DNA of 64,000 bases from positions 3,685 to 67,684 of IMG/VR virus record IMGVR_UViG_2531839420_000002, one strand, 5' to 3'. This DNA comes from a virus. The number at the start of each line of letters is the position of its first letter. The stretch's first letter is position 1. A model generated the notes under the pieces. It saw nothing but the letters and a program-made list of their open reading frames with translations. It did not search any database and was not told where the DNA came from. The translations under genes were made by a program, and so were the position numbers. Below are positions 1 through 64,000 of this stretch, piece after piece.

Positions 1-207
1 GCTCGGGGTCTGGAGCCGCTGATTGCTTCGGTCGAGCATCTGCTGAACCGGCACGATCAAATCGAGGCGTCGATGGCCAGCACTGAGACGATGCTCTGGA
101 GCGACGCCCGGTCGCCCGAGGGTGACGACTACAACGACCTGGCAGCCGAGGTGAATGCACTGGTTGCCCCTCTCTGCGCTCTCTACGCTAATTCGCCTGT
201 TCGCTAA
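1..207 (+). CDS. 3' end of hypothetical protein (partial)
   Basis: Frame 1 is open from base 1 to TAA at 205-207 (..LEPLIASVEHLLNRHDQ..NSPVR*). Confidence 0.5.
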   Translation, partial: ARGLEPLIASVEHLLNRHDQIEASMASTETMLWSDARSPEGDDYNDLAAEVNALVAPLCALYANSPVR

Positions 208-218
208 TAAGGTGTAAA

Positions 219-600
219 ATGACCTCCCTTCGTTGGGCTTTCTTTGCCTTGTTTGCTCAATCATCGTTGACTTTTTCGGCGATCGGGGCCGAATGCCCCA
301 ACATCCCAGTGCCGGCGACCGCTACTCAGGTCGATACGGTCTGCCACGAGCGCTACTTCAGCCTGGTCGATCGGCACTATCTGATCCCGCGCGTTGTTGG
401 ATACGACCTGACGCGGGATCAGGCGCTTGGTTGCGAACCCCGGGAGCGAAGCTTTCACGTCGAAGACCAGTTGCCGAAGAGCGAGCGGGTTTCGGCGAGC
501 GACTACGCTCGCAGCGGCTATGATATGGGGCACATGATGCCGGCCGAGGACGCCTCGTCCCTTCCCCGCACCATGCGCGACAGCTTCTCGACGCCTGCCA
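219..600 (+). pseudogene. Truncated secreted DNA/RNA non-specific endonuclease (NucA/Endonuclease_NS family), N-terminal part only
   Basis: Signal-peptide-like start and the family motif DYARSGYDMGHMMPAED. Similarity stops at RDSFS, before the NxxPQ and downstream catalytic residues. The frame stays open into the next gene. Confidence 0.65.
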
Positions 601-686
601 TAATTAGCGCTTTCGCTAATTTGCCTACCGCCCTGCCTTCTGCGGGAAGTTACACTGAACACATTGAAACGCAAGGAGATTGCCCC

Positions 687-1334
687 ATGCGACACATCTG
701 CACTGCTGAATGCGGGTTCGTCACCGACACCCGCGACGATCTGATCGAAGGCTGCTGTCCCGTCTGCGGTGAGGAAGTGATTTCCGAAACGGGTGAGGTC
801 GAGGTTCACACTGTGAACGTCGGCTACAGCGAATATAACGTCAACGTGGTGGTCGTGAAGTCGATCCCCGGCACCTCGATCAAAGAAATCTGCGATCTGG
901 CCGTGCGCCGGGCCGACGGCGATTTGTCGCAGGGGTGGGGAAAAACCGACGACATCTCGAACAGCTTCGTTGATCTGATCGCCAGAGGCGAGTTCAAGTG
1001 CGCCTACGCCGCCCCCGACGCCGACACCGTGCCGGTCCCCCTGCCCCACACCGAGTCATTCGTCATCTCCGATCCCGAAAACCGGGCCAAGCTGAAGCAT
1101 TTCGACGAGGCTCTCGATCGCTTGAATGACCTGCTGAAGGGTGACGACGGCCAGGCGTGCGATGAGGCTCGGAAGTTTCTTGAGCGGGTCCGCCTCTCCA
1201 TGGCCGGGAAGGACGAGGTCGATCCCGGCCAGGCCGAAGAAGAGCTGGCGATGTGCCCCGTGTGCGGCAGTTTCGGTCCCGAGTTCGATGGGTGCGCGAA
1301 CCACACCGTCGCAAACTGCGCCGCGTCGTCGTGA
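687..1334 (+). CDS. Hypothetical protein with N- and C-terminal CxxC zinc-ribbon motifs
   Basis: RBS GGAG before ATG 687; CTAEC..CPVCG near the start and CPVCG..C near the end; in frame with the 219 ORF. Confidence 0.6.
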   Translation: MRHICTAECGFVTDTRDDLIEGCCPVCGEEVISETGEVEVHTVNVGYSEYNVNVVVVKSIPGTSIKEICDLAVRRADGDLSQGWGKTDDISNSFVDLIARGEFKCAYAAPDADTVPVPLPHTESFVISDPENRAKLKHFDEALDRLNDLLKGDDGQACDEARKFLERVRLSMAGKDEVDPGQAEEELAMCPVCGSFGPEFDGCANHTVANCAASS

Positions 1335-1546
1335 GCGACCTCGTCCACAAGATCGTGAAGCGGCCCGAGGGGTTTCTGCTGACCATCAATGGGACAATGC
1401 CTCTCGGGCTCGCCGGCGAGCCCAACCTCTATTGGTCCAAGCTCGCTGATCTGGTCGCCGCGATCAAGAAGAAGGGGTTCGAGGTTCAGAAAGACGGAAC
1501 CTGCGTCCCCGCCCACCGCATTCAGAAGAAAGGGAAGAAGACATGA
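1331..1546 (+). CDS. Hypothetical phage protein
   Basis: GTGA overlap with upstream stop; ATGA overlap with next gene. Confidence 0.55.
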   Translation: MSDLVHKIVKRPEGFLLTINGTMPLGLAGEPNLYWSKLADLVAAIKKKGFEVQKDGTCVPAHRIQKKGKKT

Positions 1547-1788
1547 TCAAATTGCCGACCGTTGTCGTTGGTCCGGTGCGCAAACACCCGACCCAAGGTC
1601 ATGGGTTCGACATCATCAATCACGACGGGGCACGTTCGTTCCGCACCTGCGAGACGGAAGACGACGCCACCGCTGAGCGCGAGAACTTCATCCATGGGTT
1701 CCGTCACCCGGTGACGATGGCGAAGGTGTTGACGCCCATGTCGCAGTCCGAATTCAAGCGCCTGCGGGAAACCTACGAACGGGCTTAG
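1543..1788 (+). CDS. Hypothetical phage protein
   Basis: Translationally coupled ORF with normal codon usage. Confidence 0.55.
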   Translation: MIKLPTVVVGPVRKHPTQGHGFDIINHDGARSFRTCETEDDATAERENFIHGFRHPVTMAKVLTPMSQSEFKRLRETYERA

Positions 1789-2162
1789 TCGGCGCCGTTC
1801 TGTAGATACGGCAGCGGGTGCCTATAGGTGATCCTGGCACCCGCCTTTTCTTGGCTTCGTCCGACGCCATGGCGTCGCCCTCGGCTCAACCGCGGCGACG
1901 CAGGATCTCGCCTTCGAACTTGTCGGCAACGCCTTGGTTTGATTGAGGCGCATCCGCCCATTCGCTAAATCGCCCATTCGCCTATTGATCAGCCATCGCG
2001 GTCTGAAGCACGCGCGCACCCGTGCTTTAATGCGCGCGTGCGCAGTCGTCCTGCTCCTCTGCCATGCGGACTGCCGCCCGCGCAACCTGTCCGATCCCGA
2101 TATCTTCAAATCATCAAGAGCGCAACGCACAACGCAAGCGCAACAACACAGGAGATAGACCG

Positions 2163-3149
2163 ATGGCCAAGCGCGCGAACACCCAAGTCAAGACCCCCGT
2201 CTCGAAGACCACCCGCTCCCGCAAGCGCAACAAAGAGGAGGCCGTCGTGATCACCGCCGCCACTGTTGCCCCCGCCCTGCCCTCCTCCCCCGTCGGGGCC
2301 GAGATTGACCTCGACTCGCTCGACAGCCTGCTCGCCGACGAGGTTCTTTCGGCTGATACCGAAGACGACGACCTGGACCTTGAGATCGAGATCGAAGATG
2401 AGAACGACGACCTGGACCTTGCGAGCCAGATCGAAGAGCCGGCCCCGGTCGAAACCACCCCCGCCAACAACGACGCCGAACTGGAAGCGCTGATGGCCGA
2501 GATCGAGGGCGATGACGCTCCGGTCGAAGCGAGTGACGAGGATCTGGAGAAGGTCGCCGGCGAGATCGCCCTGGAAGAAACCCGCCAGGAAATCTACGCC
2601 AAGCAAGAGTCCACCGTCGAACTGAAGGACGAGCCGGCGCCCAGCGAGGAAACCAAGACCGCGAAGGCCCCCAAGGAACCCCGCGAGAAGAAGGAGCGCG
2701 CTCCTCGGTTGACCCTGGAAAGCCTGCCCGCCGACGCCTTCGTGCTGACCCTGAGCGATGCGGAAGTGGACCTCGAAGAGAACAAGGCGACGGTGATTGC
2801 CCGGAAGCCGACCGCCGTGAAGGTCGCCGAGAAGTTCGAGAACACCCTGCTGTCGATCGCCGCCGGCAAGCTCCCGAGCGTCTACACGGTCCAGACCATG
2901 AAGTTGTTGCGCAAACAGGGCGGCACCGCGACCTCGAAGCAAATCGTCGAGGACCTGATGTCCCGCTACGGCGACGGGACGGCCCGTGCCCAAGGCAGCC
3001 AGATGATGCAGCTCCTCCCGGCGCTGAAGATCGCCGAACGGTCGGGGAACTCTCTGACCCTGAACGCCGAGTCCACTCTGGCGATGGCGATCTACGGGAT
3101 CATCGACGGCGCGTCGAGTGCCCCGGCGGAAGAGCCGGAAGCTGCGTAA
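2163..3149 (+). CDS. Highly acidic protein with basic N-terminus and C-terminal winged-helix-like domain
   Basis: GGAGATAGAC leader before ATG 2163; long D/E-rich tract; followed by terminator hairpins. Confidence 0.75.
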   Translation: MAKRANTQVKTPVSKTTRSRKRNKEEAVVITAATVAPALPSSPVGAEIDLDSLDSLLADEVLSADTEDDDLDLEIEIEDENDDLDLASQIEEPAPVETTPANNDAELEALMAEIEGDDAPVEASDEDLEKVAGEIALEETRQEIYAKQESTVELKDEPAPSEETKTAKAPKEPREKKERAPRLTLESLPADAFVLTLSDAEVDLEENKATVIARKPTAVKVAEKFENTLLSIAAGKLPSVYTVQTMKLLRKQGGTATSKQIVEDLMSRYGDGTARAQGSQMMQLLPALKIAERSGNSLTLNAESTLAMAIYGIIDGASSAPAEEPEAA

Positions 3150-3155
3150 GGGTTC

Positions 3156-3210
3156 GGGAGGGGCGCAGGCCCCTCCCCTACCCCCGGCGGGCCTGATGGC
3201 CCGCCTCTTT
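3156..3210 (+). terminator. Two tandem GC-rich hairpins (rho-independent terminator)
   Basis: GGGAGGGGC-gcag-GCCCCTCCC, then GGCGGGCC-tgat-GGCCCGCC followed by TCTTT. Confidence 0.6.
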
Positions 3211-3517
3211 CGTGCTCCAGCGCCGCCATGGCGACCTGAGTGACACGCCGGGACCTTGCCACCCATCGAGAATTTCCCGTCTGGGGCTGGGGTAAATCGC
3301 CCCGATTGAACCCCGCGTGTTTCGCGTTTTCCAGCCCCGTGGGGCGTAGGTAATGGGAAGTGAGCTACCCCTGTCGCCCCCGCCCCTCTTCTGCCCCTCT
3401 ACGCGCAATTTTCGCACATTCGCGAATACGTGATTTAGCGAATGTGCCAACCGATGCGCCTTTGGGATCGAGCGAAACTCTCCCCCATCGAAACGACGCG
3501 CATTGAGGAGACAGCGC

Positions 3518-4372
3518 ATGAGCAGAAAAGCGACTTTGACCCTCGTTCATCCGACGATCCCGCACTATCTGGCCGGTGTGACGGTCGAGGTGAAAGAGAT
3601 CACCCCTGAGTTTGCCAAGGAACTGCTCGACAGGCTTCAGACCGACAAGCGCCGAAACAGAAACTTCCGACGGTCCAACGCCGAGGCGATCCAGCGGGTC
3701 ATGGAAGCCGACTTGTTCAAGTTCAACGGCGAGAGCGTGGTGATCGACCGTGACGGCTTCCCGATCCAGGGGCAGCATCGCCTGTGGGCCTGCTGGAAGT
3801 CCAACAAGCCCTTCTGGACCGTCTTCGTCAACGGTGTCGATCCCGACGCGAAGGTGACGCTCGACACCTGCGCCAAGCGCAAGAATTCCGATGTGCTCAC
3901 CTACAGCAACGAGGTCCGCGCGACCGTCCTTGCCTCGGCGATCAACTGGCTGTGGCGCTATCGCAGCGGTGCCTCCCTCAGCAACCAAGGTAGCGTCAAC
4001 GCGCAAGAAATGCTGGCCCTGCTGAACGAAAACCCCGGGCTGCGCGCTTCGGTCGAAGCCACCCAACCCCTTGCCGGCATCACCCATCACTCCGTGGCCG
4101 CCTGGTGCCACTACGAGTTCGGGCTGGTGGATGCGACGGCGCGCGACTCGTTCTTCGAGAGCCTGATTGATGGCGCTGGCCTGAGCAAGGGGAGTCCGGT
4201 GCTGGCGCTGCGCAATCGGCTTTACAGCATGAAGAGGAGCGATCTGTTCGTTCGCAATGCGCACGTCGTGGTGCTCTTCATCCACGCCTGGAACGCCATG
4301 CGCCAGGGCAAGCGCGTCAAGAGTCTTGGCAGCGGGCACAAGCTGAGCGGTGCGATCCCGGTGATCTTTTAG
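3518..4372 (+). CDS. ParB/Srx N-terminal-like domain protein (phage ParB-like)
   Basis: RNFRRSN..FKFNGESVVID..QGQHRL resembles the NR..W..NGE.I...DGQHRL signature; RBS GAGGAG. Confidence 0.65.
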   Translation: MSRKATLTLVHPTIPHYLAGVTVEVKEITPEFAKELLDRLQTDKRRNRNFRRSNAEAIQRVMEADLFKFNGESVVIDRDGFPIQGQHRLWACWKSNKPFWTVFVNGVDPDAKVTLDTCAKRKNSDVLTYSNEVRATVLASAINWLWRYRSGASLSNQGSVNAQEMLALLNENPGLRASVEATQPLAGITHHSVAAWCHYEFGLVDATARDSFFESLIDGAGLSKGSPVLALRNRLYSMKRSDLFVRNAHVVVLFIHAWNAMRQGKRVKSLGSGHKLSGAIPVIF

Positions 4373-4463
4373 GCAATTCGCTCATTCGCTAATTAGCCGC
4401 CCGACCCGCCTACGTCGGACATGGAGACTGAACCCGTGAGCAACACAACGGGAGATAGACCCC

Positions 4464-4823
4464 ATGTCCGACAAGGTGTGGAACAAGGAAGCCATTCAAG
4501 AGCTTCTTGCCCGCAACGACGAAGCTGTCAAGCGCGCACTTCTGGCGGTATTCCGCCGACAGACCGCTGAAGAACAAACGACCGAGCGCACTCGTGAGAG
4601 CAACGGGGTCGGCTTCACCGGCCCCGACGCCGAGATCCTGACGAGCTTTGCCAAACAGCTCCAAACCCGCGGCTTTCTAAGCCCCAAACAGCTCGCCATC
4701 ACCCGCAACAAGATCAAGAAATACTGGCGTCAACTCCTTGACGAGATCGAAACCAAGGCAGGCTCACAGCAACGCCCGGCAGTGGCAGCCACCCAGACCC
4801 ACGCCGCCTACAGCTCGTTCTGA
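4464..4823 (+). CDS. Conserved hypothetical phage protein
   Basis: GGAGATAGAC leader; NGVGF..D..ILTSFAKQ..LSPKQ pattern recalled from large-phage hypotheticals. Confidence 0.75.
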   Translation: MSDKVWNKEAIQELLARNDEAVKRALLAVFRRQTAEEQTTERTRESNGVGFTGPDAEILTSFAKQLQTRGFLSPKQLAITRNKIKKYWRQLLDEIETKAGSQQRPAVAATQTHAAYSSF

Positions 4824-4921
4824 TCTGACGCTGGGCGGCTGTGCGAATTAGCGAATTCGCCGACCGCCCAGCCATAGGACTCTGGGTGAGAATGAGACAT
4901 CGACAACGAGAGGAGGCTCTG

Positions 4922-5233
4922 ATGTCCAGAAAAGGAATGATCGCCAGCGTTTATCGCGACGCCGATGGAGTTGATTGCACCAATGGCGGGATCAGCTCGA
5001 AAGCTGACCGGGTGCTGATCGTGGGCGAGGGCGTGCCCGAAATCTTCGCCGAGCGCAGTGGAATGCCGACGCTTTTGCTTGTGGATCGAGGCCCCAATCT
5101 GCCGCCGGCCCTTTATCCCGCCGATGATCTGCGGCCGGGTCGCTTCATGTTCGGCGGCAATTTCGCCTACAGCAGCGACAGCCGGTGGCCGACGGGCAAG
5201 CCGATCAAGATCCACGATCGAGCCGAGGACTAA
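4922..5233 (+). CDS. Hypothetical phage protein
   Basis: RBS GAGGAGG; DCTNGGISS..FMFGGNF pattern typical of phage hypotheticals. Confidence 0.65.
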   Translation: MSRKGMIASVYRDADGVDCTNGGISSKADRVLIVGEGVPEIFAERSGMPTLLLVDRGPNLPPALYPADDLRPGRFMFGGNFAYSSDSRWPTGKPIKIHDRAED

Positions 5234-5236
5234 GTC

Positions 5237-5419
5237 ATGACCAACCGCTTCTGCGTCCACTACCGCACCGGCGGCATCGCCAACTTCCGCTGGAACACCA
5301 CCTTCGAGTCGCTCGACACCACCGCGGCCCATGACATGGCCGCGCAGATCAGGCGCATGGGCTATCCCACCAAGATCGTCCCGGTCGGGGCGCCGCTTCC
5401 CACCAGCTACGAGGGCTGA
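5237..5419 (+). CDS. Small hypothetical protein
   Basis: Tightly packed in the operon; RBS GAGG. Confidence 0.55.
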   Translation: MTNRFCVHYRTGGIANFRWNTTFESLDTTAAHDMAAQIRRMGYPTKIVPVGAPLPTSYEG

Positions 5420-5422
5420 GCC

Positions 5423-5725
5423 ATGACCAAATACGCCTGGATCATTGACGCCGCCGAGGACGAACCCAGTATCATTGGCCCCAGCGACGCGCCGGAAGAC
5501 CTTCAGGATCGTCTGGTCGATGGCAAGGGGCTTCACTTCCGCCTTTATGACGATGACGACGAGCTTTGCCTGAAGGGCCGTTTGATAAGCGTCAATGCCG
5601 ACACGATGGCTGGTAACTACAGCGAGGAAGCGTTTGGGCCGCTTGATGACTTCGGGGCGCCGGCATATGGCTGCACTCGCATCGACTATCTGCATCCCAA
5701 GACCGAGCAATGGGAAACGCTTTAG
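5423..5725 (+). CDS. Hypothetical protein
   Basis: FRLYDDDDEL..G..YGCTRIDY pattern; packed in operon and followed by a terminator. Confidence 0.65.
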   Translation: MTKYAWIIDAAEDEPSIIGPSDAPEDLQDRLVDGKGLHFRLYDDDDELCLKGRLISVNADTMAGNYSEEAFGPLDDFGAPAYGCTRIDYLHPKTEQWETL

Positions 5726-5749
5726 CGGTTTCGCGAATTAGCAAACGAA

Positions 5750-5773
5750 AAGGGCCGGGAAATCCCGGCCCTT
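5750..5773. terminator. Hairpin between convergent genes, probable bidirectional terminator
   Basis: AAGGGCCGGGA-aa-TCCCGGCCCTT. Confidence 0.6.
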
Positions 5774-5793
5774 CTGCATTTGCGCCAAAAGCG

Positions 5794-6096
5794 TCAGTCG
5801 TGGGAAGAATGGGCGGCGTTGGGCTCCCGATAACAAGGGTTCTTCACCACGACATAGCGGGTGTAGCCGCCGCTTTCCTGATCGTTAATGGTGCCATCCT
5901 GGGCCACAGAAAACACCTCGGTGACGGGCAAATTCTTGGAACCGTCGTTATAGCCGGCGGTCTGGCACTTGCTGTTGGCAAAGTCCTCAGCGAGAGCGCT
6001 CAGAGCCGTGGCGCGCTCGAAATCGCTGGCGGCGAAAGCGGAACCAGCGGTGACAGCCAGCATGGCGAGGGAAAAGGTAAAGACAAACTTCTTCAT
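5794..6096 (-). CDS. Small exported protein (moron)
   Basis: MKKFVFTFSLAMLAVTAGSAFAA is a classic signal peptide; RBS GGAG; two Cys in the mature part. Confidence 0.7.
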   Translation of the reverse strand: MKKFVFTFSLAMLAVTAGSAFAASDFERATALSALAEDFANSKCQTAGYNDGSKNLPVTEVFSVAQDGTINDQESGGYTRYVVVKNPCYREPNAAHSSHD

Positions 6097-6277
6097 GGCG
6101 CATACTCCTTGGTCGAAATTTCGCGCCCCGTCGTGGGGCATGAGTCTATTATAGCCGGGCCGATATAGAATTTTGTGAGGCCGACGCTTTTTGCCGAACT
6201 TTCGCCGAAACATGTGCCTTGTTGCGCTGGGGTAAAGTTCCCTTGTCACAACACGACATTTCTGAGGTGAATACACC

Positions 6278-6667
6278 ATGTCCAGATCAACCAGAACGAG
6301 TCTTCTTTCGACTGCGACCGCGCTACCATCCGCCTATTCGCTAATTCGCTATGTCGCAGTGACCAAGGATGCATTGCAAAAACATCTTTTTTTCGCCTTT
6401 GTTCTCATCTGTCAACTGGCAGCGACGACACCGGCGATCAGCGACGAGTTCTACGTCAAGCGGGACAGCCGAGGCCGTCGCGTCAGGACCGTCGAACAAG
6501 GCCCAACCGATGGCTATTGGATTAGGAGGGACGAGAGCGGCCGTCGCGTCGGGACAGTCGAGAGAACCCCATACGGCGACAACATCGTGCGAGATAATCG
6601 TGGTCGCCGGATTGAAACCATTGAGAGGCGTAGTGATGACACGCCACAAACTCCTGGTCGCTGGTAA
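6278..6667 (+). CDS. Small exported protein with three RD.xGRRVxTVE repeats (true start probably about 6359-6375)
   Basis: Hydrophobic FFAFVLICQLAATTPAIS followed by three near-identical beta-hairpin-like repeats. Confidence 0.6.
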   Translation: MSRSTRTSLLSTATALPSAYSLIRYVAVTKDALQKHLFFAFVLICQLAATTPAISDEFYVKRDSRGRRVRTVEQGPTDGYWIRRDESGRRVGTVERTPYGDNIVRDNRGRRIETIERRSDDTPQTPGRW

Positions 6668-6741
6668 ATAGTCGAGGTTGACCATAATTTGCTCCCGGAT
6701 CGACTACCTCCGGTCGATCCGGCCTGTGGCTAGGACTAGCC

Positions 6742-8085
6742 ATGGCTCAATCATATACGAGACGCACCGTGGCAAGTCGCCTCAATTCAACCCTCGGTAT
6801 TCATTTTGATTGGGAGAGCGGCGAGGTTCGACAGAACAGCTCCGCCGCGATGCTGTCTCGCCAACAATCCGATTTGATGGAGATCCTTTGGCGCTGTCAC
6901 CCGCGCCCGGCCCGAAAAGAGGCGATTGTCTCCCAGCTCTACGGTGCCGCCGACGAGCCAGCAACCGCTGAAGACACGGTGCGCGTCCAGGTGGCCCAGC
7001 TCAGGCGCAAACTGACCCAGGCGGCGGTGAGCGTGAACATCACGACCGTTCGGAGCGTCGGTTATCGCCTCGATTTTGCACCCGATGCGACGCCGATCCA
7101 GAAACCTCTGGGCACCCAGATCTGCACGGTCGCGGTTCTCGACGAGTTCCTGACTTCCCTCGATGCCGCAACCGACGCCATGCAAATGGGTCAAGCGCTG
7201 ACCAGGGCTGCCCAGCAGCTCGGCTTCACCTACACGGGATACCAACTTGTCGCGGTTCCGGGGATCGACCACGATGGTCCACTGCCCCTGTTCGTGTCGG
7301 ACATCCCGGCGGAATGGGCCAGGGATTACGTCAACCACGACCTGGTGAAGCACGATCCGGCGGTCAGGGCCGCCATGATGTCGTCGAACGCCTTCACATG
7401 GCACACGTCGGAAGTTGTTGATGCGATTGACGACGAGACCATCGCGTCCATGGCTAGACGTGTCATTGCCAATGGCATCCTCGGCGGCTTCACCGTCCCC
7501 ATACACGACGCCGATGGAACCAGGGCCTTGGTCAATTTTCTCGTGACCGTAGACAAGGCTGAAGCAATCAGGCTGGTCGAGAACAATGGCCCGCTGCTGC
7601 GCCTGATCGCTTCACACTTGCACTCGCATATCCTGCCGCCGATGAGGGCCGCAGCCGAGGAGAGATTGGGGCCGCAGCTCACAGAGACCGAGATCGCTTT
7701 CCTCGGCACCAAGATGGCAGAAGTCTGCGCCAACGTGTGCGACTGCGAAGGCGGCTGCGGCTTGATCAGGAAAAAACTCGGTGCCAACTCGTGCATCCAG
7801 GCGGTGGTCAAGGCGATGCGTCTCGGTCTCATCAAGATGGCTACCTTCATCGTGGCACTGATGACGCTCGTCGCCGCGGTTCTCGACGATGAGCAGCTAC
7901 TTTCGGTCGATGAAAATAAGGATTACTACCGCCATAGCGATGCTATGCACAATTCCGCATATGGCACGCAACACTCGACCCGCTCCCGAAAAAGAAAGCT
8001 CGTATGCAATGACCCTTGCGCCCCTTTTTTCGCCCCGTGGGAGTGCGGAACCCAAAGCGGGACAGTGGGGGAGGGGAGGGGATAG
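6742..8085 (+). CDS. Hybrid regulator: N-terminal OmpR/PhoB winged helix, LuxR autoinducer-binding domain, degenerate LuxR HTH
   Basis: VRVQVAQLRRKL..ITTVRSVGYRL (Trans_reg_C); EW..DY..HDP..FTW..GG (conserved AHL-pocket residues); IRKKLGA..QAVVKAMRLGLI (LuxR C-terminal tail). Confidence 0.8.
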   Translation: MAQSYTRRTVASRLNSTLGIHFDWESGEVRQNSSAAMLSRQQSDLMEILWRCHPRPARKEAIVSQLYGAADEPATAEDTVRVQVAQLRRKLTQAAVSVNITTVRSVGYRLDFAPDATPIQKPLGTQICTVAVLDEFLTSLDAATDAMQMGQALTRAAQQLGFTYTGYQLVAVPGIDHDGPLPLFVSDIPAEWARDYVNHDLVKHDPAVRAAMMSSNAFTWHTSEVVDAIDDETIASMARRVIANGILGGFTVPIHDADGTRALVNFLVTVDKAEAIRLVENNGPLLRLIASHLHSHILPPMRAAAEERLGPQLTETEIAFLGTKMAEVCANVCDCEGGCGLIRKKLGANSCIQAVVKAMRLGLIKMATFIVALMTLVAAVLDDEQLLSVDENKDYYRHSDAMHNSAYGTQHSTRSRKRKLVCNDPCAPFFAPWECGTQSGTVGEGRG

Positions 8086-8248
8086 AACCCCACCCAGCAA
8101 AGCCCCACGGGGCGAGCAGTGATCCGCCGATAGACAAGCTGCCCCTAAAGACATCACGTTCAAATGACGAGCGCGCAAAGACAAGGCGAGTGGACATCGC
8201 TTGACCGTCGCGTTATGTCAGCGCTGACTTAATAAACAAGGAGGCACT

Positions 8249-8491
8249 ATGGAAGACCATGATCAGTTTCGCGAGCGGATGCGCCAGAAGGCGAAGGACA
8301 GCGACGTCAACCCGGCCGTTGCCGACGCCATGATCGACGCCTGTGCAAAGGCGTTCAACCCGTTGCTCCCTGCCGCCATCAACGCTGCCTTAATGAGTAA
8401 CGCCATGACCGCGGTTATGCGTCAGTTCCAGACGGCCGGCGCCTACGATCTGAGCGATACCGATCAACCCGAGCAGAAGCAGGCGGCCTGA
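8249..8491 (+). CDS. Hypothetical protein
   Basis: RBS AAGGAGG; operator-like palindrome upstream. Confidence 0.6.
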   Translation: MEDHDQFRERMRQKAKDSDVNPAVADAMIDACAKAFNPLLPAAINAALMSNAMTAVMRQFQTAGAYDLSDTDQPEQKQAA

Positions 8492-8667
8492 TGGCCATCA
8501 GGGCATTGAAGCTCGACACCTTGGCGGACGTTTTGTCCGCCAAGGTGCCCTTCTGGGAGCGAGTGCAGCTTGACACCATGCCGTTGACGAGCGGCGCCGC
8601 AGCCGAGATCGTTCCAGTCAAGAGACGCCCAGGATCAGCGTTGAACCCGGATTGGAAAAGCTGGTGA
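8491..8667 (+). CDS. Small hypothetical protein (58 aa, below ORF-track cutoff)
   Basis: TGATG overlap with the previous stop; translated by hand as MAIRALKLDTLADVLS..PDWKSW*. Confidence 0.45.
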   Translation: MAIRALKLDTLADVLSAKVPFWERVQLDTMPLTSGAAAEIVPVKRRPGSALNPDWKSW

Positions 8668-8751
8668 CGATCCGCCTCTCGACGAGCCACTCGGGACTGG
8701 GTCATTCTTTCATTAGCGAATAAGCCCATTCGCTAATGAAACGGAGGTCAC

Positions 8752-9147
8752 ATGGACAAGACAGAGATCGGCCAGTTCAAGAACGAACTGGCGCAATTCA
8801 ATGGCGCTGAGCGCTTCTATCGCCACCCCATGAACCAGCAAATCCTCTTCACCGACGGGGTGAAGTTCTTCGCCGAGAGGGCCGGTGCATTCTGGCTCCT
8901 CGACATTCTGGCGACCGAGTTGAACGAAATCCGCAAGGTCGAGGAATTTATCGTCGTGCGGCTGAACGTCACCGGCTCCAAGGCCGTTCTCATCTCCGAT
9001 GATGGCAACGACAACGTGCTGCACACCAAGAACATCTCCCTGACTGACGCCCCCGAAGGCGAATGGAAGTTCTACATGGTCGTGGCTGATCGCGACGCCA
9101 ATGACCGGGTGACGATGACCACCATCATGCTGCCGTCGGAGTATTGA
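8752..9147 (+). CDS. DUF6876-like protein of plasmids and phages
   Basis: LFTDGVKFFAERAGAFWLLD..SDDGND..TTIMLPSEY pattern; RBS GGAGG. Confidence 0.7.
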   Translation: MDKTEIGQFKNELAQFNGAERFYRHPMNQQILFTDGVKFFAERAGAFWLLDILATELNEIRKVEEFIVVRLNVTGSKAVLISDDGNDNVLHTKNISLTDAPEGEWKFYMVVADRDANDRVTMTTIMLPSEY

Positions 9148-9150
9148 ACC

Positions 9151-9363
9151 GTGAATGCCTTCGGATGCCACTGCCCCAAATGCGGCAGCTCTGGCCAGAT
9201 CGACATCTGCGCTCAGGTATGGGTCCGGCTTACCCGCGTTGGCACCGCCGCTGACCTGTCGCGCCAGGGCAATCACGAATGGAATGACGCCAGTCGGGCC
9301 ACTTGTGACTGCGGCTGGACCGGCCGGGTCAACGAGCTGATCAAGGAGAGCGGCAATGGCTGA
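9151..9363 (+). CDS. Small zinc-ribbon protein
   Basis: CPKCGS..CDCGWTG. Confidence 0.6.
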   Translation: MNAFGCHCPKCGSSGQIDICAQVWVRLTRVGTAADLSRQGNHEWNDASRATCDCGWTGRVNELIKESGNG

Positions 9364-9580
9364 CAAGATCGCCTGCCAGAAATGCGGCCGCAAATGGCAT
9401 CCGCATTTGATCGACGCCAAAGACGATGGGACTGGCAACTTCACCATCTTGGAGGGGCCGTGCTGCTACGGCCCGAATTGGGTGCCGACCACCTATACGC
9501 CGATCGGCGACTTCACCCGGTCAATGCTCGACGAGGGGATGAAGATGCATGAAATCCGAATGAGGGAGCTTCAGCCGTGA
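9356..9580 (+). CDS. Small Cys-containing hypothetical protein
   Basis: CQKCGRKW..GPCCYGP; RBS AAGGAG. Confidence 0.55.
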   Translation: MADKIACQKCGRKWHPHLIDAKDDGTGNFTILEGPCCYGPNWVPTTYTPIGDFTRSMLDEGMKMHEIRMRELQP

Positions 9581-9611
9581 TCGGCGAATATGCCAACGAA
9601 GGGAGAGCGTC

Positions 9612-9884
9612 TTGAGGCTGGTTGATTTCGTTCAGGAGACGCTGACCGACATCGGTGCCCAGCTTGCTTGGTTCGCCGACCCCACCACCGGCGATCATCG
9701 CTGGTGGTTCCGGTTGGGCCAAGGCGCTTTCGTCCCCTTCGACGGCAATATTCTGGCGGCCGGTGATCACCAAGAGATTGTTGACCTGATCACGACTGCC
9801 GCGGCGAATTATGACCCTGACGCCATCCCTGAGTGGCAAAGCATGATGTCCCTGCCGACCGTGACGCCTCTCCCGTTCTCGTAA
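9612..9884 (+). CDS. Hypothetical protein
   Basis: ORF in co-directional cluster; RBS GGGAG. Confidence 0.5.
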   Translation: MRLVDFVQETLTDIGAQLAWFADPTTGDHRWWFRLGQGAFVPFDGNILAAGDHQEIVDLITTAAANYDPDAIPEWQSMMSLPTVTPLPFS

Positions 9885-9916
9885 TCTGGATCAGGAATAA
9901 CGAGAGGAATTGAGCT

Positions 9917-10249
9917 ATGACAGAGTTGGCATACAACCCGCGCTATGCAAATTACGCCAGGGCTCACGGTCGAACGCCTGAAGAACAAGTAGCGCAGGAT
10001 CACCTCGACTGGCCCGGCGGCTCGATGTGCGGCTTCATGTTGTGGAACCGTGAGAAGGTCGGGGAGTTCGGAAAGGTAAATCCCGACGCCTTCATGGCAG
10101 GCGGCTTGTGGGATCATGCCGCCTATGATGCGTGGTTGACCGCCGAAGTGGACAAGATCACCGCGACCTGGGGCGAAGGCATGGACAAGAAGCCGTTGTT
10201 CGCCAGCGAAGAGCTGGAACCTTTGACTACGGACGGGGAGGGCGTCTGA
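9917..10249 (+). CDS. Hypothetical protein
   Basis: YNPRYANYARAHGRTPEEQ..FMLWN pattern; RBS GAGG. Confidence 0.65.
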   Translation: MTELAYNPRYANYARAHGRTPEEQVAQDHLDWPGGSMCGFMLWNREKVGEFGKVNPDAFMAGGLWDHAAYDAWLTAEVDKITATWGEGMDKKPLFASEELEPLTTDGEGV

Positions 10250-10250
10250 C

Positions 10251-10433
10251 ATGGCGATGAATGATCTGACGTGGCTCGACCGCAGGATCGCCGAACAGGC
10301 CGCTTATTACGGACTCGCCGTGGAGCGGTTTATCAAGACATCGAGCGATCTGGCCGAGGCCCAGGAAATAGCAGAAGCCACCGGCGAGTTCGCCTTCGAT
10401 CTACCGCCCGCGCAGCCGCAAGTATCTCCGTAA
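10251..10433 (+). CDS. Small hypothetical protein
   Basis: Starts 2 nt after the previous stop. Confidence 0.5.
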   Translation: MAMNDLTWLDRRIAEQAAYYGLAVERFIKTSSDLAEAQEIAEATGEFAFDLPPAQPQVSP

Positions 10434-10462
10434 ACTGGTCTCATCAACAACGGGGAAAGCCC

Positions 10463-10738
10463 ATGAGAACCTCGAACGCTGCCGGGCATGAGATCAAGCA
10501 CCCGGACGAAGTCATGACCCTGGACGAGCGCGCCTTCCAGATGTGGGCAGTTCACCCGAAGGATCTCGACAACCTCGGTTTCAAGACCAGGGTGAACTTC
10601 TTCAAGGCCCACCTGATCGCGGCGCAGGGAGGGAAAACCTTCTGCGTCGGCTGCCAGGATGAGCATAGTTGCTCCCATGAGGTGGTTGAGCGTTGCGCCG
10701 GTCTGCTGTTCCAAGCTCGTGAGCGAGTCGCGCCATGA
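10463..10738 (+). CDS. Hypothetical protein with C-terminal Cys cluster
   Basis: CVGCQDEHSC..C; ATGA overlap with next gene. Confidence 0.55.
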   Translation: MRTSNAAGHEIKHPDEVMTLDERAFQMWAVHPKDLDNLGFKTRVNFFKAHLIAAQGGKTFCVGCQDEHSCSHEVVERCAGLLFQARERVAP

Positions 10739-11310
10739 GCGCCGTCATGGGAGGGAAAACCAAAGGCGCGTCCCCAGCCGGCGTGCGAAAAGTCCTCGGC
10801 TTGATCGAGTCCGGCGTGAAGATCGGCATCTTCGGCTTGGAAATCCAGGATGTCGGCGACGCGAAGCTGCTGGCTCAGCTCAACGCCGCGCTCGCTCGCG
10901 CCGAACTGGACGGTCTTGTGGACACCGAAGGTCCCGAAGGCAAAGAGATTATGACGATCACCGCCCGGGGCAGGGAGTGGATGGCGGAACATGATCGTAG
11001 CCACGTCAATGGCATCGAACATAGCGTTATTGGCGAGCTGCTTTATCGCCTGGACGGGGAGCTGGCGACCAAAATAGCGCCCATACTGAACGCCTCCGAG
11101 CGAAAGGCTCTCAACACAGCCCGGCGTATGAGGTGGATTATCGTGACTTCTCACGATCGCTACATGGTCACGAATATGGGAGAAGACTGGCTGCTGCAAA
11201 CCCTCCAGGAAGACACGCTCAACAAGATCGCCGTTGGTCGCGCCCTGCGTCTCGACACTGGCGCCGAGTCCCAGCGCAGGGCGATCAATCCGCTCTGGGG
11301 AAGCTGGTGA
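10735..11310 (+). CDS. Hypothetical protein with two winged-helix-like repeats
   Basis: GLV...MTITARGREW and WII...YMVTNMGEDW are wing motifs (x-T-x-x-G-x-x-W). Confidence 0.55.
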   Translation: MSAVMGGKTKGASPAGVRKVLGLIESGVKIGIFGLEIQDVGDAKLLAQLNAALARAELDGLVDTEGPEGKEIMTITARGREWMAEHDRSHVNGIEHSVIGELLYRLDGELATKIAPILNASERKALNTARRMRWIIVTSHDRYMVTNMGEDWLLQTLQEDTLNKIAVGRALRLDTGAESQRRAINPLWGSW

Positions 11311-11522
11311 TGACCAATCTCAGTGAATACCAAACCACCAAAACACTGATCAATGCGTTTATGAAACCAGGGGAGCCAACCCTCGGTGAGCTGGCTCGCA
11401 TGAGCGACCATGATCGAGCAATGGCGATCAGACGGTCCCTGGAGAGCGCCGGCATCGAGGTCAAGAACTGGCCCAGGAAAGAAACGACCGCCGCGGTCAA
11501 TGAGCATTGGGGGACGTGGTGA
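11310..11522 (+). CDS. Small hypothetical protein
   Basis: TGATG coupling; its C-terminus VNEHWGTW echoes INPLWGSW of the previous gene. Confidence 0.5.
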   Translation: MTNLSEYQTTKTLINAFMKPGEPTLGELARMSDHDRAMAIRRSLESAGIEVKNWPRKETTAAVNEHWGTW

Positions 11523-11676
11523 CAGAGCCGACCGACATCGCCAAAAACTTCATGGCGGCGGTCTGCATTGCCGCAACCGTCAGTTACTGGTTATGAGTCC
11601 TGACCCTAAGTGCCAACCGAACAACAACCAAAGCTCCGATAGACTGACCCCATCAAAACAATGGGAGCGATCCAAT

Positions 11677-12027
11677 ATGGAATACGGCGATCTCATCATC
11701 GTGACCAGGGGCAAGCTGAAGGGGATGATCGGCATCTATGACGATGACGATTGGAGCCGAGGCCCGGAGGTCATCTTCTACATCGGCCCGCTGCTGACCC
11801 TCTGCTATAGCGTGCGCGCAAAATCATGTCGTAAGGCCACCTACGAAGACATCACCCAGCGCCATCATTGGCTCTGGCTGAACAAGATCAGCCGGATGGT
11901 TCGGAGCGCCAGCGACTTCGATCCCGATGAGGTCTTCAGGGCCACCCTGGAATGGACAATGCTGGAGAGCTGGCTCGGCGATCGCCGACATCAAGCCCTA
12001 CGTGAGATGACGGATCTGCCGGCATGA
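11677..12027 (+). CDS. Hypothetical protein with KOW-like N-terminus
   Basis: YGDLIIVTRGKLKGMIG matches the KOW pattern; RBS GGGAG. Confidence 0.55.
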   Translation: MEYGDLIIVTRGKLKGMIGIYDDDDWSRGPEVIFYIGPLLTLCYSVRAKSCRKATYEDITQRHHWLWLNKISRMVRSASDFDPDEVFRATLEWTMLESWLGDRRHQALREMTDLPA

Positions 12028-12057
12028 GGCGTAGATAGAAGAACCAGGAGTGTGCCA

Positions 12058-12288
12058 ATGCTAAAGGGAAAAGGCTTCATGCGGCACAAGCTGAAGAATG
12101 GCTGGACCATCGGCTACGATATCAAGAACCGCGCCATCATCCAGTTCACCAAGGATGACCAGATCCCCGGCTACAAGCTGATCGCCGGCTGGCTCTTCAG
12201 CTTTACCAAGGCGTCCTACGGGGATGGATATCGCACCTGGATCAGCATCGGCTGGGGACAAGGCTTCTGGTTCACCACTGGCTTGTAG
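12058..12288 (+). CDS. Small hypothetical protein
   Basis: RBS AGGAG; Trp/Gly-rich. Confidence 0.5.
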   Translation: MLKGKGFMRHKLKNGWTIGYDIKNRAIIQFTKDDQIPGYKLIAGWLFSFTKASYGDGYRTWISIGWGQGFWFTTGL

Positions 12289-12314
12289 GGTCATGCGGGT
12301 GAGAGGGAAGAGAC

Positions 12315-12629
12315 ATGAATAATTCATGCGAAATGGGATGGTCATATCCCGGCCCATCGAACTCTGGGATCGCGGACGTGATCGTTCACACCGTGTCTGT
12401 CGCCACGTTAATCGGAGATATCAATCCCATTCATGATTTGGATGGCGACACTGTCTTTGTTGCCAATACGAACAAAGGTCAGAGCCATCTAGGTTCCAAA
12501 ACCATGCTAATGGTTTCACATGAAGCGGACTGGTATATCGGCGTCTTGATTAAAGACGGGTTGATCGTGAATGACCTAAGAGTTGATAAATTTAGGCACG
12601 CCGATCCCCACAACGCCAATGAGGATTAG
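12315..12629 (+). CDS. Hypothetical protein (lower-GC moron)
   Basis: ORF with visibly more A/T-ending codons. Confidence 0.45.
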   Translation: MNNSCEMGWSYPGPSNSGIADVIVHTVSVATLIGDINPIHDLDGDTVFVANTNKGQSHLGSKTMLMVSHEADWYIGVLIKDGLIVNDLRVDKFRHADPHNANED

Positions 12630-12746
12630 CGTCGGCTTGACCCTGCGCCGATGACGTGTTTTGAATGAGGCGGGCGCGGCCCCGGCCAAGGTAGCACGCG
12701 CCCGCCGTGAAGTGAGTAGAGGTGGGTCCTGTCGAAGGGCTTACCT

Positions 12747-12959
12747 CTACTCCGTCACCACTCCGTATCCCGCCATCATCAAATCGGTGATAAGCCAAGC
12801 AAATTCGTCTTGGAAATCGCCGTTGTGCGCGTTGAGGTCATCCACCGAAAGATCGGTAATCACATTGTGCTCCCGGAGCACATCTCCGACGCAGTGAATG
12901 GCGCGCCTGATGGCCAAGCTGCGCATTTGTGAAAAGTGAACCTCCGAAACAGTGTGCAT
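12747..12959 (-). CDS. Small hypothetical protein (moron)
   Basis: AGGAG RBS on the minus strand before the ATG. Confidence 0.5.
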   Translation of the reverse strand: MHTVSEVHFSQMRSLAIRRAIHCVGDVLREHNVITDLSVDDLNAHNGDFQDEFAWLITDLMMAGYGVVTE

Positions 12960-13612
12960 TTCAACTCCTTTGCTTATGAGCGGCGCGCTCTACCAAGGCA
13001 GATACGCACCATCAGCCAACGTAAGCGCAAAAATCACAAATGAGCAATGACGAGCGGGACATAACGCCCCGAATGATTTCCGCCACTCAGGGCTATCAGC
13101 TTTGTGGATGGTTTGACAACATTGTGAATGAAAGAACCAGCAAATGGCCTAGCCGACATTGACATCCGTCTGATAGCGCTTGCAATTCGTCTCCCCCTAA
13201 AACGACCATTGGATTAACTCCGTGAACCTGTAAAAGGGAGGGCGGAAAGACGACGTAGGTGAACAAGACGGTGTTTGAGGTAAGAGAGGAGGGTGGTGTT
13301 TTTGTGTAAGGGGGAAAGGAGGTGATTTCGCCCCGGCAAGCTCTGCCCTCCGTCTCCCGAATTTTCCCTTACACCAGGCCGGAAGGTTCCCAGAGCCACG
13401 GCCGACCCTCTCTAAACCGCAGGTCGCCGCGGTCTTCGCATCCTTGGCCAGGCCGAGGTCATTCGCACGGGGCCGTGGTTAATATAAGGGTCGATGCAAT
13501 CCAGGCCGCGATCAAGAACTGCCTCGTGAATTCGCTAATCCGCCAACCGAGTGACCGTCCCTTCCCGGGGCATGATCTCTTCATTGGGATCACACGGGAA
13601 GGAACCCCAGCA

Positions 13613-13840
13613 ATGAGCGAGATCGTGACCATCGTGGAAGCCAACGTGAACACGACCAAGTTCTCCCTGCATTACCACCCGCGCTTCAATACCTGGACCA
13701 TCATGAGCGACGCCGGCGCCGGGTGGACTGAGATCGCCCGCTTGCGCAGCATGGTGGCGGCGATCCAGGTGCTTCAGCACGAGATTAAGATGGAGCTGAC
13801 CACCCTCCGGGTCAGCGATTTGATTTCCCAGGCCGCCTGA
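13613..13840 (+). CDS. Small hypothetical protein
   Basis: RBS GGAAGGA; followed by a terminator. Confidence 0.55.
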   Translation: MSEIVTIVEANVNTTKFSLHYHPRFNTWTIMSDAGAGWTEIARLRSMVAAIQVLQHEIKMELTTLRVSDLISQAA

Positions 13841-13892
13841 GCGCCAAAAAGGATCGAGAACAAACTTCGGCGTCTATCCCTGCCGACCAACT

Positions 13893-13929
13893 GCCCCAGG
13901 CGTCCCAGTGGCGTCTGGGGCGTTTTTTT
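13893..13929 (+). terminator. Rho-independent terminator
   Basis: GCCCCAG..CTGGGGC hairpin followed by T7. Confidence 0.6.
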
Positions 13930-14379
13930 GGGAAGAGCCGTGCGTGGTAGCGCCGGAAGGGCAGGGAGGTTTCGCCGTGGTCAGAATACGATCGGGTCGC
14001 CTCTAGGATACGGCTGGCGCTGCCTATGGCTGATCCATGGTGCCGCCAGAAGGATACGGCACGGGCCGCCTATGGCTGATCCGTGGCGTTGCCTTGGCGG
14101 CGGGAAAGAGGCGCCGCCAAGGCGAGACCTGTCGATCGGGTGGCGTCACCGAGGTTCAGCCTCGTGACTGGGTGGCAAAGCGACACCGTGGCGGCGGGAT
14201 GCGGGGGTGGGAGATGCCGCCACGGCGTCATTGCATGGGGGAGATATAGCGCATTCGCGAATTCGTGACCATGGCGAACTGCGCCGGGGTCGAAATCTGC
14301 CGTCGAACCGCCACGAGAACAGCCTACTGGGGATGGGGATGATGAGTGCATCGAACAACGCACATGAAAGGGTGCCCCC

Positions 14380-14574
14380 ATGACGAAGCAGCAAGAACGC
14401 GACCTGATCGCCGCCCAACTCCAGGGGCGTCCCGTGCAGAAGATTGCCACCGGCAAGTCGGGTCTCGACGGCGAGCAGCGTTTCAAGCTGAAGTGCGCCA
14501 TTCACGGGGACGAGTGGGCTGCCAAGCGGGTGGCAGGGCGGTCAGTCTTGACTCCGCAAGCCTGCCACCCATAA
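14380..14574 (+). CDS. Small hypothetical protein
   Basis: RBS AAGGG; sits just upstream of the TA pair. Confidence 0.5.
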   Translation: MTKQQERDLIAAQLQGRPVQKIATGKSGLDGEQRFKLKCAIHGDEWAAKRVAGRSVLTPQACHP

Positions 14575-14580
14575 TTACGA

Positions 14581-14886
14581 ATGATCGAGATCCGTCAGAC
14601 GGCCACGTTCCGCGATTGGCTGGCCAAACTGAACGATGAGCGCGCTCGAAGTCGTATCGCCAAAAGGATCGCCATCGTTCAGTCCGGCTTGCTGGGCGAT
14701 GCCAAGTTTTTCGACGGCATCGGCGAGCTTCGCATCGACTACGGCCCCGGCTATCGCCTCTATTTCGTTCGCCGAGGCTCGGTGTTGATTGTCCTGCTGT
14801 GCGGCGGCGACAAGGGGAGCCAAGTGCGCGACATTCGCAAGGCGAAAGAAATGGCTGCGGAATTGGAGAGATCATCATGGCTCTGA
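14581..14886 (+). CDS. Type II TA toxin, RelE/ParE (HigB-like addiction module killer) family
   Basis: F..WLAKLND..ARSRI..RI..G.LGDAK..GIGELRIDYGPGYRLYF..LLCGGDK.SQ..DI..AK is a full family match. Confidence 0.92.
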   Translation: MIEIRQTATFRDWLAKLNDERARSRIAKRIAIVQSGLLGDAKFFDGIGELRIDYGPGYRLYFVRRGSVLIVLLCGGDKGSQVRDIRKAKEMAAELERSSWL

Positions 14887-15128
14887 ACACATTCCCCTTC
14901 GACGCGGCGGAATACCTGACCGACCCGGAAGACCAGACCGATCTCCTGAACGAAGCGCTGGCCAGCGGTGACGCCAACGTCGTCGCCAACGCCTTGAGCA
15001 TCGTGGCTCGAGCGCGAAACATGGCTCTCAGCGGCGACGGCGAAAGCGCCCCGCTTCTGGCAACCACTCTTGGGTTGATGCGTGCGCTTGGGGTGACGCT
15101 CAAAGCCCAGATTAAACCAGCAGCTTAG
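14877..15128 (+). CDS. Addiction module antidote protein (HigA-like), HTH internally shortened
   Basis: FDAAEYL..LNEALASGD..AL..VARAR..LMRALGVTL; the usual T.LA..TGLSRESLY helix is missing. Confidence 0.8.
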   Translation: MALNTFPFDAAEYLTDPEDQTDLLNEALASGDANVVANALSIVARARNMALSGDGESAPLLATTLGLMRALGVTLKAQIKPAA

Positions 15129-15561
15129 AACGCGATTTCCGGGGCACTGAGCGCCCTTTTTGCCCCGTGGGGTATGTCTCCCGCCCCACGGGGCTTTCCC
15201 CGTTCTACGGGCTTTAAATCGCGATTTCGCGAATACGGTCCAACAGGGTCAGGTTACTCGACCCGTCCCGGCCTGACCACGGCGGCACCTGGTTCCCAGG
15301 CCGGCGGTGCCGTGGCGTTGGGGTCTGGGTCTTCCAGGCCAAGGCGGTCACGTTGCCCGCGGCCAGGCCACCCGTTGACCGGACTCCGGCCGTCCACAGA
15401 ACCTCGGCCGTCCACAGACTCCAGGCCGCCATCAATCCACCACCCAACCACCCGGAAATCCGCCTCCCGCCCGCCGCGCGAGCAGCCTTCGGTTCTGGGC
15501 GAAGATGATCTTGTCCCGAGGGAATAGCCCCTCGGGAGAACGCAACAAGGGATGGACACCC

Positions 15562-15768
15562 ATGGGCAAGACTTTTCGCCGTGACGCTGAACTCGCCGAC
15601 GCCTGGGCTTTGGAGGCCGAGCGCAAGATGAAGGTCAAGAAGCGCCAGAAGCGTCACGCTCGACGCTTCTTGAGCAAATGCATGGCTCTTAGTGCTGTCG
15701 ATGGCTTGTTTGTCCCCGATCTCAGCAGCTCCGATCTGATCGACCCGCCGGTGTTCGACGCCATCTGA
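15562..15768 (+). CDS. Small basic hypothetical protein
   Basis: MGKTFRR..K/R-rich; followed by hairpin at about 15776-15800. Confidence 0.45.
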   Translation: MGKTFRRDAELADAWALEAERKMKVKKRQKRHARRFLSKCMALSAVDGLFVPDLSSSDLIDPPVFDAI

Positions 15769-16377
15769 TCAAGCCAGGGGAGGGGCGTTCGCCTCTCCCC
15801 GCTTCGTCAATTCGCGAATTAGCCATGGTCGTCTGGAGGTGTCGCCTCGGTGCCGCCTGTTGGATACGGCGGGGCTCGTCGCCAGGTGAGCCGTGGCGGC
15901 GCCATAAGGATACGGCACGGACTCAGACAGGCGATCCTATGGCGCCGCCATAAGGATACGGCTCACGCCTGACCTGGGATGTCCTGGCGGCGCCGCCGCC
16001 GAGCCAGACTTCCCCGTTCGATCCCCGTCTCGGGTTGAACGCGGGGGCTTTTTCGTCCCCTCCCCGCGTTCGGGGCTTCTGTCCCCTCCCGTCACTTCCC
16101 GAGGTGGGTATCCCCGGGATGCTCGCCTCTTTGGGCTATGTCGCTTTCTTCATCGCTGTCTCATTTCGCGTCCCTCGAAACCGTTGCTCATGGGTCTTTT
16201 ATAACCCCGTCTTTTGAGGGACGCAATACCCTTTTTTATGTCCCTTCGTTTTTTTGCGCCCTCGCTTTCAAAGAGCGCGAGCGCAACCCCCTTTATAAGA
16301 GGGGGAGGAGGGACAAACCCAAATTTTCCCTTGTTTTCAAGGACGACCAAAAAAATCAGTCAGCATTGATTTTTCTG

Positions 16378-16416
16378 TTGCGTAGGACATTCGGGACGCT
16401 ATTATGAGGGACACAA
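16378..16416 (+). promoter_or_regulatory. Sigma70-like promoter followed by GAGGGACACAA leader
   Basis: TTGCGT-N16-TATTAT, immediately followed by GAGGGACACAA. Confidence 0.55.
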
Positions 16417-16457
16417 GCGACGCACAAAGCGACGCAACAAACGAAGGGATAGACATC

Positions 16458-17129
16458 ATGGAAAATTTCGCTAACGCCCTCGCGCTCGTCACCCCGGAAC
16501 AGATCGAAGCGAAGCGCGCCCATGTTGAAAGCGTTATCAACGCCCGCATTGAGCGGGAAGTCGCGAAGGGAACGACCCTTCCCGCGAAGCTCGCGAAGCA
16601 TCGGGATCGCTTCGTTGCCCCCGGAGTCCTTCGCGTTCTGTGCGCGATGGGCGTTGATCTTTCCCTTGTGTTCAATGAGGCGAAAGTGGACGGCCAACAG
16701 TTTTGCGAGAAAGCCCTTAACCGTGCGTGCCTCGCGCTCTCCCGTGCCGTCAACTATGCCATCCCCTTGAGCGAAGCGGAAATTGACGACAGCGGGAAGC
16801 ACGGGAAAAAGGGAAGCGTAGAACTGAAGTATATTCATATCTTCATGCACAATGCTTCTATTCTTGCTTCTCTCGGGGAATACTTCACAAGCGATCTTCA
16901 GTGCTTCACTGTTAGCAACAAATACACCCCCAAGGGAAAGCGCGTTTCGGGTCTTCTCCGTCACTCTCTCGCTGTCGAAACCGCGTCCCGTCAATCGGGG
17001 CTTACCCGCCGCGCTTTGATCGCGCTCGGGGTTGCGAAGGGGAAAGCGGAAGCGACGGGGCGGGATGCGACGATTGTTATCAATCTGGAACACCCCCTGT
17101 CTCAGTTCTTCCTGAACATCGAGAAATAA
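16458..17129 (+). CDS. Hypothetical protein in compositionally distinct island; C-terminus resembles that of the 2163 protein
   Basis: GGGATAGAC leader, own promoter and terminator; atypical codon use. Confidence 0.75.
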   Translation: MENFANALALVTPEQIEAKRAHVESVINARIEREVAKGTTLPAKLAKHRDRFVAPGVLRVLCAMGVDLSLVFNEAKVDGQQFCEKALNRACLALSRAVNYAIPLSEAEIDDSGKHGKKGSVELKYIHIFMHNASILASLGEYFTSDLQCFTVSNKYTPKGKRVSGLLRHSLAVETASRQSGLTRRALIALGVAKGKAEATGRDATIVINLEHPLSQFFLNIEK

Positions 17130-17137
17130 GGGGCGCT

Positions 17138-17160
17138 GGGGCGGGGGAAAACCCCGCCCC
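17138..17160 (+). terminator. Hairpin after the 16458 gene
   Basis: GGGGCGGGG-gaaaa-CCCCGCCCC. Confidence 0.5.
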
Positions 17161-17256
17161 GCTACTACCCCACCCCGGAAGGGGAACCCGCCCCACAGGG
17201 GCTTAAAACGGGCTTTCACGGGGTGTCGCTTTTCTTCACTGTCCCTCACATTCCGC

Positions 17257-17299
17257 TTGCAATGTCACTCGTTGCAGGGGTATTTAAAGAGGGACACAA
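17257..17299 (+). promoter_or_regulatory. Second sigma70-like promoter with the same GAGGGACACAA leader
   Basis: TTGCAA-N18-TATTTA, then AAGAGGGACACAA. Confidence 0.5.
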
Positions 17300-17319
17300 C
17301 AAACCCAAAGGGGTAGACA

Positions 17320-17379
17320 AATGAAACACGTTCTCGGGTTTTGCTGGGCCTTCGCTCGCAGCTATTCGGGTGGATATAG
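17320..17379 (+). CDS. Putative 19-aa hydrophobic peptide MKHVLGFLLGLRSQLFGWI
   Basis: Same AAGGG(A)TAGAC leader as the 16458 gene; translated by hand. Confidence 0.35.
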   Translation, partial: NETRSRVLLGLRSQLFGWI

Positions 17380-17667
17380 GGTGCGCAAGTCACCCGTTGC
17401 GCTTCGGATCAAAAAAGGGACTTGACACACGCGGGACGTGTGGGGCGATCACTCGCCCCACAACCTAGGGGTATATTAGAAGTCTTAGAGATTTTCGCGG
17501 CCCGGCATGGCCATGCCGCCTGTGTGCCGACCCCGCCACCGACCAACCTTATAGAACCGACCCGCCGGCGCGCAGACGATCCTTATACAGGCGCGCAGAC
17601 CCCTTGACCTCCCAGACCCCAACTCGCATTCTCCCAGCTTGACGAACGATAGAACCGGAGGCTGACG

Positions 17668-17958
17668 ATGAACGAGGCTGGAGTCTCCCCAAAGCACTTG
17701 GCGGTGCTCTACCGCATCGACCGACGAATGGTGAAGCTGTGGCAAATGCCCCAGCTACTCGTCGCGCTATCGCGCGACGAGCTGCCGCGGGCGGCCGCCG
17801 ATCTCGCGAGCAGGGAGCTGCACAACCAGCGTGAGGCCAACGCCATGGTGGCCACGATCTCGATGCTGCCGACCGAGCTGCGCCGCAGCCAGAGCCTTAT
17901 AGAGGCTCTGGGCCGGGCGTTCGAGCTGTCCTATGGCGTCGGCGGAACGGTTCACTGA
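17668..17958 (+). CDS. Hypothetical protein
   Basis: RBS GGAGG before the ATG. Confidence 0.55.
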   Translation: MNEAGVSPKHLAVLYRIDRRMVKLWQMPQLLVALSRDELPRAAADLASRELHNQREANAMVATISMLPTELRRSQSLIEALGRAFELSYGVGGTVH

Positions 17959-18263
17959 AGCTCGAACCGGGTCAGCTTGATCTTGCCGTTCGGGCCTTCG
18001 CACATCGCGTCATAGGTAGCCTTCTGATCGACAATCTTCCCCATTAGAATTATCGAGACCGAGGTCAGCCCTTCTGTTTCAACCGAGCTGGCCCAGAGCG
18101 TTTCGGTTGCCTTGAACGCCTTCGGTGCCCGATCGAGCGCCAGCAGCAGACACTTCGTTTGCAACATCTTCGCCTCGTCAGGCGGGATGTTGCGCGACTT
18201 TAGTTCGGCCAGAGCCGGGGTGCTCAACACCAGCAGAGCGGCTATCAGCAGCGATCCTCTCAC
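17952..18263 (-). CDS. Small exported protein (moron)
   Basis: Signal peptide MRGSLLIAALLVLSTPALA; RBS AAGGAGG; Cys pair. Confidence 0.7.
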   Translation of the reverse strand: MRGSLLIAALLVLSTPALAELKSRNIPPDEAKMLQTKCLLLALDRAPKAFKATETLWASSVETEGLTSVSIILMGKIVDQKATYDAMCEGPNGKIKLTRFELQ

Positions 18264-18285
18264 GTTTCCTCCTTAAAACAGTCAA

Positions 18286-18990
18286 TCACCACCTAATCTT
18301 GAACCATCGAGAAATTCTCGGGTAACGACAACTATAGCGCAGATCAATGACGTTCGTTTCGGACGAACCGCGTAAAGCCCGCTTGGCTATCGCAGCGTCT
18401 ATTTTTTTGACCCACTTCGGCGAAAAATTGCTGCCACGATAGGTCCCGTCGCACAAGCGCCGAAGATAGCGAGGCATGATGAACACTGGTCTGTGACGTC
18501 GCTCTTGTCTTACTCCAAGCGTCCTGATCCTGCGCCTACCGGCGCTGGCGTAGCTCCAGGCAAATAGCGAAGGCTCAGGCCCTTCATCGTCATCCATGTC
18601 TGGTTCGTCAAAGCCAGGCACCGGCGTCCCGACAGTGTCGCGCCAAAGCTGACGAGCATCAGCCCAGAACACGTCAGGTGCTCTGCCGGCGTCGGACTCG
18701 TAAAGCAGTAGCCATCGCGCCAAGGCAAATTCTGGGTTCGTCATGGCAAGCGTCACCATGCCGACGCCATTATCTTCCCAGCCGCATTCGGTGCGCAGCT
18801 CTTCGGGCCACATGTGCTGATACCATTCTCGCATGAGCTGGCGCCCAGCCCATGACAGTCTCTCGCTCACCCCCAGTTCGATGGCTATTTTCTGCCAGCG
18901 ATCCCAGGGATAGTCGCCGGCTACGTAGGTCGCTTCAGAGACAGATCGCAGTTTCTCGATGTCAACTTGATCAAGGATCTTTTCGACCAT
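18286..18990 (-). CDS. Hypothetical protein (Trp-rich)
   Basis: 234-aa ORF with RBS; the 3' part may be extended or chimeric. Confidence 0.55.
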   Translation of the reverse strand: MVEKILDQVDIEKLRSVSEATYVAGDYPWDRWQKIAIELGVSERLSWAGRQLMREWYQHMWPEELRTECGWEDNGVGMVTLAMTNPEFALARWLLLYESDAGRAPDVFWADARQLWRDTVGTPVPGFDEPDMDDDEGPEPSLFAWSYASAGRRRIRTLGVRQERRHRPVFIMPRYLRRLCDGTYRGSNFSPKWVKKIDAAIAKRALRGSSETNVIDLRYSCRYPRISRWFKIRW

Positions 18991-19128
18991 TCAGACCACC
19001 CTTGATTATGCGGAACTGACGGCGGCGCTCCAGCGCCTTGACGTGGCGCACCTGACGCTCGAGATCCACGTCGCTGTCGGCTGATAGACTCTCGATCAAA
19101 GCCTCGATCTCAGCCGCTTCCTTTTCGG

Positions 19129-19362
19129 TCATAACTTTGGTCCTCCGAACTTCTCAACATAGGCGGCGTAGGCCCGACGCAGCAGCTCGACCTGCGAGAT
19201 GCGATGCTGGGCAGCCAGCACGGTGAACTCATATTGGAAATCGGGATCGACCTTGAAGTTCAGATCCTTCCACTTCCCCGCTGGCTTCTCGACGTTGTTC
19301 AGCGTCTCGGTTGGCGCTGGCGGGGCCTCCCCCAGACTCTTCTTTCTCCCGAAATTGGCCAC
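19129..19362 (-). CDS. Small partition partner, ParG-like ribbon-helix-helix centromere-binding protein
   Basis: Directly after parA; flexible N-terminus then DLNFKVDPDFQYEF..AA..ELL (beta-strand, helix, helix). Confidence 0.7.
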   Translation of the reverse strand: MANFGRKKSLGEAPPAPTETLNNVEKPAGKWKDLNFKVDPDFQYEFTVLAAQHRISQVELLRRAYAAYVEKFGGPKL

Positions 19363-19363
19363 C

Positions 19364-20002
19364 TCAATCCTCCTGCAACGCAGCCAGCTTATCGGCGATG
19401 GCCTGGGCTACCTCGTCGGCGCGCTGGTTCAACGAGGCGTGCTTCGTCTCGGTGACGGCCCGCCCGCTGTCCTGAGCATCCGCATAGCCGGCGCGATCAG
19501 CAAGATCCCCGCGCAGGCACTCGTAGCCGGCCTGGGCGATATAGTCCCTGGTGGTCGCCAGTCGGGCCTCGGAACTTTTCGTGCGGCAGAGCACGAAGGC
19601 GATCCGTTGACCTACGACGCCGGCCTTCACCAGCTCGTGCGCCAGCAGCACTGTCGGCTTGAGATCGTCCAGGGTGTCGCCGGTGGGCAGAAGCACAAGA
19701 TCAGCCAGCTTGGCGGCCTCCTTGGTATCGGCATCGCTGTGAGGCTTGCCGTCGATCACCACCGCTTCATAGGCGGCCACCGGCGCTCGATCGAGCCGTG
19801 CCACGGGTTGAGCGTCAATTGTCGGCTCCTGAGCCGCGGCGTTGCGCCGACGAACCCATTCGGTCGAGGACATTTGCTTCTGATCGAGATCGGCAATCAA
19901 AGTCTTGAAGCCGTTGGCAGCCAACTCTCGGGCTACCAGGCGGGTGATCGTGGATTTGCCGACGCCACCCTTTTGACTGACGCAGGCGATGATGGTAGCC
20001 AT
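19364..20002 (-). CDS. parA: ParA family partition ATPase (short type Ib / ParF-like)
   Basis: Deviant Walker A SQKGGVGKST; DLDQKQ; VVIDG; 212 aa with no N-terminal HTH. Confidence 0.93.
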   Translation of the reverse strand: MATIIACVSQKGGVGKSTITRLVARELAANGFKTLIADLDQKQMSSTEWVRRRNAAAQEPTIDAQPVARLDRAPVAAYEAVVIDGKPHSDADTKEAAKLADLVLLPTGDTLDDLKPTVLLAHELVKAGVVGQRIAFVLCRTKSSEARLATTRDYIAQAGYECLRGDLADRAGYADAQDSGRAVTETKHASLNQRADEVAQAIADKLAALQED

Positions 20003-20196
20003 GGCCTTCTCCGTTCGCTAATTCGCTACGATGCGAATTCTCGAACAGCCTACATCGGACACCATCAAAAGGAAAGGGCGCCTCCTGGCGCCCCGTCCGG
20101 CCTGCTCGCCCAAGCCTTTTTGCTTCAATACTCGCCCGAAGGCGCAATCTCGCGCTTGCGAGAACCCAGATACCTTCTCACAACCAATCTGACACG

Positions 20197-20637
20197 TCAA
20201 TCTCTCGGGACCGGAGCCATCTTCACGCCCTTCAGACCGCGTGTGAAGAATTTATGGAAGGCATAGTCGTGCGCCACCACGCGCCGACCGATCTTGCCCA
20301 GGTTCGAGAGCTTGATGTCGGTCATGAAGCTGGGGAGCTGGGTCGGCAACTTGGTGATCGGCTCGGTGCGCTCCTGGATGAGCACCGAGCCCGAATGGCT
20401 GATCCAGCGACAGGGGGCAAGAAACTTCTCCCACTCAGTGCCGCGCAACTCGTTCCAGACCTCCCATTCGCAGACGTTGCAAAACTGCCGACTGTCGCGG
20501 ATCTCGATCTTCATCACCAGACGCGGGTTGATGGCGAGTTCGTAAACGTCGCGGTAGCAGCCGCTCCCCAGCTTGTCGCCGAGGAGCAGATCGTTGAATT
20601 CATGCTGAACGGTTTCGGGAAGTTTCACAGAGGTCAT
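20197..20637 (-). CDS. Minimal protein-kinase-fold protein
   Basis: Gly loop LGSGCYRDV; VMK; helix-C E; catalytic DIKLSN; DYA in place of DFG. Confidence 0.7.
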   Translation of the reverse strand: MTSVKLPETVQHEFNDLLLGDKLGSGCYRDVYELAINPRLVMKIEIRDSRQFCNVCEWEVWNELRGTEWEKFLAPCRWISHSGSVLIQERTEPITKLPTQLPSFMTDIKLSNLGKIGRRVVAHDYAFHKFFTRGLKGVKMAPVPRD

Positions 20638-20918
20638 GATTGGATCGGCCTGAAGTCGCTATGGTCGAATAGACGCTCGAAGTCGAGCACGCTCTCCAGC
20701 TCGACTTCGGGCTCGCCACTGAGCGCGGTCACATCGCGCATGTAGATTTCGTGATACGCTCGATCCTCAATATCCATGCCGACCGGCGGGCCGTAGGGCA
20801 CGGCGACACGAACCTTGCCACAGCCGTCGTTGTAGATCGGCATCTGGCCAACACGCTCGCCGGCGAAGCGGATAAAGGTCTGCTTGATGAGGCTTGTGGT
20901 GGTGCACCGGATCATCAC
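20634..20918 (-). CDS. Hypothetical protein
   Basis: ATGA overlaps at both ends. Confidence 0.55.
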   Translation of the reverse strand: MMIRCTTTSLIKQTFIRFAGERVGQMPIYNDGCGKVRVAVPYGPPVGMDIEDRAYHEIYMRDVTALSGEPEVELESVLDFERLFDHSDFRPIQS

Positions 20919-21493
20919 AGCACCCGGGGGATGAAGGTGGTGACGATCCGGCGCAACTCCCGACGCCAGTGCTCGACCTGTTCAGGGGGAACGACCAGTG
21001 GCGCCGGGTTGACGATGCTGTAATCCACCAAGCCGGCGTCGTAGCGATCGAAGGCATAGGGGCTGGGCTGCACGCCCGAACGCACCACCTCGACCACCAC
21101 GCCGCCGGCCCGCTTGTAGGCGAGCCCCTGCGTCTTCCGAACACTCGGGAAGACGAACAAGTCAGTGTCCGAGCGCAGCTCACGCATCTTCTTAACCTGA
21201 CGCAGTGCCATCTCAGGAACCACCTGCTCACCATAGCGATCCTCGAGCATCTGGCCCAGATCGCCGAGGAGCTGACGCACTTGCACCTTCTGACCGCAAA
21301 CCTCGACGAAGCTCGCCTTCCCCTCCTGGGTGGAGACGTGCCACTCGGTCAGGCCATAGAGAACGATGCCGGCGTCCCGAAGCGCCCTGCCATCGTCAAC
21401 GGTGATTGCGCCGAATTCCTCCTCGAGGATCTGGGCCACCTCCGACTTGCCCGACTTGGGCCAGCCGCAGAGGGCGATGTAAGGGATCGTCAT
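20915..21493 (-). CDS. Deoxynucleoside monophosphate kinase-like P-loop kinase
   Basis: IALCGWPKSGKSEVA; R.LLG.LG..E; SVR; GGVVVEVVR fits the phage dNMP kinase pattern. Confidence 0.75.
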   Translation of the reverse strand: MTIPYIALCGWPKSGKSEVAQILEEEFGAITVDDGRALRDAGIVLYGLTEWHVSTQEGKASFVEVCGQKVQVRQLLGDLGQMLEDRYGEQVVPEMALRQVKKMRELRSDTDLFVFPSVRKTQGLAYKRAGGVVVEVVRSGVQPSPYAFDRYDAGLVDYSIVNPAPLVVPPEQVEHWRRELRRIVTTFIPRVL

Positions 21494-21534
21494 GTCTATC
21501 TCTCGCTTGATGCGACGTTAAATCAACCTTGACT

Positions 21535-21846
21535 TTATTTTTCATCGCTGTCAAGAGGCTCCGCGTCGAGCGCGAAACGCTCCGTGAAACGCTGATACAA
21601 TTCATCAAGCGCGCCTTCGCCCTCGGGGGTAAAAGCCCAGGTCAGCATGATGGCCCAGCCGCGACTGCTGTTTGACCCCTCCGTTTGCTCGGACGCTAAC
21701 ATGCAGGAGACCTCACCCGTTTCCGTAATCAACACCGCGGAGTCGCGCGGACCAAGCACGACCAGGGTTGTGCCCAGCTTAGAATAGATGACCGACAGGG
21801 TGTTGGTGATCAGCTCGACGAGCCAGCGCTTCATGTGGCACCTCAA
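21535..21846 (-). CDS. Hypothetical protein
   Basis: Coupled ORF in the leftward operon. Confidence 0.5.
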   Translation of the reverse strand: MRCHMKRWLVELITNTLSVIYSKLGTTLVVLGPRDSAVLITETGEVSCMLASEQTEGSNSSRGWAIMLTWAFTPEGEGALDELYQRFTERFALDAEPLDSDEK

Positions 21847-22037
21847 TGGAGAACGCGAGCCGGCGCCGCCGGGACGCCGGCATTAATCATCTGCTGGCGT
21901 CGCAGCGCCCTCGCCAGGGTTTCGACCTGCGACCGCAATTTGGCATTCTCGCTTTCCAGCGCCAAGCGCCGGGCCACGGGCTCGCCATCATAGTCGTGCA
22001 GGTGTGCCAACAGGCACGTCTCGCAGGTCTTCTTCAT
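21843..22037 (-). CDS. Small protein with CxxC and coiled coil
   Basis: CETC..LESENAKLRSQVETL. Confidence 0.55.
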   Translation of the reverse strand: MKKTCETCLLAHLHDYDGEPVARRLALESENAKLRSQVETLARALRRQQMINAGVPAAPARVLH

Positions 22038-22040
22038 GAT

Positions 22041-22370
22041 CTACCCCTGCAATGCCTTGATCAGCTCAGCCTTCTGCTCGGGAGTCATGTCGCCGATGAG
22101 TTTCTTGATGGCCGACATCTTCGCCTTGCCCTTGCGCGGGCTGATGAACGGTTCAGCCAACCTTTCGAGATGCGGAAAGGTGTCATCGTTGAGATAATGC
22201 TCGGCAAGCAGACAAACGACCCGGTTCTGATCCACACCAAGACGCTTGGTCGCCGCCTGCAACTTCTCGCTCGCTTCAAGCGTGAGTCCCATAGAGGTCT
22301 TGCGAGGGTAGTCATTAACAGCCATTGCATATCTTTCACAAGATGGTTCTTCTGTCCCCATTATACACAC
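22041..22370 (-). CDS. Small putative DNA-binding (RHH-like) protein; start uncertain
   Basis: SMGLTLEASEKLQAATKRLGVDQNRVVCLL resembles a strand-helix-helix fold. Confidence 0.5.
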   Translation of the reverse strand: MCIMGTEEPSCERYAMAVNDYPRKTSMGLTLEASEKLQAATKRLGVDQNRVVCLLAEHYLNDDTFPHLERLAEPFISPRKGKAKMSAIKKLIGDMTPEQKAELIKALQG

Positions 22371-22382
22371 GCCATGCAGAGA

Positions 22383-23924
22383 TCAAGCGGCTTTCTTTCG
22401 AGCCTCAAAGCCCAAACCCTCGAAATCGAAATCGACCGAACGCGGGAGAATGTTTTCGACGAAGCCCGGCGTGTCCTCCACGATCGCCCGCCGAGTGAGC
22501 GCGTGCTTCTTCAAGTGGCTATTGTGCTCATCCGAGAAGTCCACGATGAAAGCGACGTTGGGGCCAAACTTTTTAGCGCGCAAGCCGCGACCAATGCGCT
22601 GACGCAGAGCAATCTCAGCCTTGCCGCCGCCGGCGAGGATCACCATGCCGACCGCAGGCACGTCTACGCCCACGTCAAGAATGGTCGAGCCGATCACCAC
22701 GTCGATCCGCCCGTCGCCCAGCTTCTTCAGCGTGGTCCGACGCTTGTCCCGATCGGACTCACCGAAGATGAACTCCACTCGAAGGCCGGCGGCGATCAGT
22801 CGGTCCTTCAGCAGCCGGCCGTGATCCTTCCGACCAACCAGGATCATCACCGGGAGCCCATAGCTCGCGGCCCGCACCGCCTCGAACACGATGTCGGCGT
22901 TGCGATGCTGGTTCTCGATGATCCCGAGATTGACAGCGCGCTGGTAGGAGCTGCCGCGCTTTAGCTTCTCCGGGCACTTCGAAGAGACATACTTGAAGAA
23001 CGGCTTGGCCAGAATGCCGCGCTCGATCAGCATCTTCTCGGTGATCTTGATCCCGATTGACCCGATGCAGGCCATCAAGCGCGCATTTGACTCTTCGTCC
23101 TGGCGCATGAACGGCGTCGCGGTCAGCGCAAGACGGTAGTAGGCGTTCTTGCAATGTCGAGCGACCTGATAGAACGAGTCCGAGCCTACCTCGTGGGCCT
23201 CCTCGAGGATCAAGAACTCGAAATACTCAAGGAACTTAATGGTTTTGGCACGAACAGCCGCCTGCCGAGCCTGTTTCTCCGGCGGATCGAAGGGGTCAGG
23301 CTCTTTCAGCTTGGCCGCCAAGGTCTGCACCATGCCGCAGTTGACGCCCTTCTTCGGCTCCCACTGGCTGTCGCCCAGGATGCCAGGCACGAAGCCGGCC
23401 TCCCTGAAGCCGTCGGCCATCTGATACATCAGCACCGACCTGGTGGTCAGGAACAGGGTTGGTCGCCGAATGCGCGCCACGGCGAGCTTGGCGATCTTCG
23501 ACTTGCCGCCGCCGGTGGCCACCTGAGCAACCATCTGCCCCAGCTTCAACAGTCGGCGCACCGTCTCCATCTGGTAGTCGTAGCGCGGATCGTCGTTGCC
23601 GAACCCATCAACAATCGGGTTCTCGGGACCGAGAGGGGCGGGCAGGGGCTTTTTCACCAACTGAACACGATGCCCGAGCCTGATCAGCTCAGAATGGACC
23701 TTGTGAAAAAAGCCAGCGGGGAAGGTCCCCGATCGCATGTCGAAGAAGCTCGACCGACCGTCCCAGCCTTTCGACTTATAGGCATCGGTGTATTCGTAAC
23801 CGTCAACCTTATAAGACAGAAGCTCCGAGATACAGAGCTTCACATCCCTGTCGGCGTTGAACAGTTTCGCCACAATGGCGTTGGCTGCGATCTGAATAAC
23901 GGCCACGTCCTTTTCCCTTGCCAT
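22383..23924 (-). CDS. Superfamily 2 DEAD/H-like helicase (UvsW/ResIII-like)
   Basis: YDYQ Q-motif; VATGGGKS; LEEAHE; LALTATP; TILDVGVDVP; QRIGRGLR. Confidence 0.92.
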   Translation of the reverse strand: MAREKDVAVIQIAANAIVAKLFNADRDVKLCISELLSYKVDGYEYTDAYKSKGWDGRSSFFDMRSGTFPAGFFHKVHSELIRLGHRVQLVKKPLPAPLGPENPIVDGFGNDDPRYDYQMETVRRLLKLGQMVAQVATGGGKSKIAKLAVARIRRPTLFLTTRSVLMYQMADGFREAGFVPGILGDSQWEPKKGVNCGMVQTLAAKLKEPDPFDPPEKQARQAAVRAKTIKFLEYFEFLILEEAHEVGSDSFYQVARHCKNAYYRLALTATPFMRQDEESNARLMACIGSIGIKITEKMLIERGILAKPFFKYVSSKCPEKLKRGSSYQRAVNLGIIENQHRNADIVFEAVRAASYGLPVMILVGRKDHGRLLKDRLIAAGLRVEFIFGESDRDKRRTTLKKLGDGRIDVVIGSTILDVGVDVPAVGMVILAGGGKAEIALRQRIGRGLRAKKFGPNVAFIVDFSDEHNSHLKKHALTRRAIVEDTPGFVENILPRSVDFDFEGLGFEARKKAA

Positions 23925-23965
23925 TCGCGAATAGGCGAATTAGAGTTTAAGTCAGCGTTGACTTA

Positions 23966-24613
23966 ATGGCAATACCTATGAAACAGCTTGATCTCGACCC
24001 CCGGCTGTTGAAGCCGAACCCCTGGAACACCAACATCATGTCGCCCGACAATGAGGCGAAACTGGACGAGTCGATCCGTCGGTTCGGCATGTTCAAGCCC
24101 GTGGTCGTTCGCGAGCTGCCCGATGGCTCCCTGGAGATCCTCGGTGGCGAACACCGCAACGAAGCGGCTATTCGTCTGCGCCTGCCGACCATTCCGGTTG
24201 TCAACCTCGGCCCGATCGACGATCACAAGGCCAAGGAGATCGGGTTGGTGGACAACGGACGCTACGGCGCAGACGACACGCTGGCCCTGGCAGACTTGCT
24301 GTCCGAACTTGGATCGGCCGAGGATCTCGCGGAATTCCTTCCCTACAGTGACACCGAGCTGTCCGCGATCTTCTCCAGTTCCAGTATAGTGTTGGACGAT
24401 CTCGAAACTTTCGGCGAAGAAGAAGATCCGACGAAAGAACCTTCCTTGAAGATGCCGAAGACTCACACTATTCAGCGCTTCAAGGTTCCGCTTGAAGACG
24501 CCGAACGAATTTCAGAACTGATCGAGAAGACCATGCGTGAACAGGGTTTTACCGAGAGCGACGCTCTCACAAACGCCGGGGACGCTTTGGTGTTCCTTCT
24601 GCGCAATTCGTAA
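23966..24613 (+). CDS. ParB N-terminal (ParB/Srx) domain protein
   Basis: LKPNPWNTN..LDESIRRFG..PVVVR..ILGGEHR..AA. Confidence 0.85.
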   Translation: MAIPMKQLDLDPRLLKPNPWNTNIMSPDNEAKLDESIRRFGMFKPVVVRELPDGSLEILGGEHRNEAAIRLRLPTIPVVNLGPIDDHKAKEIGLVDNGRYGADDTLALADLLSELGSAEDLAEFLPYSDTELSAIFSSSSIVLDDLETFGEEEDPTKEPSLKMPKTHTIQRFKVPLEDAERISELIEKTMREQGFTESDALTNAGDALVFLLRNS

Positions 24614-24628
24614 AGTCAGGGTTGACTG

Positions 24629-24796
24629 ATGTCAAAGGTTCGTGACGAGAAGTTCACCGGCTGCGCGGACTGCCAGAACTTCCGGGTCAAGTCCGCGATC
24701 TGCCGCCGGTGCGCCTGCGGCGAAGAATTCGAGCCGCGCGATACCCGCGGTTCGATTGACGAAGAGCTTACCTGGGGAGGCGACTATGACGAGTAG
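24629..24796 (+). CDS. Small Cys-rich (Zn-binding) protein, 55 aa, not in ORF track
   Basis: Translated by hand: MSKVRDEKFTGCADCQNFRVKSAICRRCACGEEFEP.. Confidence 0.6.
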   Translation: MSKVRDEKFTGCADCQNFRVKSAICRRCACGEEFEPRDTRGSIDEELTWGGDYDE

Positions 24797-25460
24797 AGCA
24801 GAGCACAAGCTGGCACCCCAGATTTGGGAAATCGACCGGCTGACCCCCTACGAGCGCAACGCTAAGAAGCACTCGGATGAGCAGGTCGAGACGCTGGCCA
24901 AAGCAATCCAGAGCCTCGGGTGGACCGCACCGATCGTGGTGGACAAGAACGGCGTGATTATCGCCGGTCACGGCCGCCGGCTGGCAGCTCTCAAGCTGGG
25001 TTTGAAGAAGGTTCCGGTGCTGGTCCGTGACGACCTCACCGACGACCAGGTGATCGCTTTGCGCCTCGCCGACAACAAGGTCAGCAGCACCGACTACGAC
25101 ACCAATCTCCTTCAGCTCGACCTGTCGGATCTGCATCTCGCCGACTTCGATCTGTCGGCGATCGGGTTCAACGAGAAGGAGTTGTCCTTCCTGATCGAAG
25201 ACCTCGCCGAAATGAACGGGGAGGCCCTGGTCGAAGACATCACCGAGGCGATCGAGACCCAGAAGGCCGAGCACGAGAAAGCGTTCAAGGCGACAGACGA
25301 GCGGCCGATCCCTCTGGCGCAAGCGTTCGGGTTCAAGCACGTCCCCGGCGCCAAAGAGAGCGTCATTGCCCGCTTCATGGCCCAGCTCGAAGCCGAGACC
25401 GGCCTGAAGGGCGCCGACGCCCTGCTGCACTTCGTCGAGGGTCTTCAGGAGGCGGCCTGA
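24786..25460 (+). CDS. Second ParB N-terminal (ParB/Srx) domain protein
   Basis: LTPYERNAKKH..Q..LAKAI..GW..PIVVD..IIAGHGRRLAA..LADNK. Confidence 0.88.
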   Translation: MTSRAEHKLAPQIWEIDRLTPYERNAKKHSDEQVETLAKAIQSLGWTAPIVVDKNGVIIAGHGRRLAALKLGLKKVPVLVRDDLTDDQVIALRLADNKVSSTDYDTNLLQLDLSDLHLADFDLSAIGFNEKELSFLIEDLAEMNGEALVEDITEAIETQKAEHEKAFKATDERPIPLAQAFGFKHVPGAKESVIARFMAQLEAETGLKGADALLHFVEGLQEAA

Positions 25461-25897
25461 TGGGAAGCTCGGGCGGCCGCGATTGGCCAACAATCCTACG
25501 TCGGAGACTCGCCGGTCTGCCGGACGAAGAAGGTGACGAAGCGGCCGAAATCGGCCCGATGATCATCGACTTTCGCGACCGTCTGATCAAGCCGGCCGAA
25601 GCGTTCGTATCGGCGTCGATCGAAGACGGCGCCGGAACGCCCGACGCGGAAACCGTCGAAATCCTCGAGGAGCTGCTGGAGCGCGCGAAGTCCGGCGAGG
25701 TGGTCGGCGTTTTGACGGTGGTCATGGAAAAGACCGCCGTCGGCAACCGCTATGACTGGTTCCGCACTCCCAGCATGGATAGCGATCGCCACGCAGTCAT
25801 TGGTCAACTCGAGGTCCTCAAGACATGGCTCGCCGAGGAGGCTCTTGATGAAGTCCTCGGCATCAACGACGAGTTCGCCGAGGAGGGCGAAGAATGA
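25460..25897 (+). CDS. Hypothetical protein
   Basis: TGATG coupling; acidic. Confidence 0.6.
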   Translation: MGSSGGRDWPTILRRRLAGLPDEEGDEAAEIGPMIIDFRDRLIKPAEAFVSASIEDGAGTPDAETVEILEELLERAKSGEVVGVLTVVMEKTAVGNRYDWFRTPSMDSDRHAVIGQLEVLKTWLAEEALDEVLGINDEFAEEGEE

Positions 25898-26574
25898 CCA
25901 AGTATGTGATCAATAAGGCTTTTTCATCCTCGGTCCAGCGCACTGATCGCGTGCTGGAAGTGGGCGAAGCGTTCGGGATCGGTCTCTCTGATCGCCAGTT
26001 TGTGATCTACGACAACCTCGAGATCGAGGTGCGACCGGGCGATGTCGTCTACATCACCGGGCAGTCGGGGTCGGGTAAGTCGCTTCTACTGCGCGAGCTT
26101 CAGGCGGCGATGAAAGCCGACGGGCTCAATGTGCGCAACATCGACGAGGTGGAGCTGAAGGAGGAGCCCCTGGTTGACCAGGTGGGCACCAACATGACCG
26201 AAGCGCTCCAGACCCTTTCCAAGGCCGGCATCAACGACGCCTATCTGGTGATCCGCACGCCGTCGGAGTTGTCCGATGGACAACGCTACCGTCTGCGGCT
26301 GGCCAAGCTGATCGAGTCCAATGCCGAGGTCTGGGTAGCCGACGAATTCGGCGCCGTGCTGGATCGCGTCACCGCCAAGGTGGTCGCCTTCAACATGCAG
26401 AAGCTCGCCCGCCAACTCGGCAAGACCCTGATTGTGGCAACCACCCATACCGACCTTGACGAGGAGCTTGGGCCGAACTTGGTGATCACCAAGCGGTTCC
26501 ACGATCGGGTGGACATTCGGGCTTCCGAGTCCGACGCCGGACTGTGCCCAATCTGCGGCGAGGAGAAGCAGTGA
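25894..26574 (+). CDS. Soluble ABC-type ATPase (GNAT-associated phage type)
   Basis: Walker A GQSGSGKS; signature LSDGQRYR; Walker B WVADEF; H-loop ATTH; no cognate permease. Confidence 0.9.
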   Translation: MTKYVINKAFSSSVQRTDRVLEVGEAFGIGLSDRQFVIYDNLEIEVRPGDVVYITGQSGSGKSLLLRELQAAMKADGLNVRNIDEVELKEEPLVDQVGTNMTEALQTLSKAGINDAYLVIRTPSELSDGQRYRLRLAKLIESNAEVWVADEFGAVLDRVTAKVVAFNMQKLARQLGKTLIVATTHTDLDEELGPNLVITKRFHDRVDIRASESDAGLCPICGEEKQ

Positions 26575-26648
26575 TGAACATCGCACTCTTCCTCGCCGCA
26601 ATCGTCATGGCCGTAACATGGTGGTTCTTGCCGCACGGTGACTTCTGA
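26574..26648 (+). CDS. Putative 24-aa membrane peptide
   Basis: TGATG overlaps at both ends; MNIALFLAAIVMAVTWWFLPHGDF. Confidence 0.4.
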   Translation: MNIALFLAAIVMAVTWWFLPHGDF

Positions 26649-26932
26649 TGGACCAGATATTCACCTACGGGATGCTCTGGCTGACCAGCTTCGTCAGCGT
26701 CTTCCTGTTGGGCAGCCAGAGCAAGAACGTCCAGCACAGCCGTTATTTGGCAGCCGCGATCACCAGTTTCGGTATTGCCGGCACCCAGCTCTGCTTTGTT
26801 CGGATCTCGGTCATCGGCGATCCGCTGACGACGCTGCTCGTCTCGGGCTCGGCCGGCTCGCTGGGCATCTGTGCCGCCATCTTCATTTTCGACTTCATGC
26901 GCCGGCGCCACGCCGGCAAGGAGACCGCATGA
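26648..26932 (+). CDS. Small multi-pass membrane protein
   Basis: About three hydrophobic segments in 94 aa. Confidence 0.6.
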   Translation: MDQIFTYGMLWLTSFVSVFLLGSQSKNVQHSRYLAAAITSFGIAGTQLCFVRISVIGDPLTTLLVSGSAGSLGICAAIFIFDFMRRRHAGKETA

Positions 26933-27105
26933 GAACCTCGATTTTTTCGCCCCCTGGGGGCGGGAAGGGGAAGGGGGCACTCCTGATGCCCCCGATTGCG
27001 ATTGCGCTGTTCCTGGGCGCGTTTTCGGGCTTCTGTCGGGGCGTCTTCCTTGAACGCATGACACCGGCCGAGCGCATCTTTTGGGATCGGGGGGCGTGGT
27101 CGTGA
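26929..27105 (+). CDS. Small hydrophobic hypothetical protein
   Basis: ATGA/GTGA overlaps chain it between its neighbours. Confidence 0.4.
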   Translation: MRTSIFSPPGGGKGKGALLMPPIAIALFLGAFSGFCRGVFLERMTPAERIFWDRGAWS

Positions 27106-27977
27106 ACGACGTGATGATCGAACGCCGGGAAAACCCGCGCCCCGCCTTCCCGCTGCTGAATGAGATGTATGTCGAACGCGGCACCAAGGACGACTGGAAC
27201 CTCTACGCCGACCTCCACTACAAATCCGAGGGTGGGCTGCCGGCCGCCATTCGCTTCTGGCGGATCGTGCTGCGCGGCGAGACCATCGGCGTGCTGGTAT
27301 CGGCCGCGCCCAAGCCGCTGCTGAAGGAACGCCACGCGCTGTTCCCGCGGCTGAAGCCTGGGCACGACACCAAGATCACCAACGTCCACCGACTGACTTG
27401 GCTTAACGGCAATGTCCGGGTAATTGCTCGCTTCGTCGTGGACACGATGTATCGCGGCATCGGCGTCGGCTACCGGGCTCAGAACCTCATCTCTCGGATG
27501 GAAGGCTGCAAGCTCATGGAGATCCAGTCCTCCATGAGCAAGTTCAACTTCTTTGCCCATCGGGCCGGGTTTCGCTTCGTCAAGCCGATGGACAGTAACA
27601 AGTTCGACGTGGGCATTAAGTTCTTCCGTCGCGTCTTACGCTGCAATCCGGCCGATTACGAGGCTATCAAGCAGGAATTGGCGTCCATGACGCCCGAGCT
27701 GCGCGAGTGGACGATCGACCAAATGCGCGAGTTCTATTTCAAGCACTCCGCGCTGGAGAAGACCGGCGCCCGCGGCCAGAAGAAGGACCATCACGCTGGC
27801 CGTATCCCGGACACCAAGCTGATCAAGAACCTCCAACAGATGGTCCTGGGGGCGCCACTCTACGGCGTCTACCAGAGCCCGGATTGGAAGCGCGCCGATC
27901 TGCCAACCAGGCTGCCGCTGACCGCATTCGACAACCAGGCGCCCGATCAACCGCTCGATCTGGACAAGCTGTCATGA
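27102..27977 (+). CDS. GNAT-family acetyltransferase (ABC-ATPase-associated, Mom-like candidate)
   Basis: LHYKS near the N-terminus; IARFVVDTMYRGIGVG acetyl-CoA-binding motif A; IEIQSSMSKFN.F. Confidence 0.8.
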   Translation: MNDVMIERRENPRPAFPLLNEMYVERGTKDDWNLYADLHYKSEGGLPAAIRFWRIVLRGETIGVLVSAAPKPLLKERHALFPRLKPGHDTKITNVHRLTWLNGNVRVIARFVVDTMYRGIGVGYRAQNLISRMEGCKLMEIQSSMSKFNFFAHRAGFRFVKPMDSNKFDVGIKFFRRVLRCNPADYEAIKQELASMTPELREWTIDQMREFYFKHSALEKTGARGQKKDHHAGRIPDTKLIKNLQQMVLGAPLYGVYQSPDWKRADLPTRLPLTAFDNQAPDQPLDLDKLS

Positions 27978-28228
27978 GTCGATTAGCGGCGCTCGACGCG
28001 AATGATACCGAATGGGTCGGTATCGGCATGACCGACAAATGTGTTCGCTCAAAGATCGAAGGTAATCCCGACGAATACGATCGGCAGTTTGATCATTTGG
28101 TCGGATTAGAGCCGGGCTGGAACGCAAGCTTCCTTATCACCTGGGACGGCTTCATTCGCCTCAAGCACGTCCTCGAACTGGTGACGTGCTTGGTCATCAT
28201 CGCCGGTGTTTACCGGCACTGGAGTTGA
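27974..28228 (+). CDS. Hypothetical protein with C-terminal hydrophobic helix
   Basis: ATGA overlap. Confidence 0.5.
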   Translation: MSRLAALDANDTEWVGIGMTDKCVRSKIEGNPDEYDRQFDHLVGLEPGWNASFLITWDGFIRLKHVLELVTCLVIIAGVYRHWS

Positions 28229-28229
28229 A

Positions 28230-28607
28230 ATGGTTTTTTTTCTGCTGATCCTTTCCTTGCTGATCATTGCTCACTTCGTGGCGGATTTTGCTCTGCAAAA
28301 CGAATTCGTCGCCAAGTTCAAGGCTCGATCGTCGGGTGTGACCTGGTGGCCCTGGGTGCTGTCGAGCCACTCTTTCGCCCACGGCGGCATCGTCGCGCTC
28401 GCCGCCGTAATCGGAACCTCGTTCGGACTGAGTGAGTGTGCGGTTCTTGGTCTGATCCTAGCGGAAACGGGGGCTCACGCCCTGACTGATTTTGCCAAGA
28501 CCGAGGGGTGGTTTGGCGCCGGGGATCGCGCATTTCACATCGACCAGACGATCCACATCGTCACGAAGATCGCATGGGCCGCCGTCATTGTTGGGGTCGC
28601 CGCATGA
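28230..28607 (+). CDS. DUF3307-like membrane protein
   Basis: AHFVADFALQ..H..H..HALTDFAK..DQTIH His/Asp motif pattern. Confidence 0.75.
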   Translation: MVFFLLILSLLIIAHFVADFALQNEFVAKFKARSSGVTWWPWVLSSHSFAHGGIVALAAVIGTSFGLSECAVLGLILAETGAHALTDFAKTEGWFGAGDRAFHIDQTIHIVTKIAWAAVIVGVAA

Positions 28608-28882
28608 GCGGCACCCTAATGATGTCGCAAAAGCAGATCGCCATCATTAGGGCGATCATGCGCGGCAATGCCGAAGGCGACTTTGTGGATCTGGACGAAC
28701 TGCTGAAGCTGCTGCCATACACGACCACCAAACAGAGTCTTCAGTTCTCGATCCGGGCGCTGATCAAGCATGGTCTAATCGAGAAGAGACCGAGGGAGGT
28801 GCGCCGGGGACGAGCACGCAGAGTTCTGGCCCCTACGCTGCTGGCTTACAGGTTGATGGGTGAGGGCATTCCGGGGACGTGA
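28604..28882 (+). CDS. Winged-helix DNA-binding protein upstream of terminase
   Basis: KQ..II..I..DLDELL..TTKQSLQFSIRALIKHGLIEK..RRGRARR. Confidence 0.75.
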   Translation: MSGTLMMSQKQIAIIRAIMRGNAEGDFVDLDELLKLLPYTTTKQSLQFSIRALIKHGLIEKRPREVRRGRARRVLAPTLLAYRLMGEGIPGT

Positions 28883-28924
28883 GTCGGCGCTGTCCATTCA
28901 ACGCTGACTTTTTGCTTGCGCGCG

Positions 28925-29035
28925 AAAAAATTATGAGTAAAATAGCTGTGTAAGCTACGGGAGAAGAGGTTTATATAACCTATTATATATAATATATTTA
29001 TTACTTTTCCCTTGTTTAACATAAATTTTTTCGCC
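28925..29035. other. Very AT-rich intergenic tract flanked by operator palindromes, upstream of terS
   Basis: TTTATATAACCTATTATATATAATATATTTATTACTTTT within a GC-rich genome. Confidence 0.7.
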
Positions 29036-29184
29036 CACGAGCGCCGCTGAGGACACCCTCCGGGAAACGAAGGACAGTCCCATTCATAAAGTCAGCTTTG
29101 ACTTGACACGCAACCCCGGAATGGGTGATCATGTTGGCTCATGTGGGACGACCTTTCTGACTGGTCCCTCCGTTCCGTTCCGTC

Positions 29185-29210
29185 GGGCGCCCCTCGGGGC
29201 GCCCTTTTTT
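29185..29210 (+). terminator. Hairpin with T-run just upstream of terS
   Basis: GGGCGCCCC-tc-GGGGCGCCC followed by TTTTTT. Confidence 0.55.
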
Positions 29211-29223
29211 CTGGGTGTGACGA

Positions 29224-29850
29224 ATGAGTGAGGAAAGAAGGGTTCCCAAAAAGCTGACCCCGGAGCAGTGGGCCGAAGCTCAGACGCTTTGGGAAATCGG
29301 AAATCTCACCCTTGATGAGCTGGCGGAAAAATTCGGCGTTGATCGCTCGACGATGTATCGGCGCTTCAAGACCGCCGGCGTCGAGCGTGGGGCGAAAGCT
29401 GGTCAGGTTGCCGAGAAAGTGCAGCAGCAGATCCTTGATGAGACCGCAGCAGCCGCGGCCGAGGAAGCGCTGAAGCTGGCCGCCAGGAAGAAGGCAACCA
29501 AGGAAGACTGCTACGCCTGGATTGAGCAGATCCAGAAGGCGACGATGGCTGAGATCGTCAAGGCCGCTCGCGACAAGACGCCATTTGGCGTCATCAAGGG
29601 CAACCTCCAGGCGCTCGAAAAGGCGATGAACGTCATTGCCTCGGGTCGCAGAGAGCGTTTCGAGCTGCTGGGTCTGGATCGTGAAGAGATGGCTCCCGAC
29701 GATCTGCCGGATCTGTTGATCCGCGAACTGACCGCTGACGAGATCCATCAGCTTCAGTCCTCCGACGAGGACGATTTCGACGAGATGGACGAACTCCCGG
29801 ACGTGGTTTTCGAGGAGATCGAGGAGCTGTTGGATGACGATCAGGGCTGA
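29224..29850 (+). CDS. terS: Terminase small subunit (N-terminal HTH)
   Basis: TLDELAEKFGVDRSTMYRRF HTH; directly precedes and overlaps terL. Confidence 0.75.
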   Translation: MSEERRVPKKLTPEQWAEAQTLWEIGNLTLDELAEKFGVDRSTMYRRFKTAGVERGAKAGQVAEKVQQQILDETAAAAAEEALKLAARKKATKEDCYAWIEQIQKATMAEIVKAARDKTPFGVIKGNLQALEKAMNVIASGRRERFELLGLDREEMAPDDLPDLLIRELTADEIHQLQSSDEDDFDEMDELPDVVFEEIEELLDDDQG

Positions 29851-31144
29851 GCTTGACTCCAGCACCAGCCTGACCGACCGGCCAACTCTGCGCCTGCACC
29901 GCGGTCAGGTCGAGGTTCTGCTTCATGACGCCCGCTTCAAGGTGGTGGTCGCTGGCCGGCGCTGGGGAAAGACCCAGTGCGCCAAGACAGCGATCATCAA
30001 GGCCGCGAAGATCAAGAAGCGGAAAATCTGGTATGTCGCGCCGACCTACCGGATGGCCAAACAGATCATGTGGACCGAGTTGCTGGAGGCGATCCCGAGG
30101 AAGTGGATTAAAAAGCTCAACGAGACCAGCTTGGATATCACGCTGCGCAACGGGACGATGATCTCACTGCGCGGCGCTGATAAGCCTGACACCCTGCGCG
30201 GCGTCGGTCTGCACTATTTGGTGCTGGACGAGTTTCAGGACATGCGTGAGGACGTGTGGAAGAAGGTGTTGCGCCCGACTCTGGCGAGCACCGGCGGCCA
30301 CGCCCTGATCATCGGCACGCCGAAGGCGTTCAATCTGCTCTACGAGCTTTATATGCTCGGACAGCGCGGTGACACCTTCGTCAACAAGAAGGGCAAGCGG
30401 GTCAAGAACCACTGGAAGTCGTGGCAGTTCCCGACCATCACCTCGCCGTTCATTCCGAAGAGCGAAATCGAGGCGGCTCGTGCTGACATGGACGAGCGCA
30501 GCTTTCGTCAGGAGTTCCTGGCCAGTTTCGAGGCGATGAGTGGGCGAGTTTATTATGCATTCGATCGGAGCATTCATCTTGTCGATCTGGAACTGAACCC
30601 TCAATTGCCGATTTGGGTCGGCATGGACTTCAACATCGACCCCATGTCCGCGATCATCATGCAGCCGCAGGATGACGGCACGGTGCATGTTCTCGACGAA
30701 ATCATCCTCTATGGCTCGAACACCCACGAGACCGCCGAGGAGCTGGAGCGGCGCTTCTGGCGTCAGGTTGGGCAGCGGCAGGTGACGATTTACCCCGACC
30801 CCGCCGGCGGCACGGGTTCGACCAAGAGTCATGGCAAGTCGGACTTCGACATTCTTCGCGAGAAAGGGTTCGTTCGGCTCAAGTATCGTCTCAAACATCC
30901 CAAAGTGGCCGATCGCGTCAACGCGGTGAACCGGATGCTGATGAGCGCAGACGGCCGGGTGCGGATGAAGATTGACCGGCGCTGTAAGGCGCTAATCGAG
31001 GCACTGGAGCAGGTGATCTACAAGCCCGGCACCCGCGAGGTGGATAAGACGATGAGTCTGGAGCATCCGGCAGACGCTCTTGGCTATGCGATCGAGAAGG
31101 AATTCCCGGTGCGTAAGCTCAAGGTCATCGGCGCGTCCATTTGA
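29834..31144 (+). CDS. terL: Terminase large subunit
   Basis: VVAGRRWGKT Walker A; YVAPTY; LRGVGL..LVLDEF; IGTPK; GMDFNIDP RNase H domain; HPADALGY. Confidence 0.96.
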   Translation: MTIRAELDSSTSLTDRPTLRLHRGQVEVLLHDARFKVVVAGRRWGKTQCAKTAIIKAAKIKKRKIWYVAPTYRMAKQIMWTELLEAIPRKWIKKLNETSLDITLRNGTMISLRGADKPDTLRGVGLHYLVLDEFQDMREDVWKKVLRPTLASTGGHALIIGTPKAFNLLYELYMLGQRGDTFVNKKGKRVKNHWKSWQFPTITSPFIPKSEIEAARADMDERSFRQEFLASFEAMSGRVYYAFDRSIHLVDLELNPQLPIWVGMDFNIDPMSAIIMQPQDDGTVHVLDEIILYGSNTHETAEELERRFWRQVGQRQVTIYPDPAGGTGSTKSHGKSDFDILREKGFVRLKYRLKHPKVADRVNAVNRMLMSADGRVRMKIDRRCKALIEALEQVIYKPGTREVDKTMSLEHPADALGYAIEKEFPVRKLKVIGASI

Positions 31145-31196
31145 TATTGCCGTAAAGTCAAGGCTGACTTACCATAGAGGCACCAGGAGAATAGGA

Positions 31197-32813
31197 ATGC
31201 CGGATTTCGCAACCGCTGACCAAAAGATGCTGAAGCGCATGATCGAGCGTCGGCATCCCGCCTACGACGATTTGCTGCCGCATTGGCAGTTTCTCGAAGC
31301 CTGCTACGAAGGCGGGAGAAGATGGTTTGCAGACAATGTCTTCCGTTACATGAAGGAAGGCGACACCGAGTTCGGCGACCGGGTGAAGCGGGCCTATCGC
31401 TTCAATCACACCCGCGAAGTCGTGGATCTGGTGAACAAATATATCTTCAAGGCCGACATTATCCGCAACACGGATGATGCACCCGAGGGGGTGAAGCGGT
31501 TCTGGCAGCGGGCTACTCGCTCGAACCTGACGATCGACCAGTTCATGAAGGAGGTTTCGAAGAAATCCTCGATCTACGGTCGCGTCTGGGCGTTCGTGGA
31601 CACCAACATGCCGGCTGTCGGCGACGGTCGCGTGGCCACGCTCGCCGATGAGAAGAAGCTCGGTGCTCGGGTCTATTCCTACATCGTCACGCCGCCGCAC
31701 GTTCTCGATCTTGGATACGACGACGAAGATAAGCTCAACTGGATCATGGTTCACGAGTCGGCTCGTGACGACGCCGACCCGCTGGGAAGCACCGGCGCGG
31801 TGTTCTCCCGCTTCCGGTTGTGGACCCGCACAGAATGGTTCCTGTTCGAGCTGCGTGTCCGCGAGCGGAACAAGAAGATGGTCGAGCTGGTCGATCAGGG
31901 CGAGAACAGACTTGGCGAGGTGCCGTGTGTTCGGGTCGATCACATTCACTCCGACGATCCCTACAACGCCTCTGCACTGATCGCCGATATCGCCTATCTG
32001 GATCGGGCGGTGGCCAACTATCTCTCGAACCTGGACGCCATTATCCAGGATCAGACATTCAGCCAGCTCGCCATGCCGGCGCAGGGGATGCTGCCGGGCG
32101 AGGAGGGCTACGAGAAGATCCTCGAGCTGGGCACCAAGCGCATCTTCACATACGACGGCGAGCACGGGTCGAAGCCCGAGTTCATCGCCCCGGACCCGAA
32201 GCAGGCCGGTGTGGTGTTGGACGTGATCAACAAGATTATCAACGAGATTTATCACACCGTCGGCATGGCCGGCGAGCGCACCAAGCAGGACAACGCCGTC
32301 GGCATCGACAATAGCTCGGGCGTGGCCAAGGCGTATGACTTCGAGCGGATGAATGCCCTGCTGGCGTCAAAGGCGGACAGCCTGGACAACGCTGAGAACG
32401 CCATCGTGCGTCTGGTCAAGCTCTACACCGGCGAGAAGGTGAAGGAAGACGATGTCGATCTGGTGAAATACCCGGACAGCTTCGACGTGCGCGGACTCTA
32501 TGACGAGTTCGAGGTGGCTGAACGCCTGTCGCTGATTGAGGCCCCAGACGAGGTGCGTCGCGAACAGATGCGTCAGGTCATTGACAAGCTCTGGCCGCGG
32601 ATGGCCGCGAGCTTGCGCGCGAAGCTGGAGGCTTCTCTGAAGGATTGGCCACCGCAGCCGATGGATCAGATTGGCGCAGCCCTGGTCAAGGGCGAGGGCG
32701 GCGCCGCCATTGGGTCGCTGTCGATCAAGCGACAGCCCCAGCAGCCGACCGTGGGCGCGTCGAAGGACAGCACCCAGGGTCAGAACAACAAGGGCGCCAA
32801 GACGGCGGCCTGA
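31197..32813 (+). CDS. Portal protein
   Basis: Position after terL; about 540 aa; HP.Y..W..Y.GG N-terminal pattern; SGVAK..D. Confidence 0.88.
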   Translation: MPDFATADQKMLKRMIERRHPAYDDLLPHWQFLEACYEGGRRWFADNVFRYMKEGDTEFGDRVKRAYRFNHTREVVDLVNKYIFKADIIRNTDDAPEGVKRFWQRATRSNLTIDQFMKEVSKKSSIYGRVWAFVDTNMPAVGDGRVATLADEKKLGARVYSYIVTPPHVLDLGYDDEDKLNWIMVHESARDDADPLGSTGAVFSRFRLWTRTEWFLFELRVRERNKKMVELVDQGENRLGEVPCVRVDHIHSDDPYNASALIADIAYLDRAVANYLSNLDAIIQDQTFSQLAMPAQGMLPGEEGYEKILELGTKRIFTYDGEHGSKPEFIAPDPKQAGVVLDVINKIINEIYHTVGMAGERTKQDNAVGIDNSSGVAKAYDFERMNALLASKADSLDNAENAIVRLVKLYTGEKVKEDDVDLVKYPDSFDVRGLYDEFEVAERLSLIEAPDEVRREQMRQVIDKLWPRMAASLRAKLEASLKDWPPQPMDQIGAALVKGEGGAAIGSLSIKRQPQQPTVGASKDSTQGQNNKGAKTAA

Positions 32814-32837
32814 CGAGCGACAACACGAGGTAGACTT

Positions 32838-33719
32838 ATGGTTGATAAGGTCATCAAGATCACCACGCCGACCGATCCCTATGATCCGGCATGGCAGGTG
32901 TGGAACGCTCAGAACCCGGGCGTCTACAAGTCCGTCGGCGCGGCTGCCGCGACCGAGGGTGGGGAAGACGAGAGTGGTGAGGAGAAACCCGTGACGAAGC
33001 CGGGTAAGAGATCCGATCGCGAGACGTCCACTCCCACTGACGCTGCGCGCCTGGCTGCTCTGGAGACCGAGCTGGCGAGTGCGCGCCAGTCCGCTGACGA
33101 GGCGAAGCGTGCTGCCGAAGATGCCGCTGCGCGCTTGGCTGCCTTCGATGGCGTGGACCCCGTCGAAGCGAAGCGTCTGCTGAAGGAGAAGCAGGAGGCT
33201 GAGCTGGCCGCTGCCGAGGCGCGTGGCGAGTTTGATCGGGTCAAGGCTGCCATGGTCGAGGCGCATCAGGTCGAGCTGAGCGCCAAGGACTCGGCGATTT
33301 CGACCCTTCAGGGTCAGCTCACCAGTCTTCAGGCTCAAATTGACGAGCTGACCGTTGGTCGGTCGTTCAGCGACAGCGCCTTTATCCGCGATGAATTGGT
33401 GCTGACCCCGGCCAAAACCAGGACTCTCTATGGAGCCCACTTCGAGATCGAGGGTGGCGCGCTGGTTGGTTACGACAAGCCGAAGGGCGCGAGCGATCGC
33501 ACGCCGCTGGTGGACGCTCGCGGCAACAAGCTGGGCTTTGAGGACGCTCTGCGGCGGCTGATCGACGCCGATCCCGACAAGGAGCGTCTGCTGAAGTCGA
33601 AGCTGGCCGCCGGCGCCGGGTCTGGAACCCAGGAGAAGGCCCCGGCGCCGACCAAGCAGGTCGAGTTGCACGGCATGAGTCGGATCGCCGCTGCTCTGTC
33701 CAAGCAGAAGAGCAAGTAG
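32838..33719 (+). CDS. Capsid scaffolding protein (coiled coil)
   Basis: Ala/Glu-rich coiled coil between portal and capsid; C-terminal GAGSG linker. Confidence 0.8.
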   Translation: MVDKVIKITTPTDPYDPAWQVWNAQNPGVYKSVGAAAATEGGEDESGEEKPVTKPGKRSDRETSTPTDAARLAALETELASARQSADEAKRAAEDAAARLAAFDGVDPVEAKRLLKEKQEAELAAAEARGEFDRVKAAMVEAHQVELSAKDSAISTLQGQLTSLQAQIDELTVGRSFSDSAFIRDELVLTPAKTRTLYGAHFEIEGGALVGYDKPKGASDRTPLVDARGNKLGFEDALRRLIDADPDKERLLKSKLAAGAGSGTQEKAPAPTKQVELHGMSRIAAALSKQKSK

Positions 33720-33845
33720 ATCATCAATTCGGATCGAATGGAAAGTCAGCGTTGACTTTATGTGCCTTATGGCGCGATAATTAAGTCAACGCTGACTTTC
33801 CGTCGGAAAGCGTGTCTGGTTCCAACGGGCAATAGGGAGTAATTC

Positions 33846-34790
33846 ATGCCCCTTCTCCGCACCACCGCCGAGCTTCTGTCGCAGGAGCAGATGGAGCGCG
33901 GCATCATCGAAGAGATCATCGACAAGGACGACCTCTTCGCCGTTCTTCCCTTCAAGCAGGTTGTCGGCAAGGCTTACGTGTATGACCGCGAGCTGACCCT
34001 CTCCGAAGGCGATTTCATTGACGTGAACGATGACGTTCCCGAAGGCGCTGCGACCTTCGAGGAAGTCGTGTGCCGCCTCGCTCGCCTGGCTGGCGATGTG
34101 GATGTGGACAAGTTCCTCGACGAAACCATGTCGGACATCAATGACCAGAAGGCCACCCAGATCGCCTCGAAGGCGAAGGCCCTGGGTCGCAAGTTCAAGC
34201 GCACCCTGGCCACCGGCGATCGCTCGGTGAACAGCAAGGCGTTCGACGGCATCGCGAAACTGGTCGCCGCCGGTCAGACCATCTCGGCTGGCACCAACGG
34301 CAACGCTCTGTCGTTCTCGATGCTGGATGAGCTGCTCGACGCCGTTCCGTATGGTGCCGACGCGATCATCATGCGCTCGGGCACCGTTCGCGCCTATCGC
34401 GCTCTCCTGCGCGCCACCGGCGCTACCGGCCCGACCGAGGTGATGATCGAAAACTTCGGTCGCCCGATGCTGTGTCACAACGGCGTGCCGATTATCGTGA
34501 ACGACTTCCTGCCGCTCAACGAGGTTCAGGGCTCCAGTTCGACCACCTGCTCGATCTACGCGGCCCGCTTCAACGAAGCCGACGGTCTGCATGGTATCTA
34601 CGGCGGCTCGAGCGCCGGCATTCGCATCGAAGACATCGGCACCGTTCAGACCAAGGACGCCTCGCGCACCCGTCTGAAGTGGTATGCCGCCCTGGCTCTG
34701 AAGTCCACCAAGTCGCTGGCGCGCATCAAGGGCGTCACCAACTCGGGCGGTCAGGATCAGTCCGGGACCGGCAAGCCGACCTTGGTCTGA
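33846..34790 (+). CDS. Major capsid protein (HK97 fold)
   Basis: 314 aa; ..GDVDVDKFL..AFDGI..GVPIIVND..RLKWY; strongest codon bias in the window. Confidence 0.9.
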   Translation: MPLLRTTAELLSQEQMERGIIEEIIDKDDLFAVLPFKQVVGKAYVYDRELTLSEGDFIDVNDDVPEGAATFEEVVCRLARLAGDVDVDKFLDETMSDINDQKATQIASKAKALGRKFKRTLATGDRSVNSKAFDGIAKLVAAGQTISAGTNGNALSFSMLDELLDAVPYGADAIIMRSGTVRAYRALLRATGATGPTEVMIENFGRPMLCHNGVPIIVNDFLPLNEVQGSSSTTCSIYAARFNEADGLHGIYGGSSAGIRIEDIGTVQTKDASRTRLKWYAALALKSTKSLARIKGVTNSGGQDQSGTGKPTLV

Positions 34791-34822
34791 GCCTTGATGT
34801 AAAGTCAGGGTTGACTTAAACT

Positions 34823-34856
34823 AGAGGGCGGGGGAAACCCCGCCCTCTACGTTTTT
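34823..34856 (+). terminator. Terminator hairpin after capsid gene
   Basis: AGAGGGCGGGG-gaaa-CCCCGCCCTCT followed by ACGTTTTT. Confidence 0.65.
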
Positions 34857-34867
34857 GAGGAAACCCT

Positions 34868-35119
34868 ATGTTCGTCATCGTCTATTCCACTGCCACCTGC
34901 CCGCACTGTGTTCGCGCCAAGAGCTTCCTGCGCTCGGCCGGCGTCGAATTCGAAGAGGTGAACCTGACCACGAACCCGGAGCGTCAGGCTGAATTCGCGG
35001 AGCGCACCAACGGCGCCCGCGCCGTTCCCCAGATCATCATCGGCAACAAGCTGGTCGGCGGTGCTGACGAGCTGATCCGCCTCGGCCGTCAGGCTGTTCA
35101 GGCGATGGTTGTCGAATAA
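34868..35119 (+). CDS. grx: Glutaredoxin (Grx3/NrdH-like)
   Basis: YSTATCPHCVRAK dithiol motif; VPQIIIG..VGGADEL. Confidence 0.92.
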   Translation: MFVIVYSTATCPHCVRAKSFLRSAGVEFEEVNLTTNPERQAEFAERTNGARAVPQIIIGNKLVGGADELIRLGRQAVQAMVVE

Positions 35120-35128
35120 GGAGCCATC

Positions 35129-35578
35129 ATGAAGAAGATCCGCATCGTGGAGCCCGGCTTCGAGGGCTACAACGGCTACATCGGCATCACCCAGTTCGTG
35201 GATGGAGTCGCAGAGGTCGATCACATTCGTCTTTCCCAGATTGCGGCTGCCATGCGCGTCGAGGATGCTGAAACCGAGCGTCAGGTTGGCCCGGCGATGG
35301 ACCTCATCGACGCGCATCACGTTAAGGCCGAGGTCGAGGCGCCGCTGGAGCGCGGCCATGGTGACGCCCCGGTCGAGAATGTGCTGGCTGAAGAGCCCGC
35401 GGCCGAGATCAAGCTGACCGTCACCCGTGAGGAGCTGGAGGGGCTTGCCGACAAGAAGGGCATCGCTGGTTTGCGCGAGATTGGCGATCAGCTCGGCGTG
35501 AAGAGCAATAGCATCCCTGGCCTGATCGACAAGATTGTTCAGGCGCATGAGGTCGCCAAGGCCAAGATCGCCCAGTAG
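35129..35578 (+). CDS. Virion-associated protein with C-terminal HeH/LEM-like domain
   Basis: TREELEGLADKKGIAGLREIGDQLGVKS.SI..LIDKI. Confidence 0.65.
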   Translation: MKKIRIVEPGFEGYNGYIGITQFVDGVAEVDHIRLSQIAAAMRVEDAETERQVGPAMDLIDAHHVKAEVEAPLERGHGDAPVENVLAEEPAAEIKLTVTREELEGLADKKGIAGLREIGDQLGVKSNSIPGLIDKIVQAHEVAKAKIAQ

Positions 35579-35582
35579 GAGA

Positions 35583-35813
35583 ATGATCGTGGATAACCAG
35601 CATAAGCACATTCGCGGGTATCGCGATCTGTCGGTCGAGGAGATCGCTCTCATGAACGAAGCGAAAGCTTTGGCCGAGCGGGTTGGCGATTTGGTCGAGA
35701 AGATCGCCGGCACGCCGGGGGTTGACGGCCGCTGGGTGTCGATCGGAAAGACGGATCTTCAGAAGGGCTTCATGTCGCTAATTCGCGGCATCGCCCAGCC
35801 GACCACCTTCTAG
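35583..35813 (+). CDS. acb2: Anti-CBASS cyclic-oligonucleotide sponge, Acb2 family
   Basis: DNQHKHIRGYRDLSVEEI..MN..K and RWVSIGKTDLQKGFM.LIRGIAQP..F match both conserved ends of Acb2 as recalled. Confidence 0.88.
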   Translation: MIVDNQHKHIRGYRDLSVEEIALMNEAKALAERVGDLVEKIAGTPGVDGRWVSIGKTDLQKGFMSLIRGIAQPTTF

Positions 35814-35822
35814 GGGGCGGTC

Positions 35823-36608
35823 ATGCAGGTCTATCGCGCATCCACCCCTGTTACCGTCACTTTTCCGCTCGACGGCTTGGCGCCGATCGCGGCCGAATAT
35901 GAAGTCCGCAACGAGGAGGGCGAGATCGTCGTCCCCTCCGAGTCTCTGACGATCTCCGACGGCCAGCAGGCGGTGGCTGTCGCGATAGCGCCTGTCGCCA
36001 ACTCGTTGCCGATCGACTCGGTTCGCGCTATGCGGGTCGTGAAGCTGACGCTGGTCACAGCCGTCGGCTCGATCGAAAGGGTCGAGCGATATATTGTCGA
36101 GGCGGCGCAGACGCTCGTGATCATGGAGAACACCTATCAGACTTTTGAGAGCGCCCTGCTCGAAGCGATCGAGATGCCGACGCTAAAGGCGTGGCCAACG
36201 AAGGCTGAAGGACCGCGGCGAGCGGCTCTGGTCGAGGCATTTCACCGGCTCGGCAAGCTGAAGTATCGTGTCGTGAAGGGCGGCTACACCGAGGACGAAC
36301 TGTCTCGGTTAGAACCCGTCAGAACGCAGTTCATCAACGACTTGAACGAGCGGTCGCTGAGCGAGTTCCTGAGCTTCCCGTCCAGGTTCCGTCAGGCACT
36401 TCGACGCGCCCAAATCGCCGAGGCCGACATCGTTTTGGAGGGCGATATCATCGGTGATCGCCGGCGTGACGGACTCTTGTCAGAGTCGATTGGCGAAAGC
36501 TCGATGATGTTCCGTTCGGGCAAGCCGGTGATCCTGCCGGTCAGCAATCAAGCTCTTCGCTATTTGCAAGGCTACGTCTCTCACTCTGTCAGCTTGACCA
36601 GATCATGA
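35823..36608 (+). CDS. Head-tail connector / head completion protein
   Basis: Position; LV.MENTYQT..A..A.EM..W..AL.EA..R; C-terminal ESIGESS.MFR. Confidence 0.6.
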   Translation: MQVYRASTPVTVTFPLDGLAPIAAEYEVRNEEGEIVVPSESLTISDGQQAVAVAIAPVANSLPIDSVRAMRVVKLTLVTAVGSIERVERYIVEAAQTLVIMENTYQTFESALLEAIEMPTLKAWPTKAEGPRRAALVEAFHRLGKLKYRVVKGGYTEDELSRLEPVRTQFINDLNERSLSEFLSFPSRFRQALRRAQIAEADIVLEGDIIGDRRRDGLLSESIGESSMMFRSGKPVILPVSNQALRYLQGYVSHSVSLTRS

Positions 36609-37372
36609 TCGAAAGCGCCAAACAGCGCTGGTTCGATGCCGAGAGGGCGGGGGAGCGCTACGCTTCCTTGGCCCATGGCATGAACGGGCTTTACGCCGAG
36701 GCTTTGGGCAGCGTCGATCCGACCTCGCCCAAAGCGCGCTCTGACCTTCGTATCGCCATTTACCAGCTTGCCCAGAGCTTCGTCGCTGGCGAACAGGCCT
36801 TCATTGACGATGGGCTCACGGTCGCCGCTCACCAGGGACTCGCTGACGCCCTGGAAGCGCTGGGGTTGGGTGAGACTACTGCCCCTGATCTTCCAGAGCC
36901 CGTCAGCGAGCTTCTGAGCGCGACCGGGGAGCATCTGCGCGCTGAAATCGTGATGCAGATCGAGCGTGACGTTCTGGCCGTCGAGAAGCGGCTGCGCGAT
37001 CTCGCGCTCAAGGTCAACGTGATGACTCGGGCCAGTGACATCTCGAAGCGGGCTGCGATTATTCGTGCCCAGATCAAGGATCGCGGCAGTGTCGAATTCT
37101 CCTTCGTGGATCGCGCCGGCCGCCGATGGCCCAGTCAGCGCTATATCTCGACCGTTTGGCGTCAGCACCTTCTGAATGTTCACGTTGAGACGACCCTTCA
37201 TGTCTTCGCTGAGCGCGGGGCGCAGGCGGTCGAAGTGGTTCATCCCGATCCTAAGAGCGCCAAAAATGGTCTGATGTTCGGTCTTGTCGGACAGCATGAT
37301 CTGCCCGGTCTCGATGAGATCCGCGACGATGTTTTCCATCCGAATTCGCAGGTCTGGTTACGTCCTTTATAA
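36605..37372 (+). CDS. Minor head / morphogenesis protein
   Basis: Position; F.DRAGRRW..Y pattern and C-terminal FHPNS seen in minor capsid proteins. Confidence 0.5.
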   Translation: MIESAKQRWFDAERAGERYASLAHGMNGLYAEALGSVDPTSPKARSDLRIAIYQLAQSFVAGEQAFIDDGLTVAAHQGLADALEALGLGETTAPDLPEPVSELLSATGEHLRAEIVMQIERDVLAVEKRLRDLALKVNVMTRASDISKRAAIIRAQIKDRGSVEFSFVDRAGRRWPSQRYISTVWRQHLLNVHVETTLHVFAERGAQAVEVVHPDPKSAKNGLMFGLVGQHDLPGLDEIRDDVFHPNSQVWLRPL

Positions 37373-37421
37373 AGTCAGCTTTGACTTTATAAAGCCTTCG
37401 ATGGCTGATATAATCGAAGCC

Positions 37422-37775
37422 ATGACTATGCTGCCGCATCTCGACTGCACCATCGCCAAACGGGCGGGCAACGACCGTCACGGTCAGCCCGTCTATGGCG
37501 AGATTTTGCCCGCGCATGTTGGCGTCGTGAAGTTTGATGTCGGGGCTGACAAGACCTCTGTGCGTTCTGACTCGTCGGCGTCGCGCGGCAAGGGTGACGA
37601 GCCCCAGGCCGACGCTCGGCTGCTGTTCCCGGCCTGGGGCGTGCAGCCGAGCGTCGGCGACATCGTGGAGCTTCAGGGTGCCCGGTTGCGGGTTCAGACG
37701 GTGAACCCCCGGCTCGCCGTGCTCGGGCGTCTCGATCATTGGCAGGTGGACTGCGTGATTGCGGGGGCCGGCTGA
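37422..37775 (+). CDS. Head-tail adaptor/stopper (gp16-like)
   Basis: About 117 aa beta-rich protein; P.VGDIVE..G..RV..V..DHWQV. Confidence 0.65.
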   Translation: MTMLPHLDCTIAKRAGNDRHGQPVYGEILPAHVGVVKFDVGADKTSVRSDSSASRGKGDEPQADARLLFPAWGVQPSVGDIVELQGARLRVQTVNPRLAVLGRLDHWQVDCVIAGAG

Positions 37776-38272
37776 TGGGCGGCAGCGTCACCGGCTTCGA
37801 GCAGGTCAAGCTGATGCTGATGCAGGGCGGCGAGCGCGCCACCCAGGCGGCGCGTCGGCAGATGAAGAAGGAAGCCAAGAAGATCAAGGATCTGTCGGTG
37901 CTGAACTGCCCGGTGGACAAGCACAATCTTGAAAAGGCCCATCATCTGGTTGAAGAGCGCGTTGGCGTTGGTGGGCGCAAACGCTTCTACGTGGTGGTCG
38001 GTGGCACGGTCGATGGTGTGAATGTGGACCAGTATGCCATGCGAGTTCACGAGGAGCATGGGCCGAGACCCGACGGTTTTGGCGTCGGGCCGGGGACGAT
38101 CGCCAAGGCAAAGGCGTTGAACCGCTTTGTTGGTCGGAAGTTCCTCGAACGCGCCTACGACGAACGGGCGCCGCATATCACCAATGAGCTGATCCAGGCC
38201 GTCTCGAACGCGATCGAAAGCCGCGGCGTCGGGGCGTTCGAGGGTGCTGATGGCGATTGGAGCGAAGAATGA
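37775..38272 (+). CDS. HK97 gp10-like tail completion protein
   Basis: PVDKHNL..YA..VHE..KFLERA. Confidence 0.7.
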   Translation: MGGSVTGFEQVKLMLMQGGERATQAARRQMKKEAKKIKDLSVLNCPVDKHNLEKAHHLVEERVGVGGRKRFYVVVGGTVDGVNVDQYAMRVHEEHGPRPDGFGVGPGTIAKAKALNRFVGRKFLERAYDERAPHITNELIQAVSNAIESRGVGAFEGADGDWSEE

Positions 38273-38646
38273 AGATTGACGATCTGGCGGATCGCCTTGG
38301 TGAGAAGGGCGTTGGTGTGGTCGGTGTGGACGTTTTCACCCACTACATGCCCGACACTTGTGAGGCCGGCGTTTTGCTGCTGCTTGGCGACGATCCGATT
38401 GACGCTGAAATTGGCAGCTATCGACCCAATGCCAAATTCCAGGCGGTGGTCAGACATAGCCAGTATCCCGCCGGGTTTGCCCTGGCGGACAAGGTGATCG
38501 ACGCCTTAACCATCATGGAAGAGAAGACGGCTGGCATGTTCATCAACTTCTGTCGCCCTCGGCATGAGCCCGTCGTCTTCCCCAGATCGACCGGCAACTT
38601 GCTCGAATGGTCGATCAATTTCGACGCCAACTACGTCAAGCTGTAA
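38269..38646 (+). CDS. Tail terminator / minor capsid-type neck protein
   Basis: Position before tail tube; FQ.VVR..Y..G..A..V..AL..WSINF. Confidence 0.65.
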   Translation: MKIDDLADRLGEKGVGVVGVDVFTHYMPDTCEAGVLLLLGDDPIDAEIGSYRPNAKFQAVVRHSQYPAGFALADKVIDALTIMEEKTAGMFINFCRPRHEPVVFPRSTGNLLEWSINFDANYVKL

Positions 38647-38659
38647 GGAGAGAGTAACG

Positions 38660-39190
38660 ATGGCGAGCGATACCAAAAACGTCAAACTGGGGGTGTGCAA
38701 GATCACCTTCGGCGGCACCGACCTGGGTTACACCAAGGGCGGTGTTGAGGTGGAAGTGACCACCGAGGTTCATAAGGTGACGATTGACCAGTTCGGCACC
38801 ACCAGTGTCGCCGACCTGATCCAGGGTCGGAACATCAAGGTGAAGGTGCCCCTGGCTGAGACCACCCTGGAGAACCTGGTGAAGATCATGCCGGGCGCGA
38901 CCCTGGTGACGGACGGGACGACCCCGACCAAGAAGCGGGTGGATGTGCAGACCGGCATCGGCATCAATCTGCTGGATGTCGCCCAGGAGATGATCCTGCA
39001 TCCGGTCTCGAAGGCCGACGCTGACGTGAGCGAGGACTTCATCATCCCGAAAGCGGCCACCGCCGGCGCCCTGAACTTCGCCTACAAGGTGGACCAGGAG
39101 CGCATCTTCAACACCGAGTTCAGCGGCTACCCGGACCCGGAAACCAAGGTTCTGTTCAAGGTCGGCGACAAGACCGCTGTCGCTGCGTAA
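38660..39190 (+). CDS. Major tail (tube) protein
   Basis: NVKLGVCKITFGG.DLGYTKGGVEVEV..DQFG..RIFNTEF.GYPD. Confidence 0.85.
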   Translation: MASDTKNVKLGVCKITFGGTDLGYTKGGVEVEVTTEVHKVTIDQFGTTSVADLIQGRNIKVKVPLAETTLENLVKIMPGATLVTDGTTPTKKRVDVQTGIGINLLDVAQEMILHPVSKADADVSEDFIIPKAATAGALNFAYKVDQERIFNTEFSGYPDPETKVLFKVGDKTAVAA

Positions 39191-39261
39191 TTCGTCAAGT
39201 CAGCGCTGATTTGTCTGTGCGGCGGATCAGCGCTGACCAACCACAAGCCAGGAAGATAGAC

Positions 39262-39570
39262 ATGACCAAGATGCTGAACCTTGACGCCGTGAAGCCCAAA
39301 ACCGAACGGGTGCTGAAGCTGAAGGGCCAGGAACACGCCCAGGCGCCGCTGAGCGTCGGCGATTTCATCGACAACGCGCGGGCGTCGCGGCGCCTGGCTG
39401 AAAAGCCCGATCTGGTCGAAGAGTTCGAGTTGGTGCTCGGCATGGTCGGCCGGTCGTTCCCGACGGTCCCGGAAACCGATCTGCGTGCCCTGACCTTTGA
39501 GCAGCTCTCGACGATCCTGAGTTGGTCGCAGACCGACGAGAGCGCGGAGGACGCCGAGGGAAAGGAGTAA
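39262..39570 (+). CDS. Tail assembly chaperone (gpG-like)
   Basis: Between tube and tape measure; ends GAG GGA AAG GAG TAA. Confidence 0.8.
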   Translation: MTKMLNLDAVKPKTERVLKLKGQEHAQAPLSVGDFIDNARASRRLAEKPDLVEEFELVLGMVGRSFPTVPETDLRALTFEQLSTILSWSQTDESAEDAEGKE

Positions 39571-39887
39571 GCGGCGAGGAGGAAGGTGACGAAGTCGAGG
39601 AGATCGACTTCGCCTTCTTCTTTTGCCGCGTGATGCACCACTACCGGATGAACTACGACGAGCTTTTGGCGCTGCCTGTTGAGGTCTTCTGGGAGCTGAA
39701 CAAGAACGTGAACCGCATTCAGGCCGAGAAGGATCTGAGGGCGACACAGGTGGCCCAGGCCGGACAGTTGACCGGCGAGGGCGTCAAGACGTTCGAGGAC
39801 TCTCTGCGCCGCGAGATGGGCAGGGTGGTCGTTGAAAAGCCGAAGTTGGACAGGGCCGCGTTGAGCGATCTTCTCGCGTCCTTGTAG
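39558..39887 (+). CDS. Tail assembly chaperone gpT-like extension via -1 frameshift
   Basis: Slippery GGGAAAG at 39558-39564 opens the -1 frame (..GKGVSGEEE..IDFAFFFCRVMHHY..). Confidence 0.8.
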   Translation, partial: GKGVSGEEEGDEVEEIDFAFFFCRVMHHYRMNYDELLALPVEVFWELNKNVNRIQAEKDLRATQVAQAGQLTGEGVKTFEDSLRREMGRVVVEKPKLDRAALSDLLASL

Positions 39888-39917
39888 GTAAGTCAAACTT
39901 GACTTTATAGGTGGGCG

Positions 39918-42900
39918 ATGCGCGCAGGTGTTATTCGGGTCGAACTGGAGCTGGAGAACGGCGAATTCACGCACCGGCTGGTAAAGGCCGGCACGGATCT
40001 CAATGCGCTTCAGAACCAGCTTGGCTCGACCATCGTCGCCGTCAAGCGCATGGACAGCGCCAGCCTTGGCCTGGGCCGGACCCTGCACGACTTCGTGACC
40101 ACGGTCGGCCTGGCCAAGGCTGCTATGAGCAACCTCTGGGGCGCCAGTGGCGGCTGGATCTCTAACATCGTCAAGACCAACGGCGAGTTGGAGCGAATGC
40201 AGATGCTCATGAAGGGCATGAGCACCGCCGCAACCACCGCCGGGCGAACCTCCGAGGCGAAAGAAAACGTCTCTTGGTTGATGAGCTATGCCAAGGAGGC
40301 GCCGTTTAGCCTGAGCGCGCTGAATGACACCTTTGTCAAGTTCGCCACCGGCGGACTCGACAATACCAGATCGAAGATGCGGGCGCTGGTCGATGCCACC
40401 GCGGCGTTTGGTGGCACCGAAGATCAGCTCCATCGTGCAGCCATCGCCATTCAGCAGATGGCTGGTAAGGGCGTGATCTCGATGGAAGAGCTGCGGCAGC
40501 AGCTCGGTGAAGCCGTGCCCACGGCAATGAAGGCGATGGCCATCGGCTCGGGCGTTTCAATGGCTGAGCTGGCCAAGACTGTTTCCAAGGGCGTTGTCGA
40601 GTCCAAGACGGCGATGGAGCGCATGTTCGCCACCATGCAGCTTCTCTATGGCGGCTCGGCCCAGGAAATGATGTCGAGCTTCACCGGCCTGCTGTCGCAG
40701 ATCGAAACCCGCTGGGTGACGCTACAGAAGACCATCGGCGACGGCGGCGGTGGTGAGAAAAATGGCTTCTACGCCACCGTCAAGCAGCAGCTCGTCGATA
40801 TTATCGCCTTGTCCGACGACCCTAGGGTTAATCGGATCGGTGACTCCTTCGGTGCCGGCCTGAAGGACACGATGCTTCAGGTTCGCAACATCGTCGTCGA
40901 GATGGCGAGTTGGCGCCAGGAGATCGGGGCTGTAGCGATGGCCCTTGGCGCTCTCGTCGCGGCGAATGTCGTCAGCAGCTTCCTGAACGGCATTCGGAAC
41001 ATGCTGGTCGCCGGCGTTATGGACTGGAAGGTCTATTCGGCGGGCGTCAAGACGGCCGCGGCCGACGTTGTTGCGGCGGCCGCGCTGATGCGTCAGGCGA
41101 CCACCGCAACTCAGGCGATGAGTATGGCCGTGACCGGCGCCGGCGCCGCGGTGACGATGTTCGGCCGTGCTCTGGGGATGCTCACCGGCCCCATCGGTAT
41201 CGCTTTGACCTTCCTGACGATCCTTGCCATTGAGCTGGATCTGTTCAAGAGCAAGACCGCCGCGGCTGCGGAGAGTTACGCGGCGTTCAAGCGTGGCATC
41301 TACGATCAGAAGCAAATCGAGACCGCGACGGAAGACATCAAGGCTCTTACCGACAAGATCGCCGAACTCGAAGACACGAAGAGAAGGAGACAGAAAGACT
41401 CTACCGATCCGAGCATGAGCGCTGTTCAGCGTCGCAACGCTCTCATCGCCGTCGCCGATCTCGAAGAGAAGATCGCCAAGAAGCGTCAGCAGATTGCTGA
41501 GCGCCAGGGTCTTCTCGACAGTGCCCTTAGCGAGCAGAGGGAAACCGAAGCTCGTCAGGTGGCGACGCGCAATCTTGCTCGATTGAACCAGGAAGTTGCC
41601 AGCCGCAAAGCGGTCAACGACAAGGAAATCAACGATCGGTTCGAGCAGTTTCAGAAGGAATACGATGCTCTCGGCAACAACGAGGCTGCGAAGCTAAAGC
41701 TGCGCGACAAGTTCTTTGCCGAAAATCACGCGCGCGCCGACCAGTATTACGGCGATGTGATCGCGATGGCCCAGAAAGAGGTCGATATCTGGCGCCAGAA
41801 GGCGGCGGCCGGCGGCGATCAGGGTCAGATTGCTCAGGCTCGCGAGAGCTTGAAGTTGGCCGAAGAGCGTCTCGAAACGCTTCGGGCCGAGCGCCGTTTG
41901 CAGCAGGAACAGAACTTCAAGGCGCTCAAGCTCAATACCGACAAGAACGACCCGGCGGCCGAAAAGGCAAAGACGCAGTTCGATCAGCTCAAGACGGCGA
42001 TCGTCAACGCTCAGGGCGCGCTCGCGAGCATTCATGCTCAGATGAAAGGCGGCAACGCTGATCTGGCGAAGTTCGACGCAAAGATCGACGCCGGTCAGTT
42101 TTCCGAAGCCCTGAAGAGCCTCCCGGAGGCCCAGAAAGCCTACGCCAAGCTGCGCGAGATCATCAAGCAGACCGGCGAGGCCAAGCTGGAGCTGGAGAAC
42201 CAACAGGCTCGCGAGAAGATCGACAACATCTTCAGGTCGATGGACGACTCGATCGCCAAATCGAGCGAGCGTCTGGAGGAGTTCAAGCGCGAGCTGACGG
42301 ACGACACCGCGGCGCGGTTCGGCGGCGAATACGCCAATGCGATGGCTCAGATCGAGAAGAAGGCCAGGGATGTCGCCGAGACTGAGAAGGCGACCGCCGA
42401 GGATCGCATTCGGGCCGAAGAAAAGGTCGCCGCTGCCAAGCAGGGCTGGATCAATCAGTATGCCGCCAGTCAGGCGTTGAAGTGGCGCGAGGCGAACCAG
42501 CAGGAAGAGCTGGAGTTGGCCAAGACCGAAGACGCCAAGCGGGCAATTCGCGAGAAGCACGCGCAGATCGAGATCGAGCGCATTCGCACTCTCGCCGACT
42601 CCTATGCCAAGAGCGAGAACGGCAAGGTCGAAATCACCGAAGCTGCGGCGAAGCGCATTGAGGCGATCCAGGCCCAGTTGGCCGAGGCCAACAAGGGGCC
42701 GATCCGTCGGATGTTCGATAGCTGGAGCGATTACACGGCGCGCATGGAGGAGGCCGGCGCTCGCTGGATCGACGGGTTCACCGACAAATTGGTGGATTTC
42801 GCGGTAACGGGCAAGGCCACATTTGCTGACTTCGCCGAGTCGATCCTCCGCGACATTCTGAAGATGCAGTATCAGGCCGCCATCGCTCAGGCCAGCAGCG

Positions 42901-43388
42901 GATGGCTTGGGAACGCACTGAGCGGGCTCGGGAGCGCCATTGGTGGCTTCCTGGGTGGCGGCAGCACTCCATCAAGTGGTCTTGGGGATTATGGGTCCGT
43001 TGGTGGCGGATCAATGGTCGCCCAGGCTCACACCGGCGGCATTGTTGGTGCGGACGGGCTCGCTATGCGGCGGGTTGATCCTTCGTGGTTTGAAAGCGCG
43101 CCGAAATTCCATACCGGCGGCGTCGTTCGCGGGCTCAAGAACGATGAGGTGCCGGCTGTCCTGCGCAAGGGCGAAGGCGTCTTCACCGAAGAGCAGATGA
43201 AGGCGCTCGGCCGCGATCGCGGCGGCGCCAACGTCCAGATCAACGTCATCAATCAGACCGGTCAGGGCGTCACTGCCGAGCAGGGACAGCCGCGCTTCGA
43301 CGGCGAGCAGATGGTGCTCGACATCGTGCTACGCGCGGCGTCGCGCCCCGGCGCGTTTCGCGATGGGATGAAAGGAGCCATGTCGTGA
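39918..43388 (+). CDS. Tape measure protein
   Basis: 1156 aa; tape-measure domain (APFSL.AL..F..EELRQQLGEA.P); Ala-rich helical repeats; C-terminal FHTGG..EVPAVL..GE. Confidence 0.95.
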   Translation: MRAGVIRVELELENGEFTHRLVKAGTDLNALQNQLGSTIVAVKRMDSASLGLGRTLHDFVTTVGLAKAAMSNLWGASGGWISNIVKTNGELERMQMLMKGMSTAATTAGRTSEAKENVSWLMSYAKEAPFSLSALNDTFVKFATGGLDNTRSKMRALVDATAAFGGTEDQLHRAAIAIQQMAGKGVISMEELRQQLGEAVPTAMKAMAIGSGVSMAELAKTVSKGVVESKTAMERMFATMQLLYGGSAQEMMSSFTGLLSQIETRWVTLQKTIGDGGGGEKNGFYATVKQQLVDIIALSDDPRVNRIGDSFGAGLKDTMLQVRNIVVEMASWRQEIGAVAMALGALVAANVVSSFLNGIRNMLVAGVMDWKVYSAGVKTAAADVVAAAALMRQATTATQAMSMAVTGAGAAVTMFGRALGMLTGPIGIALTFLTILAIELDLFKSKTAAAAESYAAFKRGIYDQKQIETATEDIKALTDKIAELEDTKRRRQKDSTDPSMSAVQRRNALIAVADLEEKIAKKRQQIAERQGLLDSALSEQRETEARQVATRNLARLNQEVASRKAVNDKEINDRFEQFQKEYDALGNNEAAKLKLRDKFFAENHARADQYYGDVIAMAQKEVDIWRQKAAAGGDQGQIAQARESLKLAEERLETLRAERRLQQEQNFKALKLNTDKNDPAAEKAKTQFDQLKTAIVNAQGALASIHAQMKGGNADLAKFDAKIDAGQFSEALKSLPEAQKAYAKLREIIKQTGEAKLELENQQAREKIDNIFRSMDDSIAKSSERLEEFKRELTDDTAARFGGEYANAMAQIEKKARDVAETEKATAEDRIRAEEKVAAAKQGWINQYAASQALKWREANQQEELELAKTEDAKRAIREKHAQIEIERIRTLADSYAKSENGKVEITEAAAKRIEAIQAQLAEANKGPIRRMFDSWSDYTARMEEAGARWIDGFTDKLVDFAVTGKATFADFAESILRDILKMQYQAAIAQASSGWLGNALSGLGSAIGGFLGGGSTPSSGLGDYGSVGGGSMVAQAHTGGIVGADGLAMRRVDPSWFESAPKFHTGGVVRGLKNDEVPAVLRKGEGVFTEEQMKALGRDRGGANVQINVINQTGQGVTAEQGQPRFDGEQMVLDIVLRAASRPGAFRDGMKGAMS

Positions 43389-43768
43389 CGGTTCGCAGCT
43401 TTCCGGCCATCTCTGGCCGTGATCAGAAATACTACAACGAAAAATTGGACAATCCCGCCGCTGGATCGAAATCCGAAGGTGGTTACGAGTTCACCAGGCC
43501 GAAGTTCACCCGGCGCCCGCGTCGCACGTTCGCTGACGGTTACACGGCTATCAGCCAGGCTGAAAAGACCAGTCTGGAGCAGTTCTGGAACGACGTGCGC
43601 GGCAGCTCTGACATTTTCCTGTGGACGAGCCCTATTACCGGCGAGTCGGTTCAGGTTCGCTTTGTTCTCGGGAAGACCTTGGACTTCAAGTATTCGCACT
43701 TCCAGAAGACGCTCGATGATGAGCCGGATCATCGCTGGGATGTGAGCTTCGAGGTGAGGGAGGCATAA
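43385..43768 (+). CDS. Distal tail protein (lambda gpM-like)
   Basis: Position after TMP; R.PRR.F..F.WTSP..VRF. Confidence 0.7.
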   Translation: MTVRSFPAISGRDQKYYNEKLDNPAAGSKSEGGYEFTRPKFTRRPRRTFADGYTAISQAEKTSLEQFWNDVRGSSDIFLWTSPITGESVQVRFVLGKTLDFKYSHFQKTLDDEPDHRWDVSFEVREA

Positions 43769-44389
43769 ATGGCTCGCCATCTCTCTGTCGGAACCGTCAT
43801 TGAGAAGAACAGAATTGCCTCGAACGTCGCCTTCGTCATTTTGATCGAGGTCGAGGTGAAGGATAGCTTCGGGAACCTGGTTGAAATACTCAGAATGGCC
43901 AGGAACAACGAACCAATCATCTTTCAGGACAATGAGTATGTTGCGGCAAATTTCGAGTTGAGCTTGAAGGAGCAGGCTGGCTCGATCCCAGAGATCCAGG
44001 TTGTCGCCCAGGATCATACCTTGGCGATCCAGCAGCGGATGCAGGAATATGGCGGGGGCGTCGGGTTCGGCATCAGGATGATCGTCGTCAACACGGGCAA
44101 TCTCAGTCAACCGCCCGAAATCGTCGAGACCTTCAAGGTCATTCGGGCCAGCGCTCGCGGCTATGTTGTGACTTTCGGGCTCGGCGCAGAGAACCCCCTG
44201 TCGATGCGTTTCCCGCGCCGTCGGCAGATGCGTGATCGCTGCTCTTGGCGCTTCGGAAGCGCCGAGTGCGGCTATGTCGGCGATCTTCGCTCGTGCGATC
44301 TTTCTCTTCAGGGGCCGAACGGGTGCGCGGCTCACGGGAACACCCGGCGCTTTGGCGGCTTCCCTGGTCTTTCTGTGGGTAAAAGATAA
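43769..44389 (+). CDS. Minor tail protein (lambda gpL-like, C-terminal Fe-S Cys cluster)
   Basis: CSW.F.SAECGY..CD.SL..GC..HGN..RFGGFPG. Confidence 0.85.
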   Translation: MARHLSVGTVIEKNRIASNVAFVILIEVEVKDSFGNLVEILRMARNNEPIIFQDNEYVAANFELSLKEQAGSIPEIQVVAQDHTLAIQQRMQEYGGGVGFGIRMIVVNTGNLSQPPEIVETFKVIRASARGYVVTFGLGAENPLSMRFPRRRQMRDRCSWRFGSAECGYVGDLRSCDLSLQGPNGCAAHGNTRRFGGFPGLSVGKR

Positions 44390-44401
44390 AGTCAACGCTG
44401 A

Positions 44402-44824
44402 ATGGTGCAAACTCACAAGGATGTGGTAGAATTGATCGGTATCGCGTTCCGTTACGGCGGGCGCGGGCCCGAAGACTACGACTGTTGGGGCCTGTTGATG
44501 GAGCTGTGTCGCCGGGATAATAAAGTCATCCCTGACTTTCGCAGCACTTCCAATATAGCGAAGATCGCCAGGATCATGGCGACCAACAGGCACCAGTGGC
44601 GACAGATCGAGCTTCGGCCAGGCTGCGGGCTCTGGTTTCGGGTCCGGGGGTTCGCGTCGCACGTCGGCTACTACCTGGGGAACGACAAGTTCGTTCACAC
44701 CTGGGAGGAGTCAGGCGGCGTTGTGGTTGAGCGGCTGAGCCAGTGGGAACACCGTCTGATTGGGGCCTTTGAGTATGTCGGAGACGAAGCAGATCCAGCC
44801 GCTTTACGCCCTGGCGAACCCTGA
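44402..44824 (+). CDS. NlpC/P60 tail assembly protein (gpK C-terminal-like, no JAB domain)
   Basis: GI.FRYGGR..DCWGL..HVGYYLG..FVH. Confidence 0.88.
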   Translation: MVQTHKDVVELIGIAFRYGGRGPEDYDCWGLLMELCRRDNKVIPDFRSTSNIAKIARIMATNRHQWRQIELRPGCGLWFRVRGFASHVGYYLGNDKFVHTWEESGGVVVERLSQWEHRLIGAFEYVGDEADPAALRPGEP

Positions 44825-47800
44825 AGCCAAGGTAAACTGCCTCATCGTTTACAACCCCCTCGATGTCAGCCAGCGCTCGCGCTGCGAGATTGTCTGGGGC
44901 CTGAACCGGACGCTGGCCGACTATTTGGATGGCCTGCCCGAGGGGATCGAGTGGGGCGTCTGTGTCAACGCGGACGCGATCGAGCGCGAGCGCTGGGGAA
45001 GCATCTATCTCGCACCCGATGACTGGATCACGCTGATGCCGGTCCCCGAGGGCGGCGGAGGGGGGGGTGGGAAAACTGTAATGCGTCTTGTGGCAATGAT
45101 TGCTGTTGCGGTCGTTGCCTGGCAGGCGGCTCCATATCTCGCTTCAATGATCCCTGGGGCAGTGGCCGCTGGCCCTACGATTACCGGCGCCGCCGGCTAC
45201 ATGACGACGATGGGGAGCATTGCCTCTTCTGTAATCGGCGGCGCGATTACAGTTGTCGGTGGCATGCTGGTCAACGCTCTGATGCCAGCACCCAGGGCCA
45301 AGACTGCCGACGCGTCGTGGAACTCATCCTCGGGCGGAACCGATAGCCCCTCTTATGGCATCGACGGTGCCAAAAACACAGCGAATGAGGGCGTTCCGGT
45401 GCCGGTCCCCTATGGCGCGTTCCGCATCGGCGGCAACATCGTCAATTTCAAAACCGTCAATGACGACAACACCCAGATCATTTACATGATGACCGCTCTG
45501 GGTGAGGGCGAGATTGAGAGTGTCTCGGACATCGAGATCAACGAACAGCCTCTTTCGAACTACAGCGACGTGGAGGTGATCACTCGTCTGGGCGTCAACA
45601 ACCAGGAAATAATCCCCTGGTTCGATGACACCCTGGCCTCCTACAACCGCGGCGTCAAGATCACCCGCAACTGGACCAAGCACAAGACCGTCGGCGAAGT
45701 TGACAGGTTCCGCGTTGACGTTGTGTTCCCTTATGGCCTGTGTGGGACGGATACCGCCAGCGGCGGTCGCGTGACGATCTCTGTCCCGGTCGAGATCCAG
45801 TATCGTAAGGTGGGCAGCGCCGTCTGGAGCACTCTAGGCGTCTACGACATCGGCGCTGCCCAGCGCACCGCCCTGCGCAGGAGCTTCGAGTCGCCGCTGC
45901 TCGAACAGGGGCAGTATGAAATCTGGGTGCGCCGCAACACTGACGATAGCGACTCCGATACTATTCAGGATGACGTTAATCTGTCTGATGTGTGGGAAAT
46001 CGTTACTGACGATGTTTGCTATAATCACTCAGCGATCTTGGCACTTAAGATAAAGCTGACGGATCAGCTTTCCGGGGTGCCCAAGGTCACGGCGTTGGTA
46101 AAGGGGCGGAAGCTCAACATCTTTGATCGTCGCGGCGATCTCGTTTCAACCGTCTTCAGCGCGAACCCGGCGTGGATCGCGATCGACATCCTGACGCACC
46201 AGCGCTACGGCGGAGGGATGGGGCTCTCTCGGATCGATTTCCCCCGCTGGGTCGATCTGGCTGATTACTGCGCCGAAAAGGGCTTGGAGTTTAACGGCGT
46301 CTTCGACTTTAACACCAACGTCTGGGAGGCGCTCCAGAACGTCCTACGCGTCGGGCACGCCCAGATCATCAATGTCGGCACCCGCTATTCCGTGGCGATC
46401 GAACGCCCCGACGATCCTGTGATGATGTTCGGTGTCGGCGACATTATCGCCGACACCTTCAACATCGAATGGCTGGCGCTCGAGGACCGGGCGAACGAAA
46501 TCGAGGTCGCCTACTACGATCGCGACGATGGCCACAAGCGGCGCACTATCAAGGTGGCCGACGAGGAGGCCCTGGACCGCGGCGTCCCCCAGCGTTCCGC
46601 GAGCGTCGCTCTTCTCGGCGTGACCAGCGTCGATCAGGCATACAAGGAAGGCTGGCTTCAGCTTGCGCTGAACAAATACATCCTCCAAACCGTCTCCTTT
46701 GACGCTCCGCTGAGCGCCATCGCCTGCACCGTCGGCGACCTGGTGTTTGTGCAGCACGACATGCCGAAGTGGGGCGACGCTGGCAAGGTCGAGGCCGGCT
46801 GCACGTCTAGCTTGATCAAGCTAGACCGCCCAGTCACGATGGTCGCCGGGCGGCAATATAAGTGCCTGATCCACTTTGATGCCCTGAAGCGCTACACCGG
46901 CATCGTGCATCACATTGTCGGCACTTCGGTTTTCGTGTCCGGGATCGACGACGCCACCTTGAAGCACTGCCGGCGGTTCGTCAGCAATGGGCATGATATC
47001 GCCGTTCTAGGGTTGGTGAAGCAGAACCCCTATGTCGAGGTTATCCTCGACACCACGAGCGGGTTGGCCACCGGCGCGTCGTTCGAGCTGTGGGATACCG
47101 ACGTTCTCGAGGATCGCTCGGTCGTCGGCGCCGCCGCAAGCGGGGAGGTGACAGAGATCACCCTCGCCACGCCGCTGAGCCAGGCGCCAGCCCAGTTCGC
47201 CAACTGGATGTTCGGCGAGAACACCAAGATCAAGAAGCCATTCCGCGTGCTTTTGATCGCCGGCCAGGGCGAATACACGCGGACACTGAGCTGCCTCGAA
47301 TACAACGAGTCGGTCTACCAGGACCCCGAGCACGCCACGCCGACGCCGAACTATTCAGCGCTGCGCGGGGGCATCGGGCACGTTCTCGACCTAGCTGCCG
47401 TCGAGGAGCTTTATCAGGTCGGCAGTGCCGTCAGGACGCGCCTGAACATTGGCTGGACACAGCCGTTGACCGGGCTCTATGGCGGTGCCGACATCTACCT
47501 GTCGATCAACAATGGCGAATATCGCCTGATCGACAGCGTGGTCGGCACGGTCTATTCGATGGATGTCACCGACGGCGATCGGATGTCGTTCGTCGTGGTG
47601 GCCAAGGATGCGCTTGGCGTGCGCGCCGAGCGCATCACGGCCCCGAGTGTCTGGCATCTGGTGCTCGGAAAGACCACCCCGCCGGCGGACGTGACCAACT
47701 TCTCCGTTCGGAAGGTGCCGGGCGGCATCGAGTTCACCTGGAGCCCGATCCCCGACATCGACCTTCGGGGATATGAGATCCGCGAGGGCCTGTCCTGGGA

Positions 47801-49037
47801 TGATGGCGTCGTGATCATGCACGACTTCATGGGAACCCAGTTCACCGCCGCGAAGGCGGCCGCCGGCGCCTTCGCCTGGCACATTCGGGCGAAGGACACC
47901 AACGGGAACTACTCGAACGGCGTCGCCACCTGCCGTCTCAACGTGCCAGCACCGAGGTCGGTGCGCGGCTTCAACGTGGTCAAGAACATCGACACCCTTC
48001 ATTTCGTGTGGCTGCCGAACAGCGAGGTGGACATCAGCCACTATGAGATCCGCGAGGGCGCGACGTGGGCTTCCGGCATCGTCATCGGCCGCATTCAGGG
48101 CGCCCAGCACACGGTCCCGGCGGCGACCGGCGGAAATCGTTCGTTCTGGATCAAGGCGGTGGATAGCGCTGGCATCTACAGTGATCAGGCTGCGTTCACG
48201 ATGACCACGGTGGCGATCAGTGATGACCACAATCTGATCCTGGCCAAGAATGAGTCGGCTAACAGCTACCCCGGCACCAGGCTGAACATGGACACGAACG
48301 GTAGCGATCTCGTCATGAGCGTTGGTGCTCAGCACGGCGAATATATCCACAAGATCGAGTTGGCGACGCAGAATACCGGGCGGGTGATCATCAACGACGC
48401 TTTCGACGCTATCATTGTGGATGGGAAGACCTGGGGCGACGCCGGGTTTAATTGGGCAAGCGCGGACTCGAACGTGCCGTGGATCAGACCGGGCATCCTC
48501 GACACCATCTCGATCGAGCGGCAGATCGCCATCTGGAGCGGGTTGCAGGCGGGCGAGATCGAAGCGTGGTCGATGAACGGGATGGTTGTCGGCATGAAGG
48601 GGACAGCCGCCGTGACGAACTCGAAGATCACCTTCGAGCAGGGTCGCTTCAACCAGGGCGCCCTGATCGGGGATACCTCGGCTCTGAAATACGACTACAC
48701 GGTGCCGGACGCCTTCAACATGACGTTCTGGATGAAGCCGAAGCAGACCAGCGTGGGCAATAGCTTCCGCGTCGTCACCCTGTCGAAGACGGCAGGCTAC
48801 ATGCGTCTGGAGTATGACGATCAGCTCCGGTGCTTTGTGCTGGACTGCTCTGACGGGGTTCTGCTGCGCACAGATGCCCTTGATTTCGGGCCGGGGGACT
48901 TCCTGTTGTTCGCCCTTGTTCAGACCCCCGCGGCCCGCAGAGTGCATGTCGGGCGGGCGCGGGGGAGGGCAATCGTTACCGGGTCGGTAACGAAGCCGGC
49001 GATCACCGGGTTCGACACGATCCAGTTCGCCGCGTAG
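44775..49037 (+). CDS. Tail tip / host-specificity protein J-like, with N-terminal gpI-like segment, FN3 repeats and C-terminal LamG-like domain
   Basis: PVPYG..GGN..GEGEIE..NPAW..DIL; repeated PPADV.NF..W..YEIREG..W; C-terminal F...WMKP. Confidence 0.92.
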   Translation: MSETKQIQPLYALANPEAKVNCLIVYNPLDVSQRSRCEIVWGLNRTLADYLDGLPEGIEWGVCVNADAIERERWGSIYLAPDDWITLMPVPEGGGGGGGKTVMRLVAMIAVAVVAWQAAPYLASMIPGAVAAGPTITGAAGYMTTMGSIASSVIGGAITVVGGMLVNALMPAPRAKTADASWNSSSGGTDSPSYGIDGAKNTANEGVPVPVPYGAFRIGGNIVNFKTVNDDNTQIIYMMTALGEGEIESVSDIEINEQPLSNYSDVEVITRLGVNNQEIIPWFDDTLASYNRGVKITRNWTKHKTVGEVDRFRVDVVFPYGLCGTDTASGGRVTISVPVEIQYRKVGSAVWSTLGVYDIGAAQRTALRRSFESPLLEQGQYEIWVRRNTDDSDSDTIQDDVNLSDVWEIVTDDVCYNHSAILALKIKLTDQLSGVPKVTALVKGRKLNIFDRRGDLVSTVFSANPAWIAIDILTHQRYGGGMGLSRIDFPRWVDLADYCAEKGLEFNGVFDFNTNVWEALQNVLRVGHAQIINVGTRYSVAIERPDDPVMMFGVGDIIADTFNIEWLALEDRANEIEVAYYDRDDGHKRRTIKVADEEALDRGVPQRSASVALLGVTSVDQAYKEGWLQLALNKYILQTVSFDAPLSAIACTVGDLVFVQHDMPKWGDAGKVEAGCTSSLIKLDRPVTMVAGRQYKCLIHFDALKRYTGIVHHIVGTSVFVSGIDDATLKHCRRFVSNGHDIAVLGLVKQNPYVEVILDTTSGLATGASFELWDTDVLEDRSVVGAAASGEVTEITLATPLSQAPAQFANWMFGENTKIKKPFRVLLIAGQGEYTRTLSCLEYNESVYQDPEHATPTPNYSALRGGIGHVLDLAAVEELYQVGSAVRTRLNIGWTQPLTGLYGGADIYLSINNGEYRLIDSVVGTVYSMDVTDGDRMSFVVVAKDALGVRAERITAPSVWHLVLGKTTPPADVTNFSVRKVPGGIEFTWSPIPDIDLRGYEIREGLSWDDGVVIMHDFMGTQFTAAKAAAGAFAWHIRAKDTNGNYSNGVATCRLNVPAPRSVRGFNVVKNIDTLHFVWLPNSEVDISHYEIREGATWASGIVIGRIQGAQHTVPAATGGNRSFWIKAVDSAGIYSDQAAFTMTTVAISDDHNLILAKNESANSYPGTRLNMDTNGSDLVMSVGAQHGEYIHKIELATQNTGRVIINDAFDAIIVDGKTWGDAGFNWASADSNVPWIRPGILDTISIERQIAIWSGLQAGEIEAWSMNGMVVGMKGTAAVTNSKITFEQGRFNQGALIGDTSALKYDYTVPDAFNMTFWMKPKQTSVGNSFRVVTLSKTAGYMRLEYDDQLRCFVLDCSDGVLLRTDALDFGPGDFLLFALVQTPAARRVHVGRARGRAIVTGSVTKPAITGFDTIQFAA

Positions 49038-49116
49038 GTTGTAAAGTCAGCGCTGACTTGCTAACACCCCTTCGATAGCGCATAATAGGGGGCAGCGCTG
49101 ACTTGCCAAGGAGACA

Positions 49117-49563
49117 TTGATGAACGACACCCTGAAGATGCACGGCGCGATGGAAGCTGTGCTCGTCCGCGCCAACGGCGATGTGGAAGTGATCCGCAAG
49201 GACAACATCATCGTGGATGTGGGCTTCGATTTCATCGCCGACGCCATCGGGAAGGTCGCCAGCCGCCCGAACGTGATGGGCTACATCGCCGTCGGGACCG
49301 GCTCGACCGCGCCCGCCACCTCTCAGACCGCCCTGGTTACGGAGCTGGCCCGCGCCGCCGCCACCTATTCCCACACGACCGGCACCAAGACCTTCACCTT
49401 CACCACCACTTTCGCCGCCGGCACCGCTACCGGCGCCATTCAGGAGGCTGGAGTGTTCAATGCGTCCTCGTCCGGCATCATATTTGATCGCGTGACCTTC
49501 TCGGTGGTCAACAAGGGCGCGGACGACAGTCTGACCATCACCTTCACCTTCACCATGTCGTAA
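49117..49563 (+). CDS. Tail fibre base / fibre-associated protein
   Basis: KDNIIVDVG..IAVGTGST..T.L..E..EAGVFNA..R..F.VVNK pattern. Confidence 0.75.
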   Translation: MMNDTLKMHGAMEAVLVRANGDVEVIRKDNIIVDVGFDFIADAIGKVASRPNVMGYIAVGTGSTAPATSQTALVTELARAAATYSHTTGTKTFTFTTTFAAGTATGAIQEAGVFNASSSGIIFDRVTFSVVNKGADDSLTITFTFTMS

Positions 49564-49596
49564 TCGTCAAGTCCGCGCTGACTTGAAAGGATAGAC

Positions 49597-51144
49597 ATGA
49601 CGACGACCGAAAAGACGCTCGGCGCCAGCTATACTTGGTCCTCCGCAGATTTCGACTACAATGATCTGCGGAGTTCGACCAAGACCTGGGCCGAAGCAGC
49701 GGCGTGGAACAGCAGCGTGACCGAGACGCAAGCGTTCGCTATTGCGGAGCTTGGTTCCCGTGGCGTCACGAAGCCATTCTATCGCTCGCTTTCGGTCGTC
49801 GATGCTTTAAATCGGCTGACCGCCTTCGATCGCAAGTTCAGCGAAGCCTTCACCACGGCCTCTGCGGTGGCGAAGGCTTTTGGACTTGCGATCTCGCAGG
49901 TTCTTGCTGTCGCCGAGATTGCCGCTAAGACGCCGCTGAAGCCGTTCGTCGAAACCTTCGGCGTGGTCGTTAGCTACTGGAAAAGCATCGGCGTGAACCC
50001 GATCGAGATGATCCGGGTGGCGGACTCTATCGCCATGCTGCGGGTCTATTCCCGCGTCTTCGACGAGACATTGGCACTGGCCGAACTCGGCTCTCGCGGC
50101 GTCACCCGGCCCATTCGGGAGGCTTTTCGCGTCGTTGATCAGGCGCCGGCCAAGAGCTTCTCGAAGGTCAATCTGGAAACACTCGGGTTCGCCGAAACCT
50201 ACACCGACATTATTGCCTTCATCGTGAAGGTGATTGAGTCAATTACCATCTCGGAGACACCTGGGAAGACCTGGAGTCATCCCGTAACCGAGAGTTTTGG
50301 CGTCTCCGACACAAAGGTTACCAAGATAGCCGGTCTGGTAAAAAACGAGACCCTGACTGTCGCTGAGGCATTCAGGTCACTGAAGACGTTCTATAGGGCG
50401 CTGCTGGAGAATTTAGGCGTCACAGACGCGCGCTCCAGCGGCGTCTACAAGCCGATCCACGAGACGATCGAGGTGGGCGAGGGTGTTGGCAAGAGCGCCG
50501 CCCTGTCGAAGGCCGAAGCGCTGGCAATTGCCGATTTGGCGACGCGAGCGTCGGTGTTTCAGCGTGAGTTTCAGCGCACCTTCAGCGTGTCGGAGGCTGT
50601 CAGGAAGACGGCAAGCCTTCGCTTCAGCGAGGTTTGGCGGATCTACGATCGTCTGGTGCGAAACGCAAACGCAGTTCTGTCCGACGTGAAGATGACCAAC
50701 GCGGCTGACATCTCAGTGGATGACTTCGACGATTTGCTGGATCGTCTGGCCCCGCCTGGCTACCAGAGCTTCAACACGTTCGTCGCTGGCGACTACACCT
50801 TCCAGAAGGCATTGGTGCGGCACGTTCTGCGCACCGAGTCGAGCGATCGGCCGCGGATCACGACGCTGAGAACAACGGTTGATCTGCCCGACGTGTTCGA
50901 TCGCGGCGAACTGTGGCTGAATGCCGTCGAAACCACCATTCCGTTCAATCGGGTGTTTAATGCGCTGCCCGAGGTCACAGTATCGCTGAAGGCGGGGATC
51001 GCCGGCGACCCTACGGCTGGGATCACCGAATTCGCCGTCCCCAGAATTACCGAGATCGGGATCGGCTACTTCAAGGTCAAGCTGATGACAAGCGCCGGGA
51101 CGCTGACGCCTGGGCGGGTCTCCTGGGCCGCTCACGGCTATTGA
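49597..51144 (+). CDS. Repeat-containing tail structural protein
   Basis: Internal repeats (AELGSRGVTKP / AELGSRGVTRP; E.L.V.E/D units); C-terminal F..PF..PEV.V..I.E..F.V..W.A.GY. Confidence 0.7.
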   Translation: MTTTEKTLGASYTWSSADFDYNDLRSSTKTWAEAAAWNSSVTETQAFAIAELGSRGVTKPFYRSLSVVDALNRLTAFDRKFSEAFTTASAVAKAFGLAISQVLAVAEIAAKTPLKPFVETFGVVVSYWKSIGVNPIEMIRVADSIAMLRVYSRVFDETLALAELGSRGVTRPIREAFRVVDQAPAKSFSKVNLETLGFAETYTDIIAFIVKVIESITISETPGKTWSHPVTESFGVSDTKVTKIAGLVKNETLTVAEAFRSLKTFYRALLENLGVTDARSSGVYKPIHETIEVGEGVGKSAALSKAEALAIADLATRASVFQREFQRTFSVSEAVRKTASLRFSEVWRIYDRLVRNANAVLSDVKMTNAADISVDDFDDLLDRLAPPGYQSFNTFVAGDYTFQKALVRHVLRTESSDRPRITTLRTTVDLPDVFDRGELWLNAVETTIPFNRVFNALPEVTVSLKAGIAGDPTAGITEFAVPRITEIGIGYFKVKLMTSAGTLTPGRVSWAAHGY

Positions 51145-51149
51145 CGGGT

Positions 51150-51195
51150 TTGTCTTGACCTCCTCGCGAGGCTATAATAAAGTCAACGCTGAGTT
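51150..51195 (+). promoter_or_regulatory. Sigma70 promoter with operator immediately after -10, upstream of the fibre-partner-rSAM genes
   Basis: TTGTCT-N17-TATAAT, then AAGTCAACGCTGAGTT. Confidence 0.6.
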
Positions 51196-51207
51196 TAAAG
51201 GTGGGCC

Positions 51208-52170
51208 ATGCAGAGCTATACCGAGATCACCGACACCATGACACTGACGGCCTCCAGGCCCCTGCTGCTAAACAACGACAAGTCGATTATGTCGTGCTTC
51301 AGCGGCACCGCGTTCCCGACGATCAATCTTCAGGTCGGTATGCTGTGCCTGCGCACCGACACCTGGCAGCTCTGGCAGCTCAAAGACGCGACGCCGACCT
51401 GGGTGCTGATCGCTGACATTTCGAAAACCTATCTTTCTAAGGAGACGGCCGACACCTATTACGCCGCTCTTGCGCACAATCACAATTCGACCTACGCCGC
51501 TCTTGTGCACAATCACGATGGCGGCGCTATCACCGCCGGCACGGTGGCTTCTGCGCGCTTGCCGGCGCCGCTTCAGCAAATCACTGCCGCTGTAAATTGG
51601 GGGGCGGTGACTATCGGCGGCGTGAATGGCGGTTGGGCTGGGATCAATTTTTCCGGCACGGGAATGTATTTCCTCGTGGGTGGGGACTCTCACGGTTTTT
51701 GGACAGGCTCCGCTTGGAAATGGCATGTCAATAATGGCGTGCTGAGCGTAGGCGTCGTTCCCGTCGCCAATGTTTCCGGTCTGGGCAGTGCCGCCACCTG
51801 CAACACGGGGACAGCCGTCGGAAACGTGCCTGCGGTGCAGGCTGATGGAAAACTGCCTGCTTCCGTGATCCCGGTGGATCTGTCGAGTCGCGTCGCCAAA
51901 TCAGGCGACACCATGACTGGTCAGCTCAATGGAACGGTTTTCAAGTCAACCGGGGCATCGTCTGCTTCGACTGGTTTCAAAATTAGCACTGGGGCGGATC
52001 TAGGAGCCTTGTTCAAAGACATTAATTACACCGCAGTTCAGACTGTTTCCATCTCCAATCCTGAGGGATGGTGCGGACAACCAACAAGCTTGTCTGTTTC
52101 CGGTGGTATTTCGGGGAACAATTTGAGTCTTGGGATTAATTGCAACTGCCTTTGCAATTGCGGAGGCTGA
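51208..52170 (+). CDS. Tail fibre protein with HxH repeats and C-terminal Cys-rich tail (NCNCLCNCGG)
   Basis: YAALAHNH/YAALVHNH 33-bp repeat; LGSAAT..G..GNVP and VAKSGDTMTG fibre motifs; terminal CNCLCNCGG. Confidence 0.82.
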   Translation: MQSYTEITDTMTLTASRPLLLNNDKSIMSCFSGTAFPTINLQVGMLCLRTDTWQLWQLKDATPTWVLIADISKTYLSKETADTYYAALAHNHNSTYAALVHNHDGGAITAGTVASARLPAPLQQITAAVNWGAVTIGGVNGGWAGINFSGTGMYFLVGGDSHGFWTGSAWKWHVNNGVLSVGVVPVANVSGLGSAATCNTGTAVGNVPAVQADGKLPASVIPVDLSSRVAKSGDTMTGQLNGTVFKSTGASSASTGFKISTGADLGALFKDINYTAVQTVSISNPEGWCGQPTSLSVSGGISGNNLSLGINCNCLCNCGG

Positions 52171-52171
52171 G

Positions 52172-52912
52172 ATGATTTTTTTCTGCAAAAATTCAGCGTC
52201 CAACGGTTTTCACGTTGCCGTTTCAAATCTGGATGACGGTATCCGGGTCGAGCTTCATCTTCCTGATGAAGGTGGAAAATTAAACCGTGTTGCCGCAAGG
52301 GATTTTCATTACGAAGATTGGCGAAATCTTCGCGGTTGGTCTGACCGTGCCTCGTGGATGATCACCTCGGATTGCGTTATGAACGGAGCGACGCCGTTTA
52401 ATCTTTATGAGAGATCCTGGCCCTTTCGCACGAGCGCGGTGGAAACCACGTCAACGATTTCGTGCTTTACCCCGGTTGTCTCTGTTCTTGTGCCGACGGC
52501 AACGGCGCCCGTGAGTCGCTGGTCGTATATTGTTTTCGCCGCAGATCGAAGCAAAGTTGTCGGCAGCTTTCCGATTGACGAAGAGGCGTCTTCTGGCGAC
52601 GAGGTGAGGGAGCGAGTTTCCCCTAAGCTGGTATTTGAAAATTTCCCTGACGCGCTGCCGAGTAATGGCTTTGTCGATCTCTCGCTCAAATTGGTCGATT
52701 TTGCCGATAAGCCTGTTGAACTGGACGCAACGGCCGAAGTGTCGGCGACTGGAGGCGTTTTGTCGTGCTCGAGACCTCAGATCAAGAGCGGGCGCGGGAC
52801 TGTTCGATGGTTTGGCGCTTACACGAGTCCCGGTGACGTTCTGGATGTAAAGGTGGGGTTCAAGCTTTTTTCTGGAACCGACAAGCGGTCTCTGAAGGTG
52901 ATCGAGGGGTAG
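52172..52912 (+). CDS. Uncharacterised partner protein with C-terminal Ig-like beta-sandwich
   Basis: Starts 1 nt after the fibre stop; C-terminus LSLKLVD..V.ATGG.L..G.GTV..DVKVGF. Confidence 0.7.
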   Translation: MIFFCKNSASNGFHVAVSNLDDGIRVELHLPDEGGKLNRVAARDFHYEDWRNLRGWSDRASWMITSDCVMNGATPFNLYERSWPFRTSAVETTSTISCFTPVVSVLVPTATAPVSRWSYIVFAADRSKVVGSFPIDEEASSGDEVRERVSPKLVFENFPDALPSNGFVDLSLKLVDFADKPVELDATAEVSATGGVLSCSRPQIKSGRGTVRWFGAYTSPGDVLDVKVGFKLFSGTDKRSLKVIEG

Positions 52913-52914
52913 CG

Positions 52915-54207
52915 ATGGAGCCGATTTTTCACGAGGTAACGCTTCGGGATCGGGGTGGAAAAGATGAAGTTTTCCGTTTCGACAGCGCCAACATGCGTTT
53001 GCTTGATCAATTTGGCGTTCTGATCGAGCCAAAGATTGACGCTTCTCTTCCGACCTTCGGAAGTTGTGGATCGAAGCCTGCAAGGGTTATTTCTCCGACG
53101 GCTCCCGGACGAAAGAGTCGCGATCTTTCATATATCAAGCTGCTGCTTGGCTTTTCTTGCAACTTCAATTGCACCTATTGCAATCAGAGGTCTCAGACGC
53201 ATGATGGCGCAAGCACGGGTGATCCCGAGGCGTTCGTCGAGGGGATGTCCAAGTGGTGCTCGGGCGGGAGCGATGATCTAGGTTCTGGTCTTCGCATGAG
53301 CCTGTGGGGCGGTGAGCCATTCGTTTATTGGAGCGTTTTGAAAAAGATGGTTCCCGCGCTGCGGCGACGCTACCCGCATATCGCCCTGAGCATGGTGACG
53401 AATGGGTCGCTTCTGACCCAGGAGCGCGTGAACTTTGTGTGCGAAAACGACATCAATTTGATGATCAGCCATGATGGACCTGGCCATTATCTTCGAGGAG
53501 TTGATCCCTTAAAGGACTCCTCCATTGTGGAGCTGATTTGTCAGCTTCTTGATCGTCGTGGCAAGGAGAAGGTTGGCTTCAATTGTGTTTTGACCAGGGA
53601 GAATTGCTCCCTGTCGAGAATTCACGATCACATCGCTGAAGCTCTTGGTCGTGAAGATTTTGGGTTCTCGACGGAGGGTGTTGTTCAGACTGAGGACGAC
53701 GGTTCTTTTTCGGTTTCCCCATCGTCGAAGGAAAATTACGAGGATATTTATTTGACGCTGCTGAAAGATGCCATCGAAGGGGGCGCTCTCAAGGCTGGAA
53801 CCTACAACCTCGAATATATCGGTGCCCTGAGAGCCTTTTCGGAGCACCCGGAAATGAATGCGTGGGGTCAGCGCTGCGGTTTGGACCGGGATGACGTGTT
53901 GGCGGTTGATCTTGCTGGCAATGTTTTAACTTGTCAGAACGAGATTGATCCCTCAATGCGAATTGGCCACGTAAACAATCTCGACGCGGTGCGCTTGAAT
54001 ACCAGCTATCACTTTATGGCGCGCGAGAGTTGTGTTCGTTGTCCTGTAGTGCAGCTTTGCAAAGGCGGCTGTATGCATCAGACGGGAGTTGCTTGGGAAA
54101 CGACCTGTCGCAATCATTACCACTATCATCTTTCTGTTCTGGCCACGGCGATATTCTCCATGACGGGCAAGATTTTAGTAGGGATTTGCTCTGACGATAA
54201 GGCGTAA
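52915..54207 (+). CDS. Radical SAM/SPASM-domain protein (peptide/protein maturase type)
   Basis: CNFNCTYC (CxxxCxxC); WGGEPF; TNGSLL; ISHDG; SPASM C..D..G....C and CVRCPVVQLCKGGC..C. Confidence 0.93.
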   Translation: MEPIFHEVTLRDRGGKDEVFRFDSANMRLLDQFGVLIEPKIDASLPTFGSCGSKPARVISPTAPGRKSRDLSYIKLLLGFSCNFNCTYCNQRSQTHDGASTGDPEAFVEGMSKWCSGGSDDLGSGLRMSLWGGEPFVYWSVLKKMVPALRRRYPHIALSMVTNGSLLTQERVNFVCENDINLMISHDGPGHYLRGVDPLKDSSIVELICQLLDRRGKEKVGFNCVLTRENCSLSRIHDHIAEALGREDFGFSTEGVVQTEDDGSFSVSPSSKENYEDIYLTLLKDAIEGGALKAGTYNLEYIGALRAFSEHPEMNAWGQRCGLDRDDVLAVDLAGNVLTCQNEIDPSMRIGHVNNLDAVRLNTSYHFMARESCVRCPVVQLCKGGCMHQTGVAWETTCRNHYHYHLSVLATAIFSMTGKILVGICSDDKA

Positions 54208-54298
54208 AGTCAGCGTTGAATGATCGCTTTTAGCGTGAGATAATGAACGGGCCGCGGCGGTGCTCGCGGCCCGTTCACTCATTTGAGAGGAGACCGCA

Positions 54299-54655
54299 GT
54301 GTCCGACCCGCAGCAGAACACTGCCAGCGCTGTTCTGATCGGCCTGGGAGAGCTGAAGGGCCAGATGACCTCGCTTCAGGCGTTCCTGGCTTCGCACACC
54401 GAGCGAATGGATCGCCAGGACGAGCGAATGGATCGCCAGGACGAGCGAATGAACGAATTCAGCCGGAAGCTGCACGAGCACAATCAGGCCGACATCACCA
54501 CCCATGAGGCAGTGCAGGAGAAAGTCAGCAGGGCGAAGAGCGAGCTGACCGAGCGCATCACCAAAGTCGAGAACAAGATCGCCTACTGGAGTGGCGGGCT
54601 TGCCATCATCTCGCTGTTCATTGGTGTTCTTCTCAAGAAGCTGGGGCTGGTGTGA
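54299..54655 (+). CDS. Holin-like / coiled-coil protein with C-terminal TM helix
   Basis: Coiled coil then WSGGLAIISLFIGVLL; directly before the lysin. Confidence 0.6.
   Translation: MSDPQQNTASAVLIGLGELKGQMTSLQAFLASHTERMDRQDERMDRQDERMNEFSRKLHEHNQADITTHEAVQEKVSRAKSELTERITKVENKIAYWSGGLAIISLFIGVLLKKLGLV
54400..54451 (+). repeat. 21-bp tandem repeat (2.5 copies) encoding a heptad
   Basis: CGAGCGAATGGATCGCCAGGA twice plus CGAGCGAATG. Confidence 0.9.
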
Positions 54656-55203
54656 TGGACAGGATCAGGCAAATGGCCACTGAAATCGTGGTTCGCGAGG
54701 GCGGCCTGAGCAAGAACAGGAACGATCGCGGCGGCATCACCAATTTCGGGGTGTCGCTACGCTACGCTCGCGGCAAGGGGCTCGTCATGGATCTGAACCA
54801 TGACGGCGTGGTGGACGAGAAGGACATTCTGCTGGTTACACCGCCCCGGGCCATCGAACTGTTCGTCGAGGATTTCTTCACGGCTCCGCATTTCGACAAG
54901 CTGCCTGAGAGCGTGCAGGAGCAGATGTTCGACATGGCGGTGAATTTCGGCCCCGGCGGCGCCGGCATCGTGCTCCAGAGGGCTCTAAACGCCCTTGGCT
55001 ATGGTCCCCTGGCCGAGGACGGCGGGGTTGGTCCGAAAACCCAGACCGCAGCAACTCTTGCCGACGCTGCCGATCGCCGGGGTCTGGTCAACGGCGTGGT
55101 GGCAGCCCGCATCGCTCGCTTCAATGCCATTGCCAAGAGCGACCCCGGCCAGATTGAGTTTCTCGCTGGCTGGATCAAGCGCGCCAACAGCTTCAAGGTC
55201 TAG
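54652..55203 (+). CDS. Endolysin, glycoside hydrolase family 108 with PG-binding domain
   Basis: REGG...DRGGITNFGVS; FDMAVNFG; LQRALN; DG.VGPKT; F..GW..R. Confidence 0.92.
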   Translation: MMDRIRQMATEIVVREGGLSKNRNDRGGITNFGVSLRYARGKGLVMDLNHDGVVDEKDILLVTPPRAIELFVEDFFTAPHFDKLPESVQEQMFDMAVNFGPGGAGIVLQRALNALGYGPLAEDGGVGPKTQTAATLADAADRRGLVNGVVAARIARFNAIAKSDPGQIEFLAGWIKRANSFKV

Positions 55204-55212
55204 GAGATTGCC

Positions 55213-55815
55213 ATGTTCCCACTGATCCCGCTCGCCATCTCCTTGGCTTCCGAGTTCGCACCGAGGTTGGTGAGCTGGATCGCCGGCGACGAGGCTGGCG
55301 AGGTGGCCCAGAAGGTCGTCGATGTCGCTAAGCAGGTGACGGGCGTCGAACGGCCCGAGGACGCTCTGTCGGTGCTGAAGCAGAAGCCTGAACTGGTCGT
55401 GCAGCTTCAGCTCGGCTTGGCTCAGGTCGAAGTTGAACTCTATAAGGCCGAGACTGAACGCCTCCAGGTGATCAACGACACCATGCGCGCCGAGGGGAAC
55501 TCGACCGATCCCTGGCAGCGCCGCTGGCGACCCACCTGGGGCTTTGTGACAGCCGGCGCCTGGGGTGTGGAGGCTCTGGCTATTGTGGGCTCTGTGGCCG
55601 GCGCAACGGCTGCCACGCTGATGGGAAAGGCGGCTGACGCCAAGATCCTGTTGGACGGGGTGAGTAACCTGATCAGCGCGATGGCGCTGGCCTGGACGAT
55701 GGCGCTGGCCGTTCTCGGCGTGCAGATCACCGCCAGGTCTCAGGAGAAGGGGGGCGGCGGCCCCGGCGGCATTGTTGGGATGGCGAAATCCCTGTGGGAC
55801 GGCGGGAAGAGATAG
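55213..55815 (+). CDS. Holin (3TM gene-transfer-release-type)
   Basis: D.WQRRWRPTWGF motif, hydrophobic segments, VLGV..RS.EK. Confidence 0.7.
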   Translation: MFPLIPLAISLASEFAPRLVSWIAGDEAGEVAQKVVDVAKQVTGVERPEDALSVLKQKPELVVQLQLGLAQVEVELYKAETERLQVINDTMRAEGNSTDPWQRRWRPTWGFVTAGAWGVEALAIVGSVAGATAATLMGKAADAKILLDGVSNLISAMALAWTMALAVLGVQITARSQEKGGGGPGGIVGMAKSLWDGGKR

Positions 55816-55897
55816 ATTTTGGCTACACGATAAAGTCAGCGTTGAGTTACAATAGGCGATGGGGCAAAAGCCCTCGCTCAACGACCGGGGAAAAGAA

Positions 55898-56623
55898 ATG
55901 AAGCAGCGTCAGGCCGCACCCAGAGGAAAGAATGGGAGGGGCCTGCCGCCCCTGTCTTTCGAAGACATGCCGGCACCGCCCGTCAGGGCGTCCAAGAAGC
56001 CCTTTGGAGCCATGAACGAGGCCCAGGGTCATTATCTCTCTACCATTGACGTGAACACGATCGCCTTCGGTCTTGGCCCGGCGGGCACTGGCAAGACCTA
56101 TTGCAGCGTCGGCGCCGCGGCCGAAGCGTTCAGGGCCGGGGAGACGCGCAAGTTGATCTTCACTCGCCCGGCCGTCGAGGCAGCCGAGGAGTCAATGGGC
56201 TATTTGCCTGGTGAGCTGGATGAGAAGTTCGCACCCTATTTCGCTCCCGTTCGCGAGGTCCTGAACGAGCGGCTGGGTCAGTCCCGGGTGGATTATGAAA
56301 TTCAGGCGGGCAAGATCGTGGCACTGCCACTGCCGTTCATGCGCGGGCACACCTTCAAGGACGCCTGGGTGATCTTCGACGAGGCCCAGAATGCCACACC
56401 CAGTCAGATGAAGCTGTTCCTGACCCGCATCGGCGAGCCAGTCAAGGTCATCATCGAAGGCGATCTCGATCAGATGGACATCGAAGGTCCGAGCGGGCTT
56501 GAGGACGCCATTCGGCGCTTGCGGCACATCAAGGGTGTTGGCGCCTATGAGTTCACGGAGGACGACATCGTGCGCTCAGGGTTCTGTCGGGAAATCGTGA
56601 AGGCTTATCGCAAGGCGGCCTGA
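55898..56623 (+). CDS. phoH: PhoH family ATPase
   Basis: GPAGTGKTY; TRPAVEA..GYLPG..EK..PY; FMRGHTF; DEAQN; GDLDQ.D. Confidence 0.95.
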   Translation: MKQRQAAPRGKNGRGLPPLSFEDMPAPPVRASKKPFGAMNEAQGHYLSTIDVNTIAFGLGPAGTGKTYCSVGAAAEAFRAGETRKLIFTRPAVEAAEESMGYLPGELDEKFAPYFAPVREVLNERLGQSRVDYEIQAGKIVALPLPFMRGHTFKDAWVIFDEAQNATPSQMKLFLTRIGEPVKVIIEGDLDQMDIEGPSGLEDAIRRLRHIKGVGAYEFTEDDIVRSGFCREIVKAYRKAA

Positions 56624-56694
56624 TTGCCGCCCGCGCCCCGTCCCCGAGCGCGCTATATCGGGGCATCCCTTCGGGGACGGAATGGAGAGATCAG

Positions 56695-57495
56695 ATGGAC
56701 GCAACGACAACTCGTCGGCTTTTTGGCCCGTTCTACGGCTGCGACTTTACGTTCGCGGCGATGGAGAAGATGGCTCTGCGCAAGGTCAGCCCGTCTGGTC
56801 CAGCGACCAAGAAGGCGATCGAGGGCGAGGATGAGAAGGTCAAAGTCACAAAGAGCCGCCCGCTGGTCACGGAAAAGATGTTCCTGGCCGAGGCTGAACT
56901 GATGCGCTCGAAGTGGTTCGACTATCGACGTATGCACCCGGTTCAGGCCACCTTCCTGTTCGCTCATTGCTACACTCTGGGCGTCAAGCGCGCATGGCGG
57001 AAATACATTGACCACGAAGCGGCAGAAAGGGCGCGTGGGCTCGCTGACGAGAACGTGTTCAAGCTGGAGCCGGGTGGTTTCACTGGCGTCTGGAAGGCTC
57101 GTCAAACCGCCGACCTGATGGGACTGCCTTACGACTTCTTCGTCAATCGCCAGATGGATCTGGCGCTCGACGGCTGCTGGAACCAGGTTCCGCGACCGTG
57201 TCATCTCTACGACCCCGATCGGCTGGCTAACGTCTCACTGGCTTGGGACGAGTGGACCGAAGCCAAGCTCCAGATGGCGAGCGATCCCTGGTATCTGCTC
57301 GTCAATTATGTCGGACATCGGAACCAGGACGCTCATCAGGAATGGCTGATCTCTCAGGCCAAGAGGCGCGCCCGGCCCGAGTTCATTCTGTCCACGATAT
57401 GTTTTAAGGAGCCGATGCTACTTCCCGAGCGCGCCGTCGCTGTTTTCGGGGATAGAAAGATCGAGATCGCTCGTGAAATTGCCTCTTCCAATTAA
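56695..57495 (+). CDS. Conserved hypothetical phage protein
   Basis: SKWFDYR.MHP.QAT..F..Y pattern; 266 aa with RBS. Confidence 0.75.
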   Translation: MDATTTRRLFGPFYGCDFTFAAMEKMALRKVSPSGPATKKAIEGEDEKVKVTKSRPLVTEKMFLAEAELMRSKWFDYRRMHPVQATFLFAHCYTLGVKRAWRKYIDHEAAERARGLADENVFKLEPGGFTGVWKARQTADLMGLPYDFFVNRQMDLALDGCWNQVPRPCHLYDPDRLANVSLAWDEWTEAKLQMASDPWYLLVNYVGHRNQDAHQEWLISQAKRRARPEFILSTICFKEPMLLPERAVAVFGDRKIEIAREIASSN

Positions 57496-57551
57496 GTCAG
57501 CGTTGACTATACTAGACGAAACGACGCGAACCGAGCGAACGGAGATAGATC

Positions 57552-57818
57552 ATGACCCAGCGCCCCACGCTTACCCTTTCTCAGAAGGGCGACAAGCCGC
57601 GCAGGCCCTTCCGCGCTCCCGTCTGGAGCCACCAGCTTGACCTGAAGGATCTGAAGGGGAAGCGGATTAAGCTGATTTTTTCCGACGACACCATCGTAAT
57701 CGGCACTCTGCTCGAAGCTGACCAGTTCACCTTGAAGGTGAAGTATGGCGAGGGTGACGCACAAGTGGTCTTCTTTAAGTCCGCCCTGGTTGGTTTTGCT
57801 CCCTTCGTGGGGGCGTAG
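57552..57818 (+). CDS. Sm/Hfq-like (LSm fold) protein
   Basis: K.IKLIF.D...GTL...DQFTL.V..QVVFFKSAL..F.P aligns by eye with the Hfq Sm1/Sm2 motifs (GQI..FDQF.ILL..Q.VYKHAI..P). Confidence 0.7.
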   Translation: MTQRPTLTLSQKGDKPRRPFRAPVWSHQLDLKDLKGKRIKLIFSDDTIVIGTLLEADQFTLKVKYGEGDAQVVFFKSALVGFAPFVGA

Positions 57819-57820
57819 GC

Positions 57821-59185
57821 ATGTCAAAACCGGCCCTGGCACTCGTTCCTCCATCGCCGGCAGAGGAGGAAGAGGAGGCGAGAACCTACGAGTTCAATGA
57901 CGCCTTTCAGATCAAGATCGCCGGTATGGTGTTGCGCGATCCGCTGTTCAATCAGCGGACGGACGGGCTGGTCAAACCCGAATACTTCACCAACGCCGGC
58001 GTCGCGACGCTGGTGAACATCGCACTCGAATATTACGGGAAATATAAGCGCTGCCCGGATGTGGTGACGCTGACGAATATCATCAGGGATCGTCGCGCGG
58101 CGAAACTGATCCGCAGCGATGTTCTTGATCTGATCAAGGAGACTCTACCGCAGGTAGGGCGCGCCGATATTTCGGATCGCGACTATGTGGTCGATCAGGT
58201 TGCGGTCTTCGCCCAGCATCAGGCGATGGAGCAGGCGATCATCAAGTCGGTCGATCTGATCGAAAAGCGCGACTTCCAGGCGATCAGGAAGCTGGTTGAG
58301 CAGGCCATTCAGGTCGGCGCCAGCGCCGACCTTGGCGGCGTGGATTATTTCGAGAACATCGAAGCGCGAACCCAGCATCGTCGTGACCTGCTGTCTGGCG
58401 CCGCGGCGACTCGGGCGATCACCACTGGCATTCCCGATTTGGACAAGGAGCTTGCGCACGGTGGCTGGGGGCGCAAGGAGCTGAGCCTGATGATGGGCGC
58501 GGCCAAGGCGGGCAAGTCGATGTCGCTGTGCGACTTTGGTCAGGCCGCCTGTCTGGCTGGCTACAATGTGCTTTACGCCACCCTGGAAGTGTCTGCAAAG
58601 ATCATCGAGGACCGTCTCGACGCCAATTTGGCCGACATCGCCGTGCGCGATCTGAAGATGCGTCCGAACGACGTGGAAGCGGCGATCAAGGCAAAGAAGC
58701 CCAAAAAGGGCATCTTCAAGATCCACGAGTTCCCGACTGGCACCATGAAGCCGTCAGACCTGCGCCGGTTGCTTGCGCGCTATCGCTCGCAGGATATTCG
58801 GTTCGATCTGATCATCGTGGACTATGCCGACATTATGGCGCCTGAAATTCGCTCGGACAGCCCGATCGAGAATTTCCGCACCATCTACGTGGATCTGCGA
58901 GCCATTGCCGGCGAGGAGGATGCGGCCATGTTGACCGCAACCCAGACCAATCGCGAGGGCGCGGGCAAGTCGGTGGCGAAAATGACCGACGTGGCCGAGG
59001 ACTTCAACAAGATCCGCATCGCCGACGTGGTGATTTCGATCAACGCGACCGACGAGGAGAAGTCGATTGGCGAGGCTCGCCTGTTTTTCGCTGCAAGCCG
59101 CAATCAGGCTGACGGGTTCACCCTGCGCATCAAGCAGGATCGGGAGAAGATGAAGTTCATCACCAAGGTTCTTGGAAAGGAGTGA
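57821..59185 (+). CDS. dnaB: Replicative DnaB-like helicase
   Basis: MGAAKAGKSM Walker A; TLEVS; IIVDYADIM; TATQTNR; AEDF.K..AD. Confidence 0.92.
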   Translation: MSKPALALVPPSPAEEEEEARTYEFNDAFQIKIAGMVLRDPLFNQRTDGLVKPEYFTNAGVATLVNIALEYYGKYKRCPDVVTLTNIIRDRRAAKLIRSDVLDLIKETLPQVGRADISDRDYVVDQVAVFAQHQAMEQAIIKSVDLIEKRDFQAIRKLVEQAIQVGASADLGGVDYFENIEARTQHRRDLLSGAAATRAITTGIPDLDKELAHGGWGRKELSLMMGAAKAGKSMSLCDFGQAACLAGYNVLYATLEVSAKIIEDRLDANLADIAVRDLKMRPNDVEAAIKAKKPKKGIFKIHEFPTGTMKPSDLRRLLARYRSQDIRFDLIIVDYADIMAPEIRSDSPIENFRTIYVDLRAIAGEEDAAMLTATQTNREGAGKSVAKMTDVAEDFNKIRIADVVISINATDEEKSIGEARLFFAASRNQADGFTLRIKQDREKMKFITKVLGKE

Positions 59186-59577
59186 CGATGAAGTTGTTCG
59201 TGCCCCCGCTGGGGACCAGACTGCGGCTCACCGCAGACTGGACCTTTCCTCTTTTCAACGAGCATCGCAATTACGCGCTCATCAAGCGGCTTGAGCTGAT
59301 CTGGCCTGAGTCTACCACGTCGTATGACCATTGGCATCGAACCGAGTTGAGTCAGGACGTGACGCTGCCGGTGGGGACCATCCTGACGGTGGATCGGATC
59401 TATATTCGTCAGGGCCAGGACAATTTCGACAGCATGACCTTCACGGTTTTCGACTGCCCCGATATGCGACTGCGCAGTAAGTCGAAAGGCGGGCCGATAG
59501 CCGGTCGCGTTCGCTTCTGGGCCAAGCTGGAAAACATCAATGGTCTGGAATGCGAACTGTTCGAGGAGGTTGCCTGA
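59182..59577 (+). CDS. Hypothetical protein
   Basis: GTGA overlap; L.LT.DW.F.L..E.RN..L..VDRIYIRQG..TF..RFW.KL pattern. Confidence 0.65.
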   Translation: MTMKLFVPPLGTRLRLTADWTFPLFNEHRNYALIKRLELIWPESTTSYDHWHRTELSQDVTLPVGTILTVDRIYIRQGQDNFDSMTFTVFDCPDMRLRSKSKGGPIAGRVRFWAKLENINGLECELFEEVA

Positions 59578-59960
59578 TGGGCAAGCAGACCATTTGCGTG
59601 GATTTCGACGGCGTAATTCATGCCTACACCAGCCCGTGGTCCGGCCCCGCGGTGATCTCCGATGGGCCGGTGCCCGGCGTCATTGAATGGCTGGTTCAGA
59701 TGTCCGAGCACTTCTCGGTGGCGATCTACTCGTCGCGCAGCAAGCACGAGGTCGGTTACGAGGCGATGCAGGAATGGCTTTACGAGCACATGCAGGCGGC
59801 CGGCTACGGCGCTCGTCAGTTTGCCGCCCTGAAGTGGCCCACCGAAAAGCCGCCGGCGGTTCTCTATATCGACGATCGGGCTTGGCGTTTCGACGGCCCC
59901 GGCACCTTGCCGACTCCCGAGCAGGTGCAGACTTTCAAGCCCTGGAATAAGGCGGCCTAA
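59577..59960 (+). CDS. HAD-superfamily phosphatase (phage PNKP phosphatase / 5'-nucleotidase-like)
   Basis: ICVDFDGVIH (DxD); YSSR; KP; YIDDRA. Confidence 0.82.
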   Translation: MGKQTICVDFDGVIHAYTSPWSGPAVISDGPVPGVIEWLVQMSEHFSVAIYSSRSKHEVGYEAMQEWLYEHMQAAGYGARQFAALKWPTEKPPAVLYIDDRAWRFDGPGTLPTPEQVQTFKPWNKAA

Positions 59961-60030
59961 CGCCGCGCGACACGCCGGGGTGTGCTGGGGCACAGTTCGC
60001 TAGTTCGCTAATTCACGGATCGGAGGGAAC

Positions 60031-60366
60031 ATGAGCGTCAAAATTGGCGACACCCTGTATCGTCACGACCCCTATCGCACGCGCCCGGAGGATCGTATCG
60101 AAAAATTCACCGTCGTCGGCGAGACGCGGGTGAGCTGGATTGTCGAGCGTTATCGGCGGGAGATCAGGGTCAGCAAGAGCGATCTGACCTACAACGAGCC
60201 GCCCTATGGGCGGCGCCAACTCTACACTCGTGCGCAGATCGAGGAGCTTGAGTGGATAAAGGCCAACAGACCGAAAATCATTGATTGCGTAACGAAAACT
60301 GACAACATCAGTCTTTTGCGCGCCATCGTGGCGGTGATCGAGTCTCATGACACGAGGGCGTCATGA
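60031..60366 (+). CDS. Hypothetical protein
   Basis: RBS GGAGG; VVGETRVSW pattern. Confidence 0.65.
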   Translation: MSVKIGDTLYRHDPYRTRPEDRIEKFTVVGETRVSWIVERYRREIRVSKSDLTYNEPPYGRRQLYTRAQIEELEWIKANRPKIIDCVTKTDNISLLRAIVAVIESHDTRAS

Positions 60367-60605
60367 GGACATGCTTGGATTGCGCCCTGTCGTATCAAGA
60401 GATTAGGGCTGTCGGTGTCGGCGTCGTGTTCATCGGTATTCGCTGCGCTCGCAAGTCGAGTGGATGGAAGGACCAGGTAACAGGCGTCTGGCGCGTCGCC
60501 GGCTTGCTGAGCGCTTATCGGCAACGCCGATTGCCGAGTTGGTGGGATCGCGATCGCTGTGGTCCCGAGGCACGCTATTTCCGCTCCAAGGAGAAGACGG
60601 AATGA
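60363..60605 (+). CDS. Small Cys-containing hypothetical protein
   Basis: CLDC..C..CGPEARYF; ATGA overlaps. Confidence 0.55.
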   Translation: MRTCLDCALSYQEIRAVGVGVVFIGIRCARKSSGWKDQVTGVWRVAGLLSAYRQRRLPSWWDRDRCGPEARYFRSKEKTE

Positions 60606-61705
60606 GTCGTGAGAAATCCCAAGAGCTGCTTGAAGCCATCGACATGGAATATTACCTCGATCGCGAAGCCATCGAATATCGGGCGGGGATGGGTTCGTCT
60701 GGGCCGCAGCTCAATCTGCGAACTTGCCCCGTCTGCGGCGGTGATGCCTGGAAGGTCTATATTGGCGCCGAGACGGGCCTGGGGAACTGTTTCCACGGGT
60801 CCTGTGGTGCGACCTTCAACAAATATTCCTTCATCAAGGCGCACCTGGGCAATCCGCCTGCGGCAGTCGTTCGAGCCCACATTATCGACGTGGCGCGAGA
60901 GATGGGCTGGCGCCCGGCCAGGAAGGTCGCCAGAGCGGTAGAGATGGATGCTGGCTGGGAGCTGCCTCACAGCATTCCGCTGCCGACCGAGGATGGTCAG
61001 AACCTCCAGTATCTCGAAGATCGCGGCGTGACCACCGAATTGGCGGCCTATTTTCATCTTCGCTACTGTCATGACGCTTGGTTCAACTACACCGACTCCG
61101 AGGGTAAGCGGAAGGGTCAGCACTTTGGCGGCCGGGTGATCGTCCCGGTGTTCAATATGGCCGGCAACCTGGTCACGTTCCAGGGTCGTGACATCACCGG
61201 CGCCGCCGATCTGCGCTATCTGTTTCCGAAGCAACTGCCAGCGACGGGGCGCTATCTCTACAACGCGCACAACGCGGTGGGCGCCAAAGCCGTGTGTGCC
61301 GGTGAGGGCGCTTTCGACACGATTGCCATCAAGAAGGCGTTCGACATGGAGCCTGGCCTGCGCGATGTGGTGCCGATCGGAACCTTCGGCAAGCACCTAT
61401 CTGGCCGTCTGGAGGCTAACAGCCCAAGTGGGGATGACCAACTCGGGGCCGTGATCGAGCTGAAGACCAGGGGTTTGGTCGAGTGGACCACCATGTGGGA
61501 CGGCGAAGTGGCTGCTTTGGAGGATGCGGTCAAGGCTGGCGAGCAGATCAGAAAGGTAGGCGTTCGTTCGTTCGTCGCTCTGCTGCCGAAGGGGCGCGAT
61601 CCCAACGAGGTGCCGCCGGCCGAGGTGATTAAAGCTTACATGCGTCGTATCGAACTGACCCCGGCGAACATGGTCAAGCTGCGTCTCAAGAACCCTTATC
61701 GGTGA
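60602..61705 (+). CDS. DNA primase (Zn-binding and TOPRIM domains)
   Basis: CPVCGG..NCFHG.C; RVIVPV..FQGR; GEGAFD; MWDGE; DPNE. Confidence 0.9.
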   Translation: MSREKSQELLEAIDMEYYLDREAIEYRAGMGSSGPQLNLRTCPVCGGDAWKVYIGAETGLGNCFHGSCGATFNKYSFIKAHLGNPPAAVVRAHIIDVAREMGWRPARKVARAVEMDAGWELPHSIPLPTEDGQNLQYLEDRGVTTELAAYFHLRYCHDAWFNYTDSEGKRKGQHFGGRVIVPVFNMAGNLVTFQGRDITGAADLRYLFPKQLPATGRYLYNAHNAVGAKAVCAGEGAFDTIAIKKAFDMEPGLRDVVPIGTFGKHLSGRLEANSPSGDDQLGAVIELKTRGLVEWTTMWDGEVAALEDAVKAGEQIRKVGVRSFVALLPKGRDPNEVPPAEVIKAYMRRIELTPANMVKLRLKNPYR

Positions 61706-61789
61706 AAGAGCGGCAAGTCAGCGTTGACTATTGATCCGCCGTCAGCGTGTCAGATATAACGATTGAACGGAACGAAGCACGAGGGACGC

Positions 61790-62245
61790 ATGAGCGAGTT
61801 CACATACAGCGTTCGCACGGTCGATATGAAATACCGGAGCGGGACGAAAGAGTATCATCTTGTTCTCGTTCAGAGAAACGACGGGCAGGGTATCGCCGTT
61901 GCTCGATGGAATGGTGACGGAAAGTGGGGTCAGATCCAGGTTGAAAAGGGTTCGATCGTAAAGATCCTTCAGTTTTTCAACAGCAAGTTCAACGAGAAGA
62001 CTGGCGCGGGCGGTTATTTCGTCGAGGCTGACAATACTAAGTCGGAACTTACTTCGGCCGGTATGCTTGCGGCCCTGGGTCGCTATCAGACGAAGCTCGA
62101 TCGCAGCCTGATCACCTATTTGGTGGGAACTGGCCCCGAGCCGTCTGACGAATTCAATGAGGATTTCGTCGAAGAGTCAGTGGTGCCGAAGAGGGCTCCG
62201 GGCGAGTCCACCGCCGTCATCAATCGCAACTGGGGAACCTGGTAG
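61790..62245 (+). CDS. WGR-like domain protein
   Basis: K.Y.L....IAVARW.G.G..GQ....F..K.NEK..GY. Confidence 0.45.
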   Translation: MSEFTYSVRTVDMKYRSGTKEYHLVLVQRNDGQGIAVARWNGDGKWGQIQVEKGSIVKILQFFNSKFNEKTGAGGYFVEADNTKSELTSAGMLAALGRYQTKLDRSLITYLVGTGPEPSDEFNEDFVEESVVPKRAPGESTAVINRNWGTW

Positions 62246-62254
62246 GAGGCAGTT

Positions 62255-63022
62255 ATGCAGCTCAGACCGTTCAAGCGTCACGCCGAGAACCACTACCGCT
62301 ACACCTGCCCGGTGCTCGGGGTTGAACGCAGCTATGCCGACGACATGGCGCTCTATGAGCAGCACATGAAGGGGCAATGCGTTGGCCCGGCATTGATCCA
62401 CACCATGATGCGGGCCTCGAAAGATCCAACGATGCACATGCTCGCCTATGAGGGTGAGCGGGGCGAAGAGGTTTTCTACGAGGCCGACCCAAACGCTCCC
62501 GTGAAGACGCTGCCGAAGGTTATTGTTGATCGCATCAAGTCAATCTTGATTGTTGATTGCTTCCACGCCCCGGGCCTCACGGAAGAGGACAAGTTGTTGA
62601 TCGCGGAGATCAATGCTGGCGTGGTTCCGGCCGACGCACGGAGCGAAGAGCGGCCGAAGGCGGCCGGTGGTCGGGGGCGGGTCAACATGGGTCAGCGGCG
62701 CGTTGAAAAGCCCGCTGCGTCGGCACCGCTGGCCGAAAAGGAGGAGGCGCTGAAGGTTGGCAGCTACGCCGACGCGTTGAACAAGGCGATCGAGCGCGAG
62801 TGCAAGACGGAAAAGCCCGTTCAGCCCGCTCAGGCAGCTCAGGAGCCCGTTCGGCTCGCCGTCGCCCCCTCGGTGCCCCAGAAGAAGGAAAAGCCCACCA
62901 GCGCCCCGAAAATGGGCGTCAGCGAGCCCACGAAGCCGGCAGAGGCCCCGGCGGGTAGTGCTCCCAAGATGAGCCTGCTCGAAATGGCCAAGCGCATGAA
63001 GAAGCCGGCCGAGGCCGCCTGA
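62255..63022 (+). CDS. Hypothetical protein with Pro/Ala/Lys-rich C-terminus
   Basis: RBS GGAGG; 255 aa. Confidence 0.7.
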   Translation: MQLRPFKRHAENHYRYTCPVLGVERSYADDMALYEQHMKGQCVGPALIHTMMRASKDPTMHMLAYEGERGEEVFYEADPNAPVKTLPKVIVDRIKSILIVDCFHAPGLTEEDKLLIAEINAGVVPADARSEERPKAAGGRGRVNMGQRRVEKPAASAPLAEKEEALKVGSYADALNKAIERECKTEKPVQPAQAAQEPVRLAVAPSVPQKKEKPTSAPKMGVSEPTKPAEAPAGSAPKMSLLEMAKRMKKPAEAA

Positions 63023-63041
63023 ACAACAACGGAGATAGACC

Positions 63042-64000
63042 GTGATCGGAAACGACATCATCGCGATCCTTGAACAGATCGCCGCCACCGCCTCCCGTAA
63101 CGACAAGGAGGCGATCCTCGCGAAGCACGCTCGCGACCCGCTGTTACGTCGGGTGCTGACCTATGCCTACGATCCATTCCGCACCTACGGTCTCAAGAAG
63201 CTGCCGAAGGTCGCCAAACGCGGTGAAGGTCAGAAGTTCATCGGCGATGAGGGGCCGATTTGGGCGGTTTTTGACGCCCTGGCGGGCGGCGTTCGGGGTG
63301 CGAAGGCTGAGAAGCTGGTTTCGGACTGGCTGACTCTGCTCGACGGCGACAATGCCACTCTGTTTGAGCGCATTCTGCTGAAGGATTTACGTTGTGGCAT
63401 TAGCGAAAAAACCATCAACGGCGTGATCCCCGGTTTAGTGCCCAACTTCGCTTGCATGTTGGCTCACAAGTTCCAGGCGAAACGGATCAAGAGATGGCCG
63501 GTGCGGGCCGACATCAAGGAGGACGGCTTCCGCGTTCTGGGCTTTGTTCAGATTGGTCGCACCGGCGCTGATGGCACGATCTACGATGAGAAAGTCGGCT
63601 TCTTTTCGCGGTCGGGCAAGCCCTATACCACGATGGATCACTTGAAGGCTCCACTCTTGGAAGCGGTCAAGAAGCTCTGCGCAGACTGGCAGAGTGGTCA
63701 TTTTGCGTCCGACATTGACACGCGCTATGTTCGACACACGAACGCTACTCTGGATGGTCTTCGTGTGGTGGTCGAGAGTGAGGTGGTCTCGAACGACAGC
63801 TTTGCCGAGACCAGTTCTGCGCTGCGGAAAAAAGATGGTGTCGCCGAGGGCGCGTCGATGTTGGTCTTCGACGTGGTGCCGATGAGTCTCTTCGATGGCG
63901 ACGATCAGAGTAATCCAGACCTGGGTGATTACAAGGTTCGGCATCGTCTTGTCGCCGAGCTGATCAAGCGCGTCCCCGTCGGCGCCAAGATCCAGCATAT
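63042..64000 (+). CDS. lig: ATP-dependent DNA ligase (T4-type), partial; runs off window end
   Basis: Translated by hand from GTG 63042: I..LEQIAAT.SRNDKEAIL..YAYDPF..YG..FACMLA..IKEDGFR (KxDG motif I). Confidence 0.88.
   Translation, partial: MIGNDIIAILEQIAATASRNDKEAILAKHARDPLLRRVLTYAYDPFRTYGLKKLPKVAKRGEGQKFIGDEGPIWAVFDALAGGVRGAKAEKLVSDWLTLLDGDNATLFERILLKDLRCGISEKTINGVIPGLVPNFACMLAHKFQAKRIKRWPVRADIKEDGFRVLGFVQIGRTGADGTIYDEKVGFFSRSGKPYTTMDHLKAPLLEAVKKLCADWQSGHFASDIDTRYVRHTNATLDGLRVVVESEVVSNDSFAETSSALRKKDGVAEGASMLVFDVVPMSLFDGDDQSNPDLGDYKVRHRLVAELIKRVPVGAKIQH

Follow-up and report, generated by a model that had tools for sequence, protein, structure and literature searches.

P0001, a protein encoded by a plasmid-like phage, is probably a regulator gated by an AHL-type ligand that binds DNA through an N-terminal winged helix and hears the signals of other bacteria. 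As such, it would serve a plasmid-like temperate phage as a functional one-component transcription factor. In it, a LuxR-type ligand domain, most likely AHL-binding, would control folding and/or dimerisation, and the output would be DNA binding; the OmpR-type winged helix would be used for this, and not the LuxR helix-turn-helix, which two in-frame deletions have inactivated. Given its conservation in a related phage, this rare design is probably a working, rewired quorum-sensing switch; the family that combines a winged helix with an AHL domain consists of singletons, and the case for long-term selection rests on very few sequences. The sequences show directly the domain composition, the retained pocket, the broken LuxR helix-turn-helix, the conservation in relatives, the phage-plasmid setting and the lack of luxI and luxR in the host. 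For P0001 we infer the ligand class, the dimerisation, the DNA target, what the output regulates (the lysis-lysogeny choice or accessory genes) and the sequence in which the evolutionary steps took place. The features of the gene and its surroundings are collected in Table 1. The window is the whole 64,000-nucleotide stretch of the IMG/VR record that was analysed.

Table 1. Features of the receptor gene and its upstream DNA, with positions in the window.
Feature	Position	Strand	Basis or remark
Two tandem ATTCGCTA octamer boxes	6336..6351	+	Before the pair of small gene and receptor gene
Small upstream gene	6374..6667	+	L018 has a homologue immediately upstream of its receptor gene
Perfect 10-bp inverted repeat, 8-bp spacer	6695..6722	.	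20 nt upstream of the ATG
Receptor gene P0001, 447 aa	6742..8085	+	ORF call
Alternative GTG start, 438-aa product P0002	6769		Public gene call
OmpR/PhoB-type winged helix-turn-helix, residues 20-112	6799..7077	+	Pfam, AF2, identity to relatives
Flexible linker, residues 113-128	7078..7125	+	pLDDT about 61, below 50 at residues 117-124
LuxR-type autoinducer (AHL)-binding domain, residues 129-300	7126..7641	+	Pfam, Foldseek, LasR mapping
GerE/LuxR helix-turn-helix fossil, residues 313-365	7678..7836	+	LuxR alignments, no GerE HMM match
Cys patch, C329-x3-C333-x-C335-x3-C339	7726..7758	+	Sequence alignment
Hydrophobic helix, transmembrane-like, residues 366-384	7837..7893	+	Kyte-Doolittle, AF2
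Disordered C-terminal tail, residues 385-447, and stop codon	7894..8085	+	pLDDT 35-43

The winged helix and the ligand pocket

The N-terminal domain of P0001 matches Trans_reg_C at residues 37-110 (Pfam; E 9e-12, 45 bits, cut-off 26). In the AF2 model, it forms a three-stranded sheet and three helices, with the recognition helix at residues 76-93 and the wing at residues 98-112. The domain has a pLDDT of 91-97, and both the recognition helix and the wing are canonical with a pLDDT above 90. No Pfam match to Response_reg was found in P0001 even at E<=10, and only 19 residues lie ahead of the winged helix; by the criteria for an OmpR/PhoB response regulator, Trans_reg_C is present and the N-terminal receiver with its phospho-acceptor Asp is absent. 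Since the conserved N-terminal strands begin near residue 19, translation must start at 6742 or at 6769. The winged helix shares 48-49% identity with the stand-alone 119-aa protein P0004, and it is better conserved than the ligand domain between P0001 and its relative P0003 (41% versus 32%). Identity to relatives drops to 8-19% in the linker that follows.

The second domain matches Autoind_bind (PF03472) at residues 149-296 (Pfam; E 1.5e-22, 80 bits, cut-off 23) and superimposes on the LasR ligand-binding domain with a TM score of 0.82-0.86 and an rmsd of 2.1-2.4 Å (Foldseek). Its pocket residues were placed on LasR through the HMMER alignment. Trp60, Tyr64, Asp73, Pro74, Trp88 and Gly113 of LasR correspond to Trp192, Tyr196, Asp205, Pro206, Trp220 and Gly249 of P0001, and all are kept, so that the six hallmark residues (W57, Y61, D70, P71, W85 and G113 of TraR) are present; the same W-Y-D-P-W-G pocket is invariant in P0003 and in a second relative, P0023. 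Other positions of the pocket differ. The LasR Tyr56 position is occupied by Ile188 in P0001, by Ala in P0003 and by Phe in P0023, and Arg61, Thr75 and Ser129 of LasR are replaced in P0001 by Ala193, Ala207 and Asn265. In LasR, Tyr56 hydrogen-bonds the acyl-amide carbonyl of the AHL. The changes at Tyr56 and Ser129 imply that the ligand of P0001 may not be a standard AHL.

The same architecture and logic could accordingly serve a non-AHL ligand, with the pocket retuned as in the solos that sense plant compounds or other non-AHL compounds. The four substitutions described above and the lack of a LuxI-type signal from the host are in keeping with such a ligand. However, all six hallmark residues are found in all three proteins, and P0001 keeps both W57 and Y61 (TraR numbering), one or the other of which is altered in the known non-AHL LuxR solos. 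In addition, LuxI occurs in 4 of 20 congeners and in 12 of 40 relatives. A non-AHL ligand is unlikely on balance, and an AHL-type ligand is preferred.

The remnant of the LuxR helix-turn-helix

The region that follows the ligand domain retains the outline of a LuxR C-terminus. Canonical LuxRs, including full-length LasR, align with P0001 through residues 364-368, and this C-terminal tail of P0001 aligns to LasR residues 170-238. GerE (PF00196) nevertheless finds no match in the whole protein at E<=10, nor in residues 300-390 alone at E<=1. Three helices can still be made out, namely the first, the scaffold and the last helix, and comparison with the consensus of a 150-sequence alignment shows two deletions, both in frame: 5 aa after the first helix and 4 aa in the recognition helix. 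The Cys patch replaces the turn together with the beginning of the recognition helix and is modelled as a loop (pLDDT about 70-74; AF2). The last helix of the fossil shares 52-62% identity with canonical LuxR C-termini and may still aid dimerisation. A frameshift as the cause of the short helix-turn-helix was rejected, since the other two frames of 7660-7860 contain no HTH-like sequence.

A hydrophobic segment extends beyond the fossil, with a Kyte-Doolittle 19-residue mean of 2.38 over residues 363-381. Residues 366-384 are a confidently predicted helix, which could act as an inner-membrane anchor in the manner of ToxR or CadC, so that DNA would be bound at the membrane. The coding-like GC3 of the helix (0.80) is compatible with this arrangement, but the hydrophobic core spans only about 16 residues. 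The helix is also missing from P0003 and P0023, which both stop before that point, and it sits where the ancestral stop codon should be; the sensor, moreover, would be cytoplasmic, unlike that of ToxR or CadC. We consider a membrane tether highly improbable. The terminal tail has no homologue in our homology searches, and its GC3 of 0.60 (residues 386-447) is near the overall GC of the flanking intergenic DNA (0.56). The tail is probably a recent read-through beyond the ancestral stop.

The initial annotation had described P0001 as a Trans_reg_C domain at the N-terminus without a receiver, an autoinducer-binding domain that keeps the W, Y, D-P, W and G residues of the pocket, a C-terminal LuxR tail with a shortened and Cys-substituted helix-turn-helix, and a hydrophobic segment followed by a tail. 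The HMM domain scan, the LasR mapping, the LuxR alignment with its deletions and missing GerE match, and the hydropathy, AF2 helix and predicted disorder of the C-terminus agree with these elements in turn.

The two deletions and the lost stop codon raise the question of whether the ancestral fusion was functional and the copy in P0001 is heading to loss. The 62-residue tail is predicted to be disordered and carries no codon bias, the first 30 codons have a low GC3, and the ATG lacks a clear ribosome-binding site and is paired in a predicted hairpin of the leader, all of which would suit a decaying gene. On the other hand, the 447-codon frame is open in a genome of 60% GC. Codon bias spans residues 31-385, where GC3 stays at 0.76-0.82 across both intact domains, the fossil (0.82) and the hydrophobic helix, with a value of 0.77 over residues 31-365. 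Both deletions are in frame, all hallmark residues of the two functional domains are kept, and the relatives indicate that GerE can be dispensed with. Ongoing decay has a low probability in our view, and a functional P0001 is the reading carried forward.

Relatives, phage context and the probable source of the signal

An exhaustive search of 1.84 billion representatives for the combination of a winged helix and an AHL domain yielded two more proteins, P0003 and P0023, both without GerE. P0003 (293 aa) consists of the winged helix and the ligand domain, matches residues 21-304 of P0001 (E 3.5e-38) and is about 32% identical. Its gene occupies the syntenic position on L018, a related phage-like scaffold of ~102 kb with five other shared genes, and the ligand-domain tree places P0003 as the sister of P0001 (SH-aLRT 93). 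The idea that the fusion is an assembly artefact joining two genes was rejected, because the same fusion is found in two independent assemblies. P0023 repeats this architecture; the element that encodes it bears an integrase, and an xre gene lies immediately ahead of the P0023 gene. P0023 may be a separate fusion: its ligand domain is placed away from that of P0001 in the tree and is 41-43% identical to its best canonical LuxR match, although the AU test does not reject a single clade with the others (p 0.24). A further protein, P0152, annotated as a response regulator in a Steroidobacter MAG, contains Autoind_bind, Response_reg and Trans_reg_C. With P0003, P0023 and P0152, the pairing of an AHL domain with a winged helix is seen to recur.

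Other collections returned no relative of this kind. Searches with tblastn found no fused homologue in 50,697 GenBank phages or in 72,556 PLSDB plasmids, and pattern scans built on the three-protein alignment found no relative in IMG/VR, GTDB species genomes or JGI metagenomes. Outside the genome that holds the window, a profile search of 400 genomes spread evenly over the class matched the ligand domain alone. The syntenic slot contains no receptor in 45 IMG/VR loci located through the DUF6876 neighbour and in 7 loci located through the phrog_5235 neighbour. In the literature, no paper describing the architecture was found.

These comparisons bear on how P0001 arose and which domain binds DNA. 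Judging by its relatives, GerE appears dispensable in the family of P0001, P0003 and P0023. A phage winged-helix regulator was probably fused ahead of an entire LuxR solo, whose own DNA-binding domain would then have become dispensable, to be lost outright in the sister phage and left as a fossil in P0001. The initial annotation had named a decayed one-off fusion as the outcome that would count against it, and the result is the opposite, as the syntenic orthologue P0003 keeps the fusion. The first alternative of that annotation, in which the OmpR-type domain has taken over DNA binding and the AHL domain controls it, is the best fit to the data, because the winged helix is the best conserved part, is canonical and has a pLDDT above 90, and because the fusion is kept in an orthologue that has no GerE.

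The element that carries P0001 is a plasmid-like phage of an alphaproteobacterium. The host is placed no more narrowly than this class, with best RpoB-fragment identities of 79-80% among the available records (Azospirillum oryzae, Stellaceae and other MAGs). The element was assembled as a contig of ~110.4 kb, which is taken as circular because its assembled ends overlap by 2.4 kb. Its genes for terminase, portal, capsid and tail are accompanied by a type Ib ParA and a Xer-like recombinase. The virion genes, the circular contig and ParA confirm the phage context that had been assumed. The statement that the window lacks luxI also stands and extends to the host: PF00765 had no match in the window or in the whole 3.8-Mb, 100%-complete assembly. 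The LuxI proteins of the 12 relatives mentioned above were recovered by the same search, so the search works, and their occurrence there and in the congeners makes AHLs plausible in the habitat. Furthermore, the P0001 gene gives the only Autoind_bind match in the host assembly. With neither luxI nor a LuxR receptor in the host, the signal would come from other bacteria and the phage would eavesdrop on its community.

The same host data weigh on the reading of P0001 as a decoy that soaks up AHL or traps a bacterial LuxR in inactive heterodimers. TrlR/TraS-type truncated LuxR homologues of Agrobacterium poison resident TraR in this dominant-negative way, and P0001 resembles them in that its LuxR helix-turn-helix is defective and its ligand and dimerisation domain is intact. 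In contrast to TrlR/TraS, however, P0001 faces no resident LuxR, as no other Autoind_bind protein and no LuxI are encoded in the complete host assembly. P0001 also has another DNA-binding domain, a canonical and intact winged helix that is the best conserved part between the orthologues and that a decoy would not need. The AHL sink or anti-activator of the initial annotation is weakened by these points, and we judge it quite unlikely; a ligand-gated, DNA-binding regulator remains the favoured reading.

The inverted repeat upstream of the gene, noted before as a possible binding site, is real and has perfect 10-bp arms. No second copy was found on the 112-kb contig at up to 2 mismatches per arm, and 1-mismatch matches to one arm occur elsewhere in the window. 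The leader RNA has a predicted folding energy of -34.8 kcal/mol (z -3.2), and a second hairpin pairs the ATG. The repeat may be an operator or a leader-RNA hairpin, and maybe an RNA hairpin only. The small gene upstream has an inferred TTG start at 6374 after an AAGGA ribosome-binding site. It encodes a small protein with three RD-x-RGRR-type repeats and an N-terminus that is hydrophobic and resembles a signal peptide; this protein is 27% identical to its L018 homologue (E 3e-5). Neighbouring small genes likewise encode signal-peptide-like N-termini and belong to no known family. The ATTCGCTA motif is enriched in both the phage of P0001 and L018. Tandem 8-bp boxes in direct and inverted order suit a ribbon-helix-helix protein more than an OmpR-type domain; the boxes were not adopted as the site of the receptor, as such a protein fits better and the co-occurrence is confounded by the relatedness of the phages. 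No XRE gene lies beside the receptor in the window or in L018, and no cI-type repressor was identified.

Comparison with known regulators

P0001 shares the fold of the ligand domain and the W-Y-D-P-W-G pocket with LasR, TraR, QscR, SdiA, CepR2 and RhlR. It differs from these canonical LuxRs, all of solved structure, in that it has no functional GerE, an Ile in place of Tyr56, an extra winged helix at the N-terminus and a hydrophobic extension at the C-terminus. Receiver-less regulators with an N-terminal winged helix are represented by ToxR, CadC and SARP/AfsR, which resemble P0001 in their N-terminal Trans_reg_C with a canonical recognition helix and wing. The controlling domain of P0001, however, is of the LuxR autoinducer-binding type and not a phospho-receiver, a periplasmic sensor or a BTAD. 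The order also differs: in ToxR and CadC, the winged helix is followed by a transmembrane helix and a periplasmic sensor, whereas in P0001 the sensor comes directly after the winged helix part, ahead of the hydrophobic helix, and only the disordered 62-residue tail follows that helix. In P0152, too, an AHL-binding domain is joined to an OmpR-type winged helix in place of GerE, but the ligand domain comes first, a complete receiver lies between the two domains, and the gene is chromosomal. The ligand domain of P0152 is nearest to a different LuxR lineage from that of P0001. A point against the favoured reading is that ligand gating by a LuxR domain is, to our knowledge, without precedent for an OmpR-type domain N-terminal to the sensor.

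Plasmid-like phages encode LuxR receptors that bind the AHL of the host; in the Aeromonas phages, activation of a small anti-repressor gene also takes a second DNA-binding protein, XRE (Silpe & Bassler 2019, PMC6456758; Silpe et al. 2022, PMC9894119; Silpe et al. 2023, PMC10432266). LuxR(ARM81ld) and LuxR(Apop), from linear plasmid-like phages of Aeromonas, share with P0001 an AHL-type domain on an extrachromosomal temperate phage. They combine a canonical Autoind_bind with GerE in signal-making hosts, whereas GerE is destroyed in P0001 and the host has no luxI. Both designs involve a second DNA-binding module, which is the separate XRE protein in those phages and a winged helix fused in front of the receptor in P0001. 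The relative P0023, too, has an xre gene ahead of it. No small anti-repressor gene like that of the Aeromonas phages was identified for P0001. It is possible, although we would stop short of calling it probable, that P0001 brings several of these features together: a LuxR domain that gates a foreign N-terminal DNA-binding domain, an intermediate that retains a GerE fossil, a phage that eavesdrops in a signal-blind host, and a covalent counterpart of the XRE and LuxR pair.

Work on quorum-sensing receptors encoded by phages is recent, and few cases have been characterised. The need of the phage LuxR for another DNA-binding protein is a standing question in the Aeromonas phages (PMC10432266), and P0001, with its second DNA-binding domain fused and its own helix-turn-helix seemingly dispensable, offers a testable handle on it. 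The presence of the receptor in a host without luxI and luxR makes the phage a clean candidate for cross-species eavesdropping. If P0001 is gated as proposed, the AHL-binding domain would be a portable switch that drives an OmpR-type winged helix from the opposite end of the polypeptide, which would be relevant to signal transmission in LuxR proteins and to the building of orthogonal AHL-responsive regulators. If P0001 is indeed the covalent counterpart of the XRE and LuxR pair, phage LuxR receptors would generally act through a partner DNA-binding module.

Domain composition and ligand pocket of the receptor

The phage receptor (P0001) combines an OmpR-type winged helix with a LuxR-type ligand domain. 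Neither a receiver domain nor a GerE domain was found by Pfam in the whole protein up to E≤10, and residues 300-390, scanned separately, gave no domain match at E≤1. The TraR and SdiA models of NCBIfam match residues 137-265, and its response-regulator models match by their C-terminal effector part only (residues 7-117). The initial annotation had described a Trans_reg_C domain without a receiver in front of the receptor part and had proposed an HMM domain scan; the scan recovers Trans_reg_C and Autoind_bind and no GerE domain, and each element of that description is present in the sequence. Lacking GerE, P0001 lies outside the definition of the LuxR-type regulator family; lacking a receiver, it lies outside that of the OmpR-type response regulators.

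The best solved relatives of P0001 are full-length LasR structures (E 2e-8; LasR 2-238 on residues 131-365). In this alignment, LasR W60, Y64, D73, P74, W88 and G113 correspond to W192, Y196, D205, P206, W220 and G249, which agrees with the earlier statement that the W, Y, D-P, W and G pocket residues are kept. Two further positions, Y56 and S129, are replaced by I188 and N265. Because the Y56-equivalent is substituted in all three fusion proteins (P0001 and the two relatives described below), a ligand other than an acyl-homoserine lactone (AHL) is a real possibility. An AlphaFold2 model built from a 150-sequence alignment has a mean pLDDT of 80, and its ligand domain superimposes on LasR ligand-domain crystal structures with TM 0.82–0.86 and rmsd 2.1–2.4 Å (Foldseek).

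Features of the receptor, its phage and related loci (window positions unless stated)
Feature	Location	Strand	Observation
P0001 ORF	6742-8085	+	447 open codons
Trans_reg_C	P0001 residues 37-110		Pfam, E 9e-12, well above curated cut-off
Autoind_bind	P0001 residues 149-296		Pfam, E 1.5e-22, well above curated cut-off
Winged helix, model	P0001 residues 20-112		pLDDT 89-97
Linker, model	P0001 residues 113-128		pLDDT about 61
Ligand domain, model	P0001 residues 129-300		pLDDT 89-97 except 10-residue block 171-180 at 76
HTH remnant, model	P0001 helices 315-328, 338-346, 351-360		pLDDT 70-89; three helices, not four-helix GerE bundle
Hydrophobic helix	P0001 residues 366-384		Modelled as helix; GC3 0.80
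Tail, model	P0001 residues 386-447		Disordered
N-terminus	First 30 codons of P0001		GC3 0.47
Body	P0001 residues 31-365		GC3 0.77
C-terminus	Last 62 codons of P0001		GC3 0.60
Cys patch	7726-7758		
Tail-fibre tip Asn/Cys ladder	51208-54207		
Leader RNA	6668-6760		
Small ORF	5794-6102	-	
Small repeat protein	6374-6667; L018 9547-9825	+ (window)	Directly upstream of receptor; 27% identity
phrog_5235 protein	Before receptor, window and L018		43% identity
phrog_12268 protein	Before receptor, window and L018		42% identity
DUF6876 protein	Downstream of receptor, window and L018		48% identity
191/203-aa protein	Downstream of receptor, window and L018		30% identity
Small type Ib ParA	19364-20002	-	
P0023 gene neighbourhood	L019 900-2411		
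AAGTCA-N4-TGACTT sites	8215-61730	+	
Decamer sites	199-23932, 60003-63408		
Decamer sites, P0003 scaffold	L018 2368-12605		
Tandem decamer copies	Contig 79709-79742		Beyond window

The HTH remnant, hydrophobic helix and tail

P0001 was aligned with 149 matches from an exhaustive search and compared with the canonical C-terminal consensus. The LuxR HTH remnant (residues 313-365) retains the first helix (LT-E--L), the scaffold helix and the last helix (KLG---QAV-KA--LGLI), and lacks five residues past the first helix and four within the recognition helix. C329, C333, C335 and C339 stand in place of the turn and the first part of the recognition helix, in keeping with the LuxR tail and shortened, Cys-substituted HTH core reported initially. 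The Cys patch (C-x3-C-x-C-x3-C, with Asn, Asp and Glu between) loosely resembles an Asn/Cys ladder at the tip of the phage's tail fibre, a likeness that is probably coincidental. A frameshift origin of the short HTH was rejected; since the remaining two reading frames show nothing HTH-like, the losses are in-frame deletions. The remnant matches canonical LuxR C-termini with 52–62% identity over 21–23 residues. It is too close to the consensus for drift since the P0001 and P0003 phages diverged; either the deletions happened recently or the flanking helices remain useful. The last helix of GerE-type domains is a dimer contact.

The remnant gives way to a strongly hydrophobic segment (residues 366-384; Kyte-Doolittle 2.38), after which 62 more residues remain; these are the segment and tail noted previously. 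This helix may possibly anchor P0001 in the membrane, a reading to which the relatives lend no support. The GC3 of the last 62 codons is near the overall GC of the adjoining intergenic DNA (0.56). A tail without codon bias, an unfavourable start context and deletions in the HTH are what a decaying gene would leave, but the frame is intact, codon bias is present and the hallmark residues are preserved, so that decay is improbable.

The phage, its host and relatives of the fusion

The window covers bases 3685-67684 of a phage contig of 112,764 bp. The initial 2.4 kb of this contig recurs at its far end with 99.9–100% identity, which makes the phage a molecule of about 110.4 kb that is either circular or terminally redundant. 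It was assembled separately from the 3.8-Mb chromosome contigs and has a GC content of 59.7%, compared with about 62% in the large chromosome contigs. Genes in the window encode terminase, portal, major capsid, tape measure, a J-like tail protein, a DnaB-type helicase and primase. Capsid proteins about 60% identical to that of this phage occur in 106–117-kb siphoviruses of Pseudomonas, Rhizobium, Stenotrophomonas and Xanthomonas and in ~110-kb Klebsiella phages, the latter presumably SSU5-like phage-plasmids. Besides ParA, the phage has two genes with a ParB_N domain and one for a Xer-like tyrosine recombinase of 286 aa. This gene content and the assembly as a separate circle suggest a temperate phage-plasmid.

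The host is an alphaproteobacterium. The initial annotation had found no luxI in the window, and no LuxI-family gene (AHL synthase) is present in the 100%-complete host assembly either, in which the sole Autoind_bind domain is that of P0001 and ordinary GerE regulators number eleven. LuxI was detected in 4 of 20 congeneric species, in 12 of 40 relatives and in each of the four species sampled from other genera of the family, which shows that the search can find it and that close kin of the host include AHL producers. The alternative raised earlier, that P0001 is a decoy (an AHL sink) or an anti-activator, is weakened by the lack of a resident LuxR or LuxI in the host and by the conservation of the winged helix.

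A word-indexed search of 5.8 billion proteins returned P0001 alone, and HMMER run exhaustively against 1.84 billion cluster representatives gave 412 matches. The best 150 of these 412 are nearly all ordinary LuxR proteins (residues ~130-365) or small stand-alone winged helices (residues ~18-115), with P0003 and P0023 as the exceptions. P0003 (293 aa; E 3.5e-38; 33% identity over P0001 residues 21-304) comprises Trans_reg_C and Autoind_bind, ends eight residues past the ligand domain and lies on a 102-kb metagenomic scaffold (L018) rich in small phage-type genes. The gene order around the two receptors matches, with the DUF6876 and 191/203-aa genes swapped, and P0003 is therefore an orthologue of P0001 in a related phage (54% GC vs 60% in the window phage). 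The two proteins share 41% identity in the winged helix, 32% in the ligand domain and 8% in the linker, and they come out as sisters (SH-aLRT 93) when 137 ligand domains are placed in a maximum-likelihood tree.

P0023 (312 aa) likewise comprises Trans_reg_C and Autoind_bind without GerE; its 10.9-kb contig (L019) carries an XRE gene, RadC and a tyrosine integrase. Its ligand domain is 41–43% identical to canonical LuxRs and only 27% to P0001, and the ligand-domain tree places it apart from P0001 and P0003. An independent origin of the P0023 fusion is likely, but a single clade for the fusions is not rejected by the AU test (p 0.24). No GerE remnant follows P0003 or P0023 in any frame. On L019, an 89-aa XRE/HTH_3 gene precedes P0023 and a 229-aa gene of no known family overlaps it, a layout similar to the xre-luxR operon of Aeromonas phages.

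Two other proteins carry related parts. P0004, a 119-aa stand-alone winged helix whose contig stops just past its gene, is 48–49% identical to P0001 residues 18-114. P0152 (409 aa, from a Steroidobacter MAG) is composed of Autoind_bind, Response_reg and Trans_reg_C; its AHL-binding domain precedes a complete OmpR-type response regulator, and we know of no description of such a hybrid. Each of these proteins is alone in its 90% cluster. Searches for the fusion in GenBank phages, PLSDB plasmids, 400 genomes across the class and 52 related phage loci were negative, as were pattern scans of IMG/VR, GTDB genomes and JGI metagenomes. Phage LuxR receptors, LuxR solos and truncated LuxR inhibitors are already known. 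In the full-text literature, judged from titles and abstracts, there is no apparent description of a fusion of an AHL domain with a winged helix; the two Pfam names together gave nothing relevant, and the two accessions together gave no result.

Upstream region, dispersed motifs and proposed mechanism

A perfect inverted repeat, the sole one of its kind on the contig, lies 20 nt upstream of the P0001 ATG. It could be an auto-operator, and it also gives a predicted 11-bp RNA hairpin in the leader. The leader RNA contains two predicted hairpins (-34.8 kcal/mol) and shows more structure than its shuffled controls do (z -3.2); the ATG at 6742 is base-paired within the second hairpin. Neither candidate start has a clear Shine-Dalgarno sequence ahead of it. 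In both phages, the small protein encoded just ahead of the receptor begins with a hydrophobic stretch resembling a signal peptide and contains three RD-x-RGRR-x-T-V/I-E repeats; it belongs to no Pfam or PHROG family. The small counter-oriented ORF has a signal-peptide-like N-terminus (MKKFVF...AFA), low GC3 and no family match.

The two dispersed motifs pointed out initially are real, and both are candidate sites only. The palindrome AAGTCA-N4-TGACTT occurs at 19 sites against 0.08 expected (≤1 mismatch), all read on one strand and at gene junctions; the first is 130 bp past the P0001 stop, ahead of the next gene. The decamer ATTCGCTAAT / ATTCGCGAAT occurs at 22 sites in the window against 2.3 expected, arranged as tandem 8-bp boxes or palindromes. 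Two tandem octamers stand ahead of the small gene and receptor pair, and at least four tandem copies are found elsewhere on the contig. The P0003 scaffold holds 15 sites against 0.9 expected, and the host and more distant phage loci show background density. A shared early or partition regulator probably uses ATTCGCTAAT as its operator. The co-occurrence of the decamer with the receptor is confounded by phage relatedness, and tandem 8-bp boxes fit a ribbon-helix-helix protein better.

The winged helix and the ligand pocket are the intact parts of P0001 and the LuxR HTH is the broken one; P0003 and P0023 lack this HTH entirely. P0001 most probably works in the manner of a LuxR receptor whose output domain has been transplanted. 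Stabilisation or dimerisation driven by ligand is established for LasR and TraR. On the simplest reading, by analogy with such canonical members, ligand binding by the LuxR domain would stabilise or dimerise P0001, and two winged helices, each on a flexible linker of ~16 residues, would then be brought onto DNA. The favoured ancestor would have possessed both DNA-binding domains. In the Aeromonas phages Apop and ARM81ld, switching on a small anti-repressor gene takes a phage LuxR with bound AHL as well as a separate XRE protein, for a reason that is not known (PMC10432266, PMC9894119). A two-domain ancestor of P0001 would mirror this requirement for LuxR and a separate XRE protein.

Follow-up and report, generated by a model that had tools for sequence, protein, structure and literature searches.

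A dispersed palindrome between the lytic genes of an SSU5/RHEph10-type phage-plasmid: putative operator of one dimeric regulator

Which factor reads a short palindrome that recurs from one gene junction to the next, and at which level does it act? This question is raised by AAGTCA-N4-TGACTT, a 16-bp sequence repeated throughout the window, i.e. the whole 64-kb stretch of DNA analysed here. The window contains ten exact copies (0.00 expected) and 26 copies at ≤2 mismatches (1.42 expected; shuffle maximum 5). This confirms and extends the first-pass annotation of this DNA, which had reported about 20 copies. All 18 positions it described as near-perfect, 23949 through 61715, are present. Its weaker sites at 8215, 21520 and 28895 also stand, but that at 49089 is perfect in its right half alone and that at 39224, a degenerate second copy with five mismatches by eye, retains just the core TCAGCGCTGA. 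An exact copy (44523..44538, immediately 3′ of GATAAT) and an intergenic weak one with two mismatches (16357..16372) had been overlooked. In the extended consensus, GTA-AAGTCA-GCGY-TGACTT-TAC, a distance of 10 bp separates the half-site centres.

A scan of the whole 3.8-Mb genome assigned 30 of the 31 sites at ≤1 mismatch to a single contig (C60, 112.8 kb). This contig is an SSU5/RHEph10-type phage-plasmid with an element size of ~110 kb, and it encodes ParA and shows a RepC homologue region and a 2.4-kb terminal repeat; its packaging and capsid region is common to 965 PLSDB plasmids. The copies continue past the end of the window as far as window-coordinate 104112. In total the phage-plasmid carries ~39 copies of the 16-22 bp palindrome, located between lytic genes.

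Gene calls were made anew for the contig (coding fraction 89%). Among its 43 matches at ≤2 mismatches 37 are intergenic (binomial P = 9.5e-30). The earlier statement that no copy lies inside an open reading frame holds for all matches at ≤1 mismatch; the three ORF-internal matches of the window (258, 62039 and 62537) have two mismatches each, and their number fits chance expectation. Already the half-site AAGTCA is ~22-fold denser in intergenic DNA (33 in 12.1 kb) than in coding DNA (12 in 98.3 kb). The left arm is kept better than the right one (33 vs 23 exact intergenic half-sites).

Copies mark the genes of packaging, head, tail, lysis, replication and nucleotide metabolism, and between 21.5 and 62 kb of the window 23 of 28 intergenic gaps have a site. 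In the early region this applies to 2 of 25 gaps only, and the early/accessory region and the minus-strand plasmid-maintenance genes are largely devoid of copies: the rep gaps contain none and the sole gap copy of the minus-strand par-helicase block (21520..21535, one mismatch) is flanked by two minus-strand genes. A site is present in 32 of the 76 intergenic gaps that measure ≥25 nt, and only the 21.5-62 kb section is densely occupied; the proposal that almost every cistron is controlled individually was too strong.

Many copies had been said to overlap a stop codon. The string TAAAGT does occur in 14 of 39 sites, but in only ~5 of them does this TAA terminate the upstream gene. Overlaps with the upstream stop are found at 37372..37387 (exact), 44389..44404 (two mismatches) and 24613..24628 (one mismatch), the last of which also abuts the next start codon and has no promoter. 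In 12 of 39 sites a start codon follows 0-18 nt after the palindrome end, as at 8215..8230 (ATGTCAGCGCTGACTT, one mismatch; 18 nt), 49569..49584 (one mismatch; 12 nt) and 39890..39905 (exact; tape-measure start after 12 nt). Further copies include the exact one at the terminase/portal junction (31155..31170), syntenic in the Rhizobium phage X66 and the Salmonella phage SSU5, and another exact one (34802..34817) that follows the capsid stop codon and precedes the intrinsic terminator 34822-34849, an arrangement conserved in the family. The copies at 39197..39212, 55833..55848, 57494..57509 and 61715..61730 have one mismatch and that at 28895..28910 has two.

Eleven site-promoter pairs were predicted from sequence, with the palindrome centred at +2.5/+3.5 (n = 4), −41.5/−42.5 (n = 5) or −36.5/−37.5 (n = 2). 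The clustering of these distances has a Monte-Carlo p of ~5e-5; part of this geometry is inherent in the search, since the −35 box can draw TT or TTGAC from the palindrome. The predicted sigma70-like promoter 23918..23946 (plus strand; TTGCCA-17-TAGAGT), which heads the ParB-like/ATPase/wHTH operon, has an exact copy (23949..23964) at about +3.5, and the predicted promoter 51150-51178 (TTGTCT-17-TATAAT) has one with one mismatch (51180..51195) at about +2.5. Two promoters bear both copies, over the start and at or just upstream of the −35 box. In the predicted sigma70-like promoter of the major capsid gene (33752..33781, plus strand; TTGACT-18-GATAAT) the right half of the exact copy 33743..33758 is the −35 box (TTGACT; centre about −37.5) and a second exact copy (33783..33798) begins 2 nt past the −10 box (centre about +2.5); the predicted promoter 49058-49086 (TTGCTA-17-CATAAT) has an exact copy at about −41.5 (49044..49059) and the half-site copy with the perfect right arm (49089..49104) at about +3.5. 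In these four promoters the −10 box ends 1-3 nt before the palindrome and therefore the predicted start lies inside its left arm; the same layout recurs in X66, N1_10, L018, L020, L021, L022 and L035. Upstream of terS the predicted promoter 29103-29132 (TTGACA-18-GATCAT) has an exact copy (29089..29104) at about −42.5, and a G+C-rich terminator-like hairpin (29185..29204, plus strand) lies between this promoter and terS. The suggestion that the right half supplies a −35 hexamer applies with correct −10 spacing to 33743 and to 54207..54222 (two mismatches; TTGAAT of the predicted promoter 54216-54244), whereas at 29089, 37372, 49044, 76509 and 97074 only the final 2 nt of the palindrome fall within the −35 box. 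At ~28 of 39 sites no recognisable promoter was found.

The same or a co-varied palindrome is present at matching gene junctions in the Rhizobium phages X66 and N1_10, in SSU5, in plasmids of Methylobacterium, Shinella and Cupriavidus and in IMG/VR contigs. X66 has AAGTAA-N4-TTACTT (38 sites, 37 of them intergenic), and the same core occurs in SSU5 at some 25-30 separate sites (41 overlapping matches). CAATCA-N4-TGATTG is the form of N1_10 and AGTCA-N4-TGACT that of the Methylobacterium and Cupriavidus plasmids; further IMG/VR relatives possess TAACTAA- or TGTGTG-type palindromes. Positions in common include the terminase/portal junction, the capsid promoter (twice), the capsid stop-terminator interval (once) and tail M/L. 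This co-variation at the same junctions speaks for a family-wide element with a phage-encoded reading factor. X66 and N1_10 have one host genus in common and nevertheless differ in their motifs, so that the reader must be sought in the phage genomes.

On balance the palindrome is most likely an operator at the DNA level. Its reader would be a single dimeric, sequence-specific regulator encoded by the phage and probably repressive, with many “roadblock-like” copies away from promoters. The single dimeric regulator with operators across the lytic genes, as originally proposed, is in its core the best-supported reading, owing to the confinement to the phage contig, the syntenic co-variation, the uncompensated deviations described below and the fixed promoter positions. 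We infer both the binding of a protein and the repressive sign. A copy that covers the start of transcription (centre near +3) or lies at or just upstream of the −35 box (about −37 to −42) would allow a repressor to occlude RNA polymerase, and sites about four helical turns apart might be bound cooperatively. The remaining copies precede the capsid terminator or lie in the stretch from a stop codon to the following ribosome-binding site; in analogy to the stoperators discussed below, they may function as roadblocks or as anchors for looping. Some observations do not fit easily. The left-arm bias is not predicted by a purely symmetric dimer site and counts against an operator; at the conserved copy between capsid stop and terminator there is no promoter to regulate; and the everted arms (ACTTAC...GTAAGT) of L034, L036 and L039 sit awkwardly with a fixed dimer geometry.

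A rival reading places the palindrome in RNA, as an intercistronic hairpin that serves as processing site, mRNA-end stabiliser or translational operator for a phage RNA-binding protein. Copies in transcribed context that follow a stop codon and precede the next Shine-Dalgarno sequence, in X66 likewise and close before starts, would equally suit a translational or RNA-level role, in particular those 0-18 nt before start codons. Moreover, nearly every relative has one copy ahead of the capsid terminator, the palindrome of L023 and L031 encloses a GGAG Shine-Dalgarno sequence, the everted arms still pair and the better kept left arm would be compatible with such a role. Nevertheless, a DNA site agrees better with the evidence than an RNA hairpin does. 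Among 36 non-consensus arm positions none is compensated, 27 break a pair and 6 give G-U; the predicted stems are weak (median −4.6 kcal/mol, 13 of 39 weaker than −3, several 0); it is the stems that are conserved, whereas the loops vary and asymmetric centres occur both ways on one strand (GCGT n = 9, ACGC n = 5, besides GCGC n = 7). Promoter-proximal copies have the predicted start within the left arm, and a hairpin role alone leaves one identical sequence at ~39 places unexplained. We therefore consider the RNA-level element quite unlikely.

Somewhat less improbable, but still unlikely, is a positive element, namely the site of a phage activator at middle/late promoters, for which the winged-helix protein encoded upstream of terS could be responsible. 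Mu C, P2 Ogr, P1 Lpa and T4 MotA mark their target promoters in this manner, and centres at −41.5/−42.5 (n = 5) and about −37 (n = 2) correspond to the classic class II activator position. It would also agree with the marking of replication and structural but not early genes, with a small DNA-binding gene directly upstream of the late operon and with the known co-variation of promoter-specificity elements between phages. However, in four well-formed promoters (−35 and −10 boxes, 9-10 of 12 matches) the palindrome covers the transcription start, a position from which activators do not work. With their good −35 boxes the promoters concerned would not be expected to depend on an activator; for most sites a −10 box is lacking at any fixed distance downstream, and many are too near to a start codon for a promoter. 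Another DNA transaction, such as base modification by the neighbouring ParB-like/ABC-ATPase/GNAT/wHTH cassette, nicking or condensation/looping for packaging, appears very unlikely. The winged-helix gene closes this conserved cassette beside the terminase genes, the cassette's own promoter has a copy at +3.5, and relatives possess long direct terminal repeats as in T5-type genomes. But a target of modification or nicking has no reason to shun coding DNA or to hold fixed promoter positions, and the ParB-like (ParB_N), ATPase and GNAT-like proteins yielded no specificity-determining pattern. Least probable of all, and hardly to be expected, are selfish or recombination-spread repeats (REP-like, or T4-type promoter-stem-loop cassettes) without a dedicated trans factor. 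The motif is uniform within one genome and different between genomes, and some copies are promoter-associated, as such repeats would be; in contrast, conservation is restricted to 16-22 bp without the flanks, and positions are syntenic across relatives at 45-60% protein identity; nor did a RAYT-like or transposase gene attract notice in passing on the contig.

For the putative dimeric regulator two binders had been named inside the window. The product of 28604..28882 (plus strand, 92 aa, phrog_900) is a genuine PadR/MarR-like winged-helix protein, conserved beside terS as the last gene before it. Its recognition-helix classes track the motif classes only in part, and in the elements of X66 and Shinella the AAGTAA motif is retained alongside a recognition helix that differs greatly; we retain the protein as a possible, rather doubtful candidate. 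The ribbon-helix-helix-like ORF 22041-22370 is not supported: it belongs to no Pfam or PHROG family, and neither X66 nor SSU5 contains a homologue. An XRE protein (L012:2726-3199, minus strand) is a still weaker candidate, and otherwise some other small protein would be the binder. Clean co-variation with the motif was found for no protein among those compared across relatives.

We found no papers describing a control scheme of dispersed palindromes in the SSU5-type phage-plasmid family. In the phage-plasmid P1 (roughly 94 kb) 22 “widely dispersed” operators of the C1 repressor each guard a separate lytic function (PMC8546580). The ~39 sites on a 110-kb phage-plasmid, several over core promoter elements, resemble this system. 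In contrast with the asymmetric 17-mers of P1 (ATTGCTCTAATAAATTT), the site described here is a two-fold symmetric 16-22-mer; P1 operators govern early functions and the activator Lpa but not each structural operon, whereas the palindrome is densest in late genes and also present where no promoter is seen. Cluster A mycobacteriophages (L5 with gp71, Bxb1, TipsytheTRex) have tens of repressor sites genome-wide, mostly off promoters in short intergenic gaps, and these stoperator motifs drift along with genome and repressor distance among relatives (PMC6550527, PMC9283540). Distributed, mostly non-promoter intergenic sites and motif drift are thus shared features, but stoperators are asymmetric, bound by monomers and oriented with transcription, and for the palindrome we only infer an elongation block. 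Repeated short palindromes under one global regulator, some at promoters and some far off, are also known from the OB sites of the IncP plasmid RK2 and the conserved inverted repeats (CIRs) of the Streptomyces phage phiC31, read by the ParB-family protein KorB and the c repressor, respectively. Those sites are fewer (~12-18 per replicon) and of other sequence, and no specificity pattern was found in the ParB_N proteins here. In Lpa-dependent late promoters of P1 and in T4 MotA boxes a phage-specific word is likewise attached to a host-type −10 box in many promoters belonging to one temporal class; there it replaces the −35 box at a single fixed distance, whereas here good −35 boxes, several distances and copies over the start site are observed.

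The palindrome AAGTCA-N4-TGACTT is a real, strongly non-random and family-wide cis element. In the window its exact form occurs 10 times against 0.00 expected, and with at most 2 mismatches 26 copies are found against 1.42 expected. Every position listed in the first-pass annotation was confirmed, and two overlooked copies are to be added at 44523 (exact) and 16357; the sites 39224 and 49089 are very degenerate copies. In the 3.8-Mb genome 30 of the 31 sites with at most 1 mismatch are located on the phage-plasmid contig (C60), and the reversed control pattern gave 4. On this contig 169 genes were called with a codon-usage model (89% coding). No hit with at most 1 mismatch lies inside these genes and 37 of the 43 hits with at most 2 mismatches are intergenic (P = 9.5e-30). 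With one perfect half-site as anchor the unit genome contains 39 intergenic sites, 24 of them within the window. Column statistics extend the motif to GTA-AAGTCA-GCGY-TGACTT-TAC, a two-fold symmetric 16-22-mer, and beyond it they reveal no conserved column and no -35 or -10 at a fixed distance. At 44402-44824 an ORF of 140 aa, whose ATG lies within the right arm of the 44389 copy, was omitted by the gene caller; the resulting 385-nt “intergenic” gap may in fact be coding.

The contig comprises 112,764 bp with 59.7% G+C, and the window corresponds to its positions 3685-67684. Its positions 1-2406 are repeated at 110358-112764 over 2,406 bp with 99.9% identity (both outside the window; L015 and L014), and therefore the unit genome amounts to about 110.4 kb. 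Either the ends overlap in the assembly of a circular molecule or the genome has direct terminal repeats; for the related Rhizobium phage B1VFA terminal repeats of 3.6 kb were reported (PMC12509600). Portal, terminase and capsid show 48-58% identity to proteins of the Rhizobium phages RHph_X66 (X66), RHph_N1_10 (N1_10) and RHEph10, and similar identity also to those of Salmonella phage SSU5 and of Klebsiella and Escherichia phage-plasmids. The packaging and capsid region is matched by 965 PLSDB plasmids including Klebsiella, Escherichia, Salmonella, Yersinia and Acinetobacter replicons as well as 107-117-kb plasmids of Methylobacterium, Shinella, Pararhizobium, Rhizobium and Cupriavidus. The gene content further includes ParA with a small partner, own replication genes, a sigma factor and a stretch with homology to the surroundings of RepC in X66. 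Because of these protein identities, plasmid matches and ParA, RepC-like and replication genes we assign the element to the phage-plasmids of the SSU5 supercluster. A scan of genome_contigs for its relatives yielded nothing useful.

The sites are distributed unevenly. They are present in 32 of the 76 intergenic gaps of at least 25 nt, and they occupy 23 of 28 gaps between 21.5 and 62 kb of the window, where the cassette upstream of terS, the packaging, head, tail and lysis genes and the start of replication are found. From 62 to 106.6 kb about 15 of 31 gaps carry a site, and the early and accessory region, with its 25 gaps, contains only 2 weak ones; the gaps of the minus-strand par-helicase block hold a single site (21520) and the rep gaps none. 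This distribution fits a regulator of the lytic programme. As is typical of C1 from phage P1, many copies are dispersed on a phage-plasmid, confined to it and situated at lytic operons. Just 5' of several copies (24600-24612, 33725-33742, 39185-39196 and 49557-49568) a GCG(T/C)AATTCG-like word is seen, which is possibly the “second motif” of the first-pass annotation, and GCGAAT-N6-ATTCGC has 4 occurrences on the contig. Within 16357-16420 and 99903-99965 (the latter in window numbering carried on) two weak copies are followed by an identical extended stretch (AGTCAGCATTGATTTTYCCGTTGCGT...CTAT) containing a TTGCGT -35 and a CTATNAT -10, and this pair looks like a duplicated promoter cassette.

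A palindrome between genes may act in DNA or as a structured RNA element, i.e. a processing site or a REP or PeSL-like hairpin. At the 36 non-consensus arm positions pairing is compensated in 0 cases, broken in 27, changed to G-U in 6 and retained only in the opposite transcript in 3, and the predicted RNA stems have a median of -4.6 kcal/mol with 13 of 39 weaker than -3. Since pairing is not preserved and the folds are weak, an RNA element is considered unlikely. The arms are conserved around a variable centre, which on the same strand reads GCGT at 9 sites and ACGC at 5, with GCGC at 7. In front of four copies lies a well-formed sigma70-like promoter with 1-3 nt between the end of its -10 and the palindrome; the predicted start thus falls in the left arm, and that transcript could not form the hairpin. 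A -10 directly before the palindrome is found also at the capsid promoter of X66, N1_10 and the IMG/VR loci L018, L020, L021, L022 and L035. With these four sequence-based tests pointing to DNA, we favour a role of the palindrome as DNA site rather than RNA hairpin.

Consensus scans, in which a promoter had to match 9 or more of 12 consensus positions, detected 11 site-promoter pairs among the 39 sites, and in all of them the palindrome centre occupies one of three positions, namely +2.5/+3.5 (23949, 33783, 49089 and 51180), -41.5/-42.5 (29089, 37372, 49044, 76509 and 97074) or -36.5/-37.5 (33743 and 54207). The occurrence of 5 of the 11 pairs in one 2-nt window has p ~5e-5 under a uniform model, a value to be taken with caution since the palindrome itself supplies TT/TTGAC to the -35 search. 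An upstream and a +3 copy occur together at the capsid promoter (40 bp apart) and at the promoter 49058-49086 (45 bp apart). The remaining sites (about 28) have no recognisable promoter, and 12 of the 39 sites end 0-18 nt ahead of a start codon. Repression is favoured because copies cover the start site and the -35 and because these promoters possess good -35 boxes. Copies at -42 would also be compatible with a dual role of the regulator. An activator-dependent promoter of the Lpa, MotA or class II kind is considered unlikely in view of the good -35 boxes, the four copies at +3 and the lack of a single -10 distance. The left-arm “TAAAGT” was discarded as a -10 of its own, because a suitably spaced -35 accompanies it at no more than one or two sites. 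We thus regard the palindrome as the probable, still predicted operator of a phage-encoded dimeric regulator with mainly repressive function. Copies away from promoters, like 34802 between convergent gene ends and ahead of the capsid terminator, could by analogy with stoperators, where the bound repressor halts elongating RNA polymerase, serve as roadblocks or looping anchors. At 29103-29223 a strong G+C hairpin plus T-run (29185-29204) separates the terS promoter (palindrome at -42) from the terS start; resembling a terminator or attenuator that heads the late operon, it hints at antitermination control.

The most abundant palindrome of each genome was determined by de novo inverted-repeat counting, which for C60 returned AAGTCA-N4-TGACTT, and motif classes were surveyed across 26 IMG/VR loci and three plasmids. 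X66 contains AAGTAA-N4-TTACTT with 29 exact copies and 38 at no more than 1 mismatch (37 intergenic), SSU5 shows roughly 25-30 distinct sites with the same core as X66, and N1_10 has CAATCA-N4-TGATTG with 30 sites at no more than 2 mismatches. Family-wide, either the core AAGT[A/C]A-N4-T[G/T]ACTT or a co-varied palindrome occurs in tens of copies per relative genome. The class AGTCA-N4-TGACT is represented by L029, L035, L020, L022, Methylobacterium and Cupriavidus, the AGTAA type by L037, L038, L040 and Shinella, the TAACTAA type by L023, L026 and L031, the TGTGTG type by L024, L025 and L032, and an everted ACTTAC...GTAAGT class by L034, L036 and L039 (e.g., L039:14730-14751 and L036:12958-12975). 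The everted arms use the same pentamers, an arrangement that a dimer of unchanged geometry hardly explains. Syntenic copies across relatives are located between terminase and portal (one), at the capsid promoter (two), between the capsid stop codon and a strong intrinsic terminator (one) and between tail genes M and L (one). X66 and N1_10 share the host genus but differ in the motif, so that any reader must be encoded by the phage itself, and sites and reader would have changed together. In L031 (9981-9996) and in the region 9981-10000 of L023 the capsid-proximal palindrome (TAACTAAGGAGTTAGTTA) surrounds the Shine-Dalgarno GGAG and ends 1-2 nt ahead of the ATG. SSU5 (JQ965645.1; L007, L010, L011) possesses a second palindrome, AAACAA-N-TTGTTT, with 11 exact copies separate from the TAAGTA family.

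No mention of a dispersed palindrome of SSU5-type elements was found in the literature that could be searched. In logic the closest systems are, on a par, the C1 operators of phage-plasmid P1, 22 asymmetric sites dispersed over it (PMC8546580), and the stoperators of Cluster A mycobacteriophages, which are asymmetric, bound by a monomer and drift with the repressor (PMC9283540; PMC6550527). By sequence or symmetry the present element belongs to neither family. The C1 consensus is an asymmetric 17-bp sequence and stoperators have one orientation to transcription, whereas the symmetric 16-22-mer described here has its centres in both orientations on one strand, is densest in late genes and is kept as a system over a very wide host range. 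Further palindromic analogues are the KorB OB sites of RK2 and the conserved inverted repeats of phiC31. Hosts of the SSU5/pHCM2/pMT1 supercluster range from Enterobacteria to Rhizobiales and Burkholderiales, and we tentatively propose, as a possible but rather improbable scenario, that one undescribed regulator runs the whole lytic programme in it, with promoter operators, intra-operon roadblocks and capsid-flanking looping anchors among some 30-40 sites that would be re-tuned together in each lineage and so create immunity groups. SSU5-type phage-plasmids are very common, and a conserved operator code means that the master regulator can be found by DNA-affinity capture, that immunity groups can be predicted from sequence and that the regulon can be mapped without any experiment. 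The system is also a natural example of about 40 binding sites and a reader shifting specificity together.

This reader is probably a small, fast-evolving protein. Two candidates within the window had been proposed in the first-pass annotation, besides a repressor outside it. Its RHH-like ORF (22041-22325) was abandoned, since neither Pfam nor PHROG has a family for it and both X66 and SSU5 lack a homologue. The other one, the wHTH protein 28604-28882 (92 aa, phrog_900), gave no match in a Pfam search, and its PDB profile matches to PadR-like Rv3488 and MarR proteins are weak (E = 0.01-0.1); its winged-helix fold is upheld by an Atlas model with TM 0.70-0.81 to PadR, MarR and BlaI-type clusters. 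Its gene is the last before terS in this phage, SSU5, X66, N1_10 and three plasmids, and a homologue precedes terS also in twelve IMG/VR loci by similarity and in four by synteny. The operon begins at a promoter whose start site lies under the 23949 copy, thus autoregulation would be possible. Recognition helices resembling TKQSLQFSIRAL pair with AGT[A/C]A motifs in 9 genomes, and other pairings are RESLMCS with TAACTAA, TTRGAMxCSLRH with TGTGTG and SIHSMKF with the everted type, but all these helix classes also follow phylogeny. The match is thus partial, and X66 and Shinella keep an AAGTAA motif despite very different wHTH helix and wing, which counts against this binder; we consider it an unlikely candidate.

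Among other proteins, an XRE protein adjoining the rep region (L012:2726-3199, minus strand, outside the window) has homologues in X66, N1_10 and three IMG/VR genomes and none detected in SSU5 and two complete IMG/VR genomes; its helix varies uninformatively, and it is regarded as an improbable binder. Between cobS and DNA polymerase III alpha lies a phage sigma factor (L012:7371-8000, window-equivalent 71371-72000; Sigma70_r2, E = 1.7e-9), which is common to X66 and N1_10 and missing from SSU5. As reader it was discarded because SSU5 has palindromes without this homologue and because sigma-type promoters are not palindromic. No cluster of specificity-determining columns separates the motif classes in the ParB_N proteins, terS, the ABC ATPase or the GNAT-like protein, and a sliding-window scan of the 29 proteins common to the four complete genomes of this phage, X66, SSU5 and N1_10 revealed no DNA-binding-like segment tracking the motif. 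Comparing X66 with N1_10 singled out no protein as unusually diverged, since the two phages are only ~48% identical throughout. In the scenario of one regulator for the whole lytic programme, the winged-helix member of the ParB-like/ABC-ATPase/GNAT cassette might itself be this reader, and DNA marking would then be coupled to silencing. A protein of 447 aa at 6742-8085 combines an OmpR-type Trans_reg_C with a following autoinducer-binding domain (Pfam E = 9e-12 and 1.5e-22); homologues are missing from X66 and SSU5, and the 1-mismatch copy 8215 is located just downstream of it.

What the first reader, a model, noticed from the sequence alone, without database searches (positions are those of the whole stretch)
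16035..17340. 1.3-kb island that avoids tetramers abundant everywhere else
Seen by eye: GGCC once (16692), CGGC once, and no TGGC or CCAG, whereas G/C runs (GGG, CCC) and the GGGAC/GTCCC pentamer (about 10 copies) are frequent. The island holds one gene with its own near-consensus promoter and terminator. Inference: this DNA is under sequence-specific purge. It may be the first DNA to enter the cell (restriction-site avoidance, as in phage leading regions), or it may have to stay free of the phage's own base modification so host RNA polymerase can read it.
Basis: partly seen in the sequence, partly recalled or inferred. Interest (0 to 1): 0.62.

Follow-up and report, generated by a model that had tools for sequence, protein, structure and literature searches.

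The report
Phage control cassette avoiding lone GG/CC
A 1.5-kb regulatory gene cassette in a 110-kb phage-plasmid is written so that the DNA step GG/CC almost never stands alone (it is hidden inside GGG/CCC runs), a local version of the fully GG/CC-free cassette kept by related phages, which implies that some unidentified factor reads this short word.

Summary
The counts are right and far beyond chance, but the rule is simpler than the tetramers listed. From 16006 to 17498, G or C runs of exactly two are 0.23x expected (32 vs 139), while runs of 3-5 are 1.7-5x enriched. Dinucleotide-preserving shuffles give 121.5 +/- 9 lone GG/CC (z -10). This is the lowest 1.5-kb window in the 3.8-Mb genome (z -6.9). 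It holds in both non-coding flanks and in the gene, on both strands. Permuting the gene's own synonymous codons gives 39 +/- 4 against 19 seen, and 18 of 20 Gly/Pro codons sit in runs of 3 or more. So it is a DNA-level constraint, not codon dialect.

The gene encodes a winged-helix DNA-binding protein. Thirteen GGGAC sites lie in and around the island, 11 of them in non-coding DNA.

Related Rhizobium phage-plasmids (RHEph10, RHph_N1_15, B1VFA, X66) carry a paralogue in an operon with no GG/CC at all (1,150 bp in N1_15). In that paralogue family, 63 of 76 proteins lack Gly, Pro and Trp.

The scan has reported GG/CC-free cassettes in other phages. This window shows a new dialect whose banned word is about HGGY.

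A purge is supported. Its cause is untested: the phage's own DNA mark, a defence at entry, or something else.

The parts
16006..17498 (.). Compositional island. Lone GG/CC steps are 0.23x expected and G/C runs of 3 or more are 1.7-5x. GC is 55% against 59.5% around it. Both edges are sharp.
16458..17129 (+). Gene for a 223-aa protein (P0002; an in-frame ATG at 16404 would give 241 aa). It has an N-terminal helical domain and a C-terminal winged helix-turn-helix. It contains no Trp. 18 of its 20 Gly/Pro codons lie in G/C runs of 3 or more.
16006..16457 (.). Upstream non-coding control region. It is strongly self-complementary (RNA-fold z -5.4 on +, -3.8 on -), carries 8 GGGAC/GTCCC sites and has A/T tracts. 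It holds 7 lone GG/CC against 36 in shuffles.
16037..16071 (+). GC hairpin with an 11-bp stem at the left edge of the island.
16168..16224 (.). Inverted repeat GCGTCCCTCGAAA / TTTTGAGGGACGC: 13-nt arms, 31 nt apart, followed by a T6 run.
   Evidence: (I18)
16376..16460 (+). Promoter-like element and leader of the gene. It reads TTGCGT-N16-TATTAT, then GAGGGACACAA, then AAGGGATAGACA and the ATG. The Shine-Dalgarno-like element is written as AGGGA.
17138..17160 (+). Hairpin GGGGCGGGG-gaaaa-CCCCGCCCC eight bases after the stop codon, with no T run. Further C4/G4 tracts follow up to 17200.
17241..17324 (+). Second copy of the promoter/leader unit. An inverted GTCCCTC / GAGGGAC pair brackets TTGCAA-N18-TATTTA, followed by GAGGGACACAACAAAC, AAAGGGGTAGACA and an ATG.
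   Evidence: (D2, D3, D11)
17322..17426 (+). 34-codon ORF behind the second leader. Whether it is a real gene is not shown.
   Evidence: read from sequence
17417..17437 (+). Two further GGGAC sites, one fused to a TTGACA hexamer, near the right edge of the island.
15848..15962 (+). Three 46-bp-spaced GGATACGGC repeats just upstream of the island's left edge (context only, outside the island). The repeat stretch is rich in lone GG/CC (15 and 19 per 100 bp in 15801-16000).
   Evidence: (D1)

Best explanation
The island is a self-contained control cassette of a 110-kb phage-plasmid of the RHEph10/pLM21S1 lineage. It holds one gene for a winged-helix DNA-binding protein. Around the gene are duplicated promoter/leader units and hairpins studded with GGGAC sites, which are probably that protein's own operators (inferred).

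Its DNA has been selected to avoid GG/CC steps that stand alone. This holds for coding and non-coding DNA on both strands. The banned word is best described as HGGY/RCCD. Gly and Pro codons, ribosome-binding sites and hairpin stems that need GG/CC are written inside runs of three or more.

This is this phage's version of a cassette that its Rhizobium relatives keep totally free of GG/CC, to the point of encoding proteins without Gly, Pro or Trp.

Most likely purpose (inferred, not shown): the cassette must escape a DNA-level factor that reads this short word, so that RNA polymerase and regulators can use it as plain DNA at entry or in the plasmid state. My first candidate for that factor is the phage's own DNA-marking system, the ParB-ParB-ABC module next to terminase. 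My second is a nuclease or host defence.
For: Shown:
- Lone GG/CC number 32, against 138.7 expected by length and 121.5 +/- 9 in dinucleotide-preserving shuffles. Runs of 3 or more are enriched.
- The effect holds in each of the three segments and is symmetric: 16 GG and 16 CC on the + strand.
- The window is the genome-wide minimum.
- The same protein written with the phage's codon usage would give 54.7 +/- 5.1 lone GG/CC. Its own codons permuted among synonymous sites give 39.0 +/- 3.9. Only 19 are seen, matched by 0 of 3000 permutations.
- 18 of 20 Gly/Pro codons lie in runs of 3 or more, including aaG-GGA, atG-GGC, tcG-GGT and acC-CCG.
- HGGY occurs 15 times against 107 expected, HGGA 17 against 31.
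- The gene has a winged-helix fold.
- Eleven of the 13 GGGAC/GTCCC sites lie in about 0.8 kb of non-coding DNA, where the genome density of 1.6 per kb predicts about 1.3.

Lineage link:
- The gene is homologous to a gene of the Rhizobium phages in the same neighbourhood (hhalign 97.9%, E 5e-13; synteny).
- A paralogue of that gene (profile-profile 94.8%, E 5.5e-8) lies in stretches with 0-5 GG/CC where about 100-150 are expected.
- In RHph_N1_15 the 1,150-bp gap is unique; the next largest unrelated gap in the genome is 79 bp.
- 63 of 76 family clusters have no Gly, Pro or Trp.
- The ParB_N x2 plus ABC ATPase module is present here and in the relatives.
Against: - The island is not GG/CC-free. 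32 lone steps remain and G-runs are enriched, so its kinship with the relatives' purge is an inference.
- By sequence the window's gene is closer to the relatives' normally composed copy 1 than to their purged copy 2.
- No factor that reads GG/CC is identified.
- No modification, expression or terminus data exist for this phage.
- Binding of the protein to GGGAC sites is not shown.
- An origin in a donor with the same odd signature cannot be excluded, because the DNA of the closest homologues (P0003, P0004, P0006, P0008) could not be fetched.
Confidence: 0.55

Rival explanations
1. The cassette was recently imported, or swapped in as a mosaic module, from a phage with a different genome signature. 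On this reading the odd k-mers are a passive donor signature with no selection in this phage.
For: - Both borders are sharp.
- GC is lower and the whole codon table is shifted: GAA, AAA, GTT, TCT, GGG and CCC are favoured.
- The protein has only four distant homologues among 1.8 billion representatives, all from metagenomes.
- The genes flanking it have no homologues in the Rhizobium phages.
- The relatives' nearest copy has normal composition.
Against: - The order of codons, not only their choice, avoids lone GG/CC (0 of 3000 permutations).
- Both non-coding flanks obey the same rule.
- No other DNA in the genome shares the signature.
- A paralogous cassette in relatives is purged of the same step and has stayed so across proteins that share only about 28% identity between the two phage groups.
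- A whole donor genome with 4-fold loss of lone GG/CC would itself need the same explanation.
Confidence: 0.17
2. This is restriction or defence avoidance in the first DNA to enter the cell, like a T5-type pre-early leader. The cassette lies at or near a virion DNA end and is kept free of words cut or sensed by host defences until counter-measures are made.
For: - B1VFA, a relative, has fixed ends with a 3.6-kb direct terminal repeat (PMC12509600).
- Earlier scan notes place GG/CC-free cassettes near DNA ends in other phages (not checked here).
- The cassette carries its own promoter-like units.
Against: - The depleted words are not palindromic restriction sites. GCGC and CGCG are not depleted, and CCCGGG is present.
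- The rest of the genome carries about 6.5 GGCC per kb.
- No C5 methyltransferase was found in the host assembly, and only one N6/N4 methyltransferase.
- The terminus position is unknown. The island lies about 12 kb from terminase and 17 kb from the contig's end overlap.
Confidence: 0.12
3. The pattern is a by-product of function. G/C runs are needed as GGGAC operators, GC hairpins or G-quadruplex/structure elements, and the gene simply uses GGG/CCC codons. On this reading nothing is 'avoided'.
For: - There are 13 GGGAC/GTCCC sites, inverted repeats and strong hairpins.
- Four-tract C4/G4 clusters lie at 17130-17200.
Against: - Enrichment of runs does not remove lone GG/CC. By length, 139 are expected and 32 are seen.
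- The loss is as strong inside the gene, away from the repeats: 19 seen vs 54.7 expected.
- GGA, GGC and GGT codons are placed after G-ending codons.
Confidence: 0.08
4. The constraint acts on RNA. The transcript must lack GG-containing words to escape a sequence-specific endoribonuclease (as T4 RegB cuts GGAG) or ribosome stalling at Shine-Dalgarno-like sites.
For: - The ribosome-binding sites are written AGGGA/AGGGG rather than GGAG.
- In the relatives the leader is GA-rich without GG.
Against: - GG and CC are lost equally on the coding strand.
- The rule extends into regions upstream of the likely promoters and beyond the hairpin after the stop codon.
Confidence: 0.06

Closest known systems
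GG/CC-free operon of RHEph10 / RHph_N1_15 / B1VFA / RHph_X66 / pLM21S1-type phage-plasmids (seen here in the records; not found described in the papers searched)
   Same: It encodes the same winged-helix protein family and lies in the same neighbourhood (long non-coding region, then the family gene(s), then ParG/ParA, UvsW helicase, ParB, terminase). In both, a whole expression unit including non-coding DNA is purged of GG/CC-bearing words on both strands.
   Different: There the purge is total: 0 GG/CC in 1,150 bp, GC about 49%, and proteins without Gly, Pro or Trp. The gene there is on the minority strand. Here only lone GG/CC (mainly HGGY) is avoided, G/C runs are enriched, Gly and Pro are kept, and the gene is on the majority strand and closer in sequence to the relatives' unpurged copy.
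First-step-transfer (pre-early) DNA in the terminal repeat of phage T5, and site-poor early regions of T7-type phages
   Same: Both are short blocks with their own promoters whose word content differs from the rest of the phage genome, thought to have to work before the phage is protected.
   Different: A terminal position is not shown here. The avoided word is a dinucleotide step in a flank context, not restriction palindromes. The product is a DNA-binding regulator rather than known host-takeover proteins.
DpdA-dependent 7-deazaguanine modification with short motifs (phage CAjan: GA and GGC; from my own knowledge and scan note e1-5940186)
   Same: A phage enzyme that marks a very short G-containing word would give a reason to keep one cassette free of that word. 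GGC is among the most depleted trinucleotides here.
   Different: No TGT/DpdA or QueC homologue lies on this replicon. GGGC and GGGT are not avoided, so the word is not simply GGC.
Predicted ParB / ABC-ATPase / GNAT DNA-base acylation module of phages (a 2013 computational prediction by Iyer and colleagues, as cited in scan note e1-5352779)
   Same: Two ParB_N proteins and a soluble ABC ATPase sit just before terminase in this phage and in all the relatives that keep a purged cassette.
   Different: Activity, chemistry and target word of the module are all unknown. The link to the island is co-occurrence within one lineage only.
Mosaic immunity/regulatory modules of temperate phages (for example the lambdoid imm regions)
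   Same: Both are a compact regulator gene with its own operator-like repeats, sharp borders, lower GC and fast-diverging sequence.
   Different: Such modules are not known to obey a run-length rule for GG/CC or to arrange codon context around it.

Membership tests
GG/CC-free cassette of RHEph10/pLM21S1-type phage-plasmids | No GG or CC dinucleotide over 0.8 kb or more | tested here: not met
   The largest GG/CC-free gap is 65 bp in the window and 150 bp in the whole genome.
GG/CC-free cassette of RHEph10/pLM21S1-type phage-plasmids | Encoded proteins lack Gly, Pro and Trp | tested here: not met
   P0002 has 14 Gly, 6 Pro and 0 Trp.
GG/CC-free cassette of RHEph10/pLM21S1-type phage-plasmids | Encodes a member of the same winged-helix protein family | tested here: met
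   hhalign against the relatives' copy 1 gives 97.9%, E 5e-13. The family profile against the purged copy-2 profile gives 94.8%, E 5.5e-8.
GG/CC-free cassette of RHEph10/pLM21S1-type phage-plasmids | Same genomic neighbourhood, a few kb from ParG/ParA, UvsW helicase, ParB and terminase | tested here: met
GG/CC-free cassette of RHEph10/pLM21S1-type phage-plasmids | GG/CC-bearing words depleted beyond composition in coding and non-coding DNA on both strands | tested here: met
   Met in a modified form. Lone GG/CC is 0.23x expected, z -10 against dinucleotide shuffles, and symmetric on both strands.
Restriction-site avoidance | Selective loss of short palindromic sites, matched to host restriction-modification systems | tested here: not met
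   The depleted words are of the non-palindromic HGGH class. GCGC and CGCG are not depleted. No C5 methyltransferase was found in the host assembly. Other restriction-modification types were not surveyed.
T5-type first-step-transfer / terminal pre-early region | Lies in the terminal repeat or at the first-entering end of virion DNA | not testable with these tools
   No sequencing run was listed. The contig is a 110,357-bp circle with a 2,407-bp end overlap of unknown meaning.
T5-type first-step-transfer / terminal pre-early region | Strong host-type early promoters | tested here: inconclusive
   No sigma-70 match of 9/12 or better was found in 15500-18000. Two paralogous promoter-like units match 7-8 of 12.
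Horizontally acquired island with a passive donor signature | Atypical GC and codon usage with sharp borders | tested here: met
Horizontally acquired island with a passive donor signature | Word bias explained by codon usage alone (codon order neutral) | tested here: not met
   Permuting the gene's own synonymous codons gives 39.0 +/- 3.9 lone GG/CC against 19 seen, matched by 0 of 3000 permutations.
Winged-helix (PadR/MarR/ArsR-like) DNA-binding regulators | Winged helix-turn-helix fold | tested here: inconclusive
   The AlphaFold2 model has pLDDT 79. All top rows are winged-helix proteins, but at Z 7-8.3 (rmsd 2.3-3, 83-88 residues aligned), which the tool calls a middling level.
Winged-helix (PadR/MarR/ArsR-like) DNA-binding regulators | Match to a curated family model | tested here: not met
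   No Pfam or PHROG family matched the protein or its homologues.
DpdA / 7-deazaguanine self-modifying phages | DpdA (TGT-like) and preQ0 synthesis genes on the phage | tested here: not met
   The only TGT hit is on contig C23. The QueC hits are on C1, C53 and C14. None is on C60.

The most novel reading that the evidence does not exclude
Phages of this lineage carry an activity that marks or cuts DNA at a GG/CC-based word, perhaps the ParB-ParB-ABC(-GNAT) module beside terminase. They keep their control cassette as the one stretch that stays plain DNA. The two 'dialects' then report the enzyme's specificity in each phage: total GG/CC ban with Gly/Pro/Trp-free proteins in the Rhizobium phages, and an HGGY ban with GG hidden in G-runs here. 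That would give a direct sequence read-out of an uncharacterised DNA modification.
Probability: 0.25. Interest if true: 0.9.

Novelty: new variant of a known kind. Interest (0 to 1): 0.7.

Why it matters
Avoidance of short words is a known trace of conflicts between phages and DNA-reading enzymes. But a rule at the level of one base-pair step is not something I found described. Here the rule reshapes codon choice, codon order, ribosome-binding sites and, in relatives, the amino-acid alphabet of a protein family.

This window adds a discriminating case. Because GG/CC is tolerated inside runs, the unknown reader in this phage cannot be a simple GG or CC (PAM-like) recogniser. It must also sense the flanks, as about HGGY.

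The cultivated relatives (RHEph10, B1VFA, the RHph phages) make the question directly testable by modification-aware sequencing and by recoding the cassette.

Tried and rejected
- Chance, GC content, amino-acid content and codon usage as explanations were rejected by shuffles and codon nulls.
- Tetramer-specific purge was rejected. Tetramer counts follow from the island's own trinucleotides, and the run-length rule explains them.
- Insertion of a mobile element: only an 11-bp direct repeat (15741/17558) flanks the region, which is compatible with chance, and no mobility gene is present.
- Replication-initiator reading: no Rep family matched. RepC is a separate gene in the relatives. The PF03428 search of this genome was blank, but its controls were blank too, so it is uninformative.
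- Known RNA families and tRNAs: only sub-threshold Rfam hits and no tRNA.
- Close relatives of the phage or the island were sought and none was found. This covered the phage and plasmid collections at the DNA level, 61 related genomes, 83 genomes of the host's family searched with the family profile, viral contigs, and metagenome and genome contigs.
- Sequencing runs: none was listed and no RNA holder was listed. Termini and expression therefore remain untested.
- Literature searches found no description of such a rule.
- The position of B1VFA's terminal repeat could not be derived from the record.
Full report
**Where the window lies.** The window is G000:C60:3685-67684. Contig C60 is 112,764 bp at 59.7% GC, in a 3.8-Mb genome at 61.5% GC. 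Its two ends overlap by 2,407 bp, so the unit is a 110,357-bp circle or a terminally redundant molecule. It carries terminase and portal genes, ParA and a UvsW-type helicase, and two ParB_N proteins plus a soluble ABC ATPase before terminase. Its order of shared genes matches the roughly 115-122-kb Rhizobium phages RHEph10, RHph_N1_15, B1VFA and RHph_X66. This group has been described as plasmid-like prophages or phage-plasmids (PMC4447125; PMC12509600).

**Checking the observation.** The island is also an outlier by unbiased measures. In a GC-normalised tetranucleotide scan of all 37,344 windows of the genome it is the third most deviant locus.

The tetramer losses are not tetramer-specific. 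A second-order Markov expectation from the island's own trinucleotides reproduces them. The deviation sits in trinucleotides: GCC/GGC 0.35x, CCA/TGG 0.35x, CAG/CTG 0.42x and CCC/GGG 2.7x.

Looking at run lengths gives one simple rule:
- Single G/C are normal (0.94x).
- Runs of exactly two number 32 against 138.7 expected (0.23x).
- Runs of 3, 4 and 5 are 1.7x, 4x and 5x.

By flank, HGGY occurs 15 times against 107 expected and HGGA 17 times against 31. GGGT and GGGA are enriched and GGGC is not depleted.

Binned counts place the borders at about 16006 and 17498.

**Is it more than composition and codons?**
- Dinucleotide-preserving shuffles hold the number of GG/CC fixed. They give 121.5 +/- 9.0 lone GG/CC (minimum 92) against 32 seen (z -10).
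- The upstream non-coding part, the gene and the downstream non-coding part each give z -5 to -6. Two control stretches give z +1 and +2.
- Writing the same protein with the phage's codon usage gives 54.7 +/- 5.1 lone GG/CC.
- Permuting the gene's own codons among synonymous sites still gives 39.0 +/- 3.9 against 19 seen, matched by none of 3000 permutations.
- Eighteen of the 20 Gly/Pro codons lie in runs of three or more. GGA, GGC, GGT and CCG codons are preceded by a G- or C-ending codon.
- Lone GG and lone CC are lost equally on the + strand: 16 each against 74 and 65 expected.
- The window is the genome-wide minimum for lone GG/CC: 37 per 1.5 kb against 159.6 +/- 17.8.

The depletion survives, so that test is passed.

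**Anatomy.**
- *The gene.* It runs 16458-17129 and encodes 223 aa (an alternative start at 16404 gives 241 aa). It has no Pfam or PHROG match. Among 1.8 billion representative proteins it has only four distant homologues of its own length, one on a 102-kb contig.
- *The fold.* An AlphaFold2 model (pLDDT 79) shows a helical N-terminal half and a C-terminal winged helix-turn-helix. All top structural rows are winged-helix DNA-binding proteins at Z 7-8.3. That fits the fold but is weak for assigning a family.
- *The flanks.* Thirteen GGGAC/GTCCC sites lie between 16055 and 17433, and 11 of them are in about 0.8 kb of non-coding DNA. The genome density is 1.6 per kb.
- *Repeated elements.* The flanks hold inverted repeats such as GCGTCCCTCGAAA/TTTTGAGGGACGC. 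They also hold two paralogous promoter/leader units that end in AAGGG(A/G)TAGACA plus ATG.
- *Folding.* The upstream region folds far better than shuffles on both strands (z -5.4 and -3.8).
- *Promoter and terminator.* The 'near-consensus promoter and terminator' are not borne out. The scan found no promoter of 9/12 or better, and the hairpin after the stop codon has no T run.

That the protein binds the GGGAC sites is my inference.

**Relatives.** The window's protein is homologous to a 233-307-aa protein of the Rhizobium phages (hhalign 97.9%, E 5e-13; tblastn). I call this 'copy 1'. It lies after a long non-coding region with clustered -35-like repeats and has normal composition.

About 1.5 kb further on, on the minority strand, each of these phages has a second gene of 189-204 aa, 'copy 2'. 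Its profile matches the family profile at 94.8%, E 5.5e-8 over 153 columns.

That gene, its leader, its small downstream ORFs and its promoter region contain no GG or CC at all:
- RHph_N1_15: none in 1,150 bp.
- B1VFA: none in 851 bp.
- RHph_X66: one in 768 bp.
- RHEph10: about four in 1.2 kb.
- About 100-150 are expected in each.

In the whole RHph_N1_15 genome the next largest unrelated gap is 79 bp. The copy-2 family has 76 clusters, many on contigs of roughly 104-124 kb. Sixty-three of the 76 contain no Gly, Pro or Trp. In RHph_N1_15 the few minority-strand units are this operon, the par genes, the helicase and RepC. This suggests a plasmid-state or control function (inference).

This genome has only one family member and no GG/CC-free stretch.

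**Interpretation.** The purge in the relatives has been kept across proteins that share only about 28% identity between the two phage groups. That can only be selection on the DNA step itself. The window's island shares the gene family, the neighbourhood, the coverage of a whole expression unit and the loss of GG/CC-bearing words. But it solves the problem differently, by hiding GG/CC in runs. I therefore read it as the same kind of constraint with a different banned word, about HGGY/RCCD.

What reads the word is unknown.
- *The phage's own DNA mark.* This is attractive because the whole lineage shares a ParB/ABC module beside terminase. But nothing ties that module to GG/CC.
- *DpdA-type guanine modification.* No TGT or QueC gene lies on the replicon.
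- *Classical restriction avoidance.* This fits poorly. The words are not palindromes, the rest of the genome is full of them, and no C5 methyltransferase is in the assembly.
- *A first-entering position.* This could not be tested. B1VFA has a 3.6-kb terminal repeat, but its position is not given.
- *Passive import from an odd donor.* The sharp borders and the general codon shift allow it. The codon-context result and the relatives speak against it as the whole story.

**Earlier scan notes.** After I had derived the relatives' purge myself, look-ups showed that the scan has reported GG/CC-free cassettes before. These include Rhizobium phage-plasmids and several unrelated phage groups. One note states that the banned word differs between lineages, and others place such cassettes at DNA ends. 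I checked only the Rhizobium case. The terminal-position claims are untested here.

**Limits.** The function of the protein and of the GGGAC sites is inferred from fold and placement only.

Noticed in passing
L003 9517-10667 (RHph_N1_15); L012 9700-10551 (B1VFA); L013 6694-7462 (RHph_X66); L002 4719-5941 (RHEph10): A complete operon (promoter region, GA-rich leader without GG, a 189-204-aa winged-helix paralogue and small downstream ORFs) contains no or almost no GG/CC. Its protein family (76 clusters) is essentially free of Gly, Pro and Trp.
   Followed up: yes
L002 4991-5671 (+) versus 5081-5695 (-): RHEph10 gp097 appears to be annotated on the wrong strand. The minus-strand 204-aa ORF is the homologue of the copy-2 genes of the other phages (86% identity to the RHph_N1_15 protein in the alignment).
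   Followed up: partly
L003 6416-6561; L002 942-1087; L012 6407-6604; L013 2543-2740: Each long non-coding region upstream of the relatives' copy-1 gene starts with a cluster of 4-6 copies of a -35-like word. The word is (A)TGTTGACA in the RHEph10 group and ACCTTTACA in the B1VFA group. It differs with the protein group. These may be early-promoter arrays or binding sites.
   Followed up: partly
window 17904-18035: This 132-bp stretch just right of the island has an 86% identical copy on another contig (C15:95572-95703). C15 has the same GC (59.6%) as the phage-plasmid.
   Followed up: no
C60 1-2407 = 110358-112764 (upstream of the window): The contig ends repeat each other over 2,407 bp. This is either a circle read past its start or a terminal redundancy. 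Relatives have 3.6-3.9-kb direct terminal repeats.
   Followed up: partly
window 15848-15997: Three 46-bp-spaced GGATACGGC repeats, rich in GCCGCC, end within 10 bp of the island's left border. The switch from 19 to 1 lone GG/CC per 100 bp happens there.
   Followed up: partly
window 16006-17498: CAG/CTG (0.42x, mainly CTGC/GCAG and CAGC/GCTG) and GATC (5 vs 13.8 expected) are also low. The GG/CC rule does not explain this. CAG/CTG is not depleted in the relatives' cassettes.
   Followed up: partly
whole genome G000: No Pfam DNA_methylase (C5) hit was found anywhere, and there is a single N6_N4_Mtase hit (C34:81750-82409, probably CcrM).
   Followed up: no
window 17130-17200: Dense G4/C4 tracts follow the stop-codon hairpin. 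CCCCGCCCCGCTACTACCCCACCCC is a four-tract quadruplex-type motif on the minus strand.
   Followed up: no
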